Made by a program: the position numbers and the translations under genes | Origin: a virus | Reading direction: 5' to 3' (one strand) | Length of the DNA stretch: 64,000 bases | Virus record (IMG/VR): IMGVR_UViG_3300050821_005343 | Location: 13,862 to 77,861 of that record | Notes under the pieces: generated by a model | What the model was told of the DNA's origin: nothing | Seen by the model: only the letters and a program-made list of their open reading frames with translations | Databases searched by the model: none | Part shown: one piece after another, positions 1 to 64,000 of the stretch | Numbering within the stretch: position 1 is the first letter of the stretch | Layout: the number at the start of each line of letters is the position of its first letter

Positions 1-836
1 CCTCGACCGTTTGGATACGAATACGGCTTGTCGCCACTCTCCACCCTACACCCATCCACATTGATCGCGCCCGTTCCCCAGCGCAGGACGTTCGCAGCGA
101 CTGTCTTTTCCGACAGAGGCTTGCGGGCGAGGCAGATTGGCTCCCATGCGGGCTTTAGAGCAGTGCCGAAGCCATCGTAATGTTTTGCTTGCTCAGAACT
201 CGGGAGATAGATGCGGCCGACGTTTGCGACAGCCTCAGGATCGTCCATCCAAGGACGTCTCCAACCCTCGTTGGTCTCCTCTTCGCTGTTAAATTTACCC
301 TTGTCGATAAAGTGTTGATGCGCTGGCGACTTGGCGCTGCCAAACGATCCAGAAACGCCGAGTTCCTTATCGATAAATCTCGCTACGTTCTGGCTCTTTG
401 GAAAACCCGAACCATAGGTCCAAGCCAATTGATCCCTAATCTCAAACCCCGCGTCCTCGATCGCGCACGCCAGCCGGTGGTAGGAGCGCGTACCGCCGAA
501 CGCTGCGACATGCGCTCCTGGCTTCAAGACGCGCAGGACTTCGGCCCAGAATTCCACGGAGAAGGCTGTCTCGCCGGTGTCCCAAGTTTTTCCCATGAAG
601 CCGCGCGATAGGCGCTTGTACTGCGCGCCTCTGTTCGGCGGCTGCGCGTCGGCGTTGGATTCCATGTTAGAGCGCGCCGAATAGTCCGCATCAGCACCAA
701 ACCGCTTCGTGATGCTAACCAACGCATACGGCGGATCTGTACACACCGAGTCCACGCTGTTGTCCGCCAGCCCGCGCACGACATCCATTGCGTCGCCACC
801 ATGCAAGGAAACGCGCCCGTCGAGAAAGGTTTTCAA
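1..836 (-). CDS. beta-class N6-adenine/N4-cytosine DNA methyltransferase (runs off window start)
   Basis: Manual translation from TTG at 836: MKTFLDGRVSLHGGDAMDV..SVDSVCTDPPY..RVLKPGAH..GFEIRDQ..YGSGFPKS..GTALKPAWEPICLARKP. Contains the DPPY catalytic motif. Absent from the ORF track because the stop lies outside the window. Confidence 0.9.
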   Translation of the reverse strand, partial: MKTFLDGRVSLHGGDAMDVVRGLADNSVDSVCTDPPYALVSITKRFGADADYSARSNMESNADAQPPNRGAQYKRLSRGFMGKTWDTGETAFSVEFWAEVLRVLKPGAHVAAFGGTRSYHRLACAIEDAGFEIRDQLAWTYGSGFPKSQNVARFIDKELGVSGSFGSAKSPAHQHFIDKGKFNSEEETNEGWRRPWMDDPEAVANVGRIYLPSSEQAKHYDGFGTALKPAWEPICLARKPLSEKTVAANVLRWGTGAINVDGCRVESGDKPYSYPNGR

Positions 837-956
837 GATTCGCTCCATATGCAAGAAGTCGCGTACCATGCCACAAGCGGCGCGCAAAGCAATACTTGTT
901 TTCACGCCAAGTCGCGCACGTTACGATTTTTCACGTCCAGTTACGATTTTTCGCGG

Positions 957-2561
957 CTATTCCGCCGCAACGGCCAGCGCTGCAGGACGCGCGTCGACCA
1001 CGTTGATCCACTTGTCCTTCGGCTTGACGGCGATCTCAGTCGTTGGCCTAAGTTCCGCAGCCCGCGACATCCACGAAACAGCCGTTCGCGGCAGCGGCAT
1101 CTGCCCGCCGTGCGCAAGCCAGAACTTGTCTGCGATCTTGCCGCGGAAGTCTGTATGCTCTGGAGAATACCAAGCTTTGTGCGTCACGATGCCGCATCGG
1201 AATTTCGCCAGCACGCTTGTCGGCCTCTCCGGCTTGTAGTGCATCGCGAACGTCCGCTCGCTAACCCGCACCCACTCGGCCGGCGCGTTGCCCATGATCG
1301 CCATGGCGCTCGCTTTGGCGGTCAGCTTGCTTACGGCGCTGGGCGTGAACACATGGCCGCAGTCTGGGCATTCCATTATGCTGGCGTGTATTAGCGAGTG
1401 GCACGTCGGGCATTCCTTGACCGGCGCGACTCCGCCGCCTGTTTTCTCTCCGGGGGGCTTCACGCAATCGACCGGGCCGTGGGTGCGGATGAGGCCGGCG
1501 AAGTCCAGCACCAAGCAGTTGTCCTTCCCCGGCGCATTGCGCGTGCCGCGGCCCATCATCTGGACGTACAGGCTGGCCGATGCGGTCGGCCGGAGGGCCA
1601 TGATCATGTCCACTCCAGGCGCGTTGAAGCCGGTGGTCAGGACGTTCGCATTAGTCACGCATCGGATATGACCTGCCTTGAAGTCTTCGAGAATACGACG
1701 CCGTTCCTCCGAAGGGGTCGCTCCCGTAATGGTCTCCGCCACAAATTGTCGTAGTCGAATCTCGTCTCGAACGTGATAGGCGTGCTCGACACCAGAACAA
1801 AAGGCGAGCCATGACTTGCGGTCCCGCCCATACGCGACCGCTTCGTCAATCGCACGACGCGTTGTTTCGGTTTTGTCAACCGCAGCTTGAAGTTGTTTCT
1901 CAATGTATTCGCCTCCTGATTTGCCAACGCCTGTTAGGTCAAAGCCCGTCTCGGTTGCTTTGGTGACGAGCCGTGCTAGATAGCCGTCTCTAACTCCGTC
2001 GCTGATGCCGTAGGTGTAGACTATGCGGTCGAACATCGCGCCGTCGCCTTTGTCTAACCGGCCGGAGCCGAGGCGGTACGGAGTCGCGGTCAAACCAGCG
2101 ACGCGCATGTCAGGATTAGCCAAGCGCAGCTCGGCTATAAAGCGTCCGTACATCGTGGACGCCTTACGCGGCACAAGGTGCGCTTCGTCGATCAGCAGCA
2201 AGTCAACAGAGCCGAACGCCGCGGCGTTGCGATGCGCGGTTTGAATGCCGGCGAAGATGATTTGCTGACGTGTCGCGCGTGCTGTCTTGCCAAAGCCTGC
2301 GCTGTGGATACCGGCATAGTCAGCGCCCCGCCACCAATTGGCTAGGAATTCCTTGTAATTCTGTTCGATGAGTTCCTTAACGTGCGTTACTACGACAATT
2401 TTCTTGTCGTAACTTCTAACTACCGCTTTACAAAGCTCGGCCAGAACAAGCGACTTTCCTGTCCCGGTAGCCATGTCGACTAGCGGCGAACCGCTGTCCG
2501 TCTCTAAAAAATCTAAGACGGCGTCGACGGCGGCTCGCTGATATGGTCTAAGCGTGTGCAC
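957..2561 (-). CDS. SF2 DEAD/DEAH-type helicase with C-terminal Zn finger (RadD/YejH-like)
   Basis: Motifs LRPYQ, TGTGKS, IDEAH, GLTATP, LTTGFN, QMMGRGTR, then CPTC..CPDC. Confidence 0.93.
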   Translation of the reverse strand: MHTLRPYQRAAVDAVLDFLETDSGSPLVDMATGTGKSLVLAELCKAVVRSYDKKIVVVTHVKELIEQNYKEFLANWWRGADYAGIHSAGFGKTARATRQQIIFAGIQTAHRNAAAFGSVDLLLIDEAHLVPRKASTMYGRFIAELRLANPDMRVAGLTATPYRLGSGRLDKGDGAMFDRIVYTYGISDGVRDGYLARLVTKATETGFDLTGVGKSGGEYIEKQLQAAVDKTETTRRAIDEAVAYGRDRKSWLAFCSGVEHAYHVRDEIRLRQFVAETITGATPSEERRRILEDFKAGHIRCVTNANVLTTGFNAPGVDMIMALRPTASASLYVQMMGRGTRNAPGKDNCLVLDFAGLIRTHGPVDCVKPPGEKTGGGVAPVKECPTCHSLIHASIMECPDCGHVFTPSAVSKLTAKASAMAIMGNAPAEWVRVSERTFAMHYKPERPTSVLAKFRCGIVTHKAWYSPEHTDFRGKIADKFWLAHGGQMPLPRTAVSWMSRAAELRPTTEIAVKPKDKWINVVDARPAALAVAAE

Positions 2562-3381
2562 GGGCGCGCCATTCTTGGCTTACACGAGCAGCCGCCGGAT
2601 CTCCAACAAGACACGGCTTTACCTTAGTCTTATTGCCATCAGGCAATCTCCTGACGTGGCCACGGCGCCAATGAAGTCTTGGGGATGCGTGCGTGCCACT
2701 GCGATCAGACATCTCAACGACAGCAGAACTTGTATCTATGGTAACTATTTTATGACCAGAAATAGGACAGGCTCCGCGTTTTTCTCTTGCTTTGTTGAGG
2801 TTTTCCGGAGCGGCTTCGTCCGTTATTCTGACATGCTTTGTTTCCAAGCACACTAACGATTGCAGAACTCTTTGGGCAGAATGGGTTGCCTGACCTAAGT
2901 TAGCATCAACCAACTTGTGTTCAGATGCGAACTCTAGTTTGTTAATTACAACTCCTCCCTTATCAAGATTTTTCCCAGTATATATACAAGTAGCCCAAGG
3001 CATAATCAACCATGCGTTATCCACTCTAATGATCTGCTGAATGGTAAACCCATGATAACTCTTAACAACCAAATCACATACTGCTATGCTTTTGTCCTTG
3101 ACGATGCCGCCAAAATTAAAAAGAACTATATCAAATGGCAACGGCAACATATCTTCGTGGAACGCTTCAATTGCCGTTCCCAACAGTGCGTCGCAGAACG
3201 TCGTAGTAATGGTGGATATGTCGAATCCGTGCGCCATAGACAGACCACTGCGTAGCTTAGACATCTCTAGGTCTACTATAGGTCCGGTGAACGATCCTGG
3301 CGGCTTTGGAAATGGATATCTAGTCTCTCCAGTCGCCATGCCGTCGATTATTTTGTGTCGATAATCCAGCGGTGCCTCCAT
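2548..3381 (-). CDS. hypothetical phage protein with C-terminal HWRRGHxR motif
   Basis: 277-aa AT-rich ORF containing GTHASPRLHWRRGHVRR, with its own TTGACG promoter/operator at 3404-3428. Confidence 0.7.
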   Translation of the reverse strand: MEAPLDYRHKIIDGMATGETRYPFPKPPGSFTGPIVDLEMSKLRSGLSMAHGFDISTITTTFCDALLGTAIEAFHEDMLPLPFDIVLFNFGGIVKDKSIAVCDLVVKSYHGFTIQQIIRVDNAWLIMPWATCIYTGKNLDKGGVVINKLEFASEHKLVDANLGQATHSAQRVLQSLVCLETKHVRITDEAAPENLNKAREKRGACPISGHKIVTIDTSSAVVEMSDRSGTHASPRLHWRRGHVRRLPDGNKTKVKPCLVGDPAAARVSQEWRARAHA

Positions 3382-3424
3382 TGTCGATTAGCACGCAAAC
3401 TTATGGCATACTACGCAACAACCG

Positions 3425-3754
3425 TCAAATAGAAACCCCGTCGTCGAGAACATTTTCTAGCAGCACTGAGTCGGCCAGAGCCGTTGCCACGTCCGCCATC
3501 ATCGCCCCCACGCTTTTGCCCCTGGCTGACGCCGATGCGTGTAGGCTGCGCCACGCCTCGTCATCGACAGTAAAGACGACAGGCTTGCCGGGGGAGCGCT
3601 TGTCTTCGGTCATTCCCTCAAGAAGCAGCCTGTCTCTAACGGCGTATTCCGAGCAGCCAATGGCTCTAGCGATGTTTGACCGATGCTCGCCGGCCCTGAA
3701 CATCTCCAAGGCCAGCGCTACCAACTCAGGAGTCCATTTGGTACGCTTTCTCAC
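3425..3754 (-). CDS. HTH DNA-binding protein
   Basis: WTPE..RSNIARAIGCSEYAVRDRL helix-turn-helix pattern. Confidence 0.65.
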   Translation of the reverse strand: MRKRTKWTPELVALALEMFRAGEHRSNIARAIGCSEYAVRDRLLLEGMTEDKRSPGKPVVFTVDDEAWRSLHASASARGKSVGAMMADVATALADSVLLENVLDDGVSI

Positions 3755-4227
3755 GCGACGGCCATAAGCTCACGAACCTCGCTCTCGTTCATGACCTCGC
3801 CGACAGTCTTCGCTCCAGCTCGCTTGGCTATTTTAGCGTAGCCTTTGCCGAATTTCGCCATTTCCAGGCCGGTGCAGTGGCGCATTTCTTTTCCGTTCAG
3901 CATGGGGTGGGACAGGAACTGATTCACGACCTGCGCAGTGGCTGCCCTGACCATCTCCTGCCGTTCGGCCCGACGCTCTACGGTTACGGCCCTTTGACCT
4001 TGGCTCTGCGCGTAGGTGAGCATATTGACGAAGAAGTACCAATCAATCGCGCTGCGGTGATCCTCGTCTCCTTCGATTAGCTCACGGAACCTATCGAATA
4101 GATCTTCCTTGCTAGCGCGCGGGTTACTCTGCACAAGGTCGACCAAAAGAGCGCGCGTGGTCATGGGCGAGTTCTTCGCGAGGAAGGTAGCGCCGCGCCT
4201 AGAAGTGTCAGTGTTAGCGTGTAACAT
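3751..4227 (-). CDS. hypothetical phage protein
   Basis: 158-aa ORF overlapping both neighbours. Confidence 0.6.
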   Translation of the reverse strand: MLHANTDTSRRGATFLAKNSPMTTRALLVDLVQSNPRASKEDLFDRFRELIEGDEDHRSAIDWYFFVNMLTYAQSQGQRAVTVERRAERQEMVRAATAQVVNQFLSHPMLNGKEMRHCTGLEMAKFGKGYAKIAKRAGAKTVGEVMNESEVRELMAVA

Positions 4228-4729
4228 TGCTCATCTCCGGTATAGTTATGCCAAGTTCTTTAAGGGCCTTTAGCGCAATGATAAGCTTTAGGTCTCTGGC
4301 CCTACTATATTCCTGAATTTTTTCCCGATTAGCCTCGCGATAGCAGCGCTTTCTTTCCCGATACTTATCTCGATTGCCCTCGCGGTAGAGGCGGTCTTTT
4401 TCCCGCCGCTTATCCTGATTGGCCGCGCGGTAGAGGCGGTCGTACTCCATCCTCTTCTCCCGATTATCTGCATAGTAGCGTCGAGCCCGTTCCCGTAACT
4501 TCTCCTGGTTGTTTGCGTAATTGCGGCGCGCGCATTCCCGGCTCCGCTCCCTCTCCTTCTCCGGATCGTCTGCTCGCCGGAGGCGCATCGCCTCTTTTGA
4601 GCATGCGAGGCACCCGCCATTTACAGAGCGCTCAGCCACATGGCCATGGCAACACGGATTGCCAGTGAAATACCTCTTCAGTCCCATTGCGCGGGCTGTC
4701 TTGCAGTCAATGATCTCAGGCATTGCCAT
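4214..4729 (-). CDS. HNH-homing-endonuclease-type N-terminal Zn domain plus charged repeats, no nuclease domain
   Basis: ARAMGLKRYFTGNPCCHGHVAER..CLAC followed by R..Y..NREK repeats; no HNH motif seen. Confidence 0.65.
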   Translation of the reverse strand: MAMPEIIDCKTARAMGLKRYFTGNPCCHGHVAERSVNGGCLACSKEAMRLRRADDPEKERERSRECARRNYANNQEKLRERARRYYADNREKRMEYDRLYRAANQDKRREKDRLYREGNRDKYRERKRCYREANREKIQEYSRARDLKLIIALKALKELGITIPEMSNVTR

Positions 4730-5642
4730 TCACCCACGTTTCGCCGTTCGCCAGACGGTATGTGACGGTCTCGGCCTCTGGATCTGAATCAACCTGCTTG
4801 CCAGGAACCAGAGACGGGATGTAAAGATGACTGGGACAACCGGCAGCCTGCTCATCCAGAGTCAGCGGCCGATTCCACCGGCTACAATCCCAGCAGGCGT
4901 TCTCGCTCGTTGTGATCGGCGTACTGTGCAGACACGTCCGACAATTACGCCGCGCTAACTCGCCCTCGTGGCACACCGCCTTGTGCTTGCACCAGATACA
5001 TGGAGGCACGCGGGGGTTTTCGCTTATCTTACTTGGCGGATCGTCCGCCTTGATGATGCGCTCGGCCTTTGCCAGGAGTTGTAAGCAAAAAGTGGCATCA
5101 TACTCAACGCGCCGCTCAAAGATATCATCATCGTTCTTGTTTACGCATATGTACAAGCATCGTGTCAGGCCGCGCCCGTGCATGTACATCTGGCATTGCG
5201 CGTAATGCATCGGCTTGCCTTTCTGCAAGCCCTTCGTCAAAAGCTCCTTGAATCCCTTGTCGTTCGATGACTTACACTCGACAAGGTGGACCGTCTTCGG
5301 CGCCTCCGGAACGCCCCTCGCTTCGGCGTCAATCTTGCCCCGGACATGGCCGCCGACAAACTTAACGCGCTCCTGCTCTTCGCTGATATAGCAGCCTATT
5401 GAGCGCAGGTCGTCGAGGATGCGCTTTTCCTCGATATCGCCCGTGTCGAAGATGCGGAGCTTGCGGCCTTCTATGACTTCGGGCGGCGAGACGCGGCGGA
5501 AGTTCATCCACAAAAATCTATCGCACTCGTGTCCCAAATCACCAACATTTATTCCGACAGGCTCGTAGCTGGAGCGCGCGGCTTCATAGGCCTTGAAGAT
5601 CAGCGCGCGCACGGTGTTGGGCGGCGTGAGGTCGAATCCCAT
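4716..5642 (-). CDS. PD-(D/E)XK Cas4/YqaJ-like exonuclease with Cys cluster
   Basis: GHECDR, GKIDA, LVECKS, HYAQCQMYM, CIWCKHKAVC, CRTC. Probable start MGFDL at 5642. Confidence 0.85.
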   Translation of the reverse strand: MGFDLTPPNTVRALIFKAYEAARSSYEPVGINVGDLGHECDRFLWMNFRRVSPPEVIEGRKLRIFDTGDIEEKRILDDLRSIGCYISEEQERVKFVGGHVRGKIDAEARGVPEAPKTVHLVECKSSNDKGFKELLTKGLQKGKPMHYAQCQMYMHGRGLTRCLYICVNKNDDDIFERRVEYDATFCLQLLAKAERIIKADDPPSKISENPRVPPCIWCKHKAVCHEGELARRNCRTCLHSTPITTSENACWDCSRWNRPLTLDEQAAGCPSHLYIPSLVPGKQVDSDPEAETVTYRLANGETWVNGNA

Positions 5643-5827
5643 TATCCAACCGCCTTCTCGATGGCGTGTACAATACATCCCAGAGCAGTGCTTACCAATA
5701 TTATAGCTATGCACCACATGCCAAAAGTTTCTATCGGAGGATGAAATAATTGATAGGACAGGCAGAAAAAACCCACGGCTCCGCCCAAATCAACCACTAT
5801 AGAGACTATCCTGCCCATCTTAGTCAT
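5642..5827 (-). CDS. small two-TM membrane protein
   Basis: 61 aa with two hydrophobic segments. Confidence 0.5.
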   Translation of the reverse strand: MTKMGRIVSIVVDLGGAVGFFCLSYQLFHPPIETFGMWCIAIILVSTALGCIVHAIEKAVG

Positions 5828-5868
5828 CCTTTAGAGGTTTGGGGCGGCGCTAGGCCGCCCCATTAACG

Positions 5869-6387
5869 TTACGCGCGCTTGGCCCACGGGCGGGCGCCAG
5901 TAGCCGCAACAGCGGCTGGACGTACGACCGCGGCGGGTACCGGCCTAGCGGCAGCGGGCGCAGGAGGAGGAGCCGGCGTCTCGTTCTGCCGGTAGTATTT
6001 CAGGATCTTGTTCTTGTCCTTATACTGCGGGTCTTTGCTTTTCTCGATGCCCACCCGTGCAAGAAATGGCTTATAAAGCAACGCATCAGAGTCGCCTGTG
6101 AGCACTCCGACCGCGTGACCCCATGCCGAAAGATCACGCCACGCAATCTCGACGGCCTTCGGGTTCTTGTTCTCGATGTTGAAGTTGACGTAGAACGAGG
6201 AGCCCTCAAGTTCGCCCTCGATCACGGTGAACTTGGCGGTGACATACTTTCCGGTGCCGTCCTTGGTGACGTTTTCGTCGCTGATTTCGTCGGCCTGCAG
6301 CCGGTAGTCGTCGATCGGTAGTAGTTCTCCTCCACCACCGCCTGTAGACGGCTCGATGGTGCTCAAGTCTTGTAGTTGAAAACCCAT
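5869..6387 (-). CDS. DUF669-like single-stranded DNA-binding protein
   Basis: LLPIDDY..TKDGTGKY..F.VIEG..NIENKNPKAVEIA..DKNKI, Pro/Ala tail ending RPWAK; next to Sak4. Confidence 0.8.
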   Translation of the reverse strand: MGFQLQDLSTIEPSTGGGGGELLPIDDYRLQADEISDENVTKDGTGKYVTAKFTVIEGELEGSSFYVNFNIENKNPKAVEIAWRDLSAWGHAVGVLTGDSDALLYKPFLARVGIEKSKDPQYKDKNKILKYYRQNETPAPPPAPAAARPVPAAVVRPAAVAATGARPWAKRA

Positions 6388-6398
6388 AGTCGTTGCTC

Positions 6399-7196
6399 CT
6401 ACTCTGCTGCTTGTTGAACTTGTGTACTGATGCCCGTCGGCTGCGGGAAGTATTTGGCGATGGCCTCGTAGCCTTTACCGGCGCGGTATTCGACCGATTC
6501 AGGCATCTGGTAGCGGTTCTTAGCCAAAAAACCGGCACGCTCCTCGAGATGAATTAGACGCGATCCGCCGCCTACTCCGTGCGAAACTTTCTTGTTGAAG
6601 CCTACTTCCTTCTCCTTGATGCTGATTCGATAGTTGAAGAACCCGACAATATCGGCGTGCTCTTGCACGAGGGCTCCGGCGCGCTCGTGCAGCTTGATTA
6701 GATATCTCGAGTATGGGTCGGACGTCGGCGAGTCGAAGCGTTTAACTTCGCTATGCGCGATCATAACTACGGCCATGCCGTATGCGGCCATCGCGTTCAT
6801 GCGAGCAATGAATTCTAGCCATGCCGAATCCGCGATCTTAAAGCCCTTACCCCAACCAGGGGTTTCGATGTTCGCCCATTCTGGCGTCTGCTGCTTGCAG
6901 ACGTAGCTCCAAACCATCGGCTCCATAGCGTCGAGAGAATCAATGACGACGGTTTTGTATTCGTGCCGTTCGGTCAGCAGCGATTCCATTGCGCCGAGAA
7001 CGTCATCGAATGTCTCAATTTCTCCAAAGCTGTCGATCTCGATGCCGCCCGGAGTTCCCTGTTCGCACTGAATGAAAACCGGGTCTGGCCACTCGGCGGC
7101 AAAGCTCGTCTTGCCGATGCCGTGTACGCCGTAGGCAATGAACCTAGGCGGGTTTACTGCCTTGACGCGGCGCAGCGATGCGAGAGATTTTGCCAT
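6399..7196 (-). CDS. Sak4-like AAA ATPase (single-strand annealing)
   Basis: YGVHGIGKTS, VVIDSLD, GWGKG, IAHS, AKNRY. Confidence 0.88.
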   Translation of the reverse strand: MAKSLASLRRVKAVNPPRFIAYGVHGIGKTSFAAEWPDPVFIQCEQGTPGGIEIDSFGEIETFDDVLGAMESLLTERHEYKTVVIDSLDAMEPMVWSYVCKQQTPEWANIETPGWGKGFKIADSAWLEFIARMNAMAAYGMAVVMIAHSEVKRFDSPTSDPYSRYLIKLHERAGALVQEHADIVGFFNYRISIKEKEVGFNKKVSHGVGGGSRLIHLEERAGFLAKNRYQMPESVEYRAGKGYEAIAKYFPQPTGISTQVQQAAE

Positions 7197-7393
7197 CAGA
7201 CGTTCTCCACTATTACCGGAGGCTCTCCTAGGCTGACGCGGGCGACGAGCCGGTAGATAGCCATATTCTCTCCGTTCTCTATGGCCTCGACCTTGGCTTC
7301 GTCGATCGCTGCCTGTAAGGATAAGACGTCGCCCGATGGATCATCCGTGCAGACAAAAAACTGTCCCTTGTCGTTATCGTTCTTTGCCATCAC
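7196..7393 (-). CDS. hypothetical protein
   Basis: 65 aa, translationally coupled in the early operon. Confidence 0.55.
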   Translation of the reverse strand: MMAKNDNDKGQFFVCTDDPSGDVLSLQAAIDEAKVEAIENGENMAIYRLVARVSLGEPPVIVENV

Positions 7394-7794
7394 GCAAACC
7401 TCTCGATTTTAACTTCCGGCCTTGCTATTGCGAGGCGCTTGAAGACCGCGAACTGAGCCCCAGGATCGTCGCGCGCGAGTTCGTAAGCGTGCGCTTCGGC
7501 TTCCTCTTGCGTGTCGAAAGTCTCGTCTTCGTCCTCGATGTAGACGACCTGGAACCTGGCGGCGGGGGAGGAGGCTGCGGTGGGAGAGGCGAGTTCTATG
7601 TTGTCCTCCCTCACCCACCAACGATTTTCCTCGAGGTCTCCCAAGTCGGCATCGTGGCCTCCGGTCCAGTCGGGGAACTCAACGGCTATGCCTGCGTCGC
7701 CATTAATGACAATCGTCCCTAAATCAGTCTGTGGGTGATGCGTCGACACCCATGCCTTCACCCTCACCCTATCGCCAACCTTAAACTTGCTCAT
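7390..7794 (-). CDS. hypothetical protein with SH3/KOW-like N-terminus
   Basis: Starts MSKFKVGDRVRV; coupled to neighbours. Confidence 0.6.
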   Translation of the reverse strand: MSKFKVGDRVRVKAWVSTHHPQTDLGTIVINGDAGIAVEFPDWTGGHDADLGDLEENRWWVREDNIELASPTAASSPAARFQVVYIEDEDETFDTQEEAEAHAYELARDDPGAQFAVFKRLAIARPEVKIERFA

Positions 7795-8057
7795 GCTCTT
7801 GCTCCTTCCGTATCGCCGTGCTCTCTATGCAAATCCTGTAAGTGCAGCAGACACCAAAGCGCCATTTCAGTTAGTGTAGGCTCTGGCCGTCCATACCGAG
7901 CCGCTGTTTTTTTCTTGACCATACCTTCGCGTTCCAGAATCTTACGCACGCTAGTCTCGGAACAATCCAGGTGCGCTGCTATGCGAACGACCGACAACCC
8001 CGTCCGCCTTGCTTCAAGAACAACCGTCGTATCAGGGGCTGGTCGCTGTTTACCCAT
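7791..8057 (-). CDS. Cro-like HTH protein, first gene of the leftward early operon
   Basis: GLSVVRIAAHLDCSETSVRKIL; divergent from the repressor. Confidence 0.6.
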   Translation of the reverse strand: MGKQRPAPDTTVVLEARRTGLSVVRIAAHLDCSETSVRKILEREGMVKKKTAARYGRPEPTLTEMALWCLLHLQDLHREHGDTEGARA

Positions 8058-8089
8058 TGCGTGTGACGCCCCGTTTTTGCACCCGATTC

Positions 8090-8121
8090 CATTTGTAGCG
8101 TAGTATGCGCTTGCATGTCAA
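8090..8121 (-). promoter_or_regulatory. leftward early promoter overlapped by operator
   Basis: Minus strand TTGACA (8121-8116), about 17 bp spacer, then GCTACA. Operator TAGCGT-AGT-ATGCGC at 8096-8110. Confidence 0.7.
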
Positions 8122-8221
8122 CCAAAAATATGCCAACTTCAAAAAATTGTTACGCAACCACGGGGTTGCGGTGTTAAGGAGATGGCGTCTTTTTAAGCGG
8201 GAAATATAGGGGTACGACACG

Positions 8222-8635
8222 ATGGCTAGACGAAAACGCCCGGAAGGCGTGGTCCTCCATCCGACCTACTTGCGCGAATGGCGAAATTATAAAAAGATGA
8301 CGCTCGAGCAGGTAGGCAAATTGATCGACTTAGATAAGAGCGCTCTGGCTCGGGTCGAGAATGGGCATAGTCCATACGATCAAATTCATTTGCAGCAATT
8401 AGAGCGGGTGTACGGGGTGTCCATCATTGACCTCCTCTACACCGACCCCAAACGGCCAATTGACGTCAACGCGCCGTGGGCGACTCATTTTACGCAGCAG
8501 GAAAAGAGAGCGCGCGTGGCGAGAGTTCCGCGCGCGACCGCTGACCTGATGAATCTGGTTCAGAAAGTCGCACCAGAGGATACCGAGACGATTAAAATGG
8601 TCGTCGAGGCGGTACTGGCGAAGGGCAAGAAGTGA
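8222..8635 (+). CDS. XRE-family HTH repressor (CI-like, no peptidase domain)
   Basis: YLREWRNYKKMTLEQVGKLIDLDKSALARVENG; divergent from the early operon. Confidence 0.85.
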   Translation: MARRKRPEGVVLHPTYLREWRNYKKMTLEQVGKLIDLDKSALARVENGHSPYDQIHLQQLERVYGVSIIDLLYTDPKRPIDVNAPWATHFTQQEKRARVARVPRATADLMNLVQKVAPEDTETIKMVVEAVLAKGKK

Positions 8636-8739
8636 CGGTATGCGCTATGTCGTGCATTTTTTTGCTTGACATTAATGTGCAGAGCGGTTATTAGTGATCC
8701 GTCAGCCCAATATCGGACTGCCGAGAAGGAGACGTCAAT

Positions 8740-8946
8740 ATGGATAAGGTTAATGTTAGATTTATTCCGCGCGTAACCGATATGCGCAACGGCACATTTA
8801 GGCCAGAGGTGGTTATAGATGACGGCGCGCTGGGCGACATCATCATCGGCGCACCCGTAGCCTCGTACGAAGAGGCGATGAGCGTCGCTAATGAACGCAC
8901 CCGTAGCCTCGTACAGAGAGGCAGTTACCGTTGGGCGCGGAGCTAA
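8740..8946 (+). CDS. hypothetical protein, paralogue of 9343..9621
   Basis: AAGGAG RBS; TTGACA at 8666; FIPRVTDMRNGTFRPEVV. Confidence 0.7.
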   Translation: MDKVNVRFIPRVTDMRNGTFRPEVVIDDGALGDIIIGAPVASYEEAMSVANERTRSLVQRGSYRWARS

Positions 8947-9197
8947 AGGTGAGAGAAACGCACGAGGCCACGCAACCTTGGGTGGCCGAAGGAATATGTC
9001 GACGCACTTGGTATCTCCGACGGGCTAAGGCTGGAATAAGGACAGGAAAGAGACAGGATAATAAGGTCAAGTGTTTTTTCCGAGCGGAGGTTTCCACGTT
9101 AGAGGCGGTCCGGGCCAGAGCGAAGATAACAGGTAAAACACCCAGCGCTGTTATTCGCGATGTCGTTGAGCGGGCCGTTGCCAGTTGGGGGGATTAG
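8931..9197 (+). CDS. putative ribbon-helix-helix DNA-binding protein
   Basis: PWVAEGICRRTWYLRR then VKCFFR..LEAVRARAKITGKTPSAVIRDVV. Confidence 0.55.
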   Translation: MGAELKVRETHEATQPWVAEGICRRTWYLRRAKAGIRTGKRQDNKVKCFFRAEVSTLEAVRARAKITGKTPSAVIRDVVERAVASWGD

Positions 9198-9342
9198 CGG
9201 CCTCCACAAATATGTTATTTTCGTTTGGTATGCCCCCCCCCAATGTGTCAACAAAAACCCTTTGCAAATCTTTGTGAACTAAGGTCAATGTACGAAACCG
9301 TACAGAAAGTTTCTTGACGGCAAGGAGGCGAACGTAAACACC

Positions 9343-9621
9343 GTGCAAACGATCGAAAGGGGCGGCCTGATTATAATACCGCGAGTTACGAACATGCAAA
9401 ACGGCTTTTTCCGGCCGGAGGTTGTCTATAGCAACGGAAGGACCAGCGACATAATCTTTGGTGATCTGCATCTTAGCCGTGTGCGTTGCGCGTCGATCGC
9501 AGAGCACGCCGCGCTGGCTGCGGCGATGATGAGTAAGAACATGGGTGGTGCGTGGGACGAATGCGCTCGAGGATTGGCCAATTGTAAGCGCATGGCCGAG
9601 ATTCTTGTGGGTTCGATTTAG
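9343..9621 (+). CDS. hypothetical protein, paralogue of 8740..8946
   Basis: AGGAGG upstream; IIPRVTNMQNGFFRPEVV. Confidence 0.65.
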   Translation: MQTIERGGLIIIPRVTNMQNGFFRPEVVYSNGRTSDIIFGDLHLSRVRCASIAEHAALAAAMMSKNMGGAWDECARGLANCKRMAEILVGSI

Positions 9622-9658
9622 TTTTTGCTTAATTCTTAGGACGCCTATTTCTACCCTG

Positions 9659-9684
9659 GCCCGCTTCGGCGGGCTTTTATTTTG
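9659..9684 (+). terminator. Rho-independent terminator
   Basis: GCCCGC-TTCG-GCGGGC followed by TTTTATTTT. Confidence 0.85.
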
Positions 9685-9770
9685 CTAGGTCGCCGTGTTT
9701 GGAACTTTAAGCATTTCAATGGGTCTTTCCGGCGAGCTAGGTCGTGTAAGAGGTTGATTTTATTGCTTGC

Positions 9771-9795
9771 TGGTGCGGGCGGAGGGACTCGAACC
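9771..9795 (-). other. attP core = 3' end of a tRNA (Leu-like)
   Basis: Minus strand GGTTCGAGTCCCTCCGCCCGCACCA (T-arm, acceptor stem, CCA), 20 bp past the integrase stop. Confidence 0.85.
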
Positions 9796-9814
9796 GGCCA
9801 TATAAATCAAAGAC

Positions 9815-10828
9815 TTAGGCATTTGTTTTCGACCGATCGGCAATAAGCCTGGCCAGCGCGGCGTCGGAAAGTTTTGGCACGCTCGCCTTGCGCGCATACA
9901 GCTTGGCCATGTCATTGCCAAGGATTGCTCCAATCTCCCGGTCAGTCGCTCCGCTCTCGGCGAGCTTGACCGCAAGTGCTTTGCGCAGCCCGTGCGCGCT
10001 GCCGGGAACGCCTGCGGCGACGCACGCTTCCTTAAACCAATTGCCGAACGACTCCTTGACGAACGGGCGGCCGTAGTCGTTCACGACGAACGACTCACCG
10101 CCTGGTGTCGCTGCGATCGACCGCGCAAGGGGCGGCAGGATGCGAATAGAGACCCGCTGGCCGGTCTTGGCGGTGTCTAAGATGATTGAGCCGTCCATGA
10201 CGTTCTTCGGCCCTACGCGGGCAGCGTCGCCGCGTCGTAGGCCGGTCCATAGCATTAGGTCAAACGCCAGCCGTTCTCGCGTACCGACGTGCCAGTGCGA
10301 CTCGAACCTCGAAAGTTCTTCGGTAGTCCATGTATGGAAACCATCGCCACGCAATCTGGAGACTTTGATTCCGACAGTAGGGTCGACGTCTATGTGTTCT
10401 CTGGACAAAGCCCATTGAAAAATGGCGCGAAGCGTTCCGAGGAAGTTTCTGGCTTGAGCGGGTGTGCCAGATCGTGCATCAAGGCTTGCGATGATGAATT
10501 TACGGGTCCAGACTTCGAGGGGCTGGTTTCCGGCGCGCTCGAGGGCGACGCGCATGAGGTTGTCTCGCTGACGTTTAGTTGCAATGGATAGCCTAGACCA
10601 AGCCGGGCTTGCGCGGTAGAGATTCCAAAGCCACTCGAACGAGCCTTCACCCCTTCTAGGTCGAGCAGCATTTGTTCCCGAGTCTGCAAGTCGGTATTCT
10701 CGTAAGAACTCTGCGCTTCCGTAGTCCCCGCGCAGACGAACACGCCGCCCAGTTCCCCTCCGATAGTACCAAAACGTTTTACCACGGGATTCCTCTCGGC
10801 GTAGGTAGGGGAGTCTTGGTCTGGGCAT
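9815..10828 (-). CDS. int: tyrosine integrase
   Basis: Start MPRPRLPY at 10828; TGLRRGD, SAHGLRK, ILGN..LY. Confidence 0.93.
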   Translation of the reverse strand: MPRPRLPYLRREESRGKTFWYYRRGTGRRVRLRGDYGSAEFLREYRLADSGTNAARPRRGEGSFEWLWNLYRASPAWSRLSIATKRQRDNLMRVALERAGNQPLEVWTRKFIIASLDARSGTPAQARNFLGTLRAIFQWALSREHIDVDPTVGIKVSRLRGDGFHTWTTEELSRFESHWHVGTRERLAFDLMLWTGLRRGDAARVGPKNVMDGSIILDTAKTGQRVSIRILPPLARSIAATPGGESFVVNDYGRPFVKESFGNWFKEACVAAGVPGSAHGLRKALAVKLAESGATDREIGAILGNDMAKLYARKASVPKLSDAALARLIADRSKTNA

Positions 10829-10835
10829 GCACCCA

Positions 10836-11012
10836 TTATGCGTGCGCAACAGGTGGAGGCAAGCGTTTTTGTTTCGGCGCCGGCCCCGCCGACTGCACAA
10901 TGCAAATCGCGCCGCTCGGCAAAAGCTCGACTTGCCAGACGCCTGGTGCTTTGGCCGCCGCGCGTAGGGCGCGTGCAAGGTCGGCTTGGCGGTGGGTGGC
11001 GCGCTGGGTCAC
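10836..11012 (-). CDS. putative excisionase
   Basis: Manual translation from GTG: MTQRATHRQADLARALRAAAKAPGVWQVELLPSGAICIV.. (58 aa), directly upstream of int and coupled to the previous stop (GTGA). Confidence 0.65.
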   Translation of the reverse strand: MTQRATHRQADLARALRAAAKAPGVWQVELLPSGAICIVQSAGPAPKQKRLPPPVAHA

Positions 11013-11665
11013 GGCTTGCTCCCCGGAGAGATCGGCAGCCCGCGCACGCGCTCGAGCAGAACCTGAAGGTTTGCCAGCGCGCGCCAGGCGACCTTGACGT
11101 CGTGAAAAAAACCGTCATCGTCGACAGTGCCGGCTTCCGCAAGATGGCGCATGAGGCAGTCAAGCTGGTCGGTGGACTTGCCGCGCGCCCAGTGCAGCGG
11201 CTCGCCCTTGTTGTGCTTCTCGTTGCCGGCGTGTGACAGAGCGGCGACTTCCGCCAATGCGTCAGGAAAATAACGTAGCAGGCCGGAGTGCATTGGAAGC
11301 TTCTTGCGCGATTCGCTGTCAGTCAAGAGGCGGGTCGGGCAACCGGCGGCGGCTATCAGTTCCGCCATAGCGTCGACAACGGGGGGGTCAAACGCATCTT
11401 CAGGCTTTCGGTCCCGCGAACCTTCCCTCTCGCCCGCGCGAGGCGTGTTGGTGATGCCTGGCGTGTGAACGCCGGTCGCGTACCATTCAGACCCGTCCCA
11501 TTTGTACTCGCCGCCGTCGACCCACTTGCGGTCGCCAGGTAGGGGACTGTTGGGGACAGTGACCCAACATGAAGAATCGTCCCGCCAGACCTGCTCTGTA
11601 CCGTCGGCAAGGACTCGGCGGCCTTCGGTTTTATTTCCCATCTCTCCACCCCATCCACTCATCAA
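11009..11665 (-). CDS. dATP/dGTP diphosphohydrolase-domain protein (DUF5664-like)
   Basis: RKKLPMHSGLLRYFPDALAEVA..GNEKH..W..DCLMRHL..H..VAWRALA. Confidence 0.8.
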   Translation of the reverse strand: MMSGWGGEMGNKTEGRRVLADGTEQVWRDDSSCWVTVPNSPLPGDRKWVDGGEYKWDGSEWYATGVHTPGITNTPRAGEREGSRDRKPEDAFDPPVVDAMAELIAAAGCPTRLLTDSESRKKLPMHSGLLRYFPDALAEVAALSHAGNEKHNKGEPLHWARGKSTDQLDCLMRHLAEAGTVDDDGFFHDVKVAWRALANLQVLLERVRGLPISPGSKP

Positions 11666-12858
11666 GCCACACTCACAATTGTCTGCCCGTACCAGCCGCT
11701 AGCGTTGTGATAGACGTTCGCCGTCATGCTGCGGCCGGACTGATAGCCCTTGCCAGCGTGCCAGGCGTCCTTGGCGGCTATCGTCTCGTATGATCTCCAG
11801 ATCATGCTCCCCGCAGTGCCGCCCTTCGCATAGTGGTGGACGTGGCCGAAGTCAGCGTAACGCCAAATCGTGTCGCCCCACATCTTCGGCCATTCGGTTG
11901 CGGCAAACAGCGCGGCGCGCTCTGGCTTAAGCTCGTCTCCGTGCGTCTTGAACAGCATTGTCTTGCCGAACTGGTGGACGAAGAACTTGCTAGGGTTGAA
12001 GTTGAGTTCGACCCGCGGCTCGTTGCGAAACCAAGCCCACAGCGCGAGCGCCGCAGCCATTGCGATTTCAGGGTCGTGATTGCCGCGAAGCCAGCAGACG
12101 ATTACTTTTTCGTGCTTAGCAAGTAGCCGCTCGATGCAGGAAACTGCCAGTTTTAGGCCAACTTGCAAAACCTTGCCGTATCGGCCGTCAACGTCAACCA
12201 GTGTTCCCTTGGCGGTTTCGTTCTTGGAGCTGTTGGAATGAAAGAAGTCGCCGAGGTTCGTAAAGATAGCAGTTTCGGAAGCCTGCGTGCGCCCGACTAG
12301 CTCATCCATCTTGTCGACCAGCAGCTTCTCGCCGATCTTCAGATCATAAGATGTGCCGGTCTCTGGCTTCCATGCCAGCAAGCCGAGATGGTGGTCACCG
12401 AGGATGTAGTCGGTCAGCAGCGCCGATTGCGACACCGTAGGCCGCACGATCGGCAGCCTTGGCGTTATCGAGGACAGCGCCTCTTTGATGCTGTCGATTG
12501 AGAACGCGGCGACGCTGGCATCGCGGTCTGACTTGATCCACTTGGCGACTTCTCGTCCTTCCGCATCAACGAGCGCCGAGACGCCCTTGATGCGCTGCCC
12601 GGTAGGAAGCTCGTAGACTTCGCCGGCCGCTTTGGTTTGCTTTACCCAGACGTCTCCGTCCTTCGCGGATATCTGGCGGGTGGCCATCCCCGGCAGCCCC
12701 AGCCGGTACCCAAGCGCCCCGCGCTCGGCGCGACGCCGCTGCTTGCTGCGCCGCAAGCGCATACAGTCGTAGGAGACGTTGGCCTTGTCGGCAGCCTCTT
12801 GCAGGCCGCCGCACTCGTCGACAAAGGCCGTCCAGTTGGTTTCTTGTTCGGCCGTCAT
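11662..12858 (-). CDS. calcineurin-like metallophosphoesterase
   Basis: GDHH, LGDFFH, GNHD, HGD, GHVHH. Confidence 0.88.
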   Translation of the reverse strand: MTAEQETNWTAFVDECGGLQEAADKANVSYDCMRLRRSKQRRRAERGALGYRLGLPGMATRQISAKDGDVWVKQTKAAGEVYELPTGQRIKGVSALVDAEGREVAKWIKSDRDASVAAFSIDSIKEALSSITPRLPIVRPTVSQSALLTDYILGDHHLGLLAWKPETGTSYDLKIGEKLLVDKMDELVGRTQASETAIFTNLGDFFHSNSSKNETAKGTLVDVDGRYGKVLQVGLKLAVSCIERLLAKHEKVIVCWLRGNHDPEIAMAAALALWAWFRNEPRVELNFNPSKFFVHQFGKTMLFKTHGDELKPERAALFAATEWPKMWGDTIWRYADFGHVHHYAKGGTAGSMIWRSYETIAAKDAWHAGKGYQSGRSMTANVYHNASGWYGQTIVSVA

Positions 12859-12889
12859 TTGTCGTCCTTAGCTGTGAGGAAAAACGAGA

Positions 12890-13393
12890 TCATTGGTCGA
12901 CTTTGTTGGCGTTCAGCATGAACGATGGGTCGATGAATATTCCACCTTCGGCAGACGATGCGTTGTGGCCCCCATATGGATTGCCAGACGACGCCGCGTC
13001 CCCTCCATTTCGGCACACATGCACAGTCCCGTTTTGGGCTAGAGAGTCGGCTATGTCGTGCAGGCTATCCTTTAGTCCTTTGGTGAGTTCTATTTCGTAA
13101 GACCTTGGTACGCCGCCCTTATAGATGGCCCATAGATCGGCTTTGCCGTCGTCGTCTCTGGCCAACATCCCCACCAGTTCAAAGCAGGTTGGCAGCCCAT
13201 TCAGGGATGTCATGACGGGAAGCCCAGCGATAGAATTGGCTGCAAAGGGGCTATAGATAGCCAATAGCGCGAGCAACGCCGACGCCGATACCTTAGTCAG
13301 GGTTGGAGCCGACGAGGTTCGGAACAGCCACGCAACAACCACACCCATAATCAGCAGCATAGCACCGATTGTAAGGGAGAACTGAGATATCAT
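12890..13393 (-). CDS. membrane protein (third gene of MotA/ExbB-like triad)
   Basis: Two N-terminal TM segments, then LWAIY..PRSYEI. Confidence 0.7.
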   Translation of the reverse strand: MISQFSLTIGAMLLIMGVVVAWLFRTSSAPTLTKVSASALLALLAIYSPFAANSIAGLPVMTSLNGLPTCFELVGMLARDDDGKADLWAIYKGGVPRSYEIELTKGLKDSLHDIADSLAQNGTVHVCRNGGDAASSGNPYGGHNASSAEGGIFIDPSFMLNANKVDQ

Positions 13394-13980
13394 TTTGTGG
13401 ATACCGGCTTGAGTGGAGGGTCTACGAAAGTCATATCACCATTAGGGGAAAGATCAAAAGACGCTACATTGATCGTTTGTTTTTGATATGTGAGCGATAT
13501 GTCTTTAGAGAACAGCGTCTTCACTTCAGGATTTAGTCCTGTAATCTCTACGTGCGCGGGCAGAGGGAGGCCGGGGGCACCTTCATGATTGGAAAATCCG
13601 AAGAGATTTACGGCTAAGTCGTAATGCCCAGGCTCAATGCAGCGGAGAGCTATTGTTTCCTTGACGGCGCGCACCTTCGTCGTGGACCCATCTGGTAGAT
13701 GGATAATGCTGTCTCCCCACCCCTTATTGTCTTGGTCTAGGGTTGCGCATCCGACCTGCCGAGAGTTGAAAAAAACCGGCATCTTGCGAGGGGTTTGGAG
13801 CCATATGTCAACGTCGGCATCGGGCTCAGTGCTCCACTCGACAGTCAGTAGATACTCGGCTTTTTCATCAACTCCGGCATGAACCGGCTTAGGTGGATTA
13901 ACGGCGACGATGACGACGCAGACCACGCACAAGAGAAGGTCTGAGATGCCGATCCAGATGGTGGAGCGGTCGCGGGTCAT
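13390..13980 (-). CDS. ExbD/MotB-like single-TM protein with periplasmic domain
   Basis: IGISDLLLCVVCVVIVAVNP (Asp at start of TM), then DADVDIW..LDQDNKG..ETIALR..PGHY. Confidence 0.65.
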   Translation of the reverse strand: MTRDRSTIWIGISDLLLCVVCVVIVAVNPPKPVHAGVDEKAEYLLTVEWSTEPDADVDIWLQTPRKMPVFFNSRQVGCATLDQDNKGWGDSIIHLPDGSTTKVRAVKETIALRCIEPGHYDLAVNLFGFSNHEGAPGLPLPAHVEITGLNPEVKTLFSKDISLTYQKQTINVASFDLSPNGDMTFVDPPLKPVSTK

Positions 13981-14105
13981 AGATGGAAAGCCCAGCCCAG
14001 GAAAACACCAAGCGCCACTAGCGTAATCCAGAAGATCACAAGCCCCACGGCTTGCTTAACGCCTTGGCGCTGCGCCCAGTCAGGGTCGCTATCCCACGGG
14101 CTCAC
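13977..14105 (-). CDS. 42-aa single-TM peptide
   Basis: Manual translation MSPWDSDPDWAQRQGVKQAVGLVIFWITLVALGVFLGWAFHL; coupled to both neighbours. Confidence 0.55.
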   Translation of the reverse strand: MSPWDSDPDWAQRQGVKQAVGLVIFWITLVALGVFLGWAFHL

Positions 14106-14557
14106 TTCCGCGCCCTCCGAATGCCTTGCTCAAGCGAATAGGTCATCACGCCGATAAGAATCGCCGCCGTGCCGCCGCTCGCCGTGGTGAAGAGGGAGGT
14201 CGCCAGCGCCGTGAAGCTGGTTGAGCCACCGGCCAGAGATTTTGCCTGAAGGGAAAGGCCGATAGCGGTGCCGACGAACCCCAGCATGACCGCCCATCGC
14301 TCGGCGTTGTGGCCGAAGTCCGTCGACGGCGGCTTCGTCATGAAGTTGTGATTGGCGGCGTAGTTATCCACCAACCACGCCTGCCGTCCCAGATACACAG
14401 CGGTCCCGACGAACAGCACCGCAATCACGCTGGTCATCATGCTTGCGTCGTTAGCGTAGACCGATTGAGGAACGCCGCGCGTCCACGCAAAGAATGCGAG
14501 GCCGGCGCAGGCTAGGCAGATAACGAAGTGGGATAAGAAGGTGAGGCGGCCGTTCAC
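14102..14557 (-). CDS. MotA/TolQ/ExbB proton-channel-like protein
   Basis: Four hydrophobic segments; MLGFVGTAIGL and ALATSLFTTASG resemble the LGLLGTV.G and AL.TTA.G motifs. Confidence 0.7.
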   Translation of the reverse strand: MNGRLTFLSHFVICLACAGLAFFAWTRGVPQSVYANDASMMTSVIAVLFVGTAVYLGRQAWLVDNYAANHNFMTKPPSTDFGHNAERWAVMLGFVGTAIGLSLQAKSLAGGSTSFTALATSLFTTASGGTAAILIGVMTYSLEQGIRRARK

Positions 14558-15015
14558 AGCTTCAACTCATCTTTTGGGTCGTTGGCAGGCGTGGCGATTT
14601 CGTCTTTGCCGCCGACGATGTCCTTGAGGACCATCACGATTGCGGGCGGCAAAATCATGGGCGAATACATCAGGTGAGGCTGATGATCCGACCCCTCTAG
14701 CTTTAGAGGAACGATGCAGGCTTCCTTGTCGCCCTTAGTCCAGAATAGAAGGCTAGCTGACTTTGCCTGAACCAACATCGCGCCGTCGCCGGGGGGCAAG
14801 CCTTCCGGGGTGATGGCCGACCCGATATAGACGCCCATCATAAGGTGGTACTGACCGGCATTCAGCTTGGTGAACTTCGCGCCCTTCGCGTCAGCCTCCA
14901 TCTTGGAGATGGGCTCGCACTTGGCAGTCGGCGCTTCCGCCGCCGAAACCGGCAACGCTATGAAACCCATAAGGAACGATTGTACGATTCCGTACATAAG
15001 GCATGCGCGCTTCAT
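14554..15015 (-). CDS. exported hypothetical protein
   Basis: GGAGG upstream; signal peptide ..ALPVSA|AE. Confidence 0.65.
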   Translation of the reverse strand: MKRACLMYGIVQSFLMGFIALPVSAAEAPTAKCEPISKMEADAKGAKFTKLNAGQYHLMMGVYIGSAITPEGLPPGDGAMLVQAKSASLLFWTKGDKEACIVPLKLEGSDHQPHLMYSPMILPPAIVMVLKDIVGGKDEIATPANDPKDELKL

Positions 15016-15034
15016 TTGTTGAGACCTCCGAATC

Positions 15035-15066
15035 AAAAAGGGGCGGCGAGCCGAAGCCCGCCGCCT
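15035..15066 (-). terminator. Rho-independent terminator
   Basis: Minus strand GGCGGCG-loop-CGCCGCC then CCTTTTT. Confidence 0.65.
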
Positions 15067-15149
15067 AGCAAACATTATTTTGCGTGGTATGCAACACTTG
15101 TTTTGTAAATTTGCTCTCTATGCAACTAACATATATGTGGGGGTGGAGA

Positions 15150-15437
15150 TTAACGGGTGCGGTGAGGGCGGAAAATCGAGATGAGTGAATCGATCCCGCC
15201 GTGGTGGATGGCGTGCGGATGCGCGACGTGGGGCGCGGGGCGCGCTGCGGCGACTCGACTCGGCGCGTGGCGCGGGGCGATCACGGGATGCGGGTCGCAC
15301 TGGATCATCGTAGTGTAGTCGTTAGGACGAGTTACAACCCACCTGTTGCAGTCATCGTCTGCAAAAGCGCTAGTGGGGAGCGGCGCGAGTAGGGCGAAAA
15401 TAATCGATGACCGCGCTAAGCTGCTGCTTAATCTCAT
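15150..15437 (-). CDS. small exported protein overlapping 15370 (possible o-spanin-like)
   Basis: Signal peptide ..PTSAFA|DDDC; overlaps the 3' end of 15370..15762. Confidence 0.45.
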   Translation of the reverse strand: MRLSSSLARSSIIFALLAPLPTSAFADDDCNRWVVTRPNDYTTMIQCDPHPVIAPRHAPSRVAAARPAPHVAHPHAIHHGGIDSLISIFRPHRTR

Positions 15438-15762
15438 TCATCTGCTCCTTTCTTGCCTCGTCGGAGTCCTTTAATATTTGCAGAGTCGCCGCATTCGCAT
15501 TTTGCGACGCCAGAATCGCAGCTATTGAGGATTCTGTCCCCTTAACCTCCACGCCTAACGCCGTCACCGTGATCTTCAACGCATCAATGGCGATATCGTC
15601 TGCGTGTAACCTTTCCTCCACGGATTTGTCATACTCCTGGCTATTGTGGCCTTGAGTAAAATAAGTCTGAGAAAGAAATACCAGCGCCGCCCCGACGACC
15701 GCCCCCATCGTCCCATTCCACAAGTTTGATCCTGCTCTTTCACTTAAAACCGGCATATTCAT
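15370..15762 (-). CDS. TM + coiled-coil lysis accessory protein (i-spanin/holin-like)
   Basis: Single TM then heptad-rich region, downstream of endolysin and holin. Confidence 0.5.
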   Translation of the reverse strand: MNMPVLSERAGSNLWNGTMGAVVGAALVFLSQTYFTQGHNSQEYDKSVEERLHADDIAIDALKITVTALGVEVKGTESSIAAILASQNANAATLQILKDSDEARKEQMNEIKQQLSAVIDYFRPTRAAPH

Positions 15763-15794
15763 AATATTGACAATCCTGCTAGCGCTGGCAGTGA

Positions 15795-15880
15795 CAAACA
15801 TGATAACGCACGGCCAGCCGTGCGCACGGTCAGGCCGTCGCCCATGCCCTGCTAGCTGGGCGACGGCCGTCTGGTTTTTA
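15795..15880 (+). ncRNA. putative antisense-oriented small RNA
   Basis: TTGACA at 15767; hairpin GCACGG/CCGTGC; 12-bp hairpin GGCCGTCGCCCA/TGGGCGACGGCC; T-tract. Confidence 0.5.
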
Positions 15881-15885
15881 GTTGG

Positions 15886-16257
15886 TTAGCGGGGGATATC
15901 CTCGATAGCGCCGGTTTTGGTAAGGCCAACGGCTGGACTCGCCGATGTTATGGCGACAACCTTGACGAAGGGAACGCTGGGGCTATTCACAACGTCGACA
16001 ACGGCCGAGGCAACGGCTGGATTGCTGCCCACGGCGGCGGCCACACCGGCGGGTGAATGCGTCATCACGCCCCATCTGGTTAGCAGAGCGCCGCCGCCCA
16101 GGGTTATGGCAGCAGTCAGGGGAACAATAAGTTGCTGTGCCAGATCGGCAGGAAGGATTCCTTTCAGGACAAAATAAGATCCGGGAGCGAGCGCTACTTG
16201 AACCGTACCTCTAACGATGGACGTCCACTGTTCCTGGTTCAGGATTTGATGGTTCAT
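15886..16257 (-). CDS. putative holin
   Basis: NQEQWTSIVR plus two hydrophobic segments, directly after the endolysin. Confidence 0.6.
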   Translation of the reverse strand: MNHQILNQEQWTSIVRGTVQVALAPGSYFVLKGILPADLAQQLIVPLTAAITLGGGALLTRWGVMTHSPAGVAAAVGSNPAVASAVVDVVNSPSVPFVKVVAITSASPAVGLTKTGAIEDIPR

Positions 16258-17129
16258 GGCTTTACCGCCGGAGCCGGGGGGACAAGCTTCGCCACTTCCG
16301 CGGCGATCAATCCGGGGAGAGATGTGCTCAGTTGCGACGTGAGCAACGGCACGAGCGTCGTCACTAGCGAGCCGAGATCGAGCGACGGTGCAGGAGTAAG
16401 GGTCGCTCCGGCTGCGGGGGTAGCACCCGAAGTCTGGGCGGAAAGTTGCGTGATAAGCGCCCGGAATAGGCCGGCCGCGAGGGATTCAACGATCGGCGCA
16501 AGCGCCGCAATCAATGCTGGGTCCATAAGTGTTACTCCAAGGGGTGCGGGTGTGGGCGTGGGGGTTGGCGCTGTAGTTGGCGCGGGGGCTGCAGCGACGG
16601 GCGGAAGGGGAACTGAGGCCGGAACGGCCGGCGATAGTACAGTAGACGGAGGCGTCCAAACTTTTGCAAATTCCTGTGCGAAACCAATACGAATGTCGAG
16701 TACACGACCAGCTGCTGAAGGGTGTTCATACTGGTCACAAATGTTGGCGGTTAAGGTTTCGAGGCTCTTCGTGCCCGCTACCAAATCGTTCCAGAGGCTT
16801 TTATACCAGCCTTTAAGTTCGTAGAGGTAAAACGCTGCTTGTGCCTCAATCGACTGCCAAGCGCCAAACCACTTTACACCAAACGCCTGCATGTTCGACA
16901 AGCGCGCCGCTTGCCCCGTACCGCTATCACGCCATTGGAAGAGACCGTTGGAACCGTGATCTAGGGCACCAACCGTCACACTTTTGTCTTGGTTCTCTCG
17001 AGTCGCATTGCCAACTGAGGCTTGAGCTGATCTCGCGGCAATCCCAGGAATTGCGAGGTTCGGAAATCCTTGGACAAGGTAATTTGCTAGCTGCGTCTGT
17101 CGATCGATGAGATTTACCGGATCTGTCAT
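16254..17129 (-). CDS. endolysin, phage tail-tip lysozyme-like catalytic domain with hydrophobic C-terminal tail
   Basis: VGNATREN..GSNGLFQW..RL..Q..F...EL..YEHP, then a Pro/Thr linker. Confidence 0.8.
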   Translation of the reverse strand: MTDPVNLIDRQTQLANYLVQGFPNLAIPGIAARSAQASVGNATRENQDKSVTVGALDHGSNGLFQWRDSGTGQAARLSNMQAFGVKWFGAWQSIEAQAAFYLYELKGWYKSLWNDLVAGTKSLETLTANICDQYEHPSAAGRVLDIRIGFAQEFAKVWTPPSTVLSPAVPASVPLPPVAAAPAPTTAPTPTPTPAPLGVTLMDPALIAALAPIVESLAAGLFRALITQLSAQTSGATPAAGATLTPAPSLDLGSLVTTLVPLLTSQLSTSLPGLIAAEVAKLVPPAPAVKP

Positions 17130-17139
17130 ACCCTGACCC

Positions 17140-17379
17140 TCACGAAATGGGATGTTGTTTTGTCTGGGTGCCGCGCAAGGTGGCGACTAGCTCTTCAAAT
17201 CCGAACTCTTTCTCGTATATTTTGGCTGAGAAAAATAACTTGCCAGCTAACGATGCCTTGGCCAGGGCCAGAGTCCCGGAAAAATTGTATCGCCGCTTTT
17301 GCAGCGTGACCCTGCGGCGGCCCTCGACCCATATTGATTCGACGATGGCGAACTCTGTAAGCGGCGAAGGATTGATCAC
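17140..17379 (-). CDS. hypothetical protein
   Basis: GTG start overlapping the upstream stop (GTGA). Confidence 0.45.
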   Translation of the reverse strand: MINPSPLTEFAIVESIWVEGRRRVTLQKRRYNFSGTLALAKASLAGKLFFSAKIYEKEFGFEELVATLRGTQTKQHPIS

Positions 17380-18419
17380 GCGCGTATCTCCATTTCGACA
17401 AACGACAGCCAAGCCCTCTCGCTTGCCTCGACGTATTTTGTCAGGTCATATTGATTGATCTTGGCGTTTCGGATTGGCTGTTCGTAAATGTTAAGCAGAT
17501 GGTCTCGGATGTCTTTCGCATCGTTCATGGACACCGGCCCTTGGGTAAACCAAGGGATCTCATCGCATCCCAAGAAAGGAATTCCCTGAACGACCTGATC
17601 GGCGCCAACTATGTTGAAGGTTTCGGAGAAGCTGATCTGCATCGCAATGTCCATATCCGAAGATAGAGACATGAAATCTTCGTGACTGGTCCACGTATGA
17701 AGGATCAATTCGTAGCGGCTTGGGTCTAGCTGCCCGAACAAGCCGCGCAGATTCTGATCAACGGGCATGCCGTTGGCCTCAACCCGGCCGGTGTTCATGT
17801 GGAACTTAAGTCGCTTCTTGCCGACCTTCTGGACGAAATCTACTGCGGCAACGGCTTGAATCAGTTGGTTCTTGAGCGGCCTGATGGCGCCGAAGCAGCT
17901 TACATCTACCCACGGCTTGTCGTAATCGATCGGCTTGGGGGCCGTCATAGACGTCGGATAGTAGTTTGGAAGATAGGTGATGTCTTTGTTAAGGACGCCG
18001 TGCTTGCCTACGCAGATCGTCTCGATGTCGTATAGCATCTTGGGCGAATTTGGCGATACCTTAACGTTGGCAAAGCTGACGTAGTCAAGAATCCAATCCA
18101 TCGCCATGCCTTCGCAGGACATGAAAGGCATGTCGGAATGGATTCTAATTACCCATTTAACCTTTGGGTGTAGCTTTTGTAGGATGTGGAATTTTTCTGG
18201 AACTACCCATACGGCCTCGATGATGACGATATCCGGCCGGAACTTAGTTACTTCGCGGTCGATGCTGTTGTTGTCAATGACCACGACCATCTTTGAGTTG
18301 ATGCCGTTCTTAACCAGCATCTCATTGACGAAGTTTGCCGAGTTGTACAGACCTGTAGATATCGGAAGGTCGCCTATCTGGCTCTCTCGCCGCTTAAGAA
18401 CGAAGAGGATCTTTGTCAT
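17376..18419 (-). CDS. GT-B fold (GT4-like) glycosyltransferase
   Basis: RPDIVIIEA, RIHS, CFGAIRPLKNQL, QISFSETFNIVGAD; AT-rich. Confidence 0.75.
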   Translation of the reverse strand: MTKILFVLKRRESQIGDLPISTGLYNSANFVNEMLVKNGINSKMVVVIDNNSIDREVTKFRPDIVIIEAVWVVPEKFHILQKLHPKVKWVIRIHSDMPFMSCEGMAMDWILDYVSFANVKVSPNSPKMLYDIETICVGKHGVLNKDITYLPNYYPTSMTAPKPIDYDKPWVDVSCFGAIRPLKNQLIQAVAAVDFVQKVGKKRLKFHMNTGRVEANGMPVDQNLRGLFGQLDPSRYELILHTWTSHEDFMSLSSDMDIAMQISFSETFNIVGADQVVQGIPFLGCDEIPWFTQGPVSMNDAKDIRDHLLNIYEQPIRNAKINQYDLTKYVEASERAWLSFVEMEIRA

Positions 18420-18489
18420 CGCACGACACTCCTTCAGGTTATGGACCTATAAACCATAAGTGGCGTGGTATGCAACACTTTGTTTATAA

Positions 18490-21432
18490 TTAATTGGCCT
18501 CATAAGCCCCGATGGAAGGCGGATTAGCCCATGCCTTGCCGGCGTGGTCAGCGATTGGCTGTTGCGGTCCCAAATTGGTCCCCGCCCCTATGATGCCTGG
18601 GGTGAAAGTGGCTGTGACGAATATCCAGTTTGGCGTGTCTGGCACGGCGCCCGCACATCCAGCAGTGCAAGACTTCCACACACCCGCGGGATGATGACCC
18701 TGGCCTGTGGGAAGATCTGAGGTAACGACCCCATACGTCCCGTCGGGTTGTCCTGTCGGAAGGTTGAAGGCTGTCTTGACGGTTGCGACGATAGGAACCG
18801 AAGTCCCGGCGAAGGTCGGGTTGGGCCGCAAGTTGATGACGCCGCTTGCCCCTACTGAACAAGCGCCCAGATCGGGGAACGAGTTCTCATTGCAGGGGTT
18901 GGCGAGCGGCACGGTGTAGCCCTGACCGCCACCGGGAGACGAGTTAGTCGCGGGCTGGAGCAGCGGGTTATAGGCGACGAATAGGGAGGAAACCCCTGGC
19001 ATGCCTGACCGGAAGTCCGTCTGCGTCCATGTGCTTAGGCCGATGTATTTCCCCAGAGTCGCACCAAAAGAACTGGCCCCACCGCCAATCGGGCAGTAAA
19101 CCTGAGAGTTCGAGCCGACTCCTGGCGGCAGGAAGGGGATGCTTAGATTAGTCTCGACCGTGCTTAAGTCGCCGGCAACAGGATCGCATAGGTTCGGGAT
19201 TTCTGCTCTCGCGTCGCGCGAAACACCGTCGCCGATGTTGTTGGCTAGCAGAGCGTGGAGTGGGCCTTTGCCGCCGCCTTTCGGCTGGTTTCCAACCTCG
19301 ACATCTTTGCCGAGTATGTCGTTATGAACTACAACATTGTATTGGCCGCTAATTCCTAGGCCGTTTGTTGACGCGACAACGATATTGTCAGCAACATAAT
19401 CCCCCCAATGGTTATGTTCCGTGGTGTTGATACCTTGCATGGTACGGGGGAAGTAGTTAGTCAGATCGGAGAATTGATAGAACTCATTCTCGATTGCCGC
19501 GTTGTTGAAGAAGGTATCGGTTGTCGCGGCTGATTCTCCACGCCCGTTAGTGTCTCCGTATTGTATACCGTCTTGGTGCGCCCATATCTCAGTTGGGTCA
19601 GAATAGTAGTTGTGAACGACCCAATTTCGATGAGTTGAGTATTCATCGATTCCGTCGCCCGACGCCCATTTTATTTTGTTGTTATATAGGACGGTGTTGG
19701 TTGTGTTGCCCATGCCGAGGCCGTCATATACATCGCGGATGATACTATCCTTCACGGACATGCATGTTGCCCCGACAAGAAGATTTGGGTGCGTCGGGTC
19801 AAAGCTGTGGGCAGTGTCTAACGCGCCGTGGAAAGATATCCCAGATACTGAGCCGCCGTCCCAATCGACACTGTTCCAAGCACCGGCAGGTGTTATCTTC
19901 ATTTGATCGGTGAAGGTGACTTTCTCGCCGGTCAGCGCGCGGGTCGTTCCGCTCCACGTGGGCGACGTTCCAACAGGGCATCCGCCTGTTTTGGTGGAGC
20001 TTCTCACTGCAAGGAATACCGGATCGCAGCCGGGGACGTTTGACGATAGGCCGGGGTAGTTCGTAGTCGGACAACCAGTGGCCGCGTCGGCGACTGGATC
20101 GCACGGCGCGATTGTCGCGACCAAGCCGTTTACGGCTATGACCTTAGACCCGCTTGGGATACCTGTGGAGGGAGCAATCGTTACCGACCCATTATGAAAG
20201 TACCCAGGAGACCACACGTAATAGCCTAATGGGGCGGGGGAAGACGTTGTGATGGTAGTTGAGTTAGCGGGCGCAGTCACAGTCAAGATCGGGGGGTCTT
20301 GCGCGGCGCGGGCCGAGATCACTGGCGATGCGGTTACGACCGTGCCGTCTGACAGCCCCCCGCTATTCGGATAACTGGAAGAAAACCACGGGTCTTCAGA
20401 ATGGCCAAGCCATCCTGAGACGTGGATATCCTCAAAAACGATATCTTTTCCGCTGGCGGAAACCGGGGGGTTGGCGCGATACTGCTCGACGTTGAAGCTC
20501 TTGAATAGATAGCCAGCAGCGCCGTTTTGGAGCAGGACTCTATGAAGGACCGGCCGCGTTGCTGCTGCCGGATCGCCCATGATCCACGTCCAAGCTACAG
20601 TCCCGTTCGCCGTCCCGTCGATTGTGCTATAGATGCCATTAGTTTCCGTTATGTCACCGATGGGGTGGGTAGCATCTCCCGGTTCGATGTAGATCGTATC
20701 GCCGGGTTTAATGATCTTACCAATACCAAAGAGCGCGCCTCCGGTGTAGCCTGTGCCGCCGTTGAAGATCGCCGAAACGTCCTTGAAAGGAGAGCCGGCG
20801 TGTCCGGTCGCGCCGGCGTCCTTGGTCGTCCCTTTGATCGGGTCAAAGTACCAGACGTGAGCCTGGTCGAGGTTTGGCGAGACAGGCGGAATGTCACAGC
20901 CGGGGTAGATCGCGTGGCCCTGCTGTAGGAAGTGCGCGGGCGAAACAGGGAGGACTGCGGCGGCGGGATTAGTAGTCCAATTGCTCGTCTCAAACGCCGG
21001 AGGAGCAACTGGCGCGGACGGCTCAATCGGGCCGAACCAATGGCTTGTCTGTGTGGTCGATCCGGTCAAACCATTAACCGTTTCGTCCAGCTCAATCGCT
21101 TGCCCGACGACAGCCGGCGTGGCCGAGACATCTACGGTGAGCGTCGAGCCGGAGCCAAGCGAGACTGTGGGCGCGTTGACCGTGTGCCAGTTGTAGGCCC
21201 GAGTAATGACTGAGCCCGTCCACTGCCCTGCCCCTGCCGTGAGCGTCAGCGTCGTTCCTTGGGCTACGGTGGACGTGCCATTGTTTGGATAATCAAGCCC
21301 GACGATCTCCGGGATGGCTGTATTGGCAGGAGCTAGATCTGCGCTGAGCGTAAACGCGGGAATGGAGGTAGGCGCAGCATGCGCCGCTGCACTTGCCGCA
21401 AACACGCACACCAATGCGATTAGCGCCCTCAC
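18490..21432 (-). CDS. Sec-exported parallel beta-helix (pectate-lyase-like) protein, 980 aa
   Basis: Signal MRALIALVCVFAASAAAHA; Ig-like start; WYFDP..GSPFKD..IKPGDTIYI; beta-helix repeats (GDGID, HQDGIQ); ends PSIGAYE. Confidence 0.75.
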   Translation of the reverse strand: MRALIALVCVFAASAAAHAAPTSIPAFTLSADLAPANTAIPEIVGLDYPNNGTSTVAQGTTLTLTAGAGQWTGSVITRAYNWHTVNAPTVSLGSGSTLTVDVSATPAVVGQAIELDETVNGLTGSTTQTSHWFGPIEPSAPVAPPAFETSNWTTNPAAAVLPVSPAHFLQQGHAIYPGCDIPPVSPNLDQAHVWYFDPIKGTTKDAGATGHAGSPFKDVSAIFNGGTGYTGGALFGIGKIIKPGDTIYIEPGDATHPIGDITETNGIYSTIDGTANGTVAWTWIMGDPAAATRPVLHRVLLQNGAAGYLFKSFNVEQYRANPPVSASGKDIVFEDIHVSGWLGHSEDPWFSSSYPNSGGLSDGTVVTASPVISARAAQDPPILTVTAPANSTTITTSSPAPLGYYVWSPGYFHNGSVTIAPSTGIPSGSKVIAVNGLVATIAPCDPVADAATGCPTTNYPGLSSNVPGCDPVFLAVRSSTKTGGCPVGTSPTWSGTTRALTGEKVTFTDQMKITPAGAWNSVDWDGGSVSGISFHGALDTAHSFDPTHPNLLVGATCMSVKDSIIRDVYDGLGMGNTTNTVLYNNKIKWASGDGIDEYSTHRNWVVHNYYSDPTEIWAHQDGIQYGDTNGRGESAATTDTFFNNAAIENEFYQFSDLTNYFPRTMQGINTTEHNHWGDYVADNIVVASTNGLGISGQYNVVVHNDILGKDVEVGNQPKGGGKGPLHALLANNIGDGVSRDARAEIPNLCDPVAGDLSTVETNLSIPFLPPGVGSNSQVYCPIGGGASSFGATLGKYIGLSTWTQTDFRSGMPGVSSLFVAYNPLLQPATNSSPGGGQGYTVPLANPCNENSFPDLGACSVGASGVINLRPNPTFAGTSVPIVATVKTAFNLPTGQPDGTYGVVTSDLPTGQGHHPAGVWKSCTAGCAGAVPDTPNWIFVTATFTPGIIGAGTNLGPQQPIADHAGKAWANPPSIGAYEAN

Positions 21433-21821
21433 GGTGCTGTTGCTCCAGTTCCGGCCGGGTAGGTCTGTGCGACGCCAGCCGCAACAAGCGCGAGGCTAAA
21501 TGTTGGCGCGCTAGCCGTACTTGGCACCGAAATATTGACCACCCGAAGTGCTGGGTCATTAATTGTTATACCGCTCGGCGTGGTTACCCAACCGACTGGA
21601 GACACGACACAGTTGAATATGATGGTTCCAGCAGGCGCGGCAGAGGCCAGACCAGATGCAGCCGCTGTGGGTGTACAAACCGTACCTGTCGAAGGCGGCC
21701 CGCTAAGAGTGAAGCTAGGGATATTGATTGAAGATACTTGCGCAGACGCGCTGCTAGCGCCGATGATAGATGCGGCGGCTATTGCTCGGATAACGCTTGC
21801 GGTCATTTTGAAATTCTCCAA
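21429..21821 (-). CDS. small Sec-exported two-Cys Ig-like subunit (paralogue of 52478..52804)
   Basis: Signal ..ASSASA|Q; PST..VC..AGTIIFNCVVSPVGW..; ends TAP. Confidence 0.75.
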   Translation of the reverse strand: MENFKMTASVIRAIAAASIIGASSASAQVSSINIPSFTLSGPPSTGTVCTPTAAASGLASAAPAGTIIFNCVVSPVGWVTTPSGITINDPALRVVNISVPSTASAPTFSLALVAAGVAQTYPAGTGATAP

Positions 21822-21834
21822 TGTTTGGGCGGAC

Positions 21835-23289
21835 CTACTTGGCGGTCATCAGAAGGGCGAGTGCGCGGCCGAACGGCTCGCGCTCTTTGTGGATGTTGAA
21901 TCTCTTGAGTATTTCAGCCATGAATTCTTCCCGCGGAAAGCCGGGGTGGCCGACGAACGGCGGGTAAAAATCAGTCGCAATGGCGAACCGCGCTCCCGGT
22001 CGCCCGTATGCCAGCATGTTGTCTAGGATTGAGCGCCAGCCGATTGCGTGGTCAATGGCGTTCCAGCAGATGACGGTATCGGCCCGCAGATTGGGAATGA
22101 GCTGCTCGGCTGGCTGGGAGTAAACCGTCACGCCTTCCCAATATTCCGTAGGGACGATTCCCTGATAGGCTAAGGCTAGCGGCTCGATAACCGCGCACGG
22201 GGCAAAGGGTGGACGCGGGCCGCAACCGATATCTAGGATGTCGCCAGTCGGCTCAATGAACTCCTTGACTTCGTTCCACTGGATGGTGAACCCAGGATCA
22301 GCAAGGTGTCCCGTAGGAACGTGCTCTTTCCACCAATCTAGTTCGAACGGCTGATGGATTTGATGCCACGCATCCATCGTGCGGAGATTGTCGGTCATGG
22401 TAGCCTTGTCGTCGACCCAGGTTTGGTGATTTCCCGGCGCCAGCGAATAGCGCGTGGCGCGGGTGCATGATTTACAGATACTCGTGCCAGCGTTGCCGCA
22501 TTTACGGTTCTCTGCTTGAAGCGACCGCATGACGTGGGAGTCGAACAGGCTCCAGTAGTCGCCCGTTAGCAGGTTGCCGATTACGTGCTTCATGGAATAG
22601 TCCATGCAGCACAGCACAACGTCGCCAGATGGGAGGACTACGTTCTGGTCGTAGAATGGCGTATAACTGCAGGATACAGGCGTGTCGTATTGGGGCGTAG
22701 CCTCGATGGGCTGCTCGCCAATTTGTGCGGTGTCAAGGCTACCGGCCCGCGTTAGGCCGACCCACCCGGCTAGTTCTCCGACAGCCGCCTTCAAGCGGTC
22801 GTGGACCTCTCCGCCCTTGTCCATCGTCATGGCTTGGAAATAGACGCGCTCGGTTTCTCCGAATTGCAGGAACTTCTTGAGGACTTTCCCGTATTCAGCT
22901 TTGTACCGCCAGCCGCGCATATTCCCCTTACTGTCGGGGAGGTGGAGGCAAAGAACCTCGACCTGATGCGCGTGCTTGTCTAAGAGCGCGATTATGCGCT
23001 CGGCGTCAGGGACCGTGATTCCGTAGAGGGTCGTATAGACCGCAACGCGATAACCGCTTTCCAGGGCGTGCTGGAGCATGTCCGTGCAGTCGTCGTTGCT
23101 CCACGGTTCGGCCATGCCGCTAAAGTCGATGCGGACGTAGGTAGGAACTTTGGATAGGATGACCTTGAAATTATCCAGACTCATATATTTGTCTGGGTCT
23201 TTACCGTAGGTGGTTCGTAGCGCGTCCTGTGGGCAGAAGGTGCATTTTAATGGACAGCCGACCATCGTGGTAATTTCGAGGGATGGCAA
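21835..23289 (-). CDS. radical SAM/SPASM + class I methyltransferase fusion
   Basis: CPLKCTFC; SPASM-like C..GDVVLCCMD..IGNL..CKSC; C-terminal ILDIGCGP. Confidence 0.88.
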   Translation of the reverse strand: MPSLEITTMVGCPLKCTFCPQDALRTTYGKDPDKYMSLDNFKVILSKVPTYVRIDFSGMAEPWSNDDCTDMLQHALESGYRVAVYTTLYGITVPDAERIIALLDKHAHQVEVLCLHLPDSKGNMRGWRYKAEYGKVLKKFLQFGETERVYFQAMTMDKGGEVHDRLKAAVGELAGWVGLTRAGSLDTAQIGEQPIEATPQYDTPVSCSYTPFYDQNVVLPSGDVVLCCMDYSMKHVIGNLLTGDYWSLFDSHVMRSLQAENRKCGNAGTSICKSCTRATRYSLAPGNHQTWVDDKATMTDNLRTMDAWHQIHQPFELDWWKEHVPTGHLADPGFTIQWNEVKEFIEPTGDILDIGCGPRPPFAPCAVIEPLALAYQGIVPTEYWEGVTVYSQPAEQLIPNLRADTVICWNAIDHAIGWRSILDNMLAYGRPGARFAIATDFYPPFVGHPGFPREEFMAEILKRFNIHKEREPFGRALALLMTAK

Positions 23290-23310
23290 ATTATGGCTCC
23301 AGGCGCAACT

Positions 23311-23362
23311 TTTAGCTTGACATGAATCGCATTAGTGCTATTGTGGGGGTGTTGAAACGGAG
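23311..23362 (+). promoter_or_regulatory. repeated moron promoter/RBS, copy 1
   Basis: TTTAGCTTGACATGAATCGCATTAGTGCTATTGTGG..TTGAAACGGAG. Confidence 0.75.
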
Positions 23363-23369
23363 CAAGCAG

Positions 23370-23540
23370 ATGAAAACAGGCTGGAGACTACAGGCTAAGG
23401 ACGGCGTACCGCACTTTCGCCTTATGACTAACGGCTGGCTATTGCGGCCGCTCGTAAGGGCTAATTGCGAAAGCTACGCCTATGTCGCGCGCATAGATCG
23501 AGGTACGGTGTTGCCGCTCCGGCGGCCAGTGTTTTTTTGA
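23370..23540 (+). CDS. small hypothetical protein (moron)
   Basis: ATG after GGAG; MKTGWRLQAKDG... Confidence 0.6.
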   Translation: MKTGWRLQAKDGVPHFRLMTNGWLLRPLVRANCESYAYVARIDRGTVLPLRRPVFF

Positions 23541-23587
23541 TGACCCCCGCCGAACTCATCTCATGGCGCAACGATAGGAGTAAGCAT

Positions 23588-24133
23588 ATGACCCTCTACA
23601 CAGTCACAGCGGGCAACGCCTACTTCTGGCAGAACTTAGCCGTCAGAGCCCATTCGAAATACCAAGCTGCGGCGGCGTTCCGCGCCTATCTAGCCGCGCC
23701 TGAGCAGCGGGCCGAGGAGGAGTACGAGCAGAAGCAAGGCAAGATGCTCGTTGGCGATGACGAGCCGACAGACCGCAACCTGTACGTCTACAAGTTCGAC
23801 GACGAAGACGTAGAAGAGACCGACCTGATTTCCCGTTACACGGGGAAGGTTGGAACTACTGTTTACGATGACCGACAGCGGCGGGAACGGTTGATGACTC
23901 CCCAACAACTAATAGACTGGCGCAAGCGCCTTGGCCTAACCGCCAAGGCAGCCGCCGAGCAGTTAGGGCTTAGCATAAACGGCTATGCCGCTTATGAGCG
24001 GGGGTATGTAGGACGAGGATCGGCTATGAAAAAGCGCATACCTCGCCCCATCCCAAGGCACGTCGCGCTGGCGTGCGAACGGCTAGAACAGTTGAAGGCA
24101 ACAGGAGAGATAGATGCCAATGTATCATGCTGA
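23588..24133 (+). CDS. acidic protein fused in frame to an XRE-HTH (HTH starts at 23894)
   Basis: AGGAG RBS before MTLYTV; MTPQQLIDWRKRLGLTAKAAAEQLGLS..YERG..IPRHVALAC. Confidence 0.7.
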   Translation: MTLYTVTAGNAYFWQNLAVRAHSKYQAAAAFRAYLAAPEQRAEEEYEQKQGKMLVGDDEPTDRNLYVYKFDDEDVEETDLISRYTGKVGTTVYDDRQRRERLMTPQQLIDWRKRLGLTAKAAAEQLGLSINGYAAYERGYVGRGSAMKKRIPRPIPRHVALACERLEQLKATGEIDANVSC

Positions 24134-24323
24134 ACCAAACCGCAGCGAACCAAACCGTTGGATGTGGTTTTCGGTAGAAACGCCGTCCGTATTCAAGGAA
24201 CACAAGCTTCCAGCCTCTAGCGCTGATTGGTCAACTGCCGATCAGCGCAAGTTCCGAGAACTTGAAACCCTAGCCGAAAACTATAGCACGCACATCCATC
24301 GATCAGGATATCGGCGTGGCTAA
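24114..24323 (+). CDS. small hypothetical protein
   Basis: AGGAG RBS; 69 aa. Confidence 0.5.
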   Translation: MPMYHAEPNRSEPNRWMWFSVETPSVFKEHKLPASSADWSTADQRKFRELETLAENYSTHIHRSGYRRG

Positions 24324-27300
24324 CTCCGCAGCCGCCGGCCGCCCAAACATCTCCGCCGTCCAGCCCGACATAGACCGTACAAACGGCGCTATCTCGCCCT
24401 TATATTTCTCCCAGCCGCGCCGGAACGTAACCCCGGCCGGCCACGGCTGGGCGCGGACGACGTGCTTGGCCGACGGCTCCATTGGCACCCCGCATAGGAT
24501 GATGCGCTCAAAGCCAAGCTTGCGGGCGATTTTGACCGAAAACAGGCCGCTTGAGCCGGCCCAGTCCTCGACGTGGTGCGTGACGTTCGGCCCGCTGCGG
24601 TGTGCCCAGACCTGAGATGGCGCCGGATGACCGTTGGCCTCACGGCGTTTAAGCCAGTCAGCTAGTTTGGTTGGGTGTAGGCTGACGGCGATGCAAGGGC
24701 CGGCCGCTTGTGGAATCATGTCGTTGATGACGAATCGGGTTACTTCGCAGCCGACGCAAAGCGCCTCGGCTTCGGCCAGCTCCTCTTTGACTCTCTCGGA
24801 GCCGCCGACCACGAGGGCGATCTTGCGGGTGGTGGGCGCGACCGGCGCGGCAACACGCCCCGGCTTTGTCGCCTCGAAGCACATGGACTCGATGCGGTTG
24901 AACTTGTCGCCAATGACGCGCCCATGGCCCTCCACGCCGCGCAGGGCGGAATGGCGGCTGATGCCCACCTGACACTGCTCAATCGCCTCAAAGCCAGCGT
25001 AGCGCAGCAGGTTGGACATTACGCTGGCGGTCCACGCCATCTGGTGCCCGTGAGAGAACAGGATAGCCTTAAGCGCGCCCTTTAGCGTTCCGTCACCTCC
25101 GAATTTCTTGGCAAAGTCGAAATAGGCTTGGTCCGCCATGTTGGCGATCTGCTCAACCGATGGCACGACCACTCGCAAAACGCCACCCGGAGCCAATACG
25201 CGGAACGCCTCTTCAAAGAATCCTATGGCTTGGTGGCATGAGACGTGCTCTATGCAGTGCTCAATGAAAATGTAATAGGCGCTATTTTCTGCCCACGGCA
25301 GCGGCTGGGTTACGTCTACGTCCGCGTCGTGATTTAGCCAGCCGGATAGCTTGTTTGTGCCGCAACCGAGATTGAGGAGGAGACCGGCTTCGACCGCCGG
25401 TAAGACCCCCTTCCCTTCTTCGGACGGACCACACGCGGTCGATACTTGGGGGACCGCAGATCCTTGGCTACCGGGTTCCTTTTTCGCTGACATCGCATCT
25501 TCAAAGAACCTATCCGTAGCCCACACGTCATTGTGGCAGTGGGTGATCCAGTCCAAGCCTAAACTCAAAACATTGTCGTGCGTAATCTGATGCTTGTCGC
25601 CCCTCACGGCTTTAATCGGCAACAGAAACACATCTGATTTGATCAAGTTCGCTATTACAATTTCAGGCGTCGGAGCGACCCGCCTAGCCTTCCAGTTGTA
25701 ATTCTGAATGAATCCTGAATCCCGGACATAAGCGGTCTTGAAAACCATTAGGCCGGTTTCAATCCAACCGGCTATGTCCTTCTTCATGCCGGATACTTTG
25801 GTCGTGCAGCACTCCCGCTGCGCCTGAAGCATTTGGTCGATGAGGCCGTCCACCGGAAGGCGCAGCAGGGAGTCGCCCTCGACGTGCGCGACGTAGGTAA
25901 ATCCCTCCTCGACGGCAATCTCCAGCCCCTTGCAGAAGGCGCGGCCCCAGCCGTCTTTGCCCCCGCGGCTGAGATGTCCGACATTGTCACCAAAGTCGAA
26001 AACTCGATATTGGACCGAAGGATGCTGCTTCTTCCATGCCTCGCTGACGAGGGGCAGCGGCGAGGCGCTGTCGACCAGCAAGAGCGGAGCGCCGGGGTTA
26101 AGCGCGCTGGTTAGCTCCAGCCATTGCTCAGTGAGCGTCTGGCGAGCATCGCTGTCGACGTAGGTTGTGGCGAAGATTAGGAGCGGGGAGGTCTGGGATC
26201 GTCGCTCCCCGCCCGCACAAGAAGCAATCACAGCGCCAAGATCCCCTTGGGTGTTCGCTGCGTATCCTGTGGCACCGTGTATATGCGCGAACTCGCGCAC
26301 TTTGTCAAGTGCCGATGGCATATCAATCCGCTTGTCGCAAGGATGCCGTTCTGTGTGACAGTCGCACGGATTGACTGGATCAATACCCAGCGTCGGCGTT
26401 AGGTGGGCGCCGGCCGCTTGTGTCGTGCGGAAGCTTTCCCTCCCGCCGTAGACGACAACCGAAGGCAGTCCGACCGCTTGCGCCAGGACCGGAGCAAACC
26501 CGGCATTGAAGAAACCAATGTCGGCAATCGAGAACAAAGCCGCCATCGTCTCGAAATCAAGCTCACCGCTGTGTAACTTAACGTCGGCTGGCTGTTCTTC
26601 GCCGACTATCCACTCCAGCTTCGGCTCAAGGTCAGCAATCGAGACAACGAAATACCCAGATCTAGCCGCTGCATAGAGCGCCGCATAGGCAGCCGAATCG
26701 GGGTTTCTGCTTTCACCGTTCCACTCCCGTCGACGAACAACCGGCCGGTAGAGCATAAGCGGCTTGCCGCCCGTGTCCCACCCGGCCCGCAGCGCCTCGG
26801 CCTTCGCGCGCCATTCGGCCGGGATCGGCAACGAGAAGTCGCCCCGCTTACCCGCTAAGCCGCACTCGGCCATCATCGTCTCGAGGATAGAGCCGTAAAT
26901 ATCTATTTGCTCTTTTTTGTACCAAAGCTTGACGCGCCGAGCGTCCCCCGGTTCACGCGATGGTACTTTGAATAAATGCTGCTCGCGCTCGATCGTCTTG
27001 GATTGCGCGCGTAGTCTCGTCGACTTGAATGTTAGGTGAAGTCCCTCGGCGACGAGATCATGGTAGAGCTGCCAGTGGCACGTCGATAGCCAAACCTCGT
27101 GGGTTTGCATCAGCTCGCGCACGACGGCGCGCTGGTGCAAATTGTCGCCGATTCCCCACATGCCGTCGATGACAATGGCGGGCTTGGGCGTTCCTGGCGC
27201 GACCGCAGGCAGGACGAAGGGCGGCTGGGTGTCAACCGCCGTCACAACCATGCCGGAAGAGCGAAGCCGGTCGGCCTCCTTATCGACTAGCTCTACACCC

Positions 27301-27395
27301 TCAAGGGTCTTATGCGGCTGGAGATAGCGCTGTATGCTGCTCGCGTCATAGAATATGCGCAGGCTAGGGCTGGGGTTGCGGATGTTGTAGATCAT
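24303..27395 (-). CDS. multidomain glycan-assembly enzyme: capsid-neighbour-like N-domain + GT9 heptosyltransferase-like + GT-A-like + SAM methyltransferase + Maf/MptE-like domain
   Basis: GMWGIGDNL..PVLAQAVGLPSVVVYG..PCDC..C.KRI (GT9); LLVDSAS..HVEGD (GT-A); LNLGCG..EHCIEH..RVLAPGGVLRVVVP (methyltransferase); ALVVGGS..IND..SSGLFSV..GFERIILCGVPM (Maf/MptE-like). Confidence 0.8.
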   Translation of the reverse strand: MIYNIRNPSPSLRIFYDASSIQRYLQPHKTLEGVELVDKEADRLRSSGMVVTAVDTQPPFVLPAVAPGTPKPAIVIDGMWGIGDNLHQRAVVRELMQTHEVWLSTCHWQLYHDLVAEGLHLTFKSTRLRAQSKTIEREQHLFKVPSREPGDARRVKLWYKKEQIDIYGSILETMMAECGLAGKRGDFSLPIPAEWRAKAEALRAGWDTGGKPLMLYRPVVRRREWNGESRNPDSAAYAALYAAARSGYFVVSIADLEPKLEWIVGEEQPADVKLHSGELDFETMAALFSIADIGFFNAGFAPVLAQAVGLPSVVVYGGRESFRTTQAAGAHLTPTLGIDPVNPCDCHTERHPCDKRIDMPSALDKVREFAHIHGATGYAANTQGDLGAVIASCAGGERRSQTSPLLIFATTYVDSDARQTLTEQWLELTSALNPGAPLLLVDSASPLPLVSEAWKKQHPSVQYRVFDFGDNVGHLSRGGKDGWGRAFCKGLEIAVEEGFTYVAHVEGDSLLRLPVDGLIDQMLQAQRECCTTKVSGMKKDIAGWIETGLMVFKTAYVRDSGFIQNYNWKARRVAPTPEIVIANLIKSDVFLLPIKAVRGDKHQITHDNVLSLGLDWITHCHNDVWATDRFFEDAMSAKKEPGSQGSAVPQVSTACGPSEEGKGVLPAVEAGLLLNLGCGTNKLSGWLNHDADVDVTQPLPWAENSAYYIFIEHCIEHVSCHQAIGFFEEAFRVLAPGGVLRVVVPSVEQIANMADQAYFDFAKKFGGDGTLKGALKAILFSHGHQMAWTASVMSNLLRYAGFEAIEQCQVGISRHSALRGVEGHGRVIGDKFNRIESMCFEATKPGRVAAPVAPTTRKIALVVGGSERVKEELAEAEALCVGCEVTRFVINDMIPQAAGPCIAVSLHPTKLADWLKRREANGHPAPSQVWAHRSGPNVTHHVEDWAGSSGLFSVKIARKLGFERIILCGVPMEPSAKHVVRAQPWPAGVTFRRGWEKYKGEIAPFVRSMSGWTAEMFGRPAAAELATPIS

Positions 27396-28357
27396 GGCGT
27401 CGGGTAGGTTCCAGTGTATGCATTGGAAGCAACAGGCGGGCCGCCAAACTTGTAGAATCCCGTACCTGGGGACACTGAATAGATGCCGAAATTGTAGTCC
27501 GGCGGAGGATTTGGAACAAAATAGCCAGCAGCATCAAAAGATCCGCCGGGGAACCGCGCTCCCCCTACATAGCTCACCTGAAACATTGATGGCGTAGACG
27601 GCCAGACAACAGGTGTCGAGCCCGCTGTAGATTTATCAACATTTAGGGTTAAGGAACCACCGCGGAATAAGCCAACCCGAGAATACGTCCCGCCCTCTAT
27701 TACAGCAGGATGAAAGCCAATAAAAGAATACAGTGCGTCATCTGTGGAGGGGGTCGTATCAAGGACGGTTGCGACAAAGTGCGTCGTGGATGTTGGCCCT
27801 GGATCGTTGAGCGGGTTTTTGGGCTTGATGGGGAACCGTGGGTCATTCTCGTCAAAAAAATAAATAGACTTGGAGTATAGACTAATGCCGACAGGAGAGG
27901 GCCACGGGCCGGTGGCTGTTTGAGGTTGGCTGCGGTCCTGAGATATGCCAGTACCCACAACAAGCTGCGTATATCCATCAGGCAGCTCTGGCGCCCCCGT
28001 TCCCCACACATAATCGGTCGTATCATCAGCCTGATCAGTTAGCGAAAACTGGACCGAGGATTGCAGGGAGCTAACGTCAAAAATAAATGTTCGGATATAT
28101 TCGTTTTGGGTAAGATCGTCTACCGGGACGGGGATTGTTTGCAAGTTATTCAGAAGCTCAGCCCCCGAAGGGGCGTTATTGGTTATCGTAACACTTACCG
28201 GCTTAACGGTATTGAAGAGGGCTGGGTGAGCCACTGAATTATTATTGATGATCAAATCAGACCACTCGAATATGACCAAAAGCAGATATGCCCCCCAATT
28301 GACGTTGACGATCATCTGAAGCGGGTCAAGCCTATACGGCGGATTGATCTTCGCCAT
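27392..28357 (-). CDS. tail-tip / receptor-binding-associated protein
   Basis: N-terminal RLDPLQMIVNVNWG; AT-rich; at the end of the tail module. Confidence 0.55.
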   Translation of the reverse strand: MAKINPPYRLDPLQMIVNVNWGAYLLLVIFEWSDLIINNNSVAHPALFNTVKPVSVTITNNAPSGAELLNNLQTIPVPVDDLTQNEYIRTFIFDVSSLQSSVQFSLTDQADDTTDYVWGTGAPELPDGYTQLVVGTGISQDRSQPQTATGPWPSPVGISLYSKSIYFFDENDPRFPIKPKNPLNDPGPTSTTHFVATVLDTTPSTDDALYSFIGFHPAVIEGGTYSRVGLFRGGSLTLNVDKSTAGSTPVVWPSTPSMFQVSYVGGARFPGGSFDAAGYFVPNPPPDYNFGIYSVSPGTGFYKFGGPPVASNAYTGTYPTP

Positions 28358-29151
28358 CAGAGATGCACCGGCGTTAAATCGTTAGTGAGGCCGCCAGTCG
28401 TGACGGTGAACGACCCGCTCCCTCCGAGCGTGTTCAGGCGGAACGTCGAAGCATTGCCTGACAGCATGACGGCCGGGTGCCCTAATGCGGCGATGGCTGT
28501 CGATGGATTGACTGGTGCACCGCTTGCGTCGATGAACAGCCTGCGTGTTTCGAGCGGGATGTCTCCGCCGCTCTCAAGAAAGGAAATCCCCGGCCAGAAT
28601 GAAAAGTCCGCCATTGAACCGAAATACGGATCGCTCTGTCCATCGTTGCCAACCCAAAATGGCAATCCGTTTGCCAATGGAATGACGTCCGTGTTCGTAT
28701 CTGTTGTAAAAAGATCAATGACTTGCGCGTTATTAACGTAGAGCTGAAAGAAATGGGGCGGAGCACCAGTACCTTCCACGCTCCCAATCACATGGCACCA
28801 CGCTCCAGCAATAAGAGTTGGGTTGCCACCAGTGTTGTATCCCACCTGTATCGATCCGCTCGTCTCTGCTGCGATGAAATTAAGTTGTTCTGGTGTCCCC
28901 TGAATAGCGAAGTTAGTCCTTACATGAAAATAGTTACCGCCATTGGCGGTCGGGTCAACCACGAAAGGAACGGAAAAGCTTAAATCAGATGATGTTGGCC
29001 TAAACCATCCGGCAAAGCTGACGAAGTTGTTGTCGGTGCTTGTGAGCGAAGAATTGACCAACGTCGTTGTGCCGCCGAAGGTGACGGCGTTAGCCTGATA
29101 AGTGACGCCAGAGTGTCTGCGGCGTTCGCTGGCGGTAATGCCGGGGATCAT
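28357..29151 (-). CDS. LamG/ConA-like tail fibre or receptor-binding protein
   Basis: SFAGWF..WCHVIGS..LYVN..FWVG..FGSMADF. Confidence 0.65.
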   Translation of the reverse strand: MIPGITASERRRHSGVTYQANAVTFGGTTTLVNSSLTSTDNNFVSFAGWFRPTSSDLSFSVPFVVDPTANGGNYFHVRTNFAIQGTPEQLNFIAAETSGSIQVGYNTGGNPTLIAGAWCHVIGSVEGTGAPPHFFQLYVNNAQVIDLFTTDTNTDVIPLANGLPFWVGNDGQSDPYFGSMADFSFWPGISFLESGGDIPLETRRLFIDASGAPVNPSTAIAALGHPAVMLSGNASTFRLNTLGGSGSFTVTTGGLTNDLTPVHL

Positions 29152-29152
29152 G

Positions 29153-29974
29153 CTATGCTCCGGATGTTGGCTCTAGGAGGCCGAACAGATCCCATTCGTC
29201 GGCGGCTACTTTCTTGATCGTGCAGGTCGCGCCCTCGGCCGCCGTCTCGTCAAGGAATCCGGTTACTCCGTTCAAGACTACGGGCGATGATCCAACAAAA
29301 CTGATTCCGGCTGCATTCGCCTGCCGAAAATGGATTTCAGTTCCGATTGAAAAATTGACAGACGTATCAGCAGGGATGTGTACCGTGCAGCCGCTGGAGT
29401 TGGTCAGTCGATTGTAGGTGCCCGCGTCGGTGAGTGCGGGTGTGAATGACGTCCCGGTTTTAGTCTGGACCGGAGAGCCTGCAGCGCCGGGGGGCTCCCA
29501 CGCCACGTCAAAGTCAGTTCCCGAAACCTTGGTCAGCACTTCGCCGGTAGAGCCGCCTGTCGGCAGCGCCTCGCTTGGGTTACTCAGCAACAGTCCGTAA
29601 AAGTCAGAGCCGCTGCCGTTGTTGGCTCCAGGATCGAAGGTTCCATCGCTGGTATGGCCGATGAGTACAAGGTAGGTTGATCCACCTTCAGTGATAATGT
29701 CATTGGCGCTATAGACGGTGTCGGGCGCCCAAGCGCCGCGGAACGTGAAGGTCGCAGTCGGCAGGGTGACTGCCGGAAGAAAGGTGCCGTCGGTGAGTCG
29801 GGTCTGAAGTTGGTTGTTCGAGACCACCGCCATACTGGCGACGCCAGCGCCGGTCGCTGCTTTGGCGTTGATCAGCCCAACGAGAGTGAAGAAGTTCTCG
29901 TCGATCTGCGCAGCCGCAAGGTCGCTGCCCTGGCCGCCGCCCCATGCGCCGGGGGTTCTGTAGATGACCGTCAT
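29153..29974 (-). CDS. tail fibre protein with CBM5/12-like motif
   Basis: AAQIDENF; RGAWAPDTVYSANDII..GSTY; LPTGGSTGEVLTK; C-terminal adaptor ending WDLFGLL. Confidence 0.7.
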   Translation of the reverse strand: MTVIYRTPGAWGGGQGSDLAAAQIDENFFTLVGLINAKAATGAGVASMAVVSNNQLQTRLTDGTFLPAVTLPTATFTFRGAWAPDTVYSANDIITEGGSTYLVLIGHTSDGTFDPGANNGSGSDFYGLLLSNPSEALPTGGSTGEVLTKVSGTDFDVAWEPPGAAGSPVQTKTGTSFTPALTDAGTYNRLTNSSGCTVHIPADTSVNFSIGTEIHFRQANAAGISFVGSSPVVLNGVTGFLDETAAEGATCTIKKVAADEWDLFGLLEPTSGA

Positions 29975-29996
29975 TTAGTTTCCCGTTAATGCTATT

Positions 29997-30049
29997 TTTA
30001 GCTTGACATGCAATCGCATTTGTGCGAGTGTGGCTTTGTTGAAACGGAG
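29997..30049 (+). promoter_or_regulatory. repeated moron promoter/RBS, copy 2
   Basis: TTTAGCTTGACATGCAATCGCATTTGTGCGAGTGTGG..TTGAAACGGAG. Confidence 0.75.
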
Positions 30050-30068
30050 TTGATGACGCGGGTCTAGG

Positions 30069-30272
30069 GTGAAGGAAGCTAAAGCAAGAGCTGAATTATA
30101 CCGCCGCTAACGCAAAGACTTCGTTTCAACATTGACCCAGACCGAGCAGGCAGACCAAATGCGCAAGCGCGCGAAACACAATCCTGATCACAACTGGCAC
30201 GTATTCGCATATTACGACCACTTATTGGCGCTTAGAGCCTCCGCCAAGGTAGTCAAATCCAAAATGACCTAG
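30069..30272 (+). pseudogene. decayed moron ORF
   Basis: 68-codon frame VKEAKARAELYRR*RKDFVST..KMT* with an in-frame TAA at 30108. Confidence 0.4.
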
Positions 30273-30916
30273 GTCTGTTCTATGGCGTTCACTACGTCCT
30301 CGTTCTTCGGGACGTAATCGGACAATTGCCCGTTGACGGTCGGCGGGCTTGGAGGCGGTTCTGTCGCCATAGACGCATCGAAGGTCGGCACGGCTGCCCA
30401 CAGCAGCTTGAAGTGGGTCGGAATCTCTGCCTGAAGAGACTGGCTTGTGTCCTGCTGACCCGCGATCAGGACCGGATAATATTCGTCCCAATCAACCGGC
30501 TTGCTCATGTCTAGCGAGGAAACGTCAGTATTGTGGACCGTCACGACGTCGGCCTTCCGAAGGTCATTCGTGGCGCCGTTCTTAAAGGCGTAGTTGGTAG
30601 CCTGCCCGTTAACTGAACTCGTCAACTTCATCTTCTCAATGATGTCGATATCAATGCTCTGCGTGCTGTCGTCGGGATTGGTGACGGTTAGCTTCGATGT
30701 TTTGCGTTGGGTGTTCGGGCCGTTGTCGCCTTTCCAACCATCGGCCCATTTAAGGACGTGGTTGGTGTCTTGGCCGCCTGTACGGAAGTCTAAATCTGCA
30801 TTGTCGATGCGCAGCACGTCCACCCAGACATCGCTGGTCGGGTCGTTGTTCTGGTAGATTCTGATTACGTGCGCCTTGCGGATTTGGTTGAGGAGGGGCA
30901 TAATCCGCCTTGACAT
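30269..30916 (-). CDS. tail-associated hypothetical protein
   Basis: Internal repeats RK..V....N.D.....D; located in the tail module. Confidence 0.6.
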   Translation of the reverse strand: MSRRIMPLLNQIRKAHVIRIYQNNDPTSDVWVDVLRIDNADLDFRTGGQDTNHVLKWADGWKGDNGPNTQRKTSKLTVTNPDDSTQSIDIDIIEKMKLTSSVNGQATNYAFKNGATNDLRKADVVTVHNTDVSSLDMSKPVDWDEYYPVLIAGQQDTSQSLQAEIPTHFKLLWAAVPTFDASMATEPPPSPPTVNGQLSDYVPKNEDVVNAIEQT

Positions 30917-30944
30917 TGATCTAAAAGTTGCGTACCAAGCCTCG

Positions 30945-31026
30945 GCGCGCTACGCACGGGTCCAACGCCTCATCCGCAGTGGTGAGCGTGAGCCCTGAGT
31001 GATCAGGGCTTGCCAGCGTAGCGCGC
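30945..31026 (+). ncRNA. putative structured small RNA (three-way junction)
   Basis: 11-bp outer stem GCGCGCTACGC/GCGTAGCGCGC; inner stems CGC(C)TCA/TGAGCG and AGCCCTGA-GTGA-TCAGGGCT; TTGACA at 30910; operator at 30928. Confidence 0.6.
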
Positions 31027-31027
31027 G

Positions 31028-31249
31028 CTAACCCGCCTGCTCAACCTCCACCGCCGCCTGATCACAGTAGAGCGATATGGTGCAGGAGAACGACGTGTTG
31101 AACGTCCGGACTGAGCCCACGGACGCCCCCTGCCCTGCCTTTACGATGATCGGCACTTGCGAGGACTGACCAGTCTGCGGCAGATAGAGGTCCGCAGGGG
31201 CGTTATTCGGAAGCTGGAAGAAGCGGACAAAGTCTTCTATTGCGGCCAT
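31028..31249 (-). CDS. small tail protein
   Basis: 73 aa, coupled to 31249. Confidence 0.55.
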   Translation of the reverse strand: MAAIEDFVRFFQLPNNAPADLYLPQTGQSSQVPIIVKAGQGASVGSVRTFNTSFSCTISLYCDQAAVEVEQAG

Positions 31250-33897
31250 TACGGAGACCCCGCCGCTTCAAGATTAATGGTCTGCGGCAACACCAGCTTC
31301 GTCGTCTGAAGCGTGTAAGCGGCCGAGAACGGGCCGTTGGTCAGTGGTCTCATGGCTAGTTCATACCAAGGTCCGGTTCCCTGCGCAGCGGCGTCGTCAA
31401 TTGCAGCTTGCACGGCGGGGAAGTTGGCCTCGGTATTGCTAATTGTGACTGAATTCTGTCCCGCCACGGTGATAGAAAAAGGAAATCCGTTGATCCCATC
31501 AAAGACTGCTTGCTGAAAGGCTTCCTCAATTACCAATGCTTCGGCGTCTAACGAGCCGTGGAATGTGCTGGTTAAGATCGCCTGATCAGCCGTGAGAGGA
31601 AACACCAGCCCATCGTCGGTTACCTGCGGGACTGGAGGCGTGTAGCCGACATCATCGGCCGCTGTAGCCAAAACCGCCCCAGTATAAGCCTGATATCCAG
31701 GCTGCGCGTAGCCAGTGCCCGCCGTGTATTGCGGCGTTCCGGCGGTGAACGAAAGATGGTCTCCGAGACCAATCGAGCAGCCGATTGTCACCTGCCCCTT
31801 GAAGACGGAGGTATCGCCATTGCCCAGGATCTTGTAGGCGATGACCTTGCCGCCGGCGACCCCACCTGGAATACGCGGGTCTGTTATCGTTGCGTTCACC
31901 CGGCATGACATAGTGACCATTTGCGACATGGGCGTTTCCCACGACGCCGTCACCGCACGCGCGCGCTTGCGCAACTTCGCCCTAGCGCGGCAGATCAGAT
32001 TTTCTCTGCTGATCTTTCCCCGATCAGTCGTAAAATAAGCGCTCGCCCCCGTGAACCCCGGCCAACCGCCGATGGGAAGATTTACCCGGCCTATGTTTGT
32101 CCATTTAACAGTGCCGTCGGTTGTCACCGACCCAGGCGTCTCATCGAAGGTTGTATGAAATTCCCCGGTCTGCCCCGCCTGGGTGGCGATATACATGAAC
32201 GCGCCGGTGGGGTTGGTGAAGGACTGGAAGGTCGCGGTGGCAGGATTGCCAGGACTGTCAACAGGGCCGCCGGCCATGCCGCCCTGAGTGCAGTCGAACA
32301 TCAGTCCGCCAGGAACCGAAAGCCCATGAGAGAAGAGGTCGAACTCCGAAACCAGCACGCCGACCGGAGGCCAACTGAGTAGGCCTGGAGCTATCAAGCT
32401 ATCCAGATCCTTGCCGATCATGGGCAACGGAACCAACAAAGTTCCAAGTCCAACATTGACTAGCCGGTTCCAATCTCCTGCCGACTCCGTTGGAGGAGTG
32501 CTTCCCAAGCTCGCCCAGATGACGCTGCCGTCGTTGGTCGTAGCCCCCGCGATATTTGAGAAGATGGGCTCAATGAGGCCCGCAGTACCCGCCTGAACCG
32601 CAATCTGTGTCGACGTCTGCCCTGGCACAAGCGGATTATCGGGAAAGACCATCTCGCCGAGCGAGACCGGCTGTCCAGCAACGCTCGACCAGTTTAGCAA
32701 AGTCAATTCAGGCAGCGAAAGATTGCTGCTCGAAAGCGTTATTTGCTCTGTGTCCTCCGTCACCAGCGGGTCGGTGATGATCGGCTGTACGTCAGATTGT
32801 AACGTAAGGAACATCCACTCAGCGCGCTTACGCTTGGCCTTATAGATGATGCTTAAGTGATAGCTGACATTCCAACTCGCCGCCGTCATCTCGACCCAGT
32901 GAACTTTCGCTGGGATGTTGATCGGCGCCGGATCACCATTGGCATCTACGGCATTGGGGTCGATGATGCCAACGACGTCTTGAAGGAATACGGTCTTGGT
33001 GATGCCGGGGATCTTAACGGCCGGATGGGAGTAGGAGAGCGACTGCGACATCACGTCGCCGTTATGATGGTGCTTCGCTAGATTCTGATAAGAAAATGTA
33101 TAGGCAACATTACCCAGCGTGCTCGCCAACCGGAGCAGGGAATCCGCGTTGGCAGCCCAGCCGACGCCGACCGTGTATCCGCCGCCCAGTCCAGACCCCG
33201 TCTTGGGCCAATCCGAAATAAAGCCCTCACCCGTGTATGTCGTCATAGCGCCGGAAGTAACGGGGAAATTACCCTCGTATTCCTGGTCCCAGGTGACATT
33301 GGCTGCGACATTGACCGCAATCAGGGGCGGCTGGTCGAGATGGACCTTGACGCTATCGTAGAACGCCGTTCCGCCGCCGAAGTTTATCGTCCCATCCTCG
33401 CCTATGAGGATGTCAGAGGCGGTTACATCCAGGCTAATGCGGTCGATGTGGTAGAGGGACGACCAACCTTCGAGGATGGTGTCAGGATCATCGCGCTTGG
33501 CTAGGGGAATCCATATGGGGTCGTAGTAAGGTGCGACTTTGAGTGTCTCGGCGACGAGTTGCTTGGCTTTAATGTAGTTGGTCGGCCGGGCGATGAATTT
33601 CATTTGCACGGTTTGATTGACTAGATCAGTTGGAACGCCAACTAGCCGGCCGAAGAATAGCGGCCAGACGTGCGACGTGGTCGGGTCTTCCCAGGCGAAC
33701 CATGCCCAAAAGAGTCGACCCGGATTAAGGAATCCCTCGAATGGATTGGGAACCGTGATCGTCAGAGTGGGAAAGTTGCCTTCTGTGTGCTCGATGACGA
33801 AATCAAAAATGTTCTCGTCCCACACCTCAAACTCTGATGACCAAATATTCTCAGTGGGTTCGACCCAGTGGAAGAAGAATGGACCAGCCACGGTCAC
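31249..33897 (-). CDS. tail tip / baseplate hub protein
   Basis: 882 aa after the distal tail gene; PLFFGRLVGVP; repeated AGT.G..P......G..T.DG.V.W motifs. Confidence 0.7.
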   Translation of the reverse strand: MTVAGPFFFHWVEPTENIWSSEFEVWDENIFDFVIEHTEGNFPTLTITVPNPFEGFLNPGRLFWAWFAWEDPTTSHVWPLFFGRLVGVPTDLVNQTVQMKFIARPTNYIKAKQLVAETLKVAPYYDPIWIPLAKRDDPDTILEGWSSLYHIDRISLDVTASDILIGEDGTINFGGGTAFYDSVKVHLDQPPLIAVNVAANVTWDQEYEGNFPVTSGAMTTYTGEGFISDWPKTGSGLGGGYTVGVGWAANADSLLRLASTLGNVAYTFSYQNLAKHHHNGDVMSQSLSYSHPAVKIPGITKTVFLQDVVGIIDPNAVDANGDPAPINIPAKVHWVEMTAASWNVSYHLSIIYKAKRKRAEWMFLTLQSDVQPIITDPLVTEDTEQITLSSSNLSLPELTLLNWSSVAGQPVSLGEMVFPDNPLVPGQTSTQIAVQAGTAGLIEPIFSNIAGATTNDGSVIWASLGSTPPTESAGDWNRLVNVGLGTLLVPLPMIGKDLDSLIAPGLLSWPPVGVLVSEFDLFSHGLSVPGGLMFDCTQGGMAGGPVDSPGNPATATFQSFTNPTGAFMYIATQAGQTGEFHTTFDETPGSVTTDGTVKWTNIGRVNLPIGGWPGFTGASAYFTTDRGKISRENLICRARAKLRKRARAVTASWETPMSQMVTMSCRVNATITDPRIPGGVAGGKVIAYKILGNGDTSVFKGQVTIGCSIGLGDHLSFTAGTPQYTAGTGYAQPGYQAYTGAVLATAADDVGYTPPVPQVTDDGLVFPLTADQAILTSTFHGSLDAEALVIEEAFQQAVFDGINGFPFSITVAGQNSVTISNTEANFPAVQAAIDDAAAQGTGPWYELAMRPLTNGPFSAAYTLQTTKLVLPQTINLEAAGSP

Positions 33898-34388
33898 ACT
33901 TCCTGCAAAACGACTTCCCAGCTATAGGTTGCTGGGTACTCCGCAAAGCTGTTCTTGATGTCCATTACCATCATGGTCAGGAGCGGACGATAGAAGGTGA
34001 AAGCCCCCTCGACATAGCTCGAGCCGGAGACTTCCGGGCGGGCGGGAGTTCCGCCTGTCAGGTAGTTCAACTCTGCAGCGCATGCGACGGAGATAATTTG
34101 CCCTAGCCATGCATCGTCCAGGGCTGGCGTCTCTACATCGCGGCATGTGACGACGCTTTGGTACTTGCGAAGCTGAACGGGAAACATGTTGATGAGGAAC
34201 CCGTTAATATCGCGTCGGATAAAGGTTCCTGCAGCCCGGCCGTCCCCGTTAACTGTGGCGATCGGCTCTAGGGTCTGCGTCACTCCTCGAGCGGCAAATG
34301 GCGTAAGAGTTAGTGCGTGGCCGCTTTCCGGCGCGAAACTAAGCAGCGTGACGGGAGGTAGGATACCAGGCGGCATCAGGAGCCCCAA
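33894..34388 (-). CDS. distal tail protein-like
   Basis: ARGVTQTLEPI..RRDING..RKYQS..FYRPLLTMMV..W...LQEV, directly after the tape measure. Confidence 0.65.
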   Translation of the reverse strand: MGLLMPPGILPPVTLLSFAPESGHALTLTPFAARGVTQTLEPIATVNGDGRAAGTFIRRDINGFLINMFPVQLRKYQSVVTCRDVETPALDDAWLGQIISVACAAELNYLTGGTPARPEVSGSSYVEGAFTFYRPLLTMMVMDIKNSFAEYPATYSWEVVLQEV

Positions 34389-37300
34389 CTCGGGGTTATG
34401 CCGGTCCTAGTCAGCTTGCTCGCTAGCGATGACTGACTCAGGCTAGACATCATGTCCTCGGTCATCATGGCTGGAACGATTCCCTTGTCAGTAGTGACGT
34501 CGAGCGCGTAATGACCGGCGAAGCTGGGGCTGTTGGATGACGAGCCGACTAGATTGCTTGCTAATAGCGGTGAATTGTCGCCCAGCATCATGCCGGAAGA
34601 GAAAGCGGACCTTTCTTGGCCTATTTGGCCTACTGCCTGCATCATGACCCCCCCAGACGGCGGAGGCGGGGAACTCCACGGAGAAACCATCATACCGCTC
34701 GCAGCAGCGGCGTTCTCTCCCATGATCTGTCCACCAGATAGGTAGGACGGGATCGACACCGACCCACCCGCAGCGAAGCCAGCCTCTTCTGTTGTCCTGC
34801 CAAGGTGATGGTTTAGACCAGCTGCGGTGCCTGCCTCCTCGGTAGTCTCGCCGAAGTAGCTAACCATTCCTCCGCCAGCAAAGCCGAGTCTCCCTTCATT
34901 GAAGGCGTGCATATTGTCGACGCCGACCTGGGCAACTCTATCGGCTTTGATCACGTATTCGCCGTTGGAGACCCACGGAGCGCTGATGCTATCGCTAGTT
35001 CCGGTTCCGGGGCCTTGGATGAGGCCGCCTTCTGCAAAACTAGGGGGGGGAGTCGGAGGGGGAGTCGGCGGAAGGAGTTCTAGATGTGAATAGAAATCAT
35101 GTTGTGGTTGCCTTTGCCCAGGTTCCCCGGAGGGTTCACCCATCCCCGGTACCTTACTCAACCATTTACCTTCGAAAGAGACCGGAGACGTAAGCTTTCC
35201 TACCTCCGGCAAAGTACCTTCATGCCATTTGCCTTCAAAAAAGACCGGAGATGCTTTTTTCCATGTCAATGGTGCAAAGTTTTGCCCTTCATCCCCCTTA
35301 TAAGCCTTGGCAAATTGTGCCTGCTCTTTTGGACTAAAGGGCAAGCTTTTATTATGGTGCGCGTATTCTGCTGAATCGAACCAGGGCGCTTCTAGATTGT
35401 TTTTGGAATACCACGTATTTTTACGGTCATCGCTCCAATAATCAAAACCTTGTGGCAAAATCGAATCGCGACTGCCTAGTCGGACATTTGGGTGGCTATC
35501 TATGCCGTGGGACGCCTTGCCTTGATCAGTTGAGGCTCCACTACCACCCCTTCCTGTCGCATCATCCCACCAAGAGCGCACGCCTGGTGCGAGGGCTATC
35601 CTGTCTTCCCAGCCCTCTGGAACACGGCCGGCGTTGGTTGCAAAATTTATCTTACCTTCCGGGAACTTCGCCGATGGCGGCTCACCACCATTAGACGCCC
35701 AATTTATGAATCCGTCTGAAGTATGGGGATTGGGAGACTTGTCCCACCAAGACTTAACACCTGGGGCTAGGGCAATCTTCTTTTCCCAGCCCTCTGGAAC
35801 ACGGCGGTCGTTAGATGCCCAGTTTATTGGGCCCTTTGGTCCTGGATGTTGATCAACAGTTGAATCCCACCAAGACTTGACGCCAGGTGCTAGAGCAATT
35901 TTGTGCTCCCAGCCTTCTGGAACGCGGCCGAAGTTAGAGGCCCAATTGATTCCGCCTACCCCAGTACCGTTCCCGATGCTCGACGGATGACTCGGCTGCG
36001 TTACGGTCGGCGGAGTTGCCGCCACTGATGGCGGCGCTGCGGGCGCGGATGCTTCGGACGACGTTCCAATCGGCTGCCCCTCTGCTAGGGGTGCTGGAAC
36101 TGAGGCGTGGATTCCACCAGTAGAGCCACCAGCCGACGCGGGATGCATGGGCATTAAGGCATGCACTTCGGCGGCGGCTTTAGGCGATAGAATTGTTAGG
36201 AGCGCCTCGTCGGCATTCTCGGGAACTTTGCCGGCATCAGAAGATAAGCTAAACTTTCTCGCCTCGGCTATTTTAGCAATGAACTCATCTGGCGATTTAA
36301 CAATCTCAGCCGCCAACTCGCCCAAATCAACGACGCCGCCTTCAGCGAAACCCTTGCGCTGGACATAGCCGCCATCAGCAAAGCTATCGGTCTTGTGGTG
36401 AGGATGATCCCACAAGTTAACGGCGTCTTGCGGGACCATGGTTGATGGGGCAGCGGGAGGATGTTCAAAAATCTTGGCGTCTGGTAAAATGCCACTGCTC
36501 GGCTGCACATCTCCTTCTGCGTAGGACGGACGGCCCTTGATATAGGCCATGGTTCTAGGCGACATTTCAGGGTCGGGGCAGTCCCCGTGTCCAGCGTCAA
36601 CCAAGCCGCCGTCGGCAAAGCCAACGCGACCAGCATTGAGGTCATCGAGCTTGTCTTTGCCGACTTGGGCTACGCGGGCTGCCTTGACGACATATTCGCC
36701 ATTGGACAACCACGGCGCGCGAATCGAGTCGCTGGTGCCGGTGCCCGGTCCGGTGATGTAGCCGCCGGAGGAATGACGTTCCCCAGTAGCGCTTCCGCCC
36801 GCGCTCTTAAGCGCCTGAGCCGCCTCTTTAAGTTGGCCCGCGGCATCCTTCAGGTAGCTTCCGTCCTCGCTTCCCTTGATGGCGGCATTCTTTAGGTCTT
36901 CAGCCGCACCCTTAAGTTCCGGTCCTGATTGCTGATTAAAAAGATCTCCGCCTTGCTGCTTGACGTCGCGCTCCTCAAGCGGCTTGGCAGATTGATTTAT
37001 CTCCCTTATCTGCCCAACAACAGCGTCAAGCCGGGACTGTAAAACGTCCGCCTGCTTCTGTTGCGGTTCTGTTAAAACAGCGCCGGGGGTCAGCCCCTTA
37101 GCGCGCATTTCCCCCGTGATATCTTCTCTTTGCTGCTGTAGCGCTGGGAGCTTGGCGTATAAGTCCTGAAGTGGTTTATCCTCACTAATGGCTTGGCGCA
37201 CACCTGGGGAGAATGCCTTGTCTACTGATATTGCTGCCGTATTAAGGGCTGTAGATAATGCGTCAGCCGATGCTGCAGCGCCGTCAAACGCCGCTTTGGC

Positions 37301-39376
37301 TTTATCTGGTATACTAGAGATAACAGCGCCCATCCCCTCGGCGCTTTTAACGGCAAACGTATCCAAATGGGAATTTTTTACGGTCTCAATTACCGAACTG
37401 CGGATATCCTGTCCCATTTTTACTAGGGAGTCTCGGATTCCTTCTGCTGATTTTAGATTCTCCTCGCCCATATCTTTGGAGGTTTTTTCAGTCTCCGGCG
37501 TTAATTTATTAAATTCCCCCTTCGTAAGGGCGTCCAGAATCGGGCCGATGCCTCCCCTCAGACCAAATTGCTGCGCGACGGCGCCTGCCACTCCCTGATT
37601 GGCTTCGGTTTGCCCCTGCATAGCGGGCATGGTTACGAACTGATGGGCCGCCGAAAGCGTCCCCATCATCGTTCCGCCGCCCATGAATGCCAGCGACCGG
37701 AAAATATCCGGAGCGGCAATTTCTCTCCAGTTTACTCCGCCGCCGCCGCCGCGAATGGCTTCCGCCAATCTGGCTGGGTCTTTCTGCATGGCGTCGGTCT
37801 GCGCCCGCTGAGTTGCGCGCAACTCCAAAGCCGCCCGCTCTTGCGCCTCTTTCGCCTCGGGCATCGCATTGCGCTCGTTCTTCGCAGCGTCTATGCGCGC
37901 CTGTTCCTGAGCCTCGCGGGCCTCTGGTATAGCGTCTCGCGCTATCCTTGCGGCATCCAGCCGTGCCTGTTGCTGCCCTTCTAAGGCTTCTGGAATGGCG
38001 TTGCGTTCTTCCTTGCGCGCCGCTTCGCGTACCCTCTCCTGGCCCTCCTGAGCTTCCGGAACGGCGTTGCGTCGGGTCTTCTGTTCAGTCTCCTCTGCCT
38101 CATCTCGGTGCATCTTGGCACGTTCAATGTTGCGGCCGTCCTCCTTTTCTTGGGCCTTCAGTGCCTCGATGTGGGAGGCATCTGCCTGCCGTTGTAATAG
38201 CTGAAGTCGCTGATTATCTTCCGGCGTGATCGGCTCGCCAAGATACTTCGCCCTAAACTGCAATTGAGCTTTAGTTAAATCAAATTCCGTCTGCTGCTTG
38301 GTACGCTCTGCCCCAGGCACCGCATCTTCTGCGCTTCTAGCGCCAAGCTCCGCGCTTTCAATTTTTCTCTCTGCCTGCTTAGGTAGAGTGACGGCGTCGA
38401 CTTCTTCTCGCTCCGCCCTGGCGATCCTCATTTCCGCCTGAGTAGTCAGGTCAGACGAATCGGCCACATCGCGGCGCGACTTGGCAATCTTCATTTCCGC
38501 TTCGACGGACTTATCCGCCGAATCGACCACTTCCCGCCGAGACTTCGCAATTTTCATTTCTGCTTCAACGGGGAGATCCGCTGAATCAGTCAACTTGCGA
38601 TGCGACTCGTTTATTTTAATGGTGCCTTCTGCGTAATGATCAGCAGAATCCCGCACCGTGCGGACAATGTCGCCCCATTCCCCCTGCAGTCGGTTGGTGG
38701 TTACGCGGACGACCTGATGCAGTTGCTCCAGGCCCACGCCGGAGCGGGCGAAAGCTCCTTCAAGATTGGCAAATTGTTGATTATCTAGACCGGCCGCCTT
38801 GCCTAGTTCGTTGAATTCAAGGACGTTCTCGCTCATGCGAGAGGCTAGTTCGTTAAAGAGAACAGCCAAGCCGCCTATGGAACCCGCCACCGCCGACCCT
38901 ACCGCGCCGACGAGTCCTAGCTTACCGAGGAAGCCGCCAACAACAGAACCAGCTTCCTCAACGCTGGAAGAAAACCTTTGGAATCCAACGATGCTGGCTT
39001 GTAGAGAGCCAGATATCATGGCTTGGCCGACGCCCTCTACGCCGCGCTTAAGAACCTCAAATGACTTATTTGCAATCTCGGCGCCCTTGCCGAGTTCCTC
39101 AATCTCCTTATGGCCGCTGGCGGACGCCTCGACATGGACGTGTCGTTCTTCGGTGGTCGCCTCGTGACTGACCGCAGCGTGAGCAGGCGATAGAGACGGT
39201 GGCCGCCACGGCTCGCTTGCGCCTCCTGGGGAGACGTTCGCGATGTTAAACGGCTGCGCTTGTTGCGCCTGCTGACCTTGCTTTATCCGCTCATTGATGG
39301 CGTCAACGGCCGACAGGACTCCCGACTGCCCTTCGGTCTGGAACTGGAAAGTAATGATAACGTTGTTGTCGGCCAA
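34376..39376 (-). CDS. tail tape measure protein
   Basis: 1666 aa, helical and Ala-rich; 21/22-aa repeats; two GPGTGTSDSI..SNGEYV motifs. Confidence 0.88.
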   Translation of the reverse strand: MADNNVIITFQFQTEGQSGVLSAVDAINERIKQGQQAQQAQPFNIANVSPGGASEPWRPPSLSPAHAAVSHEATTEERHVHVEASASGHKEIEELGKGAEIANKSFEVLKRGVEGVGQAMISGSLQASIVGFQRFSSSVEEAGSVVGGFLGKLGLVGAVGSAVAGSIGGLAVLFNELASRMSENVLEFNELGKAAGLDNQQFANLEGAFARSGVGLEQLHQVVRVTTNRLQGEWGDIVRTVRDSADHYAEGTIKINESHRKLTDSADLPVEAEMKIAKSRREVVDSADKSVEAEMKIAKSRRDVADSSDLTTQAEMRIARAEREEVDAVTLPKQAERKIESAELGARSAEDAVPGAERTKQQTEFDLTKAQLQFRAKYLGEPITPEDNQRLQLLQRQADASHIEALKAQEKEDGRNIERAKMHRDEAEETEQKTRRNAVPEAQEGQERVREAARKEERNAIPEALEGQQQARLDAARIARDAIPEAREAQEQARIDAAKNERNAMPEAKEAQERAALELRATQRAQTDAMQKDPARLAEAIRGGGGGVNWREIAAPDIFRSLAFMGGGTMMGTLSAAHQFVTMPAMQGQTEANQGVAGAVAQQFGLRGGIGPILDALTKGEFNKLTPETEKTSKDMGEENLKSAEGIRDSLVKMGQDIRSSVIETVKNSHLDTFAVKSAEGMGAVISSIPDKAKAAFDGAAASADALSTALNTAAISVDKAFSPGVRQAISEDKPLQDLYAKLPALQQQREDITGEMRAKGLTPGAVLTEPQQKQADVLQSRLDAVVGQIREINQSAKPLEERDVKQQGGDLFNQQSGPELKGAAEDLKNAAIKGSEDGSYLKDAAGQLKEAAQALKSAGGSATGERHSSGGYITGPGTGTSDSIRAPWLSNGEYVVKAARVAQVGKDKLDDLNAGRVGFADGGLVDAGHGDCPDPEMSPRTMAYIKGRPSYAEGDVQPSSGILPDAKIFEHPPAAPSTMVPQDAVNLWDHPHHKTDSFADGGYVQRKGFAEGGVVDLGELAAEIVKSPDEFIAKIAEARKFSLSSDAGKVPENADEALLTILSPKAAAEVHALMPMHPASAGGSTGGIHASVPAPLAEGQPIGTSSEASAPAAPPSVAATPPTVTQPSHPSSIGNGTGVGGINWASNFGRVPEGWEHKIALAPGVKSWWDSTVDQHPGPKGPINWASNDRRVPEGWEKKIALAPGVKSWWDKSPNPHTSDGFINWASNGGEPPSAKFPEGKINFATNAGRVPEGWEDRIALAPGVRSWWDDATGRGGSGASTDQGKASHGIDSHPNVRLGSRDSILPQGFDYWSDDRKNTWYSKNNLEAPWFDSAEYAHHNKSLPFSPKEQAQFAKAYKGDEGQNFAPLTWKKASPVFFEGKWHEGTLPEVGKLTSPVSFEGKWLSKVPGMGEPSGEPGQRQPQHDFYSHLELLPPTPPPTPPPSFAEGGLIQGPGTGTSDSISAPWVSNGEYVIKADRVAQVGVDNMHAFNEGRLGFAGGGMVSYFGETTEEAGTAAGLNHHLGRTTEEAGFAAGGSVSIPSYLSGGQIMGENAAAASGMMVSPWSSPPPPSGGVMMQAVGQIGQERSAFSSGMMLGDNSPLLASNLVGSSSNSPSFAGHYALDVTTDKGIVPAMMTEDMMSSLSQSSLASKLTRTGITPSWGS
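35566..35950 (-). repeat. three ~85-bp repeats inside the tape measure (INWASN.GRVPEGWE.KIALAPGV.SWWD)
   Basis: Copies at about 35566-35650, 35743-35827 and 35866-35950, plus a partial copy. Confidence 0.9.
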
Positions 39377-39940
39377 CTATTTCACCTTTCCAAGTCTAGT
39401 TTTGAAGAACTCGCCCGCCCGCGCCGCAACAGCGCGAGCGATTTCAAACGTATGGAATTTCTGCGGAATCGTGACCGAAGACTTGCCGAAATACTTAGGT
39501 TCTGCGGGCTTCTGGCCAAAGGAGAACAGAAGCGGCGCTTTCCCACCCCTGCGGTCAACCCGGAATAGTGGGCCATAATCACGCGCCCGCTTGCCGATCG
39601 CGTCGGCGGCAAAGGACAAGGGAATCCAAAGCATCGGCTTGCCTTGGATGGTGGTGGTTTTGGTGAACGTGCTGAAATACGGAACTTGATGGTCGATATC
39701 GAGCCGGATGTTGCCGCCGCCTTGGGTGACGTTGGCGGTGAAGCCGTCTGTCCAGCGGGAACCGAACTTACCGGCCCCCTTGATGTCCTCGCCAGCAGCT
39801 TTGATGAAAGCTGTGGCGATATCGTTCGCAGTCGCTCGCATGATGTCGCGGGTGACGTCGCCGCCTCGCGCGGTTCCGCGCGAAAACAGCGGCCCGGTGC
39901 GCTGTTCCTTGAAGTATGTCCTTACAACGTTATCGGGCAT
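39377..39940 (-). CDS. tail completion / neck-like protein
   Basis: Basic 187-aa ORF just before the tape measure. Confidence 0.55.
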   Translation of the reverse strand: MPDNVVRTYFKEQRTGPLFSRGTARGGDVTRDIMRATANDIATAFIKAAGEDIKGAGKFGSRWTDGFTANVTQGGGNIRLDIDHQVPYFSTFTKTTTIQGKPMLWIPLSFAADAIGKRARDYGPLFRVDRRGGKAPLLFSFGQKPAEPKYFGKSSVTIPQKFHTFEIARAVAARAGEFFKTRLGKVK

Positions 39941-39980
39941 TGTGTTATATGGTGTTTCTCATGCAAGATGTGGAGGTGGC

Positions 39981-40496
39981 ATGAAGCCCAAAAAGCGCAT
40001 GGACCGGCGCAAGGCGTTAAGCCACATACTCTCGATTTCCAGCGATCCGGATTTCATCACAGGAGCCAAAGAAGTGCTTGCACGCAAGCCGTTCGACTAC
40101 GGACTACGCAGCGATAAATCTCAGGTGAGATACGAAAACGGAAGGCTGATAGCTATCCGGGTACTTCAATCTAGCTTGTGTTTCTTAGTTATGCTTGCGC
40201 TGTGGGCCATCCCGGCACTGGCGCAGCAAAAGTGGTGGGCATTGGTGCGGGGCGAAGGCGACGTTTTTAGCACCTGCACCGACCATCCACCGGTCGAATC
40301 CCCGGCCAAATGGCACGAGGGAGCCTTGGCGAATGGATGGCCTGCGCAAATAGTTGATCAGGGTGATGAGGTTAATGTTTATACTATCAGCGACGGAAAA
40401 CAAATTAAGGTGTCTTATTTCCGCACGCAGGATGCCTGCCATAAGGCTGCTCAAGCCAATATCGACGAGAATGCGAAAATGGACAAGTACCGCTAA
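39981..40496 (+). CDS. antisense moron membrane/exported protein
   Basis: GGAGG RBS; internal hydrophobic segment ..ALWAIPALA|Q; two-Cys C-terminal domain. Confidence 0.6.
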   Translation: MKPKKRMDRRKALSHILSISSDPDFITGAKEVLARKPFDYGLRSDKSQVRYENGRLIAIRVLQSSLCFLVMLALWAIPALAQQKWWALVRGEGDVFSTCTDHPPVESPAKWHEGALANGWPAQIVDQGDEVNVYTISDGKQIKVSYFRTQDACHKAAQANIDENAKMDKYR

Positions 40497-40726
40497 AGCT
40501 CCTTCTCCAGCTTCTTGAGTTCCTTTTCCAGTTCTTCCTTTTTAACTCTCGCCCCCATTGTCGCGGCGGTTATGCCGTCAACGAGGTCTCGGATGCGCCT
40601 TCGCTCTCCGAGGAAGGCGTGCGCGGCAAGCTGTCTGGGGGTAAGTCCGAAGACCCACTCTTCGTCTTGTCCGGCAGCGATGAGGGCTGCCGCGGCCTCT
40701 GCGAGGTCGTATCCGGGGCCTTTCCA
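40493..40726 (-). CDS. gpT-like -1 frameshift extension of the tail chaperone
   Basis: Slippery T-GGA-AAG at 40726-40720; the -1 frame reads KGPGYDLAEAAAALIAAGQDEEWVFGLTPRQLAAH..KKLEKEL*. Confidence 0.65.
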   Translation of the reverse strand, partial: WKGPGYDLAEAAAALIAAGQDEEWVFGLTPRQLAAHAFLGERRRIRDLVDGITAATMGARVKKEELEKELKKLEKEL

Positions 40727-41133
40727 GTTTCGCCCTTGACTGCCAGCCCCAGAGCCCTCAGTCGGGCGTCGAAAGGGCCGAAGCCGCGGGTGAACGTCGC
40801 CTTCCCAATCGCCTCGAGCAATTCGCTTTGTTCTTCGATGGTCAGGTCGGCGGCGGCCTCGATCTGCTCTAGGTCATCCCCCTTCTTAAATCCCATGGCG
40901 ATTATGAGCGGGATTGCGTCCGGCGCAGTCTTCACTATTTCGCCGACAGTGACAGGCGCTCCCATGAAGAACTTCTGCATGGGAACGAATTTCTCCATCA
41001 GATCGCCGACGTTGCCGGTCGAGAGTCCGACTACTTCAGACTCTCGACCGTCAGAGAATGTCACGACCTGCGCCTTGCGGCGCAGATCGAGCAACCCCAA
41101 TTTATCTGGGGCTTTAATATCTTTCAGTTTCAA
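40570..41133 (-). CDS. tail assembly chaperone (gpG-like)
   Basis: Lies between major tail and tape measure genes. Confidence 0.7.
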   Translation of the reverse strand: MKLKDIKAPDKLGLLDLRRKAQVVTFSDGRESEVVGLSTGNVGDLMEKFVPMQKFFMGAPVTVGEIVKTAPDAIPLIIAMGFKKGDDLEQIEAAADLTIEEQSELLEAIGKATFTRGFGPFDARLRALGLAVKGETGKAPDTTSQRPRQPSSLPDKTKSGSSDLPPDSLPRTPSSESEGASETSLTA

Positions 41134-41177
41134 AAAGGTTGCTCCCTTTTAATGCCACTTATTTCTTACTATGCAAC

Positions 41178-41726
41178 TCAGAGGTCAGCGAAATTCGCGC
41201 AGGTGAAGCTGCCGAAGCCTTCGACCGAATCATGCTGCACGTCGCAGGTGATCGACAGCTTCTGCCAATCTCCCGAGCCGGCGGCGATGAGTTCAAACGG
41301 CTGGTCAGGCGTCAGAAGAACGAGCGGGAAATGCGCATTCCACTTCGGGCCGGTGACGTTCGCATCGGTAAAGTTCAACGTCGCATAGAACAGCGGGTTG
41401 CTCATCGGAATGATGCTGGCCGAGCCGGAATCCTGAGGTAGGCCGAGGAGCGCCAAGCCCATGTTGCGGGCCGTGATTTCCTCGAGTTCGATCATCAGAG
41501 TAGCCTCGAGCCGAGTCGCGACCGAGCGGTCCTTGATCTGCACGCCTTGACGTGAGCTGTAGTGATGAAGCAACGTCGGCTTGACCTGGAATTTTGCCGA
41601 AGTAACGTTGCCCATATCGAGGGCGCCGTGACCGTCGTTCAAATCCATAGTCATGAAGCCGCGGCCGACGCGATAGTCGCCGATGTTGGGGGAAGTGGTG
41701 GTGGGTTGAATTACGCCAATGGGCAT
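41178..41726 (-). CDS. major tail tube protein
   Basis: AAAGGA RBS; Y.VGRG..DMGNV..LHHYSSRQG..KD..LEEITARN. Confidence 0.8.
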   Translation of the reverse strand: MPIGVIQPTTTSPNIGDYRVGRGFMTMDLNDGHGALDMGNVTSAKFQVKPTLLHHYSSRQGVQIKDRSVATRLEATLMIELEEITARNMGLALLGLPQDSGSASIIPMSNPLFYATLNFTDANVTGPKWNAHFPLVLLTPDQPFELIAAGSGDWQKLSITCDVQHDSVEGFGSFTCANFADL

Positions 41727-41748
41727 TTTAGTTGTCCTTTCTGGACAT

Positions 41749-41772
41749 AAAAAAAGCGCCCACTGGGCGCTT
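41749..41772 (-). terminator. Rho-independent terminator upstream of the major tail gene
   Basis: Minus strand AAGCGCCC-AGT-GGGCGCTT-TTTTT. Confidence 0.65.
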
Positions 41773-41826
41773 GATTGGAGGGTTGTTGCGTGGTAAGCCA
41801 CGGCGCGCAGAAGAAAGGCGACGCCT

Positions 41827-42048
41827 GTGTTAGAAGATTGGTTTGACGAGCCGTCAGACGATCCGTGGACCCAAGGATACAGAACTTGGTGTAAGGGCCA
41901 CTCAGCCTGGGAAGACGGCTACGGGTTTGACGAGAAACGGTTTGGCATTGACACCAACCCGTGTCCCCCATCGAGTCCTGATCACTTGGAATGGCAAAAG
42001 GGTTGGGGAACCGCGCTTGATGACTATATTGCCGGCCTATACGCCTAA
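41827..42048 (+). CDS. Rmf/CrpP-fold small protein (ribosome modulation factor-like)
   Basis: AWEDGY..NPCPP....LEWQKGW; own promoter/operator at 41771-41800. Confidence 0.55.
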   Translation: MLEDWFDEPSDDPWTQGYRTWCKGHSAWEDGYGFDEKRFGIDTNPCPPSSPDHLEWQKGWGTALDDYIAGLYA

Positions 42049-42049
42049 C

Positions 42050-42553
42050 TCAGGGCCGGATTGGTGTTAGCCAGTAGCGGAAAGAGTAACGGACGAGTAA
42101 TCGGCCAAAAAGCGTCATAGACTCTGGGTCCATGTCCGTATATGAGCCGAGATAGGTGATCTGGCCACTAGGACCAAGAATAGAGATTAGAGTCGGATCG
42201 TTCTCAATGGCGGCTCGCACGCTCATGCGCCACTGAGATATTTCCGGACCGATAGGGGCCGCAACCACAGTGCCGTTCGGCCCGTCTAACGTTAGGTTTG
42301 TGGCATCCGAACGCGGCTGTGGAACAACGACGATATGCGGCTTGAGGTTGATAATACCGCCAGGAAACCTTACCGACTTATTTCTGACCGCCTCGTCGGC
42401 CATGGTATTGTCTTCTTCGCCGTCGAGCAGAATGATGGCCGGAAGTTCCATCGTGCTGAAGTCTCCGCGATCACGATAAACGCCAGCAATTCCCGAGACG
42501 CCAGAAAGAAGGGTTTGTAGCTGCTCGAGGATGGCCTCGCGGGTGTCGCTCAT
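42050..42553 (-). CDS. tail terminator-like protein
   Basis: MSDTREAILEQL..LPAIILLDG. Confidence 0.65.
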   Translation of the reverse strand: MSDTREAILEQLQTLLSGVSGIAGVYRDRGDFSTMELPAIILLDGEEDNTMADEAVRNKSVRFPGGIINLKPHIVVVPQPRSDATNLTLDGPNGTVVAAPIGPEISQWRMSVRAAIENDPTLISILGPSGQITYLGSYTDMDPESMTLFGRLLVRYSFRYWLTPIRP

Positions 42554-42954
42554 GCGCGCACCGGCAAGAACCAATAGACAGGTACGCCGCTCATATTCAC
42601 CGGCACCGCCGGCTCCATAAGCTTTAGCGTCTCTTCGACTACCGGAGGATCGGTCCACGGAAACTTGTAAACAAGCAGGGATTCACGTTCGTGGTCAGGC
42701 GGTCCCGCAGGAAGATCGAGCGCGCCAAACAACGCGCGCCTAACCAGCGGATCGTAAGCCTTGCCGAAGATGTCCTGCACGCGCCAGCCGGTTAGGACAA
42801 CGCGGCACTTCCTAAGCGCGCCAGTCTTATTGGAGCGCAGCGACGCTGGCCTGCCATAGCGGGCAATCATCCGCTGGACGGTCGCCTGCGCTCTTGCGTA
42901 GTCGAACCGCGAAGCGGTGGGGTCGTCTATTGTAGGAGAACCTAGGAGCGTCAC
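42550..42954 (-). CDS. head closure / head-tail joining protein
   Basis: FDYARAQATVQRMIARYG; position in the neck module. Confidence 0.6.
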   Translation of the reverse strand: MTLLGSPTIDDPTASRFDYARAQATVQRMIARYGRPASLRSNKTGALRKCRVVLTGWRVQDIFGKAYDPLVRRALFGALDLPAGPPDHERESLLVYKFPWTDPPVVEETLKLMEPAVPVNMSGVPVYWFLPVRA

Positions 42955-43031
42955 AGGACGATGCCCATATTAGCGCAACGAGATCACGTAACAGGCCAGA
43001 CCATAGCAGCCCATGAAAATGAAAAATGGCA

Positions 43032-43403
43032 TCAGCATATCGCCACGGCCGGGAAGTTAATTCGCATCAAGTTGACGAATCTAATGCCGTAATCGGTTGT
43101 ATTGTAATCGCTGCGGTCGCTGGGATCTGGCTGCGACGGCTGGGCATAGGTGACGGAGAAGTCGCTGCCGATCTTCTCGCTGGTAATCTGCTGATTAGTG
43201 CCGCTCTGCTCGCGCTGAATCGCCACCATCAGGTAGTGGGCAGCGAGATAAGAGAACGCCAGCACGTAATAGTCAGCCATCCACGTCGTCACGTCCATGA
43301 TCAGGGACGCTTCCTCGATGGCAAACTGGACGCGCGCGTCATCCTGATGCCTGAATTCAGGAAAGCGGATTTTGACCGAGGTGGCGTCGATCGGGAAGGG
43401 CAT
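43032..43403 (-). CDS. head-tail adaptor (DUF4054-like)
   Basis: FPEF..DDARV..YLAAHYL..SEKIGSDFSVTY..TTDYGIRF. Confidence 0.8.
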   Translation of the reverse strand: MPFPIDATSVKIRFPEFRHQDDARVQFAIEEASLIMDVTTWMADYYVLAFSYLAAHYLMVAIQREQSGTNQQITSEKIGSDFSVTYAQPSQPDPSDRSDYNTTDYGIRFVNLMRINFPAVAIC

Positions 43404-43432
43404 TGACAATCCAAAAAGTGCGTGGTAAGCAA

Positions 43433-43543
43433 CACGAGTCAGGTGGCTTATGCCCAATGACTCGAAACCGGGAGGCTGAAATGAACCCGGCCGGTGCAAA
43501 GACCGGCAACCGGAGGGCGTCCGAAAGGGCGCCCTTTTTGTTT
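43433..43543 (+). ncRNA. putative small RNA with three hairpins and a terminator
   Basis: TTGACA at 43403; operator at 43418; stems CGAGTCA/TGACTCG, CCGGG/CCCGG, CCGGT/ACCGG; terminator GGGCGTCC-GAAA-GGGCGCCC-TTTTT. Confidence 0.65.
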
Positions 43544-43546
43544 CCC

Positions 43547-43789
43547 TTAAATCCCGAGCGCCGTTCCCAACGCTGGCGGCGACCAGCCTGGATCAGTCAC
43601 GCCCTTGGACAGCGGCCCGTTTTCGCGGAACACCTCTGGCGAGCCGTGCCAGGCGTTGATTTCAGCTTCCGCGCGTGTTGGATCAAGACGGCCGTGTTTG
43701 GTCACGACGGTATGCCCCGCGGCGGTATTGATTTGATTGTAAAGAAGATTGAGGTCGAGGATCGACCATTGAGTGACGACGCTCGTCAT
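43547..43789 (-). CDS. hypothetical protein
   Basis: 80 aa, coupled to the upstream gene. Confidence 0.5.
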   Translation of the reverse strand: MTSVVTQWSILDLNLLYNQINTAAGHTVVTKHGRLDPTRAEAEINAWHGSPEVFRENGPLSKGVTDPGWSPPALGTALGI

Positions 43790-44166
43790 GGGGAGCTTCC
43801 TTCAAGGTTGGCGTTGATCGGCGAGGCGGTCACCGTCATGATTCCAGCAACCACGGTGGCGGGATTTCCCCCTGCATCGACCGTCGTCGCACTGTGATAG
43901 TAATTTCCGAGCAGGGAGATGGTGTCCTCAATTACGAGGCTGACCACGAACGTATCAGGGGGCGATGCCGCAATGACGATGTCTCCAGGACTGCCGGTCG
44001 ATTTCACGATGATTGGAACTAGCGAAGTCACGCTGCCAGATGTCTGGCTATAGGCCCGCCAATTCACCGTCGCGTTGACGAGCGAGATGCCGTCAGCGGG
44101 ATCGAGATGAAAGGTTACGTTAAGATTATCGCCCGCGGCGATAGGGAAATTCTGGAGCGCTGGCAT
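43786..44166 (-). CDS. BppU-N-like Ig adaptor (virion)
   Basis: AGDNL.VTF..ISL..ATV.W..FVVSL...DT..L.G.YYH. Confidence 0.6.
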   Translation of the reverse strand: MPALQNFPIAAGDNLNVTFHLDPADGISLVNATVNWRAYSQTSGSVTSLVPIIVKSTGSPGDIVIAASPPDTFVVSLVIEDTISLLGNYYHSATTVDAGGNPATVVAGIMTVTASPINANLEGSSP

Positions 44167-45027
44167 TTAGTTTGACTTCCTTCCAGCACGGAGTTGCGGG
44201 CTGTCTCGGTCGGCTAGAAGAAAAGGCGAATCCCGGTCAGCGCGTAGGTTTATGTTGCGGGGTGGGACCACAATCTGGGGTCGTATTGAGAAAGCAAAGA
44301 TATCGGCAGTTTCAGTTAGCGACAGTTCTGCCTGATTGTCGTTAAATCCAGCGAAAGCAAAGGAATCGGCCGCTTCCGTGAGGGCGAACGAGACGGCGTT
44401 GGCGTTAAAGGTAACTAAGGCGAAAGCGTCAGGCGGCTCAGTGAACGCAAACGATGCGCTGATGATGTCGGACGCATTAAACGAAAAGACGTCTGGCTGC
44501 TCGGTGACGGCGAACGAAGCGCTATTGACATCAGATGCGGCGAAGGCGAAAGAGTCCGCAGTCTCTGTTACTGCGAACGATGCTTGGTTGGAATCAGTAG
44601 CCGCAAAAGCAAAGGCGTCTGCGGCTTCCGTAACCGCAAATGAAACGCTATTAAGATTGGCGGCAACGAAGGAGAATGCATCCGCCGCCTCTGCGACAGC
44701 TAAGGCTGCTTGGTTAACGTCCGTCGCGGCGAAAGCAAAGGTATCTGCGACTTCAGTGACTGCGAAGGATGCGTTATTTGCGTCAGAAGCCGCGAAAGCG
44801 AATGTGTCTGCGGCTTCAGTAACGGAGAATGATGCGCTGTTAACATCCGTCGCGGCAATGGAAAAAGTATCAGCAGGCTCCGTGACGGCAACGGACGCAT
44901 TGTTGACATCTGCGCCGACGAAAGAAAAAGTATCAGACGGCTCTGTGAGCGCCAGGGTCGCCTGATTAGCGGGCGACGAGGCAAGAGAGCTTACCGGCGC
45001 TTCTGATACTGCTTCTAGCCCAAGCAT
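44167..45027 (-). CDS. head/neck fibre-like protein with ~11 tandem 21-aa repeats
   Basis: Consensus xASFAVTExADxFAFAAxDxN; S/T/A-rich. Confidence 0.75.
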   Translation of the reverse strand: MLGLEAVSEAPVSSLASSPANQATLALTEPSDTFSFVGADVNNASVAVTEPADTFSIAATDVNSASFSVTEAADTFAFAASDANNASFAVTEVADTFAFAATDVNQAALAVAEAADAFSFVAANLNSVSFAVTEAADAFAFAATDSNQASFAVTETADSFAFAASDVNSASFAVTEQPDVFSFNASDIISASFAFTEPPDAFALVTFNANAVSFALTEAADSFAFAGFNDNQAELSLTETADIFAFSIRPQIVVPPRNINLRADRDSPFLLADRDSPQLRAGRKSN

Positions 45028-45044
45028 GGCAGCCCCTGCTTAGG

Positions 45045-45965
45045 TTAGTGTTGGTACCAAGACTTTAGGGTGGCTGCAATGGCGGCTGTTTGCGTCCCGA
45101 TAGCTCCTGTATTGAAATCTATAAATATGCCTACATTTGTATAGCCAGACGTTCCTAAATAGCCAGAAGATTTTGCTACTGTAAACAACTGGATAAAACT
45201 TACCCCATCAACTGAATTGGAGAACGTTACATTAGTCCCGTCGTCGCTAACTCGGAAATAAACCTCTGATGGCGAATATTGGAAAAACACCGGCCCGTAA
45301 TCAGTCGCGGTAAATGTTGTCGCGTTTGAATAATGCTCAACTACAAGTTTGTTTACAATTGGTGCCGAATTGGTAACAAATACTTCCATCGCCTGGTATT
45401 TTGTCCCGTCTGTCCATCCCATGCCAAACGTATTATTACCATCCGACGGCCCGTAAACACTAAGTGTAGCATCTATTGTGTACGGGGTTGATGGGGACGC
45501 AATCGTCATGCCCCTCAATATAATGCTGTTCTGACTCGCCGTTTCCTTTAGAAATGGACCTATCGGACTGTCGACAAGACTCGTAGTGCCCGCAAAATTT
45601 CGCTGCGTCCAGTTGGCTGCTAGTGGAGGGGCTACGCGAGGCGGGTGGCGCAGCGCCGAGGCCGGCTCCGTCAGAAAGACGGTGCTGGTGCCGGTAAGGC
45701 TGACAAGGACTCCGGGACCACTTGAGCCGTCCAACACATTCGCAGCCGTTCGCGTTAGCGTTGTCCCACTCAGAGTATAGGTGCTGGCGCCCTGTATTTC
45801 CCAACCTGTGCCGTTGCCGCTAATGATGCAAATATTGCACTGGTTGCCGTTGCCGACGACGGCAAACGATTGGAACCCCGTCGCCGCCCCAGCAAGGGTC
45901 AGCGTGCCGGTTCCTGTTGTCGCGGTCGTTTCTTTGACGCGATCCGCAATGACTAGGCCGGTCAT
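45045..45965 (-). CDS. fibre protein with lectin-like C-terminal domain
   Basis: ADRVKETTATTGTGTLTLAGAATGFQSF N-domain; AT-rich ConA-like C-terminus. Confidence 0.65.
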   Translation of the reverse strand: MTGLVIADRVKETTATTGTGTLTLAGAATGFQSFAVVGNGNQCNICIISGNGTGWEIQGASTYTLSGTTLTRTAANVLDGSSGPGVLVSLTGTSTVFLTEPASALRHPPRVAPPLAANWTQRNFAGTTSLVDSPIGPFLKETASQNSIILRGMTIASPSTPYTIDATLSVYGPSDGNNTFGMGWTDGTKYQAMEVFVTNSAPIVNKLVVEHYSNATTFTATDYGPVFFQYSPSEVYFRVSDDGTNVTFSNSVDGVSFIQLFTVAKSSGYLGTSGYTNVGIFIDFNTGAIGTQTAAIAATLKSWYQH

Positions 45966-45968
45966 TGG

Positions 45969-46394
45969 TTACGGCCCAGGCGCGGTCGGGACGATCTGCG
46001 ACGTCGACACCCAATCGGCTATTACCTGGTCAAGCGCCGGAACTGGTTTAGGATTTGGGTCTGTCACAATATCGAAGAAGTAAGTAATTGATGTGATACC
46101 AATACCTGAGATGGTGACTGGGATGCTGGTCGACGCCAGCACTAATGGCGTCAGTTGGATGCGATAAGCTACACCCAAAGCCGGATTCTGTACTACCATA
46201 ACAGCCCCAAGACTATTCGGCAGTCCGCTAGTTACTGCGGGATTAGAACCGGCGGGAGGAGTCGTGCTACTTACGCCATTCGTGACGAAGGTAAGCGGCG
46301 GCGAGGTCCAGACTTTGTCGTTGAATATTACAAGATTTGCCATGAGGATCTCTCCGCTTATAGGATTGCCGGAAACCGAGGACTGAGAAGGCAT
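45969..46394 (-). CDS. virion-associated hypothetical protein
   Basis: S/T/P/V-rich; probable start MANLV. Confidence 0.55.
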   Translation of the reverse strand: MPSQSSVSGNPISGEILMANLVIFNDKVWTSPPLTFVTNGVSSTTPPAGSNPAVTSGLPNSLGAVMVVQNPALGVAYRIQLTPLVLASTSIPVTISGIGITSITYFFDIVTDPNPKPVPALDQVIADWVSTSQIVPTAPGP

Positions 46395-46400
46395 TACGCG

Positions 46401-46814
46401 CTACGGGCTGGTAATAGTTCCCGAGGTGACGCTGACCGGAATGCCGGTCGAAAACGTCGTTGTGGTTACAATGATGCTCGTCGCGCTGGTGCCGACCGTG
46501 AGTCCGCTAACGACGGTATTGCCGGCGCTGTCACGCAATTCAGCCAGAGCCGCCGTGCCGTTGGCGGCTGGAGTTGCTGAGAGCGGTGTGCCCTGCAGCG
46601 TCGCCACTTTTGAAGCAACCGTGAAGGGGGGCGTGGAAGTCAGCGTGACGGTAGCCAGCACGCCCGTAGCGCCGGAAAGCCCAGAGGTGCCGATGACGAG
46701 CAAGCCACCTCCAGCAGTCTGACCATTGACCGAGACGCCCGCCGCAGTGCCGGTGGCGTTATAGGTTTGAGTAAGCCGGGCATTGGCCGCGGCGGTAGAA
46801 TAGGCGATAGCCAT
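46401..46814 (-). CDS. head fibre / decoration structural protein
   Basis: YSTAAANARL..LATVTL..GTAALAELRDSAG..LTVGTS..VSVTSGTIT. Confidence 0.65.
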   Translation of the reverse strand: MAIAYSTAAANARLTQTYNATGTAAGVSVNGQTAGGGLLVIGTSGLSGATGVLATVTLTSTPPFTVASKVATLQGTPLSATPAANGTAALAELRDSAGNTVVSGLTVGTSATSIIVTTTTFSTGIPVSVTSGTITSP

Positions 46815-46818
46815 GACC

Positions 46819-47127
46819 TTAGCCCTCTATGGGTTGTTTTGGAGGACGCCCACGACGAGGCGCTATAGTGACGGCCTCGTCTGGGTCCGCGTGAAGAACG
46901 GCCGGAATGTCAACCGGCTGGACACGCTGCGGCTTCACCACCGGATCTCGTTCCGTAATCTTGAGATCCGGCCGGATGGCGCGCTTTAAGATGGAAACCA
47001 CATGCTCTGCGAGCTTCACGCCCACGCGGGTCTCGCCGGGGTCGATGCTGATGGGCTTAAGATTGCTAATCCCATCATAGAATGTGCGCCGACTGGCGGT
47101 CGGGTTGTGAATATCGCAGAGGATCAT
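46819..47127 (-). CDS. capsid-adjacent small protein (paralogue of the N-domain of 24303..27395)
   Basis: IHNPTASRRTFYD..IDPGETRVGVKL; C-terminal AT-hook-like RRGRPPK. Confidence 0.7.
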   Translation of the reverse strand: MILCDIHNPTASRRTFYDGISNLKPISIDPGETRVGVKLAEHVVSILKRAIRPDLKITERDPVVKPQRVQPVDIPAVLHADPDEAVTIAPRRGRPPKQPIEG

Positions 47128-47135
47128 GTGTTTGC

Positions 47136-48122
47136 TCAGCTAATGCCGTCGAGATACAGACAGGCATTGGGGCGACGGAACTCGACCGAACCGACGCGGA
47201 GATAGCCCGGAATATCAAAAGTCATCGGTCCGGTCTGCCAAACGGGCAGGAAGCGGAAGGGCGCCGGAACGTGCATCCTGACGATGCCGCGATCGTTGCG
47301 GTAGACAACGCCACGCCCGCCGCCGCTAGCCGAAGCGGTGTCGAGGTTAAGCGTCTGCCGAATCGTCAGCGGACGGTTGAACGTCATGGTGTAGAAGTTG
47401 TGCTTCTGCAAATATTCCAAAGCAGAGATAGGAGTATTTGGGATACGGGTATTTGCCAAAGCCTGCATCGCCGCAACCGGCAGAAGCACGGTGTCGGCAT
47501 ATTCAACAGTCTGCGAGTTAACCTGAATCTGGGTCAACGCATTCTGCACGTCCGCGACAATCTGGTCCGCAGTCTTGGCAGACCAAAGCGGCGAAGAGTT
47601 CGTGCCGTTTGCCGCAGCGTTCATGATCGGAACGCTGGTGTTGTTGAACAATCCGGTGACGCCCTTCTGGGTGTCGCCAACGCGCACCAGACGGTCGATG
47701 AACTCCTCAGAGGCGCGCCGAGCCGCTTCCGCGCGCTCTGCCGTGAGGTTCAGGCCGGGGATCATCATCGCCTGGCCGATTTCCTCGAGCGTGTAGCGGT
47801 AGCCAATGCCGGCCATCTCGACGCCCTGTTCGCGCTGGAAGCGATTGATATCGGCCATCGGAATGTTAGCCGACATGCCCGAAATCCAGCCGGCTTCACC
47901 AACACGGTCTAGACCATAGTAAGTGATGCTTTTCGCCCACTCACCGGCCGAGGTGTCGATGCTAATAATCTGCGGATACATGATTTCCGGATAGAGAACC
48001 CGGAAGACTTCAGCCTCGATATACGTGACTTCGGACTGTAGGAAAGAAAGCGCTTGCTGATTGTCTTTGACATAGAAACTGTCAGACAGGGCGGTGCCGC
48101 CGCCGTCGCGGAAACTATACAT
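47136..48122 (-). CDS. major capsid protein (DUF2184 / HK97 fold)
   Basis: AGGAG RBS; start MYSFRD; FLQSEVTYIE..GYRYTLEEI..GLFN..DTVLLP..G.VEFRRP. Confidence 0.9.
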   Translation of the reverse strand: MYSFRDGGGTALSDSFYVKDNQQALSFLQSEVTYIEAEVFRVLYPEIMYPQIISIDTSAGEWAKSITYYGLDRVGEAGWISGMSANIPMADINRFQREQGVEMAGIGYRYTLEEIGQAMMIPGLNLTAERAEAARRASEEFIDRLVRVGDTQKGVTGLFNNTSVPIMNAAANGTNSSPLWSAKTADQIVADVQNALTQIQVNSQTVEYADTVLLPVAAMQALANTRIPNTPISALEYLQKHNFYTMTFNRPLTIRQTLNLDTASASGGGRGVVYRNDRGIVRMHVPAPFRFLPVWQTGPMTFDIPGYLRVGSVEFRRPNACLYLDGIS

Positions 48123-48257
48123 TTTGTATTTCTCCTGGCCCGCGGCTCTTAGGCGCAGGGCTGAAATGTGAATGGGGGTTTGTGATGCAAAAACTTGCGT
48201 ATGACGCAACGTCTTACGCAAGCCTGTAGGTTTAGTTGCGTGGGCGCGAGCTTAGGT

Positions 48258-48785
48258 TCAGCTCATGATGCCGAGGCGAAGGGTGGCGAGGCCGGCGGAA
48301 GTTGTAAGTTCGCCAGCGGGGCGCGGCAGATGGGTCTCCCAACGCGAGCCTGCAATGGCGACGGCATTGGAGATGCCAGAGTTGCCAAGCGCGCCAGTGA
48401 CCGAGTTGAAATAGCCCTGCGTGCCGATAGCAACGGCAGTGGCCGGAGCAACCCAGACGTCGCCGAAGGTCAGAACGGAGCAGTTGTCGCCGTCGCCGTA
48501 CTTGTCCGTGAATTGGCCAGCAACGATGCCGGCAAGGTTCGGGAGGGTCGGGTCGGCCAGTGTAATGCCGACAAACACGCTGCCGGAAGTCTCGCCAACG
48601 GCAACCGACTTATCGCCATGCGTGCCGCCTTGGCACACTGCGATACCGAAGCCGATGCCTGTGCCGGCCACATCGTCAGCGATGCGGGCGTCAACGTTAA
48701 AATTGGCCATCGTGGCAACCGTGCCAAGCTGGGCGACCGGCTCGTACTGGATGTACGTGGTCTGAAGGGGAGCGGGAGTGATCAT
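48258..48785 (-). CDS. head decoration / cement protein
   Basis: IGFGIAV..FVGIT..Y..GD..SVLTFGDVWV; between scaffold and capsid genes. Confidence 0.8.
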   Translation of the reverse strand: MITPAPLQTTYIQYEPVAQLGTVATMANFNVDARIADDVAGTGIGFGIAVCQGGTHGDKSVAVGETSGSVFVGITLADPTLPNLAGIVAGQFTDKYGDGDNCSVLTFGDVWVAPATAVAIGTQGYFNSVTGALGNSGISNAVAIAGSRWETHLPRPAGELTTSAGLATLRLGIMS

Positions 48786-48887
48786 TTTTGGAATTTCCTA
48801 AGAAGTTGAGCGCAATGAACCAACCCGCGCCGCGAGGCGCAGGGCTTGGCCTGCGTGAAGGTGGGAAGGGTGCGGCTGTTGGCGCCT

Positions 48888-50177
48888 TTAGGCGATCTTG
48901 CGACCGTCCGCGTCGTAGGACTTCGGGAACCGCATGCGGTCGACCATCAGGGCATGAGCCTCGTCCCGAAGGCGGACGCCTTCGCTGCGAGCATCGCCGA
49001 CGACAGTGGTGCTGCGCGTATGGCTGCCAAGAGCATCGGCAAGCCGGCTTGTGCCGCCGTTGGCCGCAGCCGCCGTCAGAGCAACGAACGCGCCGGCCAC
49101 AGCCGCTTCGTTCATGTCCTTGACCGTTGCATCGCCGAGCTTGGCTGCAACTGCGGCGAGCTTGATTTCGGCAACCGACTTCCCGTCAAAAGGGAACTTG
49201 GCGTCGAGCACCTTGCGGGCGGCATCCTTGACCGTCTCGCGGTCGCGCAGCATGGCGTCGAGCGCTGCAGGAGTCACAGCGGCGTCAGCGAGTTGCTTCT
49301 TGAGGACCGCGATTTCGCCGGCAGCGGCGTCGAACTTAGCCTTGGCGTCGTCGCAATCGGCCTTGTTCGCCTTATCCTTCTTGTCCATATCGTCTTCGTC
49401 GTCCTTCGCCTTTTTCTCGGCGTCCTTGAGTTTCGCCTTGATCGAGGAGAATGCGGTATTCATGTTGCTTGCCGACAGCTCGTCGGCGAACTCGACGGTC
49501 ACGCCGTCAAAAGCTGCAGTGATGGGCATTTTATATTTCCTGGTTGTTGAGAGAATGACGGGCTTGCCGTCGGTTTGGGATGATTTAGAATCACCGGGAA
49601 GAACGTCTGCGAGTCCGGGAAAGACAGCGTCGACGTTTTTAAGTTCATCGCCAAAGCGCAGCTTTTCGCCGCCTCTGGCCTGCGGTACGAAAGCCAAATG
49701 GTTGGCTCGGATCTTGCGCTGAACGCCGTCGTAAGCTTCGCCCTTGGGCGTAACGCCAGCCGTCCAATCGATGTCAGTGGTATAGCCCATCGACAATTCG
49801 CAGGCATCGCCGCTATCGTAGGCGTCTATTGTTGCCTGATCCATCAGCGTGATTGGAACGGAAACATAGTCTCCGTCGCGCACGATCGGGTCTGTGGTCT
49901 GCCCTTTGGCGTATTTCTTCCAGTTCTTACTGTCGACCATAACGGGCGGGTGGGTCAGCGTTACTGGCCGGTGCGCCATAGAATGCATGGCGTCAACGTG
50001 AAAGACCTCTTCGGCCGGACGATAGAGCGTGACCTTAGCCTTGTCGGGCTGGCCGACCTCGCAGCCCTGGTAGACTTGGACTCCCGTGCGCGCGACTTTA
50101 GCGTGGGCCGCCAGATAGCCGCTTTCTGATCTGTGGACGCCGTCGAGGACGAAGGCGTCGTGGAGTTGTGTTGACAT
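48888..50177 (-). CDS. prohead protease/scaffold (DUF2213)
   Basis: GYL..ARTGVQ.Y..YRPAEEVF..PVTLTHP..ELSMGY..QRKIRANHLA.V..ARGG, then coiled coil. Confidence 0.9.
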   Translation of the reverse strand: MSTQLHDAFVLDGVHRSESGYLAAHAKVARTGVQVYQGCEVGQPDKAKVTLYRPAEEVFHVDAMHSMAHRPVTLTHPPVMVDSKNWKKYAKGQTTDPIVRDGDYVSVPITLMDQATIDAYDSGDACELSMGYTTDIDWTAGVTPKGEAYDGVQRKIRANHLAFVPQARGGEKLRFGDELKNVDAVFPGLADVLPGDSKSSQTDGKPVILSTTRKYKMPITAAFDGVTVEFADELSASNMNTAFSSIKAKLKDAEKKAKDDEDDMDKKDKANKADCDDAKAKFDAAAGEIAVLKKQLADAAVTPAALDAMLRDRETVKDAARKVLDAKFPFDGKSVAEIKLAAVAAKLGDATVKDMNEAAVAGAFVALTAAAANGGTSRLADALGSHTRSTTVVGDARSEGVRLRDEAHALMVDRMRFPKSYDADGRKIA

Positions 50178-50230
50178 CGCCCTGCTTTCAAGATATAGCG
50201 TGGTATGCAATTTTTAGGAGGAAAAAAAGA

Positions 50231-50464
50231 ATGAAGGGCACAATATGCGTCAAATGCCAACATCATGAGTATCTGACAGTGGTCGGCTGGTATTTGTGCA
50301 AAGCGCCGCAGATTCTATCTGATCTTGAGATGGACTGGGTTGAAGGAATCGCATATCCCAGACGTGGTCAATTATGCAAGGATATCAACAAGGACGGGAA
50401 CTGCCCTTATTTTGCAGACATCGGAGCGGGGCCGCGTCAGGCGGATGCGGCGCCCGCGCCGTGA
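50231..50464 (+). CDS. small Cys-rich moron protein
   Basis: AGGAGG RBS; CVKC..C..C...NKDGNCPYF. Confidence 0.7.
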   Translation: MKGTICVKCQHHEYLTVVGWYLCKAPQILSDLEMDWVEGIAYPRRGQLCKDINKDGNCPYFADIGAGPRQADAAPAP

Positions 50465-50494
50465 CTGCCGCCTCAGACCTTAGGATGGTGTAAA

Positions 50495-50692
50495 ATGGGC
50501 ACGACAGTTTGGGCGGTTTGGGTCAAATACGAAGAGAAAGAAGGCTGGCTTTTAATGAACGTCTTCCTCTATGAGGGCCTTGCTGAGGATTACATCCGGC
50601 GGGTTTCACTCAAAGAGTCGACTAAATACCAGATCACGACTACCGACCTTATTCGACCACTGGTTTCGGTTTCTTATTCCGCGGCGGATTAG
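50495..50692 (+). CDS. small moron protein
   Basis: 65 aa, co-oriented with 50231. Confidence 0.55.
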   Translation: MGTTVWAVWVKYEEKEGWLLMNVFLYEGLAEDYIRRVSLKESTKYQITTTDLIRPLVSVSYSAAD

Positions 50693-50819
50693 GTTCCTGC
50701 GGCACATGGAAGTTATAAAGAAACGCCGCCTCTTCCTCCGCCGACTTCAATTCTATCTTTAGTTTCCCCAGTTCTTCTCGCTGACGCTTGATGATCCTGG
50801 CTTGCGTGGAGTAGCTCAT
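50649..50819 (-). CDS. 56-aa coiled-coil protein
   Basis: Manual translation MSYSTQARIIKRQREELGKLKIELKSAEEE..; GGGGAGG RBS. Confidence 0.5.
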   Translation of the reverse strand: MSYSTQARIIKRQREELGKLKIELKSAEEEAAFLYNFHVPQEPNPPRNKKPKPVVE

Positions 50820-50847
50820 GCCCTCCCCCGGAATTATTACTTTTGGT

Positions 50848-52476
50848 TCAGTACCCGCAGGGCTTGGTGACGAGACCAGAGTTCTCGGTGATGCTCACGC
50901 CGTTCCAATGCAGATAGACGATCCCCTTGAGCCAAGTCGGATAATCCGGGTTGGGCGCGCATGTTATGGACGGAAGCTGATAGCCCTTACCGGATGTCCC
51001 GCTGGCAGTTGGGACAAGATCGCTGATGACGCTAGGTGCCGTCAGCGTGCCCGTCGTCGCTCTCCAGCCCATGCACTGCGTAGTGTTCTCAAAACCGGAG
51101 CAATTGGGAACCCCTTGCCGATTCGCCAACAAATCTGCCGTGTTCGTGTAGAGCGGATTCGCATAGGTGTTCGTCCCCAATTCGCCTGACGTTGCAGGCG
51201 TGAATGCCGCCGCGCTGAATGGTTCGGAACCGCTATTGCAAACGGCATTACCGGGGCAGATAGTGGCTGCTCCAGAGAAGAAATTCCCGCTATTCGTCAG
51301 AGTGGCGTTCTGCTGAGCAACCTCGAAAGCATACACCACATGGCCCCCAGATGATGTAGCAAGGGGTTGGTAGGCGAGGTTGTTCTGTATCGTTATGTGC
51401 CACAACATCGGGTTGGTTGTCGAATTCAGGTTGATCTCTGCGTCTGAATTGTCTGAGCCGGTGTTCATGTCATTCTTGAAGCACGTATTGTTATAGAGTT
51501 TGATCGTTGGCGTGCTAGTGGAATTTGTTTGCTCGAAGACTTGGATGCAGTTTCTGTCGGCTGAGTATCCAATGTTGTTCGAATAGACCCCTTGAGAGCT
51601 AACATTATGCCTGTCCCATGTATCGGCCATATAGTCTTCTGTGTCCGAATTGCTTCGGCAGCCGACGTTGGCATTGGCATACGAGAAATTGCCGTTGATG
51701 AAGAAGTGGGTGCCAGGGAGAGTGTCAAAGACCCCCGGCCCGACCACGTCGATCGCGGCCAGACAGATCGGGTCTTGCGCCGAGTTCCGAGCGATCATGC
51801 CGACTACGGCGAAGTAGTCCACTCCGACTGCGCCGGTTTGCCCGTTGTCATCAGTATCGGCGGCTTGGAGACTGTCGGCCGAAATGTCGTTGATGAACGC
51901 AATATGGTGGAGAATCACGCCATTGGCGTTCGATTCATAGCACCGGCCTTTAGGCACTCCACCCGCGCCAGCGGCTAGGCTAGGGTTGCAGTAGAAACCC
52001 TCCATCGCCCAGTTTGATGAATTTATAAAGACCGCGTCCGTGATGCCATTAACTGGAAGCTTGGTCGTGAGCTGGCAGTCCCCGACACTAGCGCCACCGC
52101 AAAGAACGACCGCGAAATAGATGCCGCCTTTCCCGTCGATTCCGCCCATGGTCGAAGGGCAGTTGGAGACAACGCCGCTTGGACCTTGCTGCGGGTAGCT
52201 CCCCGCCGCAGCTATGACCACATCGCCACAGTTGACGTTGTGATTTGTCGCCACCAACCAAGGGCCATGGCCGCCACCAGTCGTCGGCGCAAGTCCGTCG
52301 TTGTTGTCGTTTCCCGTCGGAGAGGCGAAATAGGTGTGCAATGCGGTAAATGGGACACTCGCCGTACCGGCGGGCGGGCTGCCCGAAGACACCGTCAGCG
52401 TAACGCCTAGTTGCGCAGCCGTGGCCACGCTGGCAACCAAGATGCTGACCAGCGTAATAATTATTCTAGTAAACAT
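50848..52476 (-). CDS. Sec-exported Cys-rich parallel beta-helix protein
   Basis: Signal MFTRIIITLVSILVASVATA; YFASPTGNDNNDG..GPW..GDVVIAAAGSY; Asn-ladder repeats. Confidence 0.75.
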   Translation of the reverse strand: MFTRIIITLVSILVASVATAAQLGVTLTVSSGSPPAGTASVPFTALHTYFASPTGNDNNDGLAPTTGGGHGPWLVATNHNVNCGDVVIAAAGSYPQQGPSGVVSNCPSTMGGIDGKGGIYFAVVLCGGASVGDCQLTTKLPVNGITDAVFINSSNWAMEGFYCNPSLAAGAGGVPKGRCYESNANGVILHHIAFINDISADSLQAADTDDNGQTGAVGVDYFAVVGMIARNSAQDPICLAAIDVVGPGVFDTLPGTHFFINGNFSYANANVGCRSNSDTEDYMADTWDRHNVSSQGVYSNNIGYSADRNCIQVFEQTNSTSTPTIKLYNNTCFKNDMNTGSDNSDAEINLNSTTNPMLWHITIQNNLAYQPLATSSGGHVVYAFEVAQQNATLTNSGNFFSGAATICPGNAVCNSGSEPFSAAAFTPATSGELGTNTYANPLYTNTADLLANRQGVPNCSGFENTTQCMGWRATTGTLTAPSVISDLVPTASGTSGKGYQLPSITCAPNPDYPTWLKGIVYLHWNGVSITENSGLVTKPCGY

Positions 52477-52477
52477 A

Positions 52478-52804
52478 TTACGGCGTTGCGGTGATCGATA
52501 CCGCATAGGTTCCAACGGCAAGAGCCGTTGCGCCTACATTCAGAGCGGAGCCAGATAGAGCGAACGCCGACGCATTCGCACCTGATAGGGCAAGCGCTCC
52601 AGACCAGCCGGTGGGCGTCACAGAAATATTGCAGATATTAGTTCCAGCGGCGAGGGGTCCAGTAAGCGTGTATGTCGTTGATGCACCGCACGTAACCGTT
52701 GTAGATGGGGCGCTGTTGATTATGATCGAGAGCGAGGTTGTGGTCGCTTGGGCGGGAACCGCCGCAAAGGCTAGAAATGCTACGCTAGCAAGAAATTTCT
52801 TCAT
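52478..52804 (-). CDS. small Sec-exported two-Cys Ig-like subunit (paralogue of 21429..21821)
   Basis: Signal MKKFLASVAFLAFAAVPAQA; PSTTVTC..AGTNICNISVTPTGW; ends ATP. Confidence 0.8.
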   Translation of the reverse strand: MKKFLASVAFLAFAAVPAQATTTSLSIIINSAPSTTVTCGASTTYTLTGPLAAGTNICNISVTPTGWSGALALSGANASAFALSGSALNVGATALAVGTYAVSITATP

Positions 52805-52814
52805 GTGTGAATGC

Positions 52815-54506
52815 CTAAAGATTAGAGACGCCCTTGCCGGCGCCCGACGGTACGTAAACGCAACGACACCTGGGATGTGCAGGAATCAGATCCATAGCCT
52901 CGTCAATGGGATATGGCCCATTATCGCTGATCGCCTGGCACTTAGCGCAAACCTTGTCATCGCCAGCGGTCTGGACGTTGATTTCTTCTTCGCCGATGCC
53001 GGCGATGGTTCTCAGCGCCCTGCGATGCGCAATGCTGCGATTATAGACTTTCGGCGCTTTGCCGAACTTGCCAGACGGGCGGCGTCCCCATTCGCGGGTC
53101 GCTTCGGTCTTGGTTATAAAGCGTCCATGTACCGGGTGGCGATGCTGCGTGGTCTTGCGGGCGGCGTCATCTAGGTGTGCGTGCGGCAGTGTTTCCGCCA
53201 CGGTCCCGACATGCCTCACGCCAGCTTCTCGGAACGCCTCGAGCGTTGCACAACCGAACGCCTTGACGATCAGATAGTCAGCCATCATACGCGAGCGCGC
53301 GAGGCCGACCGTTGCGGTCAGTTGGCGTATGCCCTGCGCGGCCTTGGCGGGCCTCCAGCGCACCAAAGCAGCATGGGCAGCTATGCGTGTAGCCTGTTGA
53401 GCGTAGGCGTCACAGATGCCCTGCAACTCGCTTGTGGCGAGGACGAAGATGGTGTCTTCGGTCGCGGAGTCGGCGAGGGCGCTATCGTTCGCTCGTAGAT
53501 TAACAGGAATATCTGTTGCGTAGTTAATCCCTATCTTAGGGGCAACTATCCTCATCTTCTCACGGAAAAATGGAACACTACTGTTAGCGTATCTTCCCAT
53601 ATCTGGGTTGTTTTTATTCTTATTGAAGTAGTCAGCCCTCTCTTCATATGAGGCTTCGCCAACCTTACGCAACTTAGCGCCATTTAATCCGGACGAAACA
53701 AACTTCGGAGACATCTCCAAAACGTCCATGGTCGTCGGAGATGTTATAACCGCGTGTTTGGTTATGCCAAACTCTCTCGCTTGTTTAGCAAACGTCTCTA
53801 AATCCGCGCCGCTGAATGTCTCAGAAATTTTATCTGCGCCGCGGGAGGAGTAATTCTCTGGCAAATGCGAATGAACGCTGGTGGCCCCCTTGAGGTCAGT
53901 ATCTCCCCATTTCACTTTATCCCAAGAAACGGATTCGCCATTCCGCGTGATGAAAAAGGCTTGATGCTTTGTATTTCCGTGGGTCAGTCTATTGGGGTCG
54001 CTGGCGATGACGCCGCTGATTGTACTACCTAGCGCCGTCCATCTCCCATGGTCATCGCGCGGCTCATCCTCGGCAGCATCTGTTGTATGACCCGCTATCC
54101 GGGGAGCAGTCGGAAGGACACCACCGGCATCTTTTCGCGGGTCGAGGCCAGCGGCGCGGGAGGATGCGCGCTCGCCTGCCTCATCCAAATAGGGTTTCAT
54201 CCAATCGCCGCCAGAGACGATCAGATGTGATAGGAGTTCGTCCAACCATGATCGGAACTGGCGAGTTCGATCAGCGGCAGGGATTAGCGCCATAGCTCCG
54301 TTTGGCGAAAGGCTGAGTACGTCGGATGTCGCCACAGCATTGGACAAATAGCGGTCGAGCCGCTGCCAGCGGTCTTTTAGTTCTCGCTCGAAATCGGCGC
54401 GAAGGTCAGCGGTGCCGGTCGGGTCGCGGGAGTCAAGCTGCGGTATGTGTTCGACGTCTATGGAATCAAGCTGCGGTATGCATTCGGCATCAGCGAGGAG
54501 CGTCAT
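52815..54506 (-). CDS. MuF / SPP1 gp7-like minor head protein with an inserted JAB-like domain
   Basis: RDPTGT N-terminus; TAGDDKVCAKC..IPAHPRCRC C-terminus; insert with HSH..TFSGAD after EPRDDHGRWT. Confidence 0.82.
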   Translation of the reverse strand: MTLLADAECIPQLDSIDVEHIPQLDSRDPTGTADLRADFERELKDRWQRLDRYLSNAVATSDVLSLSPNGAMALIPAADRTRQFRSWLDELLSHLIVSGGDWMKPYLDEAGERASSRAAGLDPRKDAGGVLPTAPRIAGHTTDAAEDEPRDDHGRWTALGSTISGVIASDPNRLTHGNTKHQAFFITRNGESVSWDKVKWGDTDLKGATSVHSHLPENYSSRGADKISETFSGADLETFAKQAREFGITKHAVITSPTTMDVLEMSPKFVSSGLNGAKLRKVGEASYEERADYFNKNKNNPDMGRYANSSVPFFREKMRIVAPKIGINYATDIPVNLRANDSALADSATEDTIFVLATSELQGICDAYAQQATRIAAHAALVRWRPAKAAQGIRQLTATVGLARSRMMADYLIVKAFGCATLEAFREAGVRHVGTVAETLPHAHLDDAARKTTQHRHPVHGRFITKTEATREWGRRPSGKFGKAPKVYNRSIAHRRALRTIAGIGEEEINVQTAGDDKVCAKCQAISDNGPYPIDEAMDLIPAHPRCRCVYVPSGAGKGVSNL

Positions 54507-54552
54507 AGCGCGCTCTCATTGTAACAATTCGTGATCATATCTGTCCATTTCA

Positions 54553-54601
54553 TGCTTGATTATGACCAGATATGTGCTATTGTATGGTTATTGAAACGGA
54601 G
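54553..54601 (+). promoter_or_regulatory. repeated moron promoter/RBS, copy 3
   Basis: GCTTGATT..TGTGCTATTGT..TTGAAACGGAG. Confidence 0.65.
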
Positions 54602-54608
54602 AGAGCAA

Positions 54609-54803
54609 ATGACCAACCCGACCTACATCGCAGCCGACGCCACCCTGGTCCTGATGTTCACCATTCCCGCATGGAACGCAGACGACGCAGCGCGCATCGC
54701 GCGCCTCTACACTGCAAAGGGATTCATCACCGAGACCACAAAGGCGGTTTTCGAGGGCGTCCTGATGAACGCGGTCAACAGCTACGCAGTGGCGGGAGAA
54801 TAA
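54609..54803 (+). CDS. small moron protein
   Basis: ATG after GGAGAG; MTNPTYIAAD... Confidence 0.6.
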   Translation: MTNPTYIAADATLVLMFTIPAWNADDAARIARLYTAKGFITETTKAVFEGVLMNAVNSYAVAGE

Positions 54804-54810
54804 TCCCGCC

Positions 54811-54945
54811 ATGCCCAACTATTACGATATCGCTTTCATCCCGAAACAGGGATGGTTCATAATCGAAGTGAACACCGAGATCCTTATTGAGGGACCGTTC
54901 GCCACAAAGGACGAGGCAATCGCGCAGCTTGAGGATGCGGAATGA
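54811..54945 (+). CDS. 44-aa moron protein
   Basis: Manual translation MPNYYDIAFIPKQGWFIIEVNTEILIEGPFATKDEAIAQLEDAE; ATGA-coupled to the HTH gene. Confidence 0.55.
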   Translation: MPNYYDIAFIPKQGWFIIEVNTEILIEGPFATKDEAIAQLEDAE

Positions 54946-55130
54946 CCCCCGTATCCTTCAAAGCATGGCGCGAGCGGATTTACGGCCATCGCGGCGTCAA
55001 GGCCGCAGCCGAGGCGTTAGGATGTTCTAGGACGAGCATACACGCCTGGGAAACTGGCAGGAATGAAATACCACGATACATAGCCCTCGCCTGTCAGGCG
55101 CTCGCTAATGGCTTGCCGCCTATGGCGTAA
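54942..55130 (+). CDS. XRE-HTH protein (paralogue of 23894..24133)
   Basis: MTPVSFKAWR..AAAEALGCSRTSIHAWETG..IPRYIALAC. Confidence 0.8.
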   Translation: MTPVSFKAWRERIYGHRGVKAAAEALGCSRTSIHAWETGRNEIPRYIALACQALANGLPPMA

Positions 55131-55131
55131 C

Positions 55132-56781
55132 TCACAACCCGCTCGACTGCTTCTGTTTATCGCCGGTATTCTCTAGCTTTTTCTTGGGCCTAGCCATCGG
55201 ATTGGCCGGTTTAGGCGCAGCGTTTCCCGGCGTCGGCTTGCCAGGCGTTGGCTTGCCTGGCGGTCCAGCCGCAGGCGGCGGCTGCATCATCTGCATCTTA
55301 TTCGCAATGTCGTCGAGGTCCGGCTCCTCGCCGAATTCGTCGATAGCGTCCTCAATGCCGGGATAGATGTCGTCTTCCTGAATCTGGTTCAACGCCGCGG
55401 TGCGCAGCATCGACTCGTTGAACAGGCCGCTTGTAACGTAGACCTGTGTTGTGTCCGCCTTAAACTTGGAGATCTGCGCCTCTTCTAGAGGATCAGACTT
55501 ATAAAGCGGATTCCATGTAAATTGTACGTTCTTGTCGAAAGAACCCAGCGCCGATCTTATCAAACACTGATCAAGCGGCTCCATGAGCGGTGTATAAAGA
55601 TTCTTTTGCTGGCTCATGATGCGGTCGTAGTAGTTTTTGACGTCTATCTCGCCGCCAGAACCACCAGCCGTTGATAGAGCGCCCGACGGAGCGCCGCCGA
55701 CCATGCGGCTCATCGGCGTCTTGAATGCAGCCGACCCCAATAGAGACAACTTATCTATTACCGGAGGAGCGCCAGCTAGATTGGTCTGGATGCGCTGCCA
55801 GATTTCTTCTTTGTCGAGCAATAAAGTGTTGATGGTCGACTTAGCTTGGTTCGCCAGCATAAAGCGCTCCAGCAGTCTGGCCGACCCTTCCTTGCTCGCG
55901 AGCGCTTGGCTTAGATTAGGTATCTGTACGACGTCCATTTTGGCGTCGTTCATCATTGACGCTAACGCCGCAACGGACGTGCCAAATTGCTTCAGCGCAT
56001 CCTCGGCGGTCTGAATGACCGAGTCGCCCCAGCCGCCGCCCATAGGAGCCAGCCGCCAATCAGGCAACTCGTTGCCGAAGAACTCTATCACGCGCGACGG
56101 GTGGATTCTGACCAGACCCTGCGCTGGCGTCATCTGCCGCGCATAGTCGCCCTCTTCCTGCTGTGGTCTGCCGGGGCGCGTCAGAGGAGAAGGCATCTGC
56201 CCTTGAAAGCGCTCTGGCGTTGGGTTTGGGTTTTTGCCAGGAGTTGGGTAAACCGTGCCGTTATCAAAGCTCCAGCCGAACAGCGGCGTCGAAATGGTGT
56301 AGTATTCCGGACGCGTGTACCAGCGCGACATGACGTTGTAGATGCGCGGCCCAGCGTTTAATTCATACCTATTGAGTACGACAATGAACTTCAGGTCGTC
56401 CTTGCCGACCGAATCAAAGTCAAGCTCGTCTTCCGGCTCGCCTTGGTCTACGCCGAGCACCAATGACGCGCCGCCGTAGAGATTGGCTCGAATGAGCGCC
56501 TGGCGCATTTTCATTTGCAACTGGAAGCGGCGCTCGAGCGCCTCAATGGCGTCGATCTGCTTGTCGCTTCCCTGCCAACTACGCCATTCCCTAGTGGCGT
56601 CCTCGGCTGGGCAATCAACGCCGGCTCTGGCCATCCAGTTGGAGCGATACATATTCTCAAGTTCGTTACGGTTGAGAATGCGCAGATGGAAGTGAGAAGC
56701 GGTAGATGCGTCTTTATGCGTGCCGATACCTGTGACGAAATTGACTAGGCTGTCGGGTATGAAGCGGTTGAAGAAGCTCAT
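55132..56781 (-). CDS. portal protein (DUF1073-like)
   Basis: LENMYRSNWMAR..VD.PAEDATREW..ANLYGG..IHPSRV..WGDS..NYYD.I..F.WNPL. Confidence 0.9.
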   Translation of the reverse strand: MSFFNRFIPDSLVNFVTGIGTHKDASTASHFHLRILNRNELENMYRSNWMARAGVDCPAEDATREWRSWQGSDKQIDAIEALERRFQLQMKMRQALIRANLYGGASLVLGVDQGEPEDELDFDSVGKDDLKFIVVLNRYELNAGPRIYNVMSRWYTRPEYYTISTPLFGWSFDNGTVYPTPGKNPNPTPERFQGQMPSPLTRPGRPQQEEGDYARQMTPAQGLVRIHPSRVIEFFGNELPDWRLAPMGGGWGDSVIQTAEDALKQFGTSVAALASMMNDAKMDVVQIPNLSQALASKEGSARLLERFMLANQAKSTINTLLLDKEEIWQRIQTNLAGAPPVIDKLSLLGSAAFKTPMSRMVGGAPSGALSTAGGSGGEIDVKNYYDRIMSQQKNLYTPLMEPLDQCLIRSALGSFDKNVQFTWNPLYKSDPLEEAQISKFKADTTQVYVTSGLFNESMLRTAALNQIQEDDIYPGIEDAIDEFGEEPDLDDIANKMQMMQPPPAAGPPGKPTPGKPTPGNAAPKPANPMARPKKKLENTGDKQKQSSGL

Positions 56782-56906
56782 AGTCCAACAAGCCGGAAGA
56801 TGGTGTCAAATACCATGGCGACCATGAATCCAATCAGCATCCCCACGACGTAGACGATCAATCCTGCCCCGAGGAAGAAGGAGCAAACCAATAATACCGT
56901 TAGCAT
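56778..56906 (-). CDS. 42-aa hydrophobic peptide
   Basis: Manual translation MLTVLLVCSFFLGAGLIVYVVGMLIGF..; ATGA-coupled to the portal gene. Confidence 0.5.
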   Translation of the reverse strand: MLTVLLVCSFFLGAGLIVYVVGMLIGFMVAMVFDTIFRLVGL

Positions 56907-57280
56907 TGCGCTACAGCCTGACTATCCCCAGGGGCGACGCGGTAGTTGTCGTCTGGATCGTCGTAAGTGCTCACCTCCAAGACGATGCCCTCTTCCCAGC
57001 AAATAAGCCTGTGGACTGTCGCCGTCGGCAAATGAAACACCTCACCTGGAACAAACGGTAAGAAGCGCTGCACGCCGTTTGTTGGATCAACTATCTCTAT
57101 TGTGAAAGAGCCGGACAGGCATCGCCACGTCTCTGTTTTATTGCAATGGAAATGAAGCGACGACTTTTTGGCTTCCTTGAAACAAAGCAGTTTGCCGCAA
57201 TACTCAGGTGTAGCAGCCCAAATCTCTTCGTGGCCCCAGCCCTTCTTGACGATCTTTGGTGTGGGCTTTTCAATGGGCAC
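56900..57280 (-). CDS. cupin-fold sugar(-phosphate) isomerase-like protein
   Basis: KGWGHE..YCGKLL..SLHFH.NK.ETW..H..EVST..D.YRV.PGDSQ. Confidence 0.75.
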   Translation of the reverse strand: MPIEKPTPKIVKKGWGHEEIWAATPEYCGKLLCFKEAKKSSLHFHCNKTETWRCLSGSFTIEIVDPTNGVQRFLPFVPGEVFHLPTATVHRLICWEEGIVLEVSTYDDPDDNYRVAPGDSQAVAQC

Positions 57281-57282
57281 GG

Positions 57283-57483
57283 TTAATGCCCCACAGGCTG
57301 TCTAAGCGCCCAATCCCAATAGTCGGCGATGGTCACAGCCACTGGGTCGTCAGAGAGATCATTGGCCCCAGCCTTGTCGCAACAATAGGCAATGCCCGAA
57401 CCTTGGCACTCGGGGCAAATCTTGGTCCCATCCCAACAGACCGACCCTCGATAGCCTTTACCGTAGCAATCTGGACAAATCAT
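57283..57483 (-). CDS. small DnaJ-type Zn-finger protein
   Basis: CPDCYGKG..CPECQGSG. Confidence 0.6.
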   Translation of the reverse strand: MICPDCYGKGYRGSVCWDGTKICPECQGSGIAYCCDKAGANDLSDDPVAVTIADYWDWALRQPVGH

Positions 57484-58382
57484 TGTGCCCCCGCGATCCG
57501 CTGCGCAGTCAACCGCGCGCCCTCGAAAATGTCTCGGAAAGGCGCATCATAGCCAGCAGCGCGAAGCTTCATGATGTTGGCCTTCGTGCGCTTCTGGTAG
57601 TGAGCGGCGACATTGTCTGGCATGGAAATTAAGTTCGCCATTGGCGCTGCGCGTCCGGCGTCCTTTAATGCATAGTAAACTGCGTGGACGGCCTCGGCGA
57701 AAGTCGCCGCCTCGCCAGTGCCAACGTTGTAGATCCCATTAGGCGGTTGGTTATCCAGTGCCCACAAGATCACGCGAACAACGTCGTCGACAAACACGAA
57801 GTCGCGTCTGTATTCCCCGCTACCTTCGAACAGTTCTATGGGTCCGCCCGCTAGCGCAGAGCGTATCCACTTGGATACAACTGACTGTTGCGAGCTCTTG
57901 TGCTCTTCGCCATCGCCGTAGACATTGAACAGCCTTAGTCCGCACCAATTGAGAGGTTGCCAGCAGTGTTCTAACTCGCGCTGCAACACATAGGCGTCAA
58001 ACCATCGCTTTGAGTCTGCGTACAGCGGCAGCGGAGCGTTCATATCTAACGGCAAAATCTCGGCAAAGCCGCGCAAGCCTGCGCCATAAACTGACGCCGA
58101 CGAGGCGTAGATAAGCGGCACGCCGTTGTCGCGGCAGTATTTCCAAACCTTTGCGCTTAGAAGCTGATTGGATTCAAGGATGAGCGCGACATCAGTTTCG
58201 GTTGTTGACGTTACGGCGCCTAGATGGATGACGGCTTTAGGCACATCGGGGCAGCACTCAACAAAATCCCAGCAACCTTGGCGCTCAAATATGACCACAT
58301 CATCGCCGCGCTCGCGCAGCGCGCGGACGACATGCGAGCCGATAAAACCGCATCCGCCTGTGACGATGATGGGAGCGGTCAT
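57480..58382 (-). CDS. hldD: ADP-L-glycero-D-manno-heptose 6-epimerase-like
   Basis: TGGCGFIGS, HLGA.TSTTE.D, YASSA.VYG, Y..SK, GLR.FNVYG..E.HK, RDFV.V.D, YQ..T.A...KLR.AGY. Confidence 0.85.
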   Translation of the reverse strand: MTAPIIVTGGCGFIGSHVVRALRERGDDVVIFERQGCWDFVECCPDVPKAVIHLGAVTSTTETDVALILESNQLLSAKVWKYCRDNGVPLIYASSASVYGAGLRGFAEILPLDMNAPLPLYADSKRWFDAYVLQRELEHCWQPLNWCGLRLFNVYGDGEEHKSSQQSVVSKWIRSALAGGPIELFEGSGEYRRDFVFVDDVVRVILWALDNQPPNGIYNVGTGEAATFAEAVHAVYYALKDAGRAAPMANLISMPDNVAAHYQKRTKANIMKLRAAGYDAPFRDIFEGARLTAQRIAGAQ

Positions 58383-58588
58383 TTAGGCCGCCGCCAACAA
58401 TCATCGACCCATTGACCATTGGAAAGGATCACCGGAATATGGACCCGGTATGGTCCCACGGTCGCCCACCAACCGCTACCGTCCTTCCAAAAATGGGTTT
58501 TCCTCGCGGGCGGTGTCATAGGAAAAACCCACGCGACCGCCCTAGCGCCCATACGATAAACAGCGTTATTGCTATCGCTCCAATCCAA
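58379..58588 (-). CDS. hypothetical protein
   Basis: 69-aa Trp-rich ORF, ATGA-coupled. Confidence 0.45.
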   Translation of the reverse strand: MDWSDSNNAVYRMGARAVAWVFPMTPPARKTHFWKDGSGWWATVGPYRVHIPVILSNGQWVDDCWRRPK

Positions 58589-58604
58589 GTCATCATGAAA
58601 TCAA

Positions 58605-59069
58605 TCATGCTCGCGCCCTACGAATGAGTTCCGTCGTCGATTGTCCCGCAACAATCGGCACACGCAATAGGTGTTCCACGAGCGCTGCGCCGACAATCTC
58701 TGCTGGCGTATAATCCTCGCCCTTGACAAGTACGTCCGGCTGTAGTTCGCGGATCATGTCCAGCGGCGTGTCCTCATGCAGGATCACCACAAGATCGACG
58801 CCTTCGATGGCAGATATAACAATAGCTCTTTCGTGCATGCCCTGGATTGGCTTGCGCTTGAACTTAGCGGCGGACTTGTCCGAGTTGACACCTACGACTA
58901 GCCTATCGCAGGCGGCGGCGGCCCCGCGCAGAACGGCAACATGGCCGGGATGGATGAGATCAAAGCAACCGTTGGTAAATCCGACGCTGTGGCCTTCAAT
59001 GCGCCATTGCTCACGAACGACGCAGGCTTGCTCGAGCGTGGCAATGCCCGCCTTGGGTAGGCTACGCAT
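58605..59069 (-). CDS. rfaE2: D-glycero-beta-D-manno-heptose 1-phosphate adenylyltransferase (HldE domain II)
   Basis: FTNGCFDLIHPGH..LVVGVNSD.S..ER..PDVLVKG.DY..GQSTT. Confidence 0.88.
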   Translation of the reverse strand: MRSLPKAGIATLEQACVVREQWRIEGHSVGFTNGCFDLIHPGHVAVLRGAAAACDRLVVGVNSDKSAAKFKRKPIQGMHERAIVISAIEGVDLVVILHEDTPLDMIRELQPDVLVKGEDYTPAEIVGAALVEHLLRVPIVAGQSTTELIRRARA

Positions 59070-59361
59070 ATTGACGGCCCCAAGGTTGGTATGCTAAAAC
59101 TTGCGTGAGAAACCACAAATGGAGCACAAAAGCAATGAACGTTTTTACAGATAAATTTATAGCTGCGCTGCATCGATTGGATCGATGGTTTGACGAGTAT
59201 CCTTCATACGAAGGAATGACTGACGATCAGATCAAGGAGGAGATGCGCAAAGAGGTTCTAGCGCAAAAACAATACGAAGATCAACAGTATTACAGACTTC
59301 CTCGACTTAGACGAGAAGTTAAGAGTGAACTTGGGATAGAGTGAACTTGGGTAGGCTACGC
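59052..59361. mobile_element. moron inserted into the 5' end of rfaE2, flanked by a 16-bp direct repeat
   Basis: CTTGGGTAGGCTACGC at 59052-59067 and 59346-59361. Confidence 0.7.
59136..59344 (+). CDS. small moron protein
   Basis: TTGACG at 59071; GGAG upstream; MNVFTDKF... Confidence 0.6.
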
Positions 59362-59365
59362 TGGG

Positions 59366-59452
59366 TCATGGCCTGCACATGTAATTGATTGCCACGACTA
59401 GTAGGACTAGCCATACAACCGCTGTGACCGGGCCGATGACGAGCGCGATCAT
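59366..59452 (-). CDS. 28-aa TM peptide
   Basis: MIALVIGPVTAVVWLVLLVVAINYMCRP; ATGA-coupled at both ends. Confidence 0.45.
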   Translation of the reverse strand: MIALVIGPVTAVVWLVLLVVAINYMCRP

Positions 59453-60435
59453 GCGACAAACCCACCAGGCTGAAGCCCGTACTGTCTGCAATAGGCGCGC
59501 ATTCCATCAACGGCATGTGCCTGACAATCGCAGTTCGGGGACACGCACGCAGCGACTTCAGTCAGGAACGCCCCCCGCGCTTCCGCAATCGTCACAGCCG
59601 CTGTCCCGCTCTTGCTGACTGCAACGCCAGCCGCGGCGTTGGCAAAGCGCATCGCGTCGATCGGATCGTTGCCGGCCGTTACAGCGCAGGTGAATGCGGC
59701 TATGACTGTGTCGCCGGCGCCAGTGACGTCGGCGACTGATTGGGCAACGGCGGGGCAGTCGATTGGCTCCGCCCCACGTCGGATGAAACTCATGCCGTGT
59801 TCGCCGCGCGTTACCAACACTTGTTCAGGATGGACTAAATATTGCGCACTGCAATATTCGTACATATTAGGAGTCAGGCAAAACGCGCCGTTGTACAGTC
59901 TCCAGTCGCTCTGCTTAGGATCAACGAAGATCGGCACGCCTTTAGCGCGCAACGCCTGCATAGTGCCCGGCGTCACTGCACCCTTGGCATAATCAGAAAC
60001 TATAATCGCGTCGAAGCCGCTGGTAATCCAATCGAGCGCCTTAATTACGCTCGCCTCGTTGGTCAGCTCGCCGTCTTGGTCAACGCGAAGGGCGTAATGA
60101 CCGCGCTGCGCAACAAACCGAGTCTTGCGCGTCGTCACGCTTGACGCCGTCACGAAGTGAGTCTTGACGGAATCGGCAACGACTTTCCAAAGGATGTCGC
60201 CCCTTTGGTCTGCGGCAACTGGCGCGACCAGAGTAACTTGCGCGCCGAGCGCTGCTACGTTCGCAGCGACATTGGCTGCTCCGCCCGCTCGATATTCGCA
60301 ATGCGTCTCGAGCAGCACCGGCACCGGCGCCTCGGGCGAGATGCGCTCGATTACGCCATGCACGTATTCGTCGAGCATCACGTCGCCGTAGACGAGAATG
60401 CGGAGGTTGGAAAAGTCGAGGTTCACGCTTGACAC
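59449..60435 (-). CDS. rfaE1: D-glycero-beta-D-manno-heptose 7-phosphate kinase (HldE domain I, PfkB family)
   Basis: GDVMLDEY..G..ERISPEAPVPV..GGAANVAAN..SDYAKG..VDPK..TPN..DVTGAGDT. Confidence 0.92.
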   Translation of the reverse strand: MSSVNLDFSNLRILVYGDVMLDEYVHGVIERISPEAPVPVLLETHCEYRAGGAANVAANVAALGAQVTLVAPVAADQRGDILWKVVADSVKTHFVTASSVTTRKTRFVAQRGHYALRVDQDGELTNEASVIKALDWITSGFDAIIVSDYAKGAVTPGTMQALRAKGVPIFVDPKQSDWRLYNGAFCLTPNMYEYCSAQYLVHPEQVLVTRGEHGMSFIRRGAEPIDCPAVAQSVADVTGAGDTVIAAFTCAVTAGNDPIDAMRFANAAAGVAVSKSGTAAVTIAEARGAFLTEVAACVSPNCDCQAHAVDGMRAYCRQYGLQPGGFVA

Positions 60436-60486
60436 CGCGTTGAATTTATGTCTAAAAGTTGCGTTGTATGCAACGGAGAAGAGTTG

Positions 60487-60819
60487 ATGGTTGAGCGCGC
60501 TTACACGATAAAAGAGATCGACCAGATGCGGAGGAATATCTTAGCCACCAGAATGTCTTGGGAAGCTCACTCAAATCCTGAATATCAGCGGCAGTATGAG
60601 CAAAGGCGCGACCGAGAAGTCGAGGACAAGTTAAGAAGCTACTTGCTGGCCGGTATCGATCCACAGGAATTAGAGGACGAGGCCAGAGCCAAGCGGGAAT
60701 CTTGGGACAGAATAATGTTTTTGGGTAGGCTTGGTCGATGGTTAGACGGTGTAGATTCCGCTAACTCACCCAGCTCATGCTTGAATCATACGTCGAGCCG
60801 TCGATCAGCAATTCAGTAA
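60487..60819 (+). CDS. antisense moron protein
   Basis: TTGACA at 60429; operator at 60459; GGAG RBS; MVERAYTIKEID... Confidence 0.6.
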   Translation: MVERAYTIKEIDQMRRNILATRMSWEAHSNPEYQRQYEQRRDREVEDKLRSYLLAGIDPQELEDEARAKRESWDRIMFLGRLGRWLDGVDSANSPSSCLNHTSSRRSAIQ

Positions 60820-62095
60820 GCGCCCAAACCAGCGCGTCGGCTCGATCCGGCGAGCCGTCGCCCAAGAAGCCGTCAGGCGTCATTTGGCAAAGCTGGTCTT
60901 CAAGGTCCGCCAACTCGCCGACGTGCGACACGCGACCCTGCTCATAGAGCGCGGCAACCGGCTCAGCGCGTTGGACCTTACCCCTCGAGGCGACTACTTC
61001 TTTGAAGGCGACCATTGTGTCTGTTGTCTTAATGACGTGTTCAACCATAGCGCCGCCGAAGTTTCGCTCGGCAACGAGGCGGTCAGCCTGGAATTCGTGA
61101 TAGGCTTCTACTGCTCGACGACCCCAACCGGCTGGAGACAGTTTGCAAGAGCGATCAGCCAGGACATATCCTCGCCCGTCCACACCACGTCCAGAGACGA
61201 CAATTCCAATCCAATCACCCGCATCGTCGTTCCCTTTGGTGCCGGATGGATCGACAGCCACGACAACTCTGGACATGTCGGGCAGCGTTCTTGACGCTCG
61301 AGCGGCGTCTATGATCGCTCTAGTCCAGAGAGCGCCTGGAACATCGTCAAGGATCTCGGCGTCTAGTTCTTGCCTGCCTAGGCGAGTGCCTTCGTATCTC
61401 GATACAACCTGAGTGAAGAACGACGGCGCAAGGTTAGACTTGTTGTCGAATGTAGAACCGCGCGTGACGAACGTGGTTGCGTCTTTCAGCAACCGTTTGA
61501 TAATCGGGATAGGCTTTGGCGTTGTCGTAACGATCTGCCGCGGGCGAGCGCCTAAGCGCATGCCGAACTGCAGCATGTCCCAAGCTTCTTGGGCATATGC
61601 CCACTTCGCCAACTCATCGCACCAGCATAAATCGTGATTCGGTCCGCGCAACTGGTCAGGTTCGGTGCCATTAAACACCGACCCGATTGCGCCGTTGGGC
61701 CAGGTCAGCCGCCTCTTGGATGGCTCATAAAGCGGTTTGAAATCATTTGGATGGACCGACAGAAGCCCGGCCGGGCCTTCTATCATTACGTCTCGAGCGT
61801 CTGCCGCAGTTTCCGCGACCACGGCAATACGGCTATATTGCCCAGCAGCCAGCGGTGTTGGTCCGCATACAAGTCGACGGATCGCTTCGGCGCCGAGCCT
61901 TGTCTTGCCGAAGCCGCGCCCCGCGAGAACCAGCCAGGTAAGCCATTCGCCTGGCGGCAGGAGTTGCTCAGGTCTTGCCCAGAAATCCCAATCCCATTGC
62001 AATTCTGCATATTGAGCGTCACTTAGTGCTGAGTATACAGCTTGGCGTGCGTTTTCTGGCAGCAATGCCAGGGATTCGGCCTGCGATAGGCTCAA
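60761..62095 (-). CDS. terL: terminase large subunit
   Basis: WARPEQ, AGRGFGKT, LRGP, WCDE, TTTP, VAVDP, ERNFGG, SPDRADA. Confidence 0.95.
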   Translation of the reverse strand: MSLSQAESLALLPENARQAVYSALSDAQYAELQWDWDFWARPEQLLPPGEWLTWLVLAGRGFGKTRLGAEAIRRLVCGPTPLAAGQYSRIAVVAETAADARDVMIEGPAGLLSVHPNDFKPLYEPSKRRLTWPNGAIGSVFNGTEPDQLRGPNHDLCWCDELAKWAYAQEAWDMLQFGMRLGARPRQIVTTTPKPIPIIKRLLKDATTFVTRGSTFDNKSNLAPSFFTQVVSRYEGTRLGRQELDAEILDDVPGALWTRAIIDAARASRTLPDMSRVVVAVDPSGTKGNDDAGDWIGIVVSGRGVDGRGYVLADRSCKLSPAGWGRRAVEAYHEFQADRLVAERNFGGAMVEHVIKTTDTMVAFKEVVASRGKVQRAEPVAALYEQGRVSHVGELADLEDQLCQMTPDGFLGDGSPDRADALVWALTELLIDGSTYDSSMSWVS

Positions 62096-62280
62096 GGCTT
62101 GGACCGCAGCACGCAGCCAAAGGGGTCGTAGCCAGTTCTGCGCGTTTGCTCATTGATCTCGACCCAGCAGCTCGCGCAGTACCAGCCGTTTGCTGGTTTG
62201 CCGGATTTGCAGTAGCGGTTCCTGCACGCAGGAGCAGGCTCGCGGCGGAACAGGGATCTAAGGTAGCTTAGCATTGACAA
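62092..62280 (-). CDS. small Cys-rich protein
   Basis: C...C..C..C pattern; coupled to terL. Confidence 0.5.
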   Translation of the reverse strand: MSMLSYLRSLFRREPAPACRNRYCKSGKPANGWYCASCWVEINEQTRRTGYDPFGCVLRSKP

Positions 62281-62329
62281 ACGGCCTGGGTGGTGCTAAA
62301 AATTGCGTTGTATGCAAGGAAGTGGTGAG

Positions 62330-62434
62330 ATGGATATGCACTTGGAAGACTACGTAATAATCGCGTTTTTTAGTTCTTGGTTAGCTGTGTTCATCTTTGT
62401 CGTACTTAAGATGTTTGAATGTCTTGGCACTTAA
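62330..62434 (+). CDS. 34-aa TM peptide (moron)
   Basis: MDMHLEDYVIIAFFSSWLAVFIFVVLKMFECLGT, after promoter 62274 and operator 62303. Confidence 0.5.
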   Translation: MDMHLEDYVIIAFFSSWLAVFIFVVLKMFECLGT

Positions 62435-62437
62435 AGG

Positions 62438-62647
62438 ATGGGTGACATGGATAAGCCTGACAAAAATAAGACATGGACGCTACGCAAATACTACTCGGAC
62501 GGTAGGCCACAATGGTTGGCGGGACCATTTACCGAAGAGTACGCGCGCGAGTCAGCCAAGAGATCAGCTGGCTCCAAGGGCATAGAGCGAATTGACATGA
62601 CTGAAGACCATGGCGATCGGCTAGTCAGGCTCTGGAAGGCAGAATAG
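62438..62647 (+). CDS. small moron protein
   Basis: 69 aa, follows the TM peptide. Confidence 0.55.
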   Translation: MGDMDKPDKNKTWTLRKYYSDGRPQWLAGPFTEEYARESAKRSAGSKGIERIDMTEDHGDRLVRLWKAE

Positions 62648-62649
62648 AC

Positions 62650-62832
62650 TTACGCGGACACAGCGGGTTGCTCCGCCGCTCCGGCACGCACTCTAAGTTC
62701 ATCAACAAGCTCGTCATACGCAGCGAGAACCACTCGCGCATTGGCTAGTTCTGTCTTCAGGCTAGCGATCTCCGAGTTTAGGCGATCGTATTTGTTGTGC
62801 TCGTTTAGGTAGTTAGTAGATTGGTCGGTCAT
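62650..62832 (-). CDS. small coiled-coil protein
   Basis: MTDQST.., ATGA-coupled. Confidence 0.5.
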   Translation of the reverse strand: MTDQSTNYLNEHNKYDRLNSEIASLKTELANARVVLAAYDELVDELRVRAGAAEQPAVSA

Positions 62833-63047
62833 TTCGCCACTTCCCACCACGGCTTAGTCCACACGTCACGTATATTTCTCTCGTGCAGGCATAGGTCGCG
62901 CGCATATCTGCGGCTGCCTACAGCAGGAGCCAAATATCTTACAGTAAAGTCGGCGTGTCCAAACGCGCCTTCGTAGGCACGGCAACCACTCTCATGGTCG
63001 AAAATCTTACCGTCGAGAGCTTCGTATTTCGCGACCTTCCTCATCAC
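62829..63047 (-). CDS. hypothetical protein
   Basis: YEALDGKIFD..C.AYE pattern; coupled to terS. Confidence 0.55.
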   Translation of the reverse strand: MMRKVAKYEALDGKIFDHESGCRAYEGAFGHADFTVRYLAPAVGSRRYARDLCLHERNIRDVWTKPWWEVAK

Positions 63048-63481
63048 TCCTCCTCCTGACCCAGCCGAGTGGCTAAATCCGCAATCCTGCTCTGGACCAG
63101 CTCCCTGGCCGTTACGTTCTCAATGGCAATAGGATGGTTGGCGTCGCCGACCAGCTTGTTAGTCTGAACATCAGCGTATTCATCCGGCGCAAAGTTCTTC
63201 AGTCCGAAGACGATCAGAGTCGCAGAACCTGCCCCACCTCCGTCTTTACGAACTCTATTCGCGTCTTTCTCTAATCCTAAAGTCCTGGCCGCCTTTGCTT
63301 TTCTACACGCTAAGGAAAATTCAGGATAAGCGTCGGCCCACGCTGTGAGGGTGTCGCGATCAACGCCAATTTTGCCGGCGAACCCAGTAAGGGAAAAGCC
63401 GAGGCCGCAGAATGCAACCATCTCCTCGCAATAGCGCGGATCGTATTTGGTAGGCCGCCCTACTGGGGCTGGCATTTGCAT
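63044..63481 (-). CDS. terS: terminase small subunit
   Basis: GRPTKYDPRYCE..G.S...FA..IGV.R.TL..W...YPEF..IVFGLKN. Confidence 0.85.
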   Translation of the reverse strand: MQMPAPVGRPTKYDPRYCEEMVAFCGLGFSLTGFAGKIGVDRDTLTAWADAYPEFSLACRKAKAARTLGLEKDANRVRKDGGGAGSATLIVFGLKNFAPDEYADVQTNKLVGDANHPIAIENVTARELVQSRIADLATRLGQEEE

Positions 63482-63778
63482 TCCTTAGGTTTGTTGGGAT
63501 AATTAGCGTTCAGCCAATCTCTAATTCGCATGGCTTCAGCGGTAGTGATGTGACCATTGAACAGCCAGCCGTGCTTAATATCGACGCCATCACGGCTGAC
63601 CGTAAACTTTGCGCCTGCGACTTCTAGAGGTTTGGTCATTTAGTTGGATTTGCCAAAGCGTATGACCATGTCGTTATAGGGCCTGCCCATATAAGTTCAT
63701 CGGCCAAGTAGACGTAAACGCGATCTACGGTGATATTTATATGCAACCCGTCGAGGTTGGGAACCATGACGCGTTCGG

Positions 63779-64000
63779 TCATTTAAGAGCGTCGCTAAGC
63801 CATTCAAACAACTTAGGATTGTCGCGCATCACTTGGCAAATATTTGGAGAAAGAGCGGTTACAATTAGCTCTTCGCGCCCACCGTCGCCCTTCATATGCC
63901 CCGGCCAGCAGGCATGCAAAACCTCATGCACGACCGTTTCCGCCATCGTCTGAGGCTTCAGCGCTGCATCGATGCGAATGCGCTGCTCGTCGTGGTGGCA
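63779..64000 (-). CDS. HExxH metallopeptidase-like phage protein (partial, runs off window end)
   Basis: Manual translation ..RIRIDAALKPQTMAETVVHEVLHACW..EELIVTAL..RDNP. Confidence 0.65.
   Translation of the reverse strand, partial: CHHDEQRIRIDAALKPQTMAETVVHEVLHACWPGHMKGDGGREELIVTALSPNICQVMRDNPKLFEWLSDALK

What the first reader, a model, noticed from the sequence alone, without database searches (positions are those of the whole stretch)
18490..52804. Two paralogous 'small exported subunit + large exported beta-helix' pairs: possible donor-strand-assembled fibres matured in the periplasm
Seen: pair A is 21429..21821 plus 18490..21432; pair B is 52478..52804 plus 50848..52476. All four proteins have Sec signal peptides, which is unusual inside a late structural region. 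The small proteins are homologous (PST..C, AGT.I.N..V.P.GW, two Cys, ending TAP/ATP). In pair A the mature N-termini share a strand: INIPSFTLSG (small) and TSIPAFTLSA (large). In pair B both begin with an alternating hydrophobic strand (SLSIIINS and LGVTLTVS). Established: chaperone-usher pili and TasA/TapA fibres polymerise by N-terminal donor-strand complementation. Inference: each small protein is a pilin-like polymer subunit, and its partner caps or nucleates the fibre with the same strand while displaying a polysaccharide-binding or degrading beta-helix. The fibre could sit on the lysogen surface or be picked up by virions at lysis.
Basis: partly seen in the sequence, partly recalled or inferred. 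Interest (0 to 1): 0.88.

Follow-up and report, generated by a model that had tools for sequence, protein, structure and literature searches.

The report
Split Ig domain docks exported phage enzymes
A soil phage encodes two pairs of exported proteins in which a small immunoglobulin-like protein lacks its last strand and the sugar-cutting enzyme encoded next begins with a matching strand, so the two probably snap together outside the cytoplasm; this is predicted from sequence, not shown.

Summary
All four ORFs exist, all four have Sec-type leaders, and the two small proteins belong to homologous families (hhalign probability 99.2%).

The small proteins are cadherin/He_PIG-like Ig domains in a shifted register. 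They end exactly at strand F with an invariant C-terminal Pro, and they begin with a G-like strand.

Single-chain homologues of large B carry the same Ig domain fused in front of the beta-helix. Small B plus mature large B is colinear with them, and the break lies in the F-G turn.

In family A, six of seven distinct loci have an overlapping downstream gene for an exported protein. These partners are of unrelated folds, yet their mature N-termini repeat the small protein's own motif.

Best reading (about 0.6): a chaperone-free plug-and-socket (donor-strand) docking of exported glycan enzymes. Because each small protein carries both a plug and a socket, chains or fibres are possible (about 0.4) but untested; the one complex prediction gave no verdict.

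The proteins are not members of the chaperone-usher or TasA families. Where the assembly sits is unknown.

Earlier AI notes of this scan reached a similar reading on other DNA. I found no published precedent in the held library.

The parts
21429..21806 (-). Small A: exported 125-aa protein (ORF can be read from TTG 21821). Signal peptide 21741-21806, plug strand INIPSFTLSG 21699-21728, G-less cadherin-like socket domain 21432-21698 ending ...TAP.
   Evidence: family of 43 homologues with invariant C49, C71, W78, P130
18490..21432 (-). Large A: exported 980-aa protein. Signal peptide 21376-21432, plug strand TSIPAFTLSA 21340-21369, Ig-like N-terminal domain about 20953-21339, right-handed beta-helix about 18493-20946. 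Twelve Cys in the mature chain.
   Evidence: Beta_helix E 0.014, below cut-off; Atlas structure rows align residues 163-980 to pectate-lyase-type beta-helices
52478..52804 (-). Small B: exported 108-aa protein. Signal peptide 52745-52804, N-terminal G-like strand SLSIIINS 52712-52735, G-less cadherin-like socket domain 52481-52711 ending ...TATP.
   Evidence: AF2 pLDDT 89; cadherin EC domains, Z about 7
50848..52476 (-). Large B: exported 542-aa Pel9A/DUF1565/NosD-type beta-helix. Signal peptide 52414-52476, plug strand LGVTLTVSS 52384-52410, conserved helix start PFTALHTYF a few residues later. Sixteen Cys, ten of them conserved in the family.
21835..23289 (-). Neighbour, not part of the system: radical SAM/SPASM plus methyltransferase fusion directly upstream of small A. 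It is not conserved next to small-A homologues elsewhere.

Best explanation
Each pair is a split immunoglobulin-type docking device for an exported glycan-active enzyme.

The parts:
- The small protein is a cadherin/He_PIG-like beta-sandwich encoded one strand short. Its chain stops at the end of strand F with an invariant Pro, which leaves a socket.
- The large protein is a beta-helix of the pectate-lyase fold.
- After signal-peptide cleavage, the large protein starts with the missing G strand (the plug), followed by a short linker.

The proposed sequence of events:
1. Both proteins are exported by Sec, and the conserved Cys presumably form disulfides.
2. The plug then completes the small protein's fold in trans, giving a binder-enzyme complex (inferred).
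3. The small protein carries a similar strand at its own mature N-terminus. Only 2-4 residues separate that strand from strand A, so it cannot fill its own socket in the canonical orientation.
4. It can therefore occupy the socket of another copy. This would give head-to-tail chains that mimic a tandem cadherin array, capped at the socket end by the enzyme (inferred, less certain).

The two pairs use different strand sequences and so should be orthogonal.

The genes sit in late operons without evident promoters of their own. The likeliest role is therefore a disulfide-stabilised, Ig-tethered depolymerase that matures outside the cytoplasm and acts on envelope or matrix polysaccharide around the time of lysis (inferred).
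For: 1. Register.
- An HMM of mature small B aligns on tandem cadherin-like proteins from the G strand and DxNExP-type linker of one repeat to the F strand of the next.
- The repeat period in P0047 is 91-94 aa. The stand-alone mature length is 87 aa, so the difference is about a 7-residue F-G turn.
- All 40 aligned small-A and all 50 aligned small-B family members end on the same invariant Pro.

2. Structure.
- The AF2 model of small B (pLDDT 89) aligns to cadherin EC domains at Z about 7.
- Its C-terminus falls at residue 81-87 of roughly 100-residue single EC domains, that is, before their last strand (2wbx_A 1..87 of 102; 5jyl_C 5..82 of 96).

3. Fused homologues.
- Three large-B homologues of 622-635 aa carry a small-B-like domain at residues 27-112 (E 5e-10 to 1e-8), and three more look the same by eye.
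- In an alignment, small B plus mature large B is colinear with them, and the break lies in the F-G turn. LGVTLTVSS sits where the fused proteins have their G strand, the same distance before PFTALHTY.

4. Family A pairing.
- In six of seven distinct loci the gene overlapping the small gene's stop encodes a signal peptide plus the same motif.
- The cargo folds are unrelated: two kinds of beta-helix, a GH16-like protein, a propeller-like protein and a 126-131-aa Ig-like protein.
- The motif is almost confined to these N-termini.

5. Socket and plug positions.
- The same socket domain, again ending ...TP, closes larger proteins of 302-1109 aa; three of the five have signal peptides.
- Plugs always lie at the extreme mature N-terminus and sockets at the extreme C-terminus, as expected for a cut in the F-G hairpin.

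6. Conserved Cys in all four proteins fit folding outside the cytoplasm.
Against: - There are no binding or structural data.
- The fused homologues keep an N-terminal G-like strand although their domain has its own G strand. That strand may therefore be an ordinary part of the domain rather than a donor, which weakens the chain or fibre part.
- The AF2 monomer of small B models residues 21-35 with pLDDT 86-90 and without a partner. The small A model is poor (pLDDT 61).
- Most large-B homologues lack a small partner yet still start with a short strand plus a Gly-rich linker: 14 of 16 further viral loci and 35 of 36 bacterial loci.
- In L024 the small-B-like ORF has no evident signal peptide although its partner has one.
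- The signal peptides were judged by heuristic only.
Confidence: 0.6

Rival explanations
1. Full fibre model. The small proteins form long homopolymeric donor-strand fibres on the cell surface or on released virions, with the beta-helix enzyme at one tip.
For: - Each small protein has one plug and one socket.
- In family A the small protein's own N-terminal motif is nearly identical to the partner's plug. If the partner's plug fits the socket, the small protein's own strand should fit too.
- The plug-to-strand-A linker of 2-4 residues forbids canonical self-completion (read from the sequence).
- A related prophage-like locus, L052, has two tandem small-B genes before the enzyme gene.
- Chaperone-free donor-strand fibres are established for archaeal threads (PMC9715654), cannulae (10.1101/2024.12.30.630787) and TasA (10.1101/2022.03.14.484220).
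Against: - There is no direct support for homo-oligomers.
- Fused homologues carry the N-terminal strand on a complete domain.
- No anchor, usher or chaperone is present in the phage.
- The L052 duplication lies in a region with repeated segments and frameshifts, so it may be an assembly artefact.
- Nothing ties the proteins to virions, which assemble in the cytoplasm.
Confidence: 0.35
2. Third-party tag. The shared mature N-terminal motif is read by some other component, and the small and large proteins do not bind each other. Candidates are a host secretion or anchoring machine, or host proteins that carry C-terminal sockets.
For: - Socket domains also occur at the C-terminus of larger exported proteins outside this phage.
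- Large-A and large-B homologues without a small partner still have short N-terminal strands plus Gly-rich linkers, including other tag types such as ...HHGGG.
- Large-B homologues are common in Acidobacteriaceae and Alphaproteobacteria genomes.
Against: - Tight translational coupling of the small gene with a plug-bearing gene holds in six of seven family-A loci.
- Pair B is colinear with fused single-chain proteins.
- The two pairs in one phage use different strand sequences, which fits cognate partners better than one common receptor.
Confidence: 0.12
3. Ordinary accessory Ig proteins. The small proteins are complete, monomeric, carbohydrate-binding Ig-like modules. The N-terminal resemblance to the partner reflects shared ancestry or modular recombination, with no strand exchange.
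For: - Stand-alone and appended Ig-like domains are common in phages; weak fold matches to Big_2, cadherin-like and decoration proteins appear.
- The monomer model of small B is confident.
Against: - The chain ends at strand F in every family member with an invariant Pro.
- The fused relatives have an extra turn plus G strand exactly where the partner's N-terminus aligns.
- The signal peptides of small and large proteins are unrelated while the 8-10-residue motif is kept across unrelated cargo folds. This points to selection on the mature peptide.
Confidence: 0.15
4. Conventional virion tailspikes or fibres whose hydrophobic N-termini are mistaken for signal peptides.
For: - Beta-helix enzymes in phage late regions are usually tailspikes.
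Against: - There is no N-terminal virion-anchor domain and no PHROG or Pfam tail family.
- The canonical n/h/c leader structure is kept across hundreds of homologues, including bacterial chromosomal ones.
- The mature chains hold many conserved Cys.
Confidence: 0.03

Closest known systems
Chaperone-usher pilins (Fim, Pap, Caf1, Saf): donor-strand complementation and exchange (established knowledge)
   Same: - A Sec-exported Ig-like subunit lacks its C-terminal G strand.
- The missing strand is supplied by an N-terminal extension of another subunit.
- A specialised tip protein joins the assembly through the same interaction.
   Different: - No PapD-like chaperone or usher is present.
- The socket domain is cadherin/He_PIG-like, not a fimbrial Pfam family.
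- The specialised member (the enzyme) carries only a plug. The FimH-type tip adhesin carries only a socket, so the polarity is reversed.
- The system is encoded by a phage.
Chaperone-free donor-strand fibres: archaeal threads (PMC9715654), Pyrodictium cannulae (10.1101/2024.12.30.630787), TasA (10.1101/2022.03.14.484220)
   Same: - Secreted beta-sandwich subunits self-assemble by lending an N-terminal strand, without a dedicated chaperone.
   Different: - No sequence relationship was detected (PF12389 absent).
- The fold family is different.
- Polymerisation here is only inferred.
- Enzymes carrying the same strand are not a described feature of those fibres.
Tandem bacterial cadherin-like / He_PIG / Big_9 repeat proteins
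   Same: - They are homologous by profile and by fold.
- The stand-alone protein holds one repeat's worth of strands.
   Different: - The register is shifted by one strand (G-A-B-C-D-E-F instead of A to G).
- It is a stand-alone protein with its own signal peptide.
- The full DxNDN-type calcium linker is not kept; only ...NSAP or ...GPP remains.
Cohesin-dockerin enzyme display (cellulosomes) and engineered split-Ig tags (SpyTag/SpyCatcher); comparison from general knowledge
   Same: - The logic is shared: a small beta-sandwich receptor and a short tag on variable glycan enzymes.
- One receptor family is paired with many cargo types.
   Different: - The interaction type is different (strand completion of a split domain).
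- No dockerin or cohesin families are present.
- No isopeptide chemistry is indicated.

Membership tests
Chaperone-usher pilus system | Subunit with an incomplete Ig fold (no G strand) plus an N-terminal donor strand | tested here: inconclusive
   Sequence register and structural alignment ranges indicate a G-less domain with an N-terminal G-like strand. There is no experimental structure, and model coordinates could not be inspected.
Chaperone-usher pilus system | Dedicated PapD-like periplasmic chaperone and outer-membrane usher | tested here: not met
   PF00345 and PF00577 have no match at E <= 1 in the complete 77.9-kb phage genome. Host genes are unknown.
Chaperone-usher pilus system | Membership of fimbrial subunit sequence families | tested here: not met
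   No Pfam family at E <= 0.1 for either small protein. None is common among 50 family-B members.
TasA/camelysin fibres | Peptidase_M73 (PF12389) fold family | tested here: not met
   No match in the phage genome.
Cadherin-like / He_PIG Ig-domain superfamily (small proteins) | Profile similarity to cadherin-like / He_PIG repeats | tested here: met
   phmmer hits to multi-repeat proteins. P0064 carries He_PIG, Big_9 and Cadherin_5, and P0072 carries Cadherin. The small-B HMM matches each repeat.
Cadherin-like / He_PIG Ig-domain superfamily (small proteins) | Cadherin-type beta-sandwich fold | tested here: inconclusive
   VIA-align Z 6-7 over 75-80 residues to many cadherin EC domains. Z below 8 can reflect a common arrangement. 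Foldseek E >= 0.07.
Cadherin-like / He_PIG Ig-domain superfamily (small proteins) | Complete seven-strand domain with Ca-binding DxNDN linker | tested here: not met
   The chains end at strand F, and the linker is reduced to NSAP / GPP.
Pectate-lyase-fold right-handed beta-helix (Pel9A-like / DUF1565 / NosD / Beta_helix) | Beta-helix repeats recognised by family models or by structure | tested here: inconclusive
   - Large A: Pfam Beta_helix E 0.014, below cut-off; Atlas structure rows TM 0.75-0.77 by target over residues 163-980.
- Large B: no Pfam hit, but Atlas feature scores 0.96-0.98 and TM 0.5-0.7 to Pel9A/DUF1565/NosD clusters.
- Catalytic residues and substrate were not tested.
Phage tailspike / tail-fibre depolymerase | N-terminal virion-attachment domain and cytoplasmic assembly | tested here: not met
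   Signal peptides take the place of anchor domains. No PHROG family. No tblastn match of large A in 50,697 phage records.

The most novel reading that the evidence does not exclude
The phage encodes two orthogonal, self-assembling, non-covalent cadherin-like rods. Small subunits chain head to tail by G-strand donation. Each rod is capped by a cognate glycan-degrading beta-helix that carries the same strand. The system would be a natural, chaperone-free 'plug-in' scaffold that matures outside the cytoplasm and is deployed at lysis, possibly by plugging into host or virion proteins that end in the same socket.
Probability: 0.3. Interest if true: 0.88.

Novelty: new variant of a known kind. Interest (0 to 1): 0.74.

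Why it matters
- It would show donor-strand complementation, known from pili and a few matrix fibres, being used by phages to attach interchangeable secreted enzymes to a small Ig-like carrier, with no chaperone or usher.
- It would explain why some phages give depolymerase-like beta-helices signal peptides instead of virion anchors.
- It offers a testable rule for finding partners in metagenomes: a socket at the extreme C-terminus ending in Pro, and a plug at the extreme mature N-terminus.
- It could provide naturally orthogonal split-domain tags for protein assembly.
- The families are widespread in soil and peat metagenomes: 43 small-A homologues, 138 small-B cluster representatives and more than 240 large-B homologues.

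Tried and rejected
- Complex prediction, three copies of mature small B with alignment A2: no verdict (ipSAE 0.27 and 0.21, mark 0.42; controls not run). This counts neither for nor against binding.
The genomic contexts of most small-A and small-B homologues, and of the proteins with C-terminal sockets, could therefore not be read.
- Loci scans:
  - A1 against genome contigs found nothing.
  - A2, and A3 on genome contigs, were too diverse to scan.
  - A3 on viral contigs found only a 97%-identical relative.
- Pfam and PHROGs gave nothing for the four proteins beyond a sub-threshold Beta_helix hit.
- PDB sequence searches gave nothing meaningful.
- tblastn of large A against cultured phages gave no match.
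- The small A AF2 model was too poor to use (pLDDT 61).
- The promoter and terminator scan gave nothing above shuffles, so independent (moron-type) expression could not be assessed.
- A link to the upstream radical SAM/SPASM enzyme (a RiPP-like reading) was rejected, because that gene is absent from the other small-A loci.
- Prepilin (type IV) processing was considered because of the '...FTL' motif. It was rejected: the leaders are ordinary Sec type with AxA sites, and no hydrophobic helix follows the motif.
- Literature searches found no phage-encoded donor-strand system.
Full report
**Setting**

The window is bases 13862-77861 of a complete 77,861-bp IMG/VR virus record with direct terminal repeats.
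- The portal is distantly related (at most 36% identity) to portals of phages of Proteobacteria.
- A tyrosine-integrase match lies at about 9917-10285 of the window, so a temperate life style is possible.
- Pair B lies between a minor head (morphogenesis) gene and the DUF2213 prohead protease. Pair A lies between a radical SAM/SPASM-methyltransferase gene and an unassigned 347-aa gene, which is followed by a lysozyme.
- All are on the minus strand with minimal spacing. Consensus scans show no promoter signal above shuffles.

**Observation**

The four ORFs are as described.
- Small A most likely starts at the ATG at 21806, which has GGAG 9 nt upstream. The database copy is 125 aa.
- The small and large genes are coupled. 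In pair A, GTGA overlaps by 4 nt. In pair B, the ATG follows the stop after one base.
- All four N-termini have the n/h/c layout of Sec leaders with AxA-type sites.
- In alignments of 40 small-A and 50 small-B family members the leader varies freely while the mature part is conserved.

The two small proteins are homologous at family level:
- hhalign gives probability 99.2%.
- HMMs of the mature parts cross-hit within the phage's own ORF set.
- Both families keep two Cys and an invariant C-terminal Pro.

The large proteins are both right-handed beta-helices of the pectate-lyase fold, but they are not detectably related to each other. Large A has an extra Ig-like domain after its N-terminal strand.

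**What the small proteins are**

Small B has 138 cluster representatives at E <= 1e-3. Most are stand-alone proteins of 105-120 aa with a leader. The same domain also occurs in two other settings:
- as tandem repeats in cadherin-like / He_PIG / Big_9 proteins;
- as the last domain of larger proteins of 302-1109 aa, three of the five with signal peptides.

The AF2 model built on the family alignment is confident (pLDDT 89). It aligns with cadherin EC domains at Z about 7.

The key point is the register.
- In tandem relatives each repeat runs A to F, then a turn, then a G strand and a DxNExP-type linker.
- The HMM of the stand-alone protein aligns from that G strand of one repeat to the F strand of the next.
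- The stand-alone proteins, and the C-terminal copies, stop exactly at the end of F (...TATP, ...TAP).
- The repeat period of P0047 (91-94 aa) equals the 87-aa mature small B plus an F-G turn.
- In the structural alignments the model's last residue falls at position 81-87 of roughly 100-residue single cadherin domains.

The small proteins therefore hold seven strands, but in the order G'-A-B-C-D-E-F. Only 2-4 residues separate G' from A. In an Ig sandwich G runs parallel to A along the whole domain, so this linker is too short for the strand to complete its own domain in the canonical way (inference from established Ig topology).

**What the partners show: pair B**

Homologues of large B are numerous, more than 240. 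They occur in phage contigs and in genomes of Acidobacteriaceae, Alphaproteobacteria and others. Nearly all have leaders and variable N-terminal parts.

Three of them carry a small-B-like domain right after the leader by HMM (E 5e-10 to 1e-8), and three more by eye. In these proteins the domain is complete: F strand, turn, G strand, then a short linker and the conserved helix start PFTALHTY.

In a joint alignment, small B covers the Ig domain up to F. The mature N-terminus of large B (Q-LGVTLTVSS-GS...) aligns with the fused proteins' G strand (Q-AETIVGS-SGS...) at the same distance from PFTALHTY. Pair B is thus a single-chain enzyme cut inside its Ig domain, in the F-G turn. The downstream half has received its own signal peptide.

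**What the partners show: pair A**

No fused forms were found for pair A, but the comparative picture is clear.
- In six of seven distinct loci with a small-A homologue, the next gene overlaps its stop. That gene encodes a leader followed by the small protein's own N-terminal motif (hydrophobic-x-[VIT]-P-x-F-T-L).
- The cargo is different each time: the window's 980-aa beta-helix, another beta-helix with a Gly8 linker, a GH16-like protein, a propeller-like protein, and 126-131-aa Ig-like proteins.
- Only L003 lacks a partner.
- The motif is practically confined to these N-termini (12 of 13 regex hits in 505,312 residues).
- The leaders are unrelated, so the conservation acts on the mature peptide.

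**Mechanism proposed**

The socket is always at an extreme C-terminus and the plug always at an extreme mature N-terminus. This is what a cut in the F-G hairpin predicts: the new N-terminus made by signal peptidase lies next to the socket's free C-terminus (inference).

I therefore read each pair as a plug-and-socket complex formed after export, with the Ig domain completed in trans by the enzyme's first strand.

The small protein's own plug is as conserved as its core. In family A it is almost identical to the partner's plug. If the partner's plug fits the socket, the small protein's plug should fit the socket of another copy. That would give chains capped by the enzyme.

This last step is less secure, because the fused proteins keep an N-terminal G-like strand on a domain that is already complete. 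The strand may therefore have another role.

Conserved Cys give a plain reason for export, namely disulfide formation: 2 in each small protein, 10 conserved in the large-B family, 12 in mature large A. Late-operon position suggests action around lysis. Both points are inferences.

**Limits**

- Pairing is lineage-restricted for family B. Among 16 further viral and 36 bacterial loci with a large-B homologue, only L024 and L052 have a small-B-like gene upstream.
  - The L024 copy shows no leader.
  - L052 is a prophage-like region of an alphaproteobacterial MAG with the same head-module position. It has two tandem small genes before a frameshifted enzyme gene, possibly an assembly artefact.
- The only complex-prediction job (small B, three copies) returned no verdict.

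**Comparison with known systems**

The mechanism matches donor-strand complementation. However, the defining chaperone and usher are absent, the fold family is cadherin-like rather than fimbrial, and the enzyme carries a plug rather than a socket. This reverses the polarity of FimH-type tips.

Chaperone-free donor-strand fibres (archaeal threads PMC9715654; cannulae 10.1101/2024.12.30.630787; TasA 10.1101/2022.03.14.484220) are the closest in logic, but they are unrelated in sequence. Four full-text searches found no phage-encoded case.

Earlier AI notes of this scan describe similar split-Ig readings on other DNA (e1-5999758, e1-6084167, e1-6056700, e1-5475346) and note the pair A motif on this genome (e1-6097973). 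I treat them as agreement, not as evidence.

**Verdict**

- Observation: confirmed.
- Interpretation: partly supported. Strand-mediated docking is likely (about 0.6). A fibre is possible (0.3-0.4). Its location and biological role are open.
- Novelty: a new variant of a known kind of interaction.

Noticed in passing
window 21835-23289 (-): 484-aa fusion of a radical SAM domain, a SPASM Fe-S domain and a class I methyltransferase domain, directly upstream of small A. It is not conserved beside small-A homologues elsewhere.
   Followed up: partly
window 9815-10978 (-): Tyrosine-integrase match (PF00589, 33 bits, above cut-off) in a phage record with direct terminal repeats.
   Followed up: no
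L005 2919-8573 (same as L011): Four consecutive genes all encode proteins with signal peptides: an 896-aa protein, a 109-aa coiled-coil protein with a PAPP repeat tail, the small-A homologue, and a beta-helix partner whose plug is followed by eight Gly.
   Followed up: no
homologues of large A (P0305-P0325): Many start, after the leader, with other short tags such as ...VVIGHHGGG...NPSHHKGG...FLHHGAAG, followed by Gly-rich linkers. These may be plugs for other socket types.
   Followed up: no
P0068 (1109 aa), P0065, P0100, P0168, P0181: Larger proteins end in the same G-less socket domain (...ATP or ...AVP at the C-terminus). P0065, P0068 and P0168 have signal peptides; P0100 and P0181 show no evident one. 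P0068 has a DUF3383 region at its N-terminus.
   Followed up: partly
L052 2226-4650: Prophage-like region in an alphaproteobacterial MAG, at the same position between head morphogenesis and DUF2213 protease genes. It has two nearly identical tandem small-B genes and a large-B homologue broken into three frames. Nearby segments are duplicated, so an assembly artefact is possible.
   Followed up: partly
L024 2648-2962: Small-B-like ORF without an evident signal peptide, ending at strand F (...SYSITLSAS). It lies just downstream of capsid-region genes and upstream of an exported large-B homologue.
   Followed up: no
window 50168-50692 (+): Two small opposite-strand ORFs (98 and 65 aa; the first Cys-rich) fill the 637-nt gap between large B and the prohead protease gene.
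   Followed up: no
window 17376-18419 (-): 347-aa protein with no Pfam or PHROG match, rich in K, I and N, between large A and the lysozyme. Another note of the scan calls it GT4-like.
   Followed up: no

Follow-up and report, generated by a model that had tools for sequence, protein, structure and literature searches.

Glycosylation of virions by phage enzymes is established for mycobacteriophages (Freeman et al. 2023, Cell Host Microbe, cited in PMC12619734). Che8-type phages express their own glycosyltransferases together with the structural genes and carry glycans on capsid and tail-tube subunits. Their enzymes are separate, small and unrelated in family to those described below, and the hosts are of Gram-positive type; the system described below is a predicted one. 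A small conserved anchor with variable payloads is also seen in the C-terminal capsid-binding domain of T4 Hoc (PMC10385173), which has no sequence or fold similarity to the domain reported here; the payloads here are enzymes, and capsid binding by the domain is inferred. Giant-virus glycans have been reviewed (PMC9614988). In chlorovirus PBCV-1, the A064R protein likewise joins several glycosyltransferase domains and a methyltransferase in one polypeptide that decorates the capsid protein, but PBCV-1 is a eukaryotic virus, the domains are unrelated, and they include no addressing domain in common with a capsid-adjacent protein. Similar in content are the D3/PAJU2-type Pseudomonas cassette (PAJU2 gp10-gp12) and a Mesorhizobium prophage enzyme, which have homologous GT9-like (~30% identity), methyltransferase and sialyltransferase/Maf-like units among their head genes. 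These units are split genes or have another domain order, lack both the N-domain and the small paralogue described below, and accompany a capsid of a different family (a ClpP-capsid fusion). To our knowledge, mycobacteriophages are the only phages in which virion glycosylation has been demonstrated, and we are not aware that their system includes a dedicated domain for addressing or a paralogue among the head proteins.

The phage under study is uncultured and has a genome of 78 kb; the window analysed is 64,000 nt of its record. Two ORFs singled out by an earlier, sequence-only reading are both present on the minus strand: a 1030-residue multi-domain enzyme (24303-27395) and a 102-residue protein (46819-47127) that begins 8 nt past the stop of the PF09950 capsid gene (Table 1). 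The capsid protein itself probably starts at the ATG at residue 34. The PF22758 cement protein and the small post-capsid protein are different genes.

Table 1. Features of the enzyme, the head module and the heptose genes in the 64,000-nt window.
Feature	Position	Strand	Evidence
Enzyme N-domain, residues 1-55	27231..27395	-	HMM match, genome scan, AF2 pLDDT ~90
Pro-rich flexible linker, residues 56-72	27180..27230	-	pLDDT ~61, no secondary structure
GT-B domain, GT9/TibC-like, residues 73-377	26265..27179	-	phrog_6804, Foldseek, VIA
GT-A domain, GT8-like, residues 402-639	25479..26192	-	VIA, Foldseek
Class I SAM-dependent methyltransferase domain, residues 670-845	24861..25388	-	PF08241, phrog_6636, PDB 8k76
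C-terminal domain, weakly Maf/MptE/Cst-II-like, residues 856-1030	24306..24830	-	PF01973 sub-threshold, Cst-II
Small-protein disordered tail	46822..46947	-	pLDDT 50-57
Small-protein N-domain, residues 1-60	46948..47127	-	paralogue of enzyme N-domain
Major capsid protein, PF09950	47136..48221	-	Pfam E 1.4e-76
Cement protein, PF22758, E217 gp24/Pam3 gp6 type	48258..48785	-	profile match
Head maturation protease/scaffold	48888..50210	-	phrog_530 E 1e-87
HldD/RfaD-like ADP-L-glycero-D-manno-heptose 6-epimerase	57480..58382	-	PDB 1eq2 E 2.1e-47
HldC-like nucleotidyltransferase	58605..59069	-	PF01467; PDB 5x9q E 2.6e-21; 3glv 'LPS core biosynthesis protein'
HldA-like D-beta-D-heptose 7-phosphate kinase	59449..60435	-	PDB 4e84 E 1.9e-48; PfkB

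The first reading had claimed that the N-terminus of the enzyme and the small protein are homologous, and this claim holds; it withstands the refuting condition which that reading had set for it, a lack of significant profile or structural similarity. Taken alone, the single pairwise BLASTP comparison (14 identities in 40 positions, E 0.002) is weak. An HMM built from the N-termini of 52 enzyme homologues, with the enzyme of this phage and its closest relative left out, matches all 11 of 11 small proteins over ~60 residues with 58-65 bits (E 2e-22 to 3e-20); with these scores, the profile gives far better evidence for kinship of the two N-domains than the pairwise comparison does. Both AlphaFold models, with pLDDT ~90, have the same topology of four strands, a helix and a further strand. 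N7 and R13 are invariant in the enzyme N-domain. What is conserved is the protein, in phages whose capsids are 57-63% identical, and the DNA alignment contains no common upstream element; chance and a DNA-level repeat were rejected on these grounds. Identity between the two copies is 28.7% within a genome and 28.3% between genomes, which gives no hint that they have adapted to each other, and a search for co-variation between the copies of one genome found none.

Searches for a known family gave no Pfam, PHROG or PDB sequence-profile match to the N-domain. The best Foldseek match in the PDB was PsaD at E 0.06 and the best of a VIA-wide fold search had Z 4.5, neither of them clear; BFVD gave a best E of 2e-3 to proteins without names, and the ESM Atlas viral hypotheticals only. 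The fold matches no known decoration or cement protein, and neither by profile nor by fold does the small protein match the known phage cement and decoration families (PF22758, PF09956 and others). An identity with YqbF (PF14553) was rejected: the position is parallel, but the Pfam model matches neither copy and the structural similarity to 2hjq (Z 3.9) is within noise. Pam3 gp08, encoded after the Pam3 capsid gene, is not a homologue of the small protein either. Two small-protein queries gave no tblastn match in 50,697 phage records, a search for a cultured phage carrying the system found none, and pattern scans of IMG/VR made from small-protein alignments returned three fragmentary records only. 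As far as these comparisons reach, the 55-residue domain is previously undescribed.

The genome of this phage contains exactly two copies of the N-domain, a search for further copies finding none, and the same number is found in 9/9 complete relatives (10/10 counting this phage). The large enzyme begins with one copy, and the small post-capsid protein contains the other. The small copy directly follows the PF09950 capsid gene in 13/13 loci, two divergent subfamilies included, and the capsid genes preceding it in the relatives are 57-63% identical. It is a separate gene: the possibility that the capsid protein is extended into it by frameshifting or read-through was rejected, as its reading frame relative to the capsid gene varies between loci. 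All nine records with a PF09950 capsid have an enzyme bearing the N-domain, compared to ten records with a domain-less enzyme, of which none has a PF09950 capsid and none any copy of the N-domain; this 9/9 versus 0/10 correlation comes mostly from one clade and does not represent independent events. The N-domain is also fused separately to a GT9-like module only, a Maf-like module only, GT9 plus Maf, another GT-A-like module or unknown modules, sometimes in tandem. In other phage lineages, the gene for the domain-less enzyme usually lies among the genes of the head module. In the Mesorhizobium prophage the cassette comes immediately behind the capsid and cement genes, and in PAJU2 and Psp6 it is likewise part of the head module.

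These comparative data fit a head-addressing role for the N-domain, so that the interpretation offered by the first reading is partly supported. They comprise the two copies per genome, the position next to PF09950 genes, the link to one type of capsid, the separate fusions, the polar positions N8, R14 and D18 kept in both paralogue classes, and the placement of domain-less enzymes in head modules. The strict co-occurrence of both copies would also suit a different role, in which the N-domain is a glycan acceptor or homotypic tether. The enzyme copy would then pair with or mimic the small protein, itself the true glycoprotein, and the Asn/Arg hairpin loop would be modified, perhaps by a self-modifying enzyme in the style of glycogenin. 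The invariant N8 and R14 flank the hairpin loop in enzyme-borne and small-protein copies alike; the GT-A domain, moreover, is similar to glycogenin, which glucosylates itself, and to GT8 enzymes that act on proteins. Nevertheless, the loop has no invariant Ser/Thr, we know of no GT9 or GT8 enzyme that modifies Asn or Arg, and enzymes each with an acceptor of their own would not build one composite glycan. We regard this role as quite unlikely.

The domains that the first reading had assigned to the enzyme stand in part: the GT9-like (Z 16-19) and GT-A (Z 14-15) calls are supported by fold and the methyltransferase by Pfam, but the Maf/MptE-like call only weakly. Residues 73-377 form a GT-B domain that matches phrog_6804 (E 2.5e-35; function not known) and, by Foldseek, TibC/GT9. 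In VIA the domain superposes on 3tov with Z 19.3 (278 aligned, rmsd 3.8), on TibC with Z 19.1, on WaaF (1psw) with Z 17.7 and on WaaC with Z 16.2. It is thus a GT-B fold superposable on WaaC/WaaF, as CAZy GT9 demands, while Pfam Glyco_transf_9 does not match and residues 73-380 have no Pfam family at E<=5. A GIGD motif is invariant, and the C344-x-C346-H347...H351-x-C353 cluster has invariant C344 and C353 columns, with C346, H347 and H351 nearly so. The cluster lies in the C-lobe at a place comparable to the iron finger of TibC, in which the ligands are four conserved Cys (Cys339/342/358/370; PMC4358343); the ligand set of the phage enzyme, with its Cys and His, differs. In TibC/AAH (BAHT; PDB 4rap/4rb4; PMC4358343), a beta-barrel of 97 residues at the N-terminus packs against the catalytic domain, and the protein forms a dodecameric ring, whereas the phage enzyme has a 55-residue domain on a low-confidence flexible linker with three more catalytic domains behind.

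The GT-A domain superposes with WbbM, GlyE, LARGE1, UGGT and glycogenin. It has the GT-A fold and a candidate acidic metal-binding motif (H504-x-E506-G507 invariant, D508 nearly invariant), in keeping with a GT8-like enzyme in which the metal-binding role is putative. The methyltransferase domain scores 22.8 and 27.2 bits against PF08241, above the gathering score of 21.2, and matches phrog_6636 and PDB 8k76 (E 4e-4). For the C-terminal domain, the resemblance to Maf/MptE or GT42 Cst-II is weakly suggestive and serves as a lead: PF01973 reaches 16 bits where its cut-off is 34.6 (E 0.009, in 4/11 members), and the Cst-II match, on a GSSG...G motif, is not significant at E 2.6. Paracoccus phage Pkon1 has a domain homologous to it.

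LPS heptosyltransferases match the GT-B domain as well as TibC does. With Z 19.1 for TibC against 19.3 and 17.7 for LPS-type enzymes, the predicted GT9-like fold gives no means of telling a protein-modifying enzyme of TibC type from an LPS heptosyltransferase. The enzyme could remodel the envelope of the host (LPS core or O-antigen), either at a late stage of infection or during lysogeny, for instance so as to prevent superinfection or keep progeny from sticking to debris, and the N-domain would have an unrelated role in folding, oligomerisation or membrane-proximal localisation. GT9 (WaaC/WaaF, Z 16-18), GT8-like and Cst-II-like domains are a standard set for the LPS/LOS core, ADP-heptose genes would be equally useful, and some sources label homologues ADP-heptose:LPS heptosyltransferase. 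Envelope remodelling leaves unexplained, however, why separate enzyme modules each bear the domain of a capsid-adjacent protein, why the N-domain tracks the capsid family, and why domain-less versions lie between capsid/cement and head-tail genes. Neither a membrane segment nor a signal peptide is seen in the enzyme model. We consider this explanation unlikely. The phage enzyme probably resembles TibC in using ADP-heptose as donor and a protein as acceptor.

As for the sugar, the idea that it is a heptose gains support from the genes predicted in the window to encode HldA-, HldC- and HldD-like enzymes. NeuB was searched for and not found, and PDB sequence searches with the ORFs at 17376-18419, 18490-21432 and 60761-62095 gave no useful match.

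The disordered tail of the small protein ends in an AT-hook-like RRGRPPK (46837-46857) and is not Ser/Thr-rich. RGRP is kept in close homologues only, and RGRP-type basic ends occur in several divergent members; the AT-hook as such is confined to sub-clades, with many tails acidic or absent. The N-domain might be a capsid-loading signal. The small protein, with a basic tail that could bind DNA, and the enzyme would then both be packaged in the head and enter the next host by ejection. This would agree with an N-terminal domain on a flexible linker, with the basic ends in divergent members and with a gene placed among prohead genes. On the other hand, four transfer domains with donor genes suit the stepwise building of a glycan rather than an ejected effector, the AT-hook is restricted in the way just described, and no cleavage motif was identified; we find capsid loading improbable. 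The same tail would make the small protein a DNA-associated partner if the enzyme glycosylated and methylated phage DNA, and DNA-hypermodifying phage glycosyltransferases are known (10.1101/2023.12.21.572611). However, the genome has no thymidylate-synthase-type hydroxymethylase, a search for TET/JBP had no match (with an uninformative control), and GT9/GT8 folds, heptose supply and head-module placement are unlike known DNA glycosylation systems. DNA modification thus appears very improbable.

The comparisons suggest instead that a glycosylation machine of heptose type is brought to the head of the phage by the shared domain. Docking of the enzyme on the head via the N-domain is our best reading, and we put it at about an even chance. 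The 55-residue domain would be a portable addressing module, which in free-standing form is a small head-module protein with a disordered tail. Held on a flexible Pro-rich tether, it would direct glycosylation enzymes to a common partner as heads are assembled. The PF09950 capsid/cement lattice, or the small protein attached to it, is the most likely partner. The partner, the protein acceptor, the sugar and the order of reactions are inferred. At the head, and still in the cytoplasm, the four catalytic domains would make a methylated glycan of several sugars on head proteins. Heptose from ADP-heptose, which the HldA/HldC/HldD-like enzymes of the phage would help to supply, would probably be added by the GT9/TibC-like domain; the other three catalytic domains are the GT8-like GT-A, SAM methyltransferase and Maf/Cst-II-like ones. 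A distance of 20 kb separates the enzyme gene from the head genes, and its translation is coupled to that of tail-fibre-like genes, so tail proteins could be the target. This speaks against docking on the head, as do the absence of co-adaptation between the copies, the absence of a fold match to decoration or cement proteins, the LPS-core character of the GT9, GT8 and Cst-II-like domains, a small-protein tail that is not Ser/Thr-rich, and a capsid correlation that comes mostly from one clade.

More tentatively, the N-domain may be a capsid-lattice address tag for PF09950 heads, reused to recruit enzyme sets, fused or split and each tagged, onto assembling capsids, by which tailed phages that infect Gram-negative bacteria give their heads a coat of methylated glycan containing heptose. 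If true, this would be the first system that targets enzymes for the glycosylation of virions, in which a domain is common to a capsid-adjacent protein and every polypeptide of a glycosylation pathway, and it would provide a ready-made tag to display cargo on PF09950-type capsids. Binding to the PF09950 lattice would explain how a glycan coat is assembled on Gram-negative phage heads, and would make the N-domain a natural display tag for capsids with solved structures (E217, Pam3, XM1). Glycan coats on phage heads bear on immune recognition, stability and phage-therapy pharmacology, and the finding offers a testable handle on how glycosylation enzymes find their structural targets. In many uncultured phages from soil and water, the presence of the N-domain is correlated with one family of capsids, and even if docking is wrong, the N-domain constitutes a newly defined family of 126 clusters with an invariant Asn and an invariant Arg.

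The first ~55 residues of the 1030-residue enzyme are homologous to the 102-residue protein encoded after the major capsid gene. Taken alone, the pairwise BLASTP alignment of the two is marginal (14/40 identities, E 0.002). More than 180 homologues of the large enzyme were found, many of ~1000 residues and on contigs of 72-82 kb, and the same N-terminal motif opens most of them. An HMM of the N-domain built from 52 enzyme N-termini, with the protein of this phage and its nearest relative left out, matches 11 of the 11 known small post-capsid proteins over ~60 residues (58-65 bits, per-sequence E-values from 2e-22 to 3e-20). AlphaFold predicts one and the same topology for the N-domain in the full-length enzyme (model pLDDT 88) and in the small protein: four strands followed by a helix and a further strand, at a pLDDT of about 90. 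The domain is followed by a low-confidence Pro-rich linker in the enzyme and by a disordered tail in the small protein. The HMM matches and the common topology therefore make the homology secure. In both classes Asn8 and Arg14 (numbered as in the small protein) vary little or not at all, and Asp18, Pro30-Gly31 and Leu47 are also conserved in both. The alignment and the common motif proposed in the sequence-only reading are thus upheld, and the comparison of folds that it suggested agrees with them.

The source IMG/VR record (77,861 bp, with direct terminal repeats), of which the window covers bases 13862-77861, is rated complete. In transcription order, the tail-fibre-like genes lie ~20 kb downstream of the head module. 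The ATG of the large enzyme overlaps the stop of a preceding 321-residue gene (ATGA), and this overlap beside tail-fibre-like genes makes tail proteins possible alternative targets of glycosylation. Just downstream of the enzyme is a 484-residue fusion protein that combines a radical SAM, a SPASM and a methyltransferase domain (PF04055, PF13186, PF13489); a genome scan for copies of the N-domain found none in it. Since the substrates of SPASM enzymes are often peptides or proteins, this fusion may be part of the same tailoring pathway. Between the two genes, a lone 222-residue ORF with an HTH_3/MqsA-like helix-turn-helix is read in the opposite direction to the late genes around it. As listed, the capsid ORF opens with a TTG, and an ATG (MYSFRDGGG...) lies 33 codons farther downstream. 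Alignment to relatives starts near residue 50 and the Pfam match at residue 108; the annotated capsid sequence is probably too long at this end.

Features of the head module, the enzyme region and the heptose genes (window coordinates)
Feature	Position	Strand	Remarks
Radical SAM/SPASM/methyltransferase fusion	21835-23289	minus	484 aa
Helix-turn-helix ORF	23465-24133	plus	222 aa
Large enzyme	24303-27395	minus	1030 aa; comes after tail-fibre-like genes
Gene preceding the enzyme	27392-28357		321 aa
Tail-fibre-like genes	28357-29974	minus	just upstream of enzyme; Laminin_G_3 (lectin-like), CBM_5_12, tail-fibre PHROGs
Small ORF	46819-47127	minus	102 aa; begins eight bases past capsid stop; head module
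Major capsid protein	47136-48221	minus	PF09950, E 1.4e-76; head module
Cement protein	48258-48785	minus	PF22758; head module
Protease/scaffold	48888-50210	minus	phrog_530; head module
HldD-like ADP-heptose 6-epimerase	57480-58382		1eq2, E 2e-47
HldC-like nucleotidyltransferase	58605-59069		5x9q, E 3e-21; PF01467
HldA-like heptose-7-phosphate kinase	59449-60435		4e84, E 2e-48; PfkB

This genome holds exactly two copies of the N-domain. The survey of related phages proposed earlier recovered the tagged large enzyme in nine records, all with a PF09950 capsid and eight rated complete. Each of these has exactly two copies as well: the large enzyme begins with one, and the other is in a small ORF directly after a capsid gene that is 57-63% identical to that of this phage. 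Three more divergent IMG/VR fragments again show a PF09950 capsid gene followed by the small protein, and in one of the three, L073, genes for a PF22758 cement protein and a DUF2213 protease precede the PF09950 capsid gene. A profile search over 1.84 billion representative proteins placed the N-domain in 126 clusters; most are proteins of 80-160 residues in which the domain occupies one end and is joined to a low-complexity tail. Searches of Pfam, PHROG, PDB sequences, Foldseek, VIA and Atlas gave no named match, and tblastn found no copy in the cultured phages of a 50,697-record collection. The Pfam YqbF model gave a weak, sub-threshold signal (15.7 bits, G000:C1:786-845, minus strand) in a 99-residue open frame outside the window near the left genome end; it is unrelated to either copy.

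Among the relatives P0136, P0139 and P0231 some carry a tandem pair of N-domains, and in one subclade the domain is C-terminal in the small protein, behind a disordered N-terminal extension. Eight divergent small-protein homologues (P0140, P0145, P0147, P0150, P0213, P0226, P0228, P0238) have recurring short terminal motifs, either P-x-L-G-L-P...KK or the AT-hook-like RGRP(R/P)K, and this phage has the second type (46837-46857). Both types may serve as short linear motifs for binding. In other homologues the C-terminal segment is helical and recalls HeH/SAP domains, with no Pfam match. A capsid-loading signal would account for the N-terminal position of the domain and for the basic, AT-hook-like termini that some small proteins have, but would be an implausible arrangement for an enzyme set that assembles a glycan step by step.

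Within the 126 clusters the N-domain is also joined to single parts of the pathway: to the Maf-like C-domain only (P0171, P0138), to the GT9-like domain only (P0157, P0214), to both (P0176), or to an unknown 290-residue module (P0152, P0200, P0205). One or two N-domains precede a different GT-A-like module in P0187 and P0136, and in the fragment P0224 a Maf-like end precedes the domain and the next transferase follows it. Separate tagging of each pathway polypeptide is the pattern expected of an addressing or assembly module, not of an acceptor. A role of the domain as acceptor or homotypic tether is less probable than, and would overlap with, the model that we favor, in which the domain addresses a heptose-type virion glycosylation machine to the head. 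To this model we assign about an even chance, and the alternatives share the rest.

The tag also follows capsid type. Wherever a record has a tagged enzyme and its head region is assembled, N-domain copies and the PF09950 capsid occur together (9/9), whereas ten IMG/VR records encoding a related enzyme without the N-domain contain neither a copy (0/10) nor a PF09950 capsid (0/10). This fits a tag specific for the PF09950 head type, though the nine tagged records come from one clade and are therefore not nine independent observations.

The catalytic domains proposed from sequence were largely recovered. The GT-B domain (residues 73-377) reached no Pfam model; in superposition, alongside Foldseek, it fits GT9 enzymes and TibC, its nearest relatives, equally well (3tov Z 19.3, TibC 19.1, WaaF 17.7, WaaC 16.2). 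Its GIGD motif is invariant, and the cluster C344-x-C346-H347...H351-x-C353 is invariant or nearly so. TibC has an inserted four-Cys iron finger (PMC4358343), roughly at the position of this cluster, a resemblance whose equivalence is not demonstrated. The GT-A domain (402-639) is GT8-like (WbbM, GlyE, LARGE1, UGGT and glycogenin at Z 14-15), and the SAM methyltransferase exceeds the Pfam threshold. For the C-terminal domain, the proposed Maf/MptE likeness, extending to Cst-II, exists but is weak. DNA glycosylation is an unlikely function, because no hydroxymethylase-type enzyme was found.

Untagged enzymes lie in head or head-tail regions in three lineages. In a prophage on a Mesorhizobium chromosome a 959-residue version, Maf-like domain first, follows genes for the terminase, a lambda-type portal, a ClpP-capsid fusion and Phage_cement_2, and precedes a 147-residue ORF, an FkbM methyltransferase and a head-tail attachment protein. 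Pseudomonas phage PAJU2 has a split cassette (gp10-gp12, annotated as a sialyltransferase, a GT9-like hypothetical protein and a methyltransferase) between head-closure and tail-terminator genes, and in Psp6 the capsid gene is followed by GT9-like and methyltransferase genes. These three lineages differ in their capsids and share the placement of the enzyme set inside the head or head-tail module, which suggests a function connected with the virion. In the clade of this phage the enzyme gene has been relocated, stands at the end of the tail operon and bears a copy of a head-module domain. The earlier proposal of head docking and virion glycosylation is partly supported, by the modular tags, the capsid-type correlation and this placement. 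Co-adaptation of the two copies is unsupported (28.7% identity within genomes versus 28.3% between). Virion glycosylation in mycobacteriophages is the nearest established system.

The three Hld-like genes support the presence of heptose among the sugars of the product and do not indicate the acceptor; GmhA, sought alongside them, was not found. Remodelling of the LPS core would suit these genes and the catalytic folds, but sits poorly with the tag, its modular spread and the head-module placement. ADP-heptose genes occur in only two or three of ten relatives, so most must depend on the host pool. G002, the record of locus L004, has a fuller pathway than the window, with a GmhA-like SIS protein and a 469-residue HldE-like protein at 19013-20855, far from its enzyme gene.
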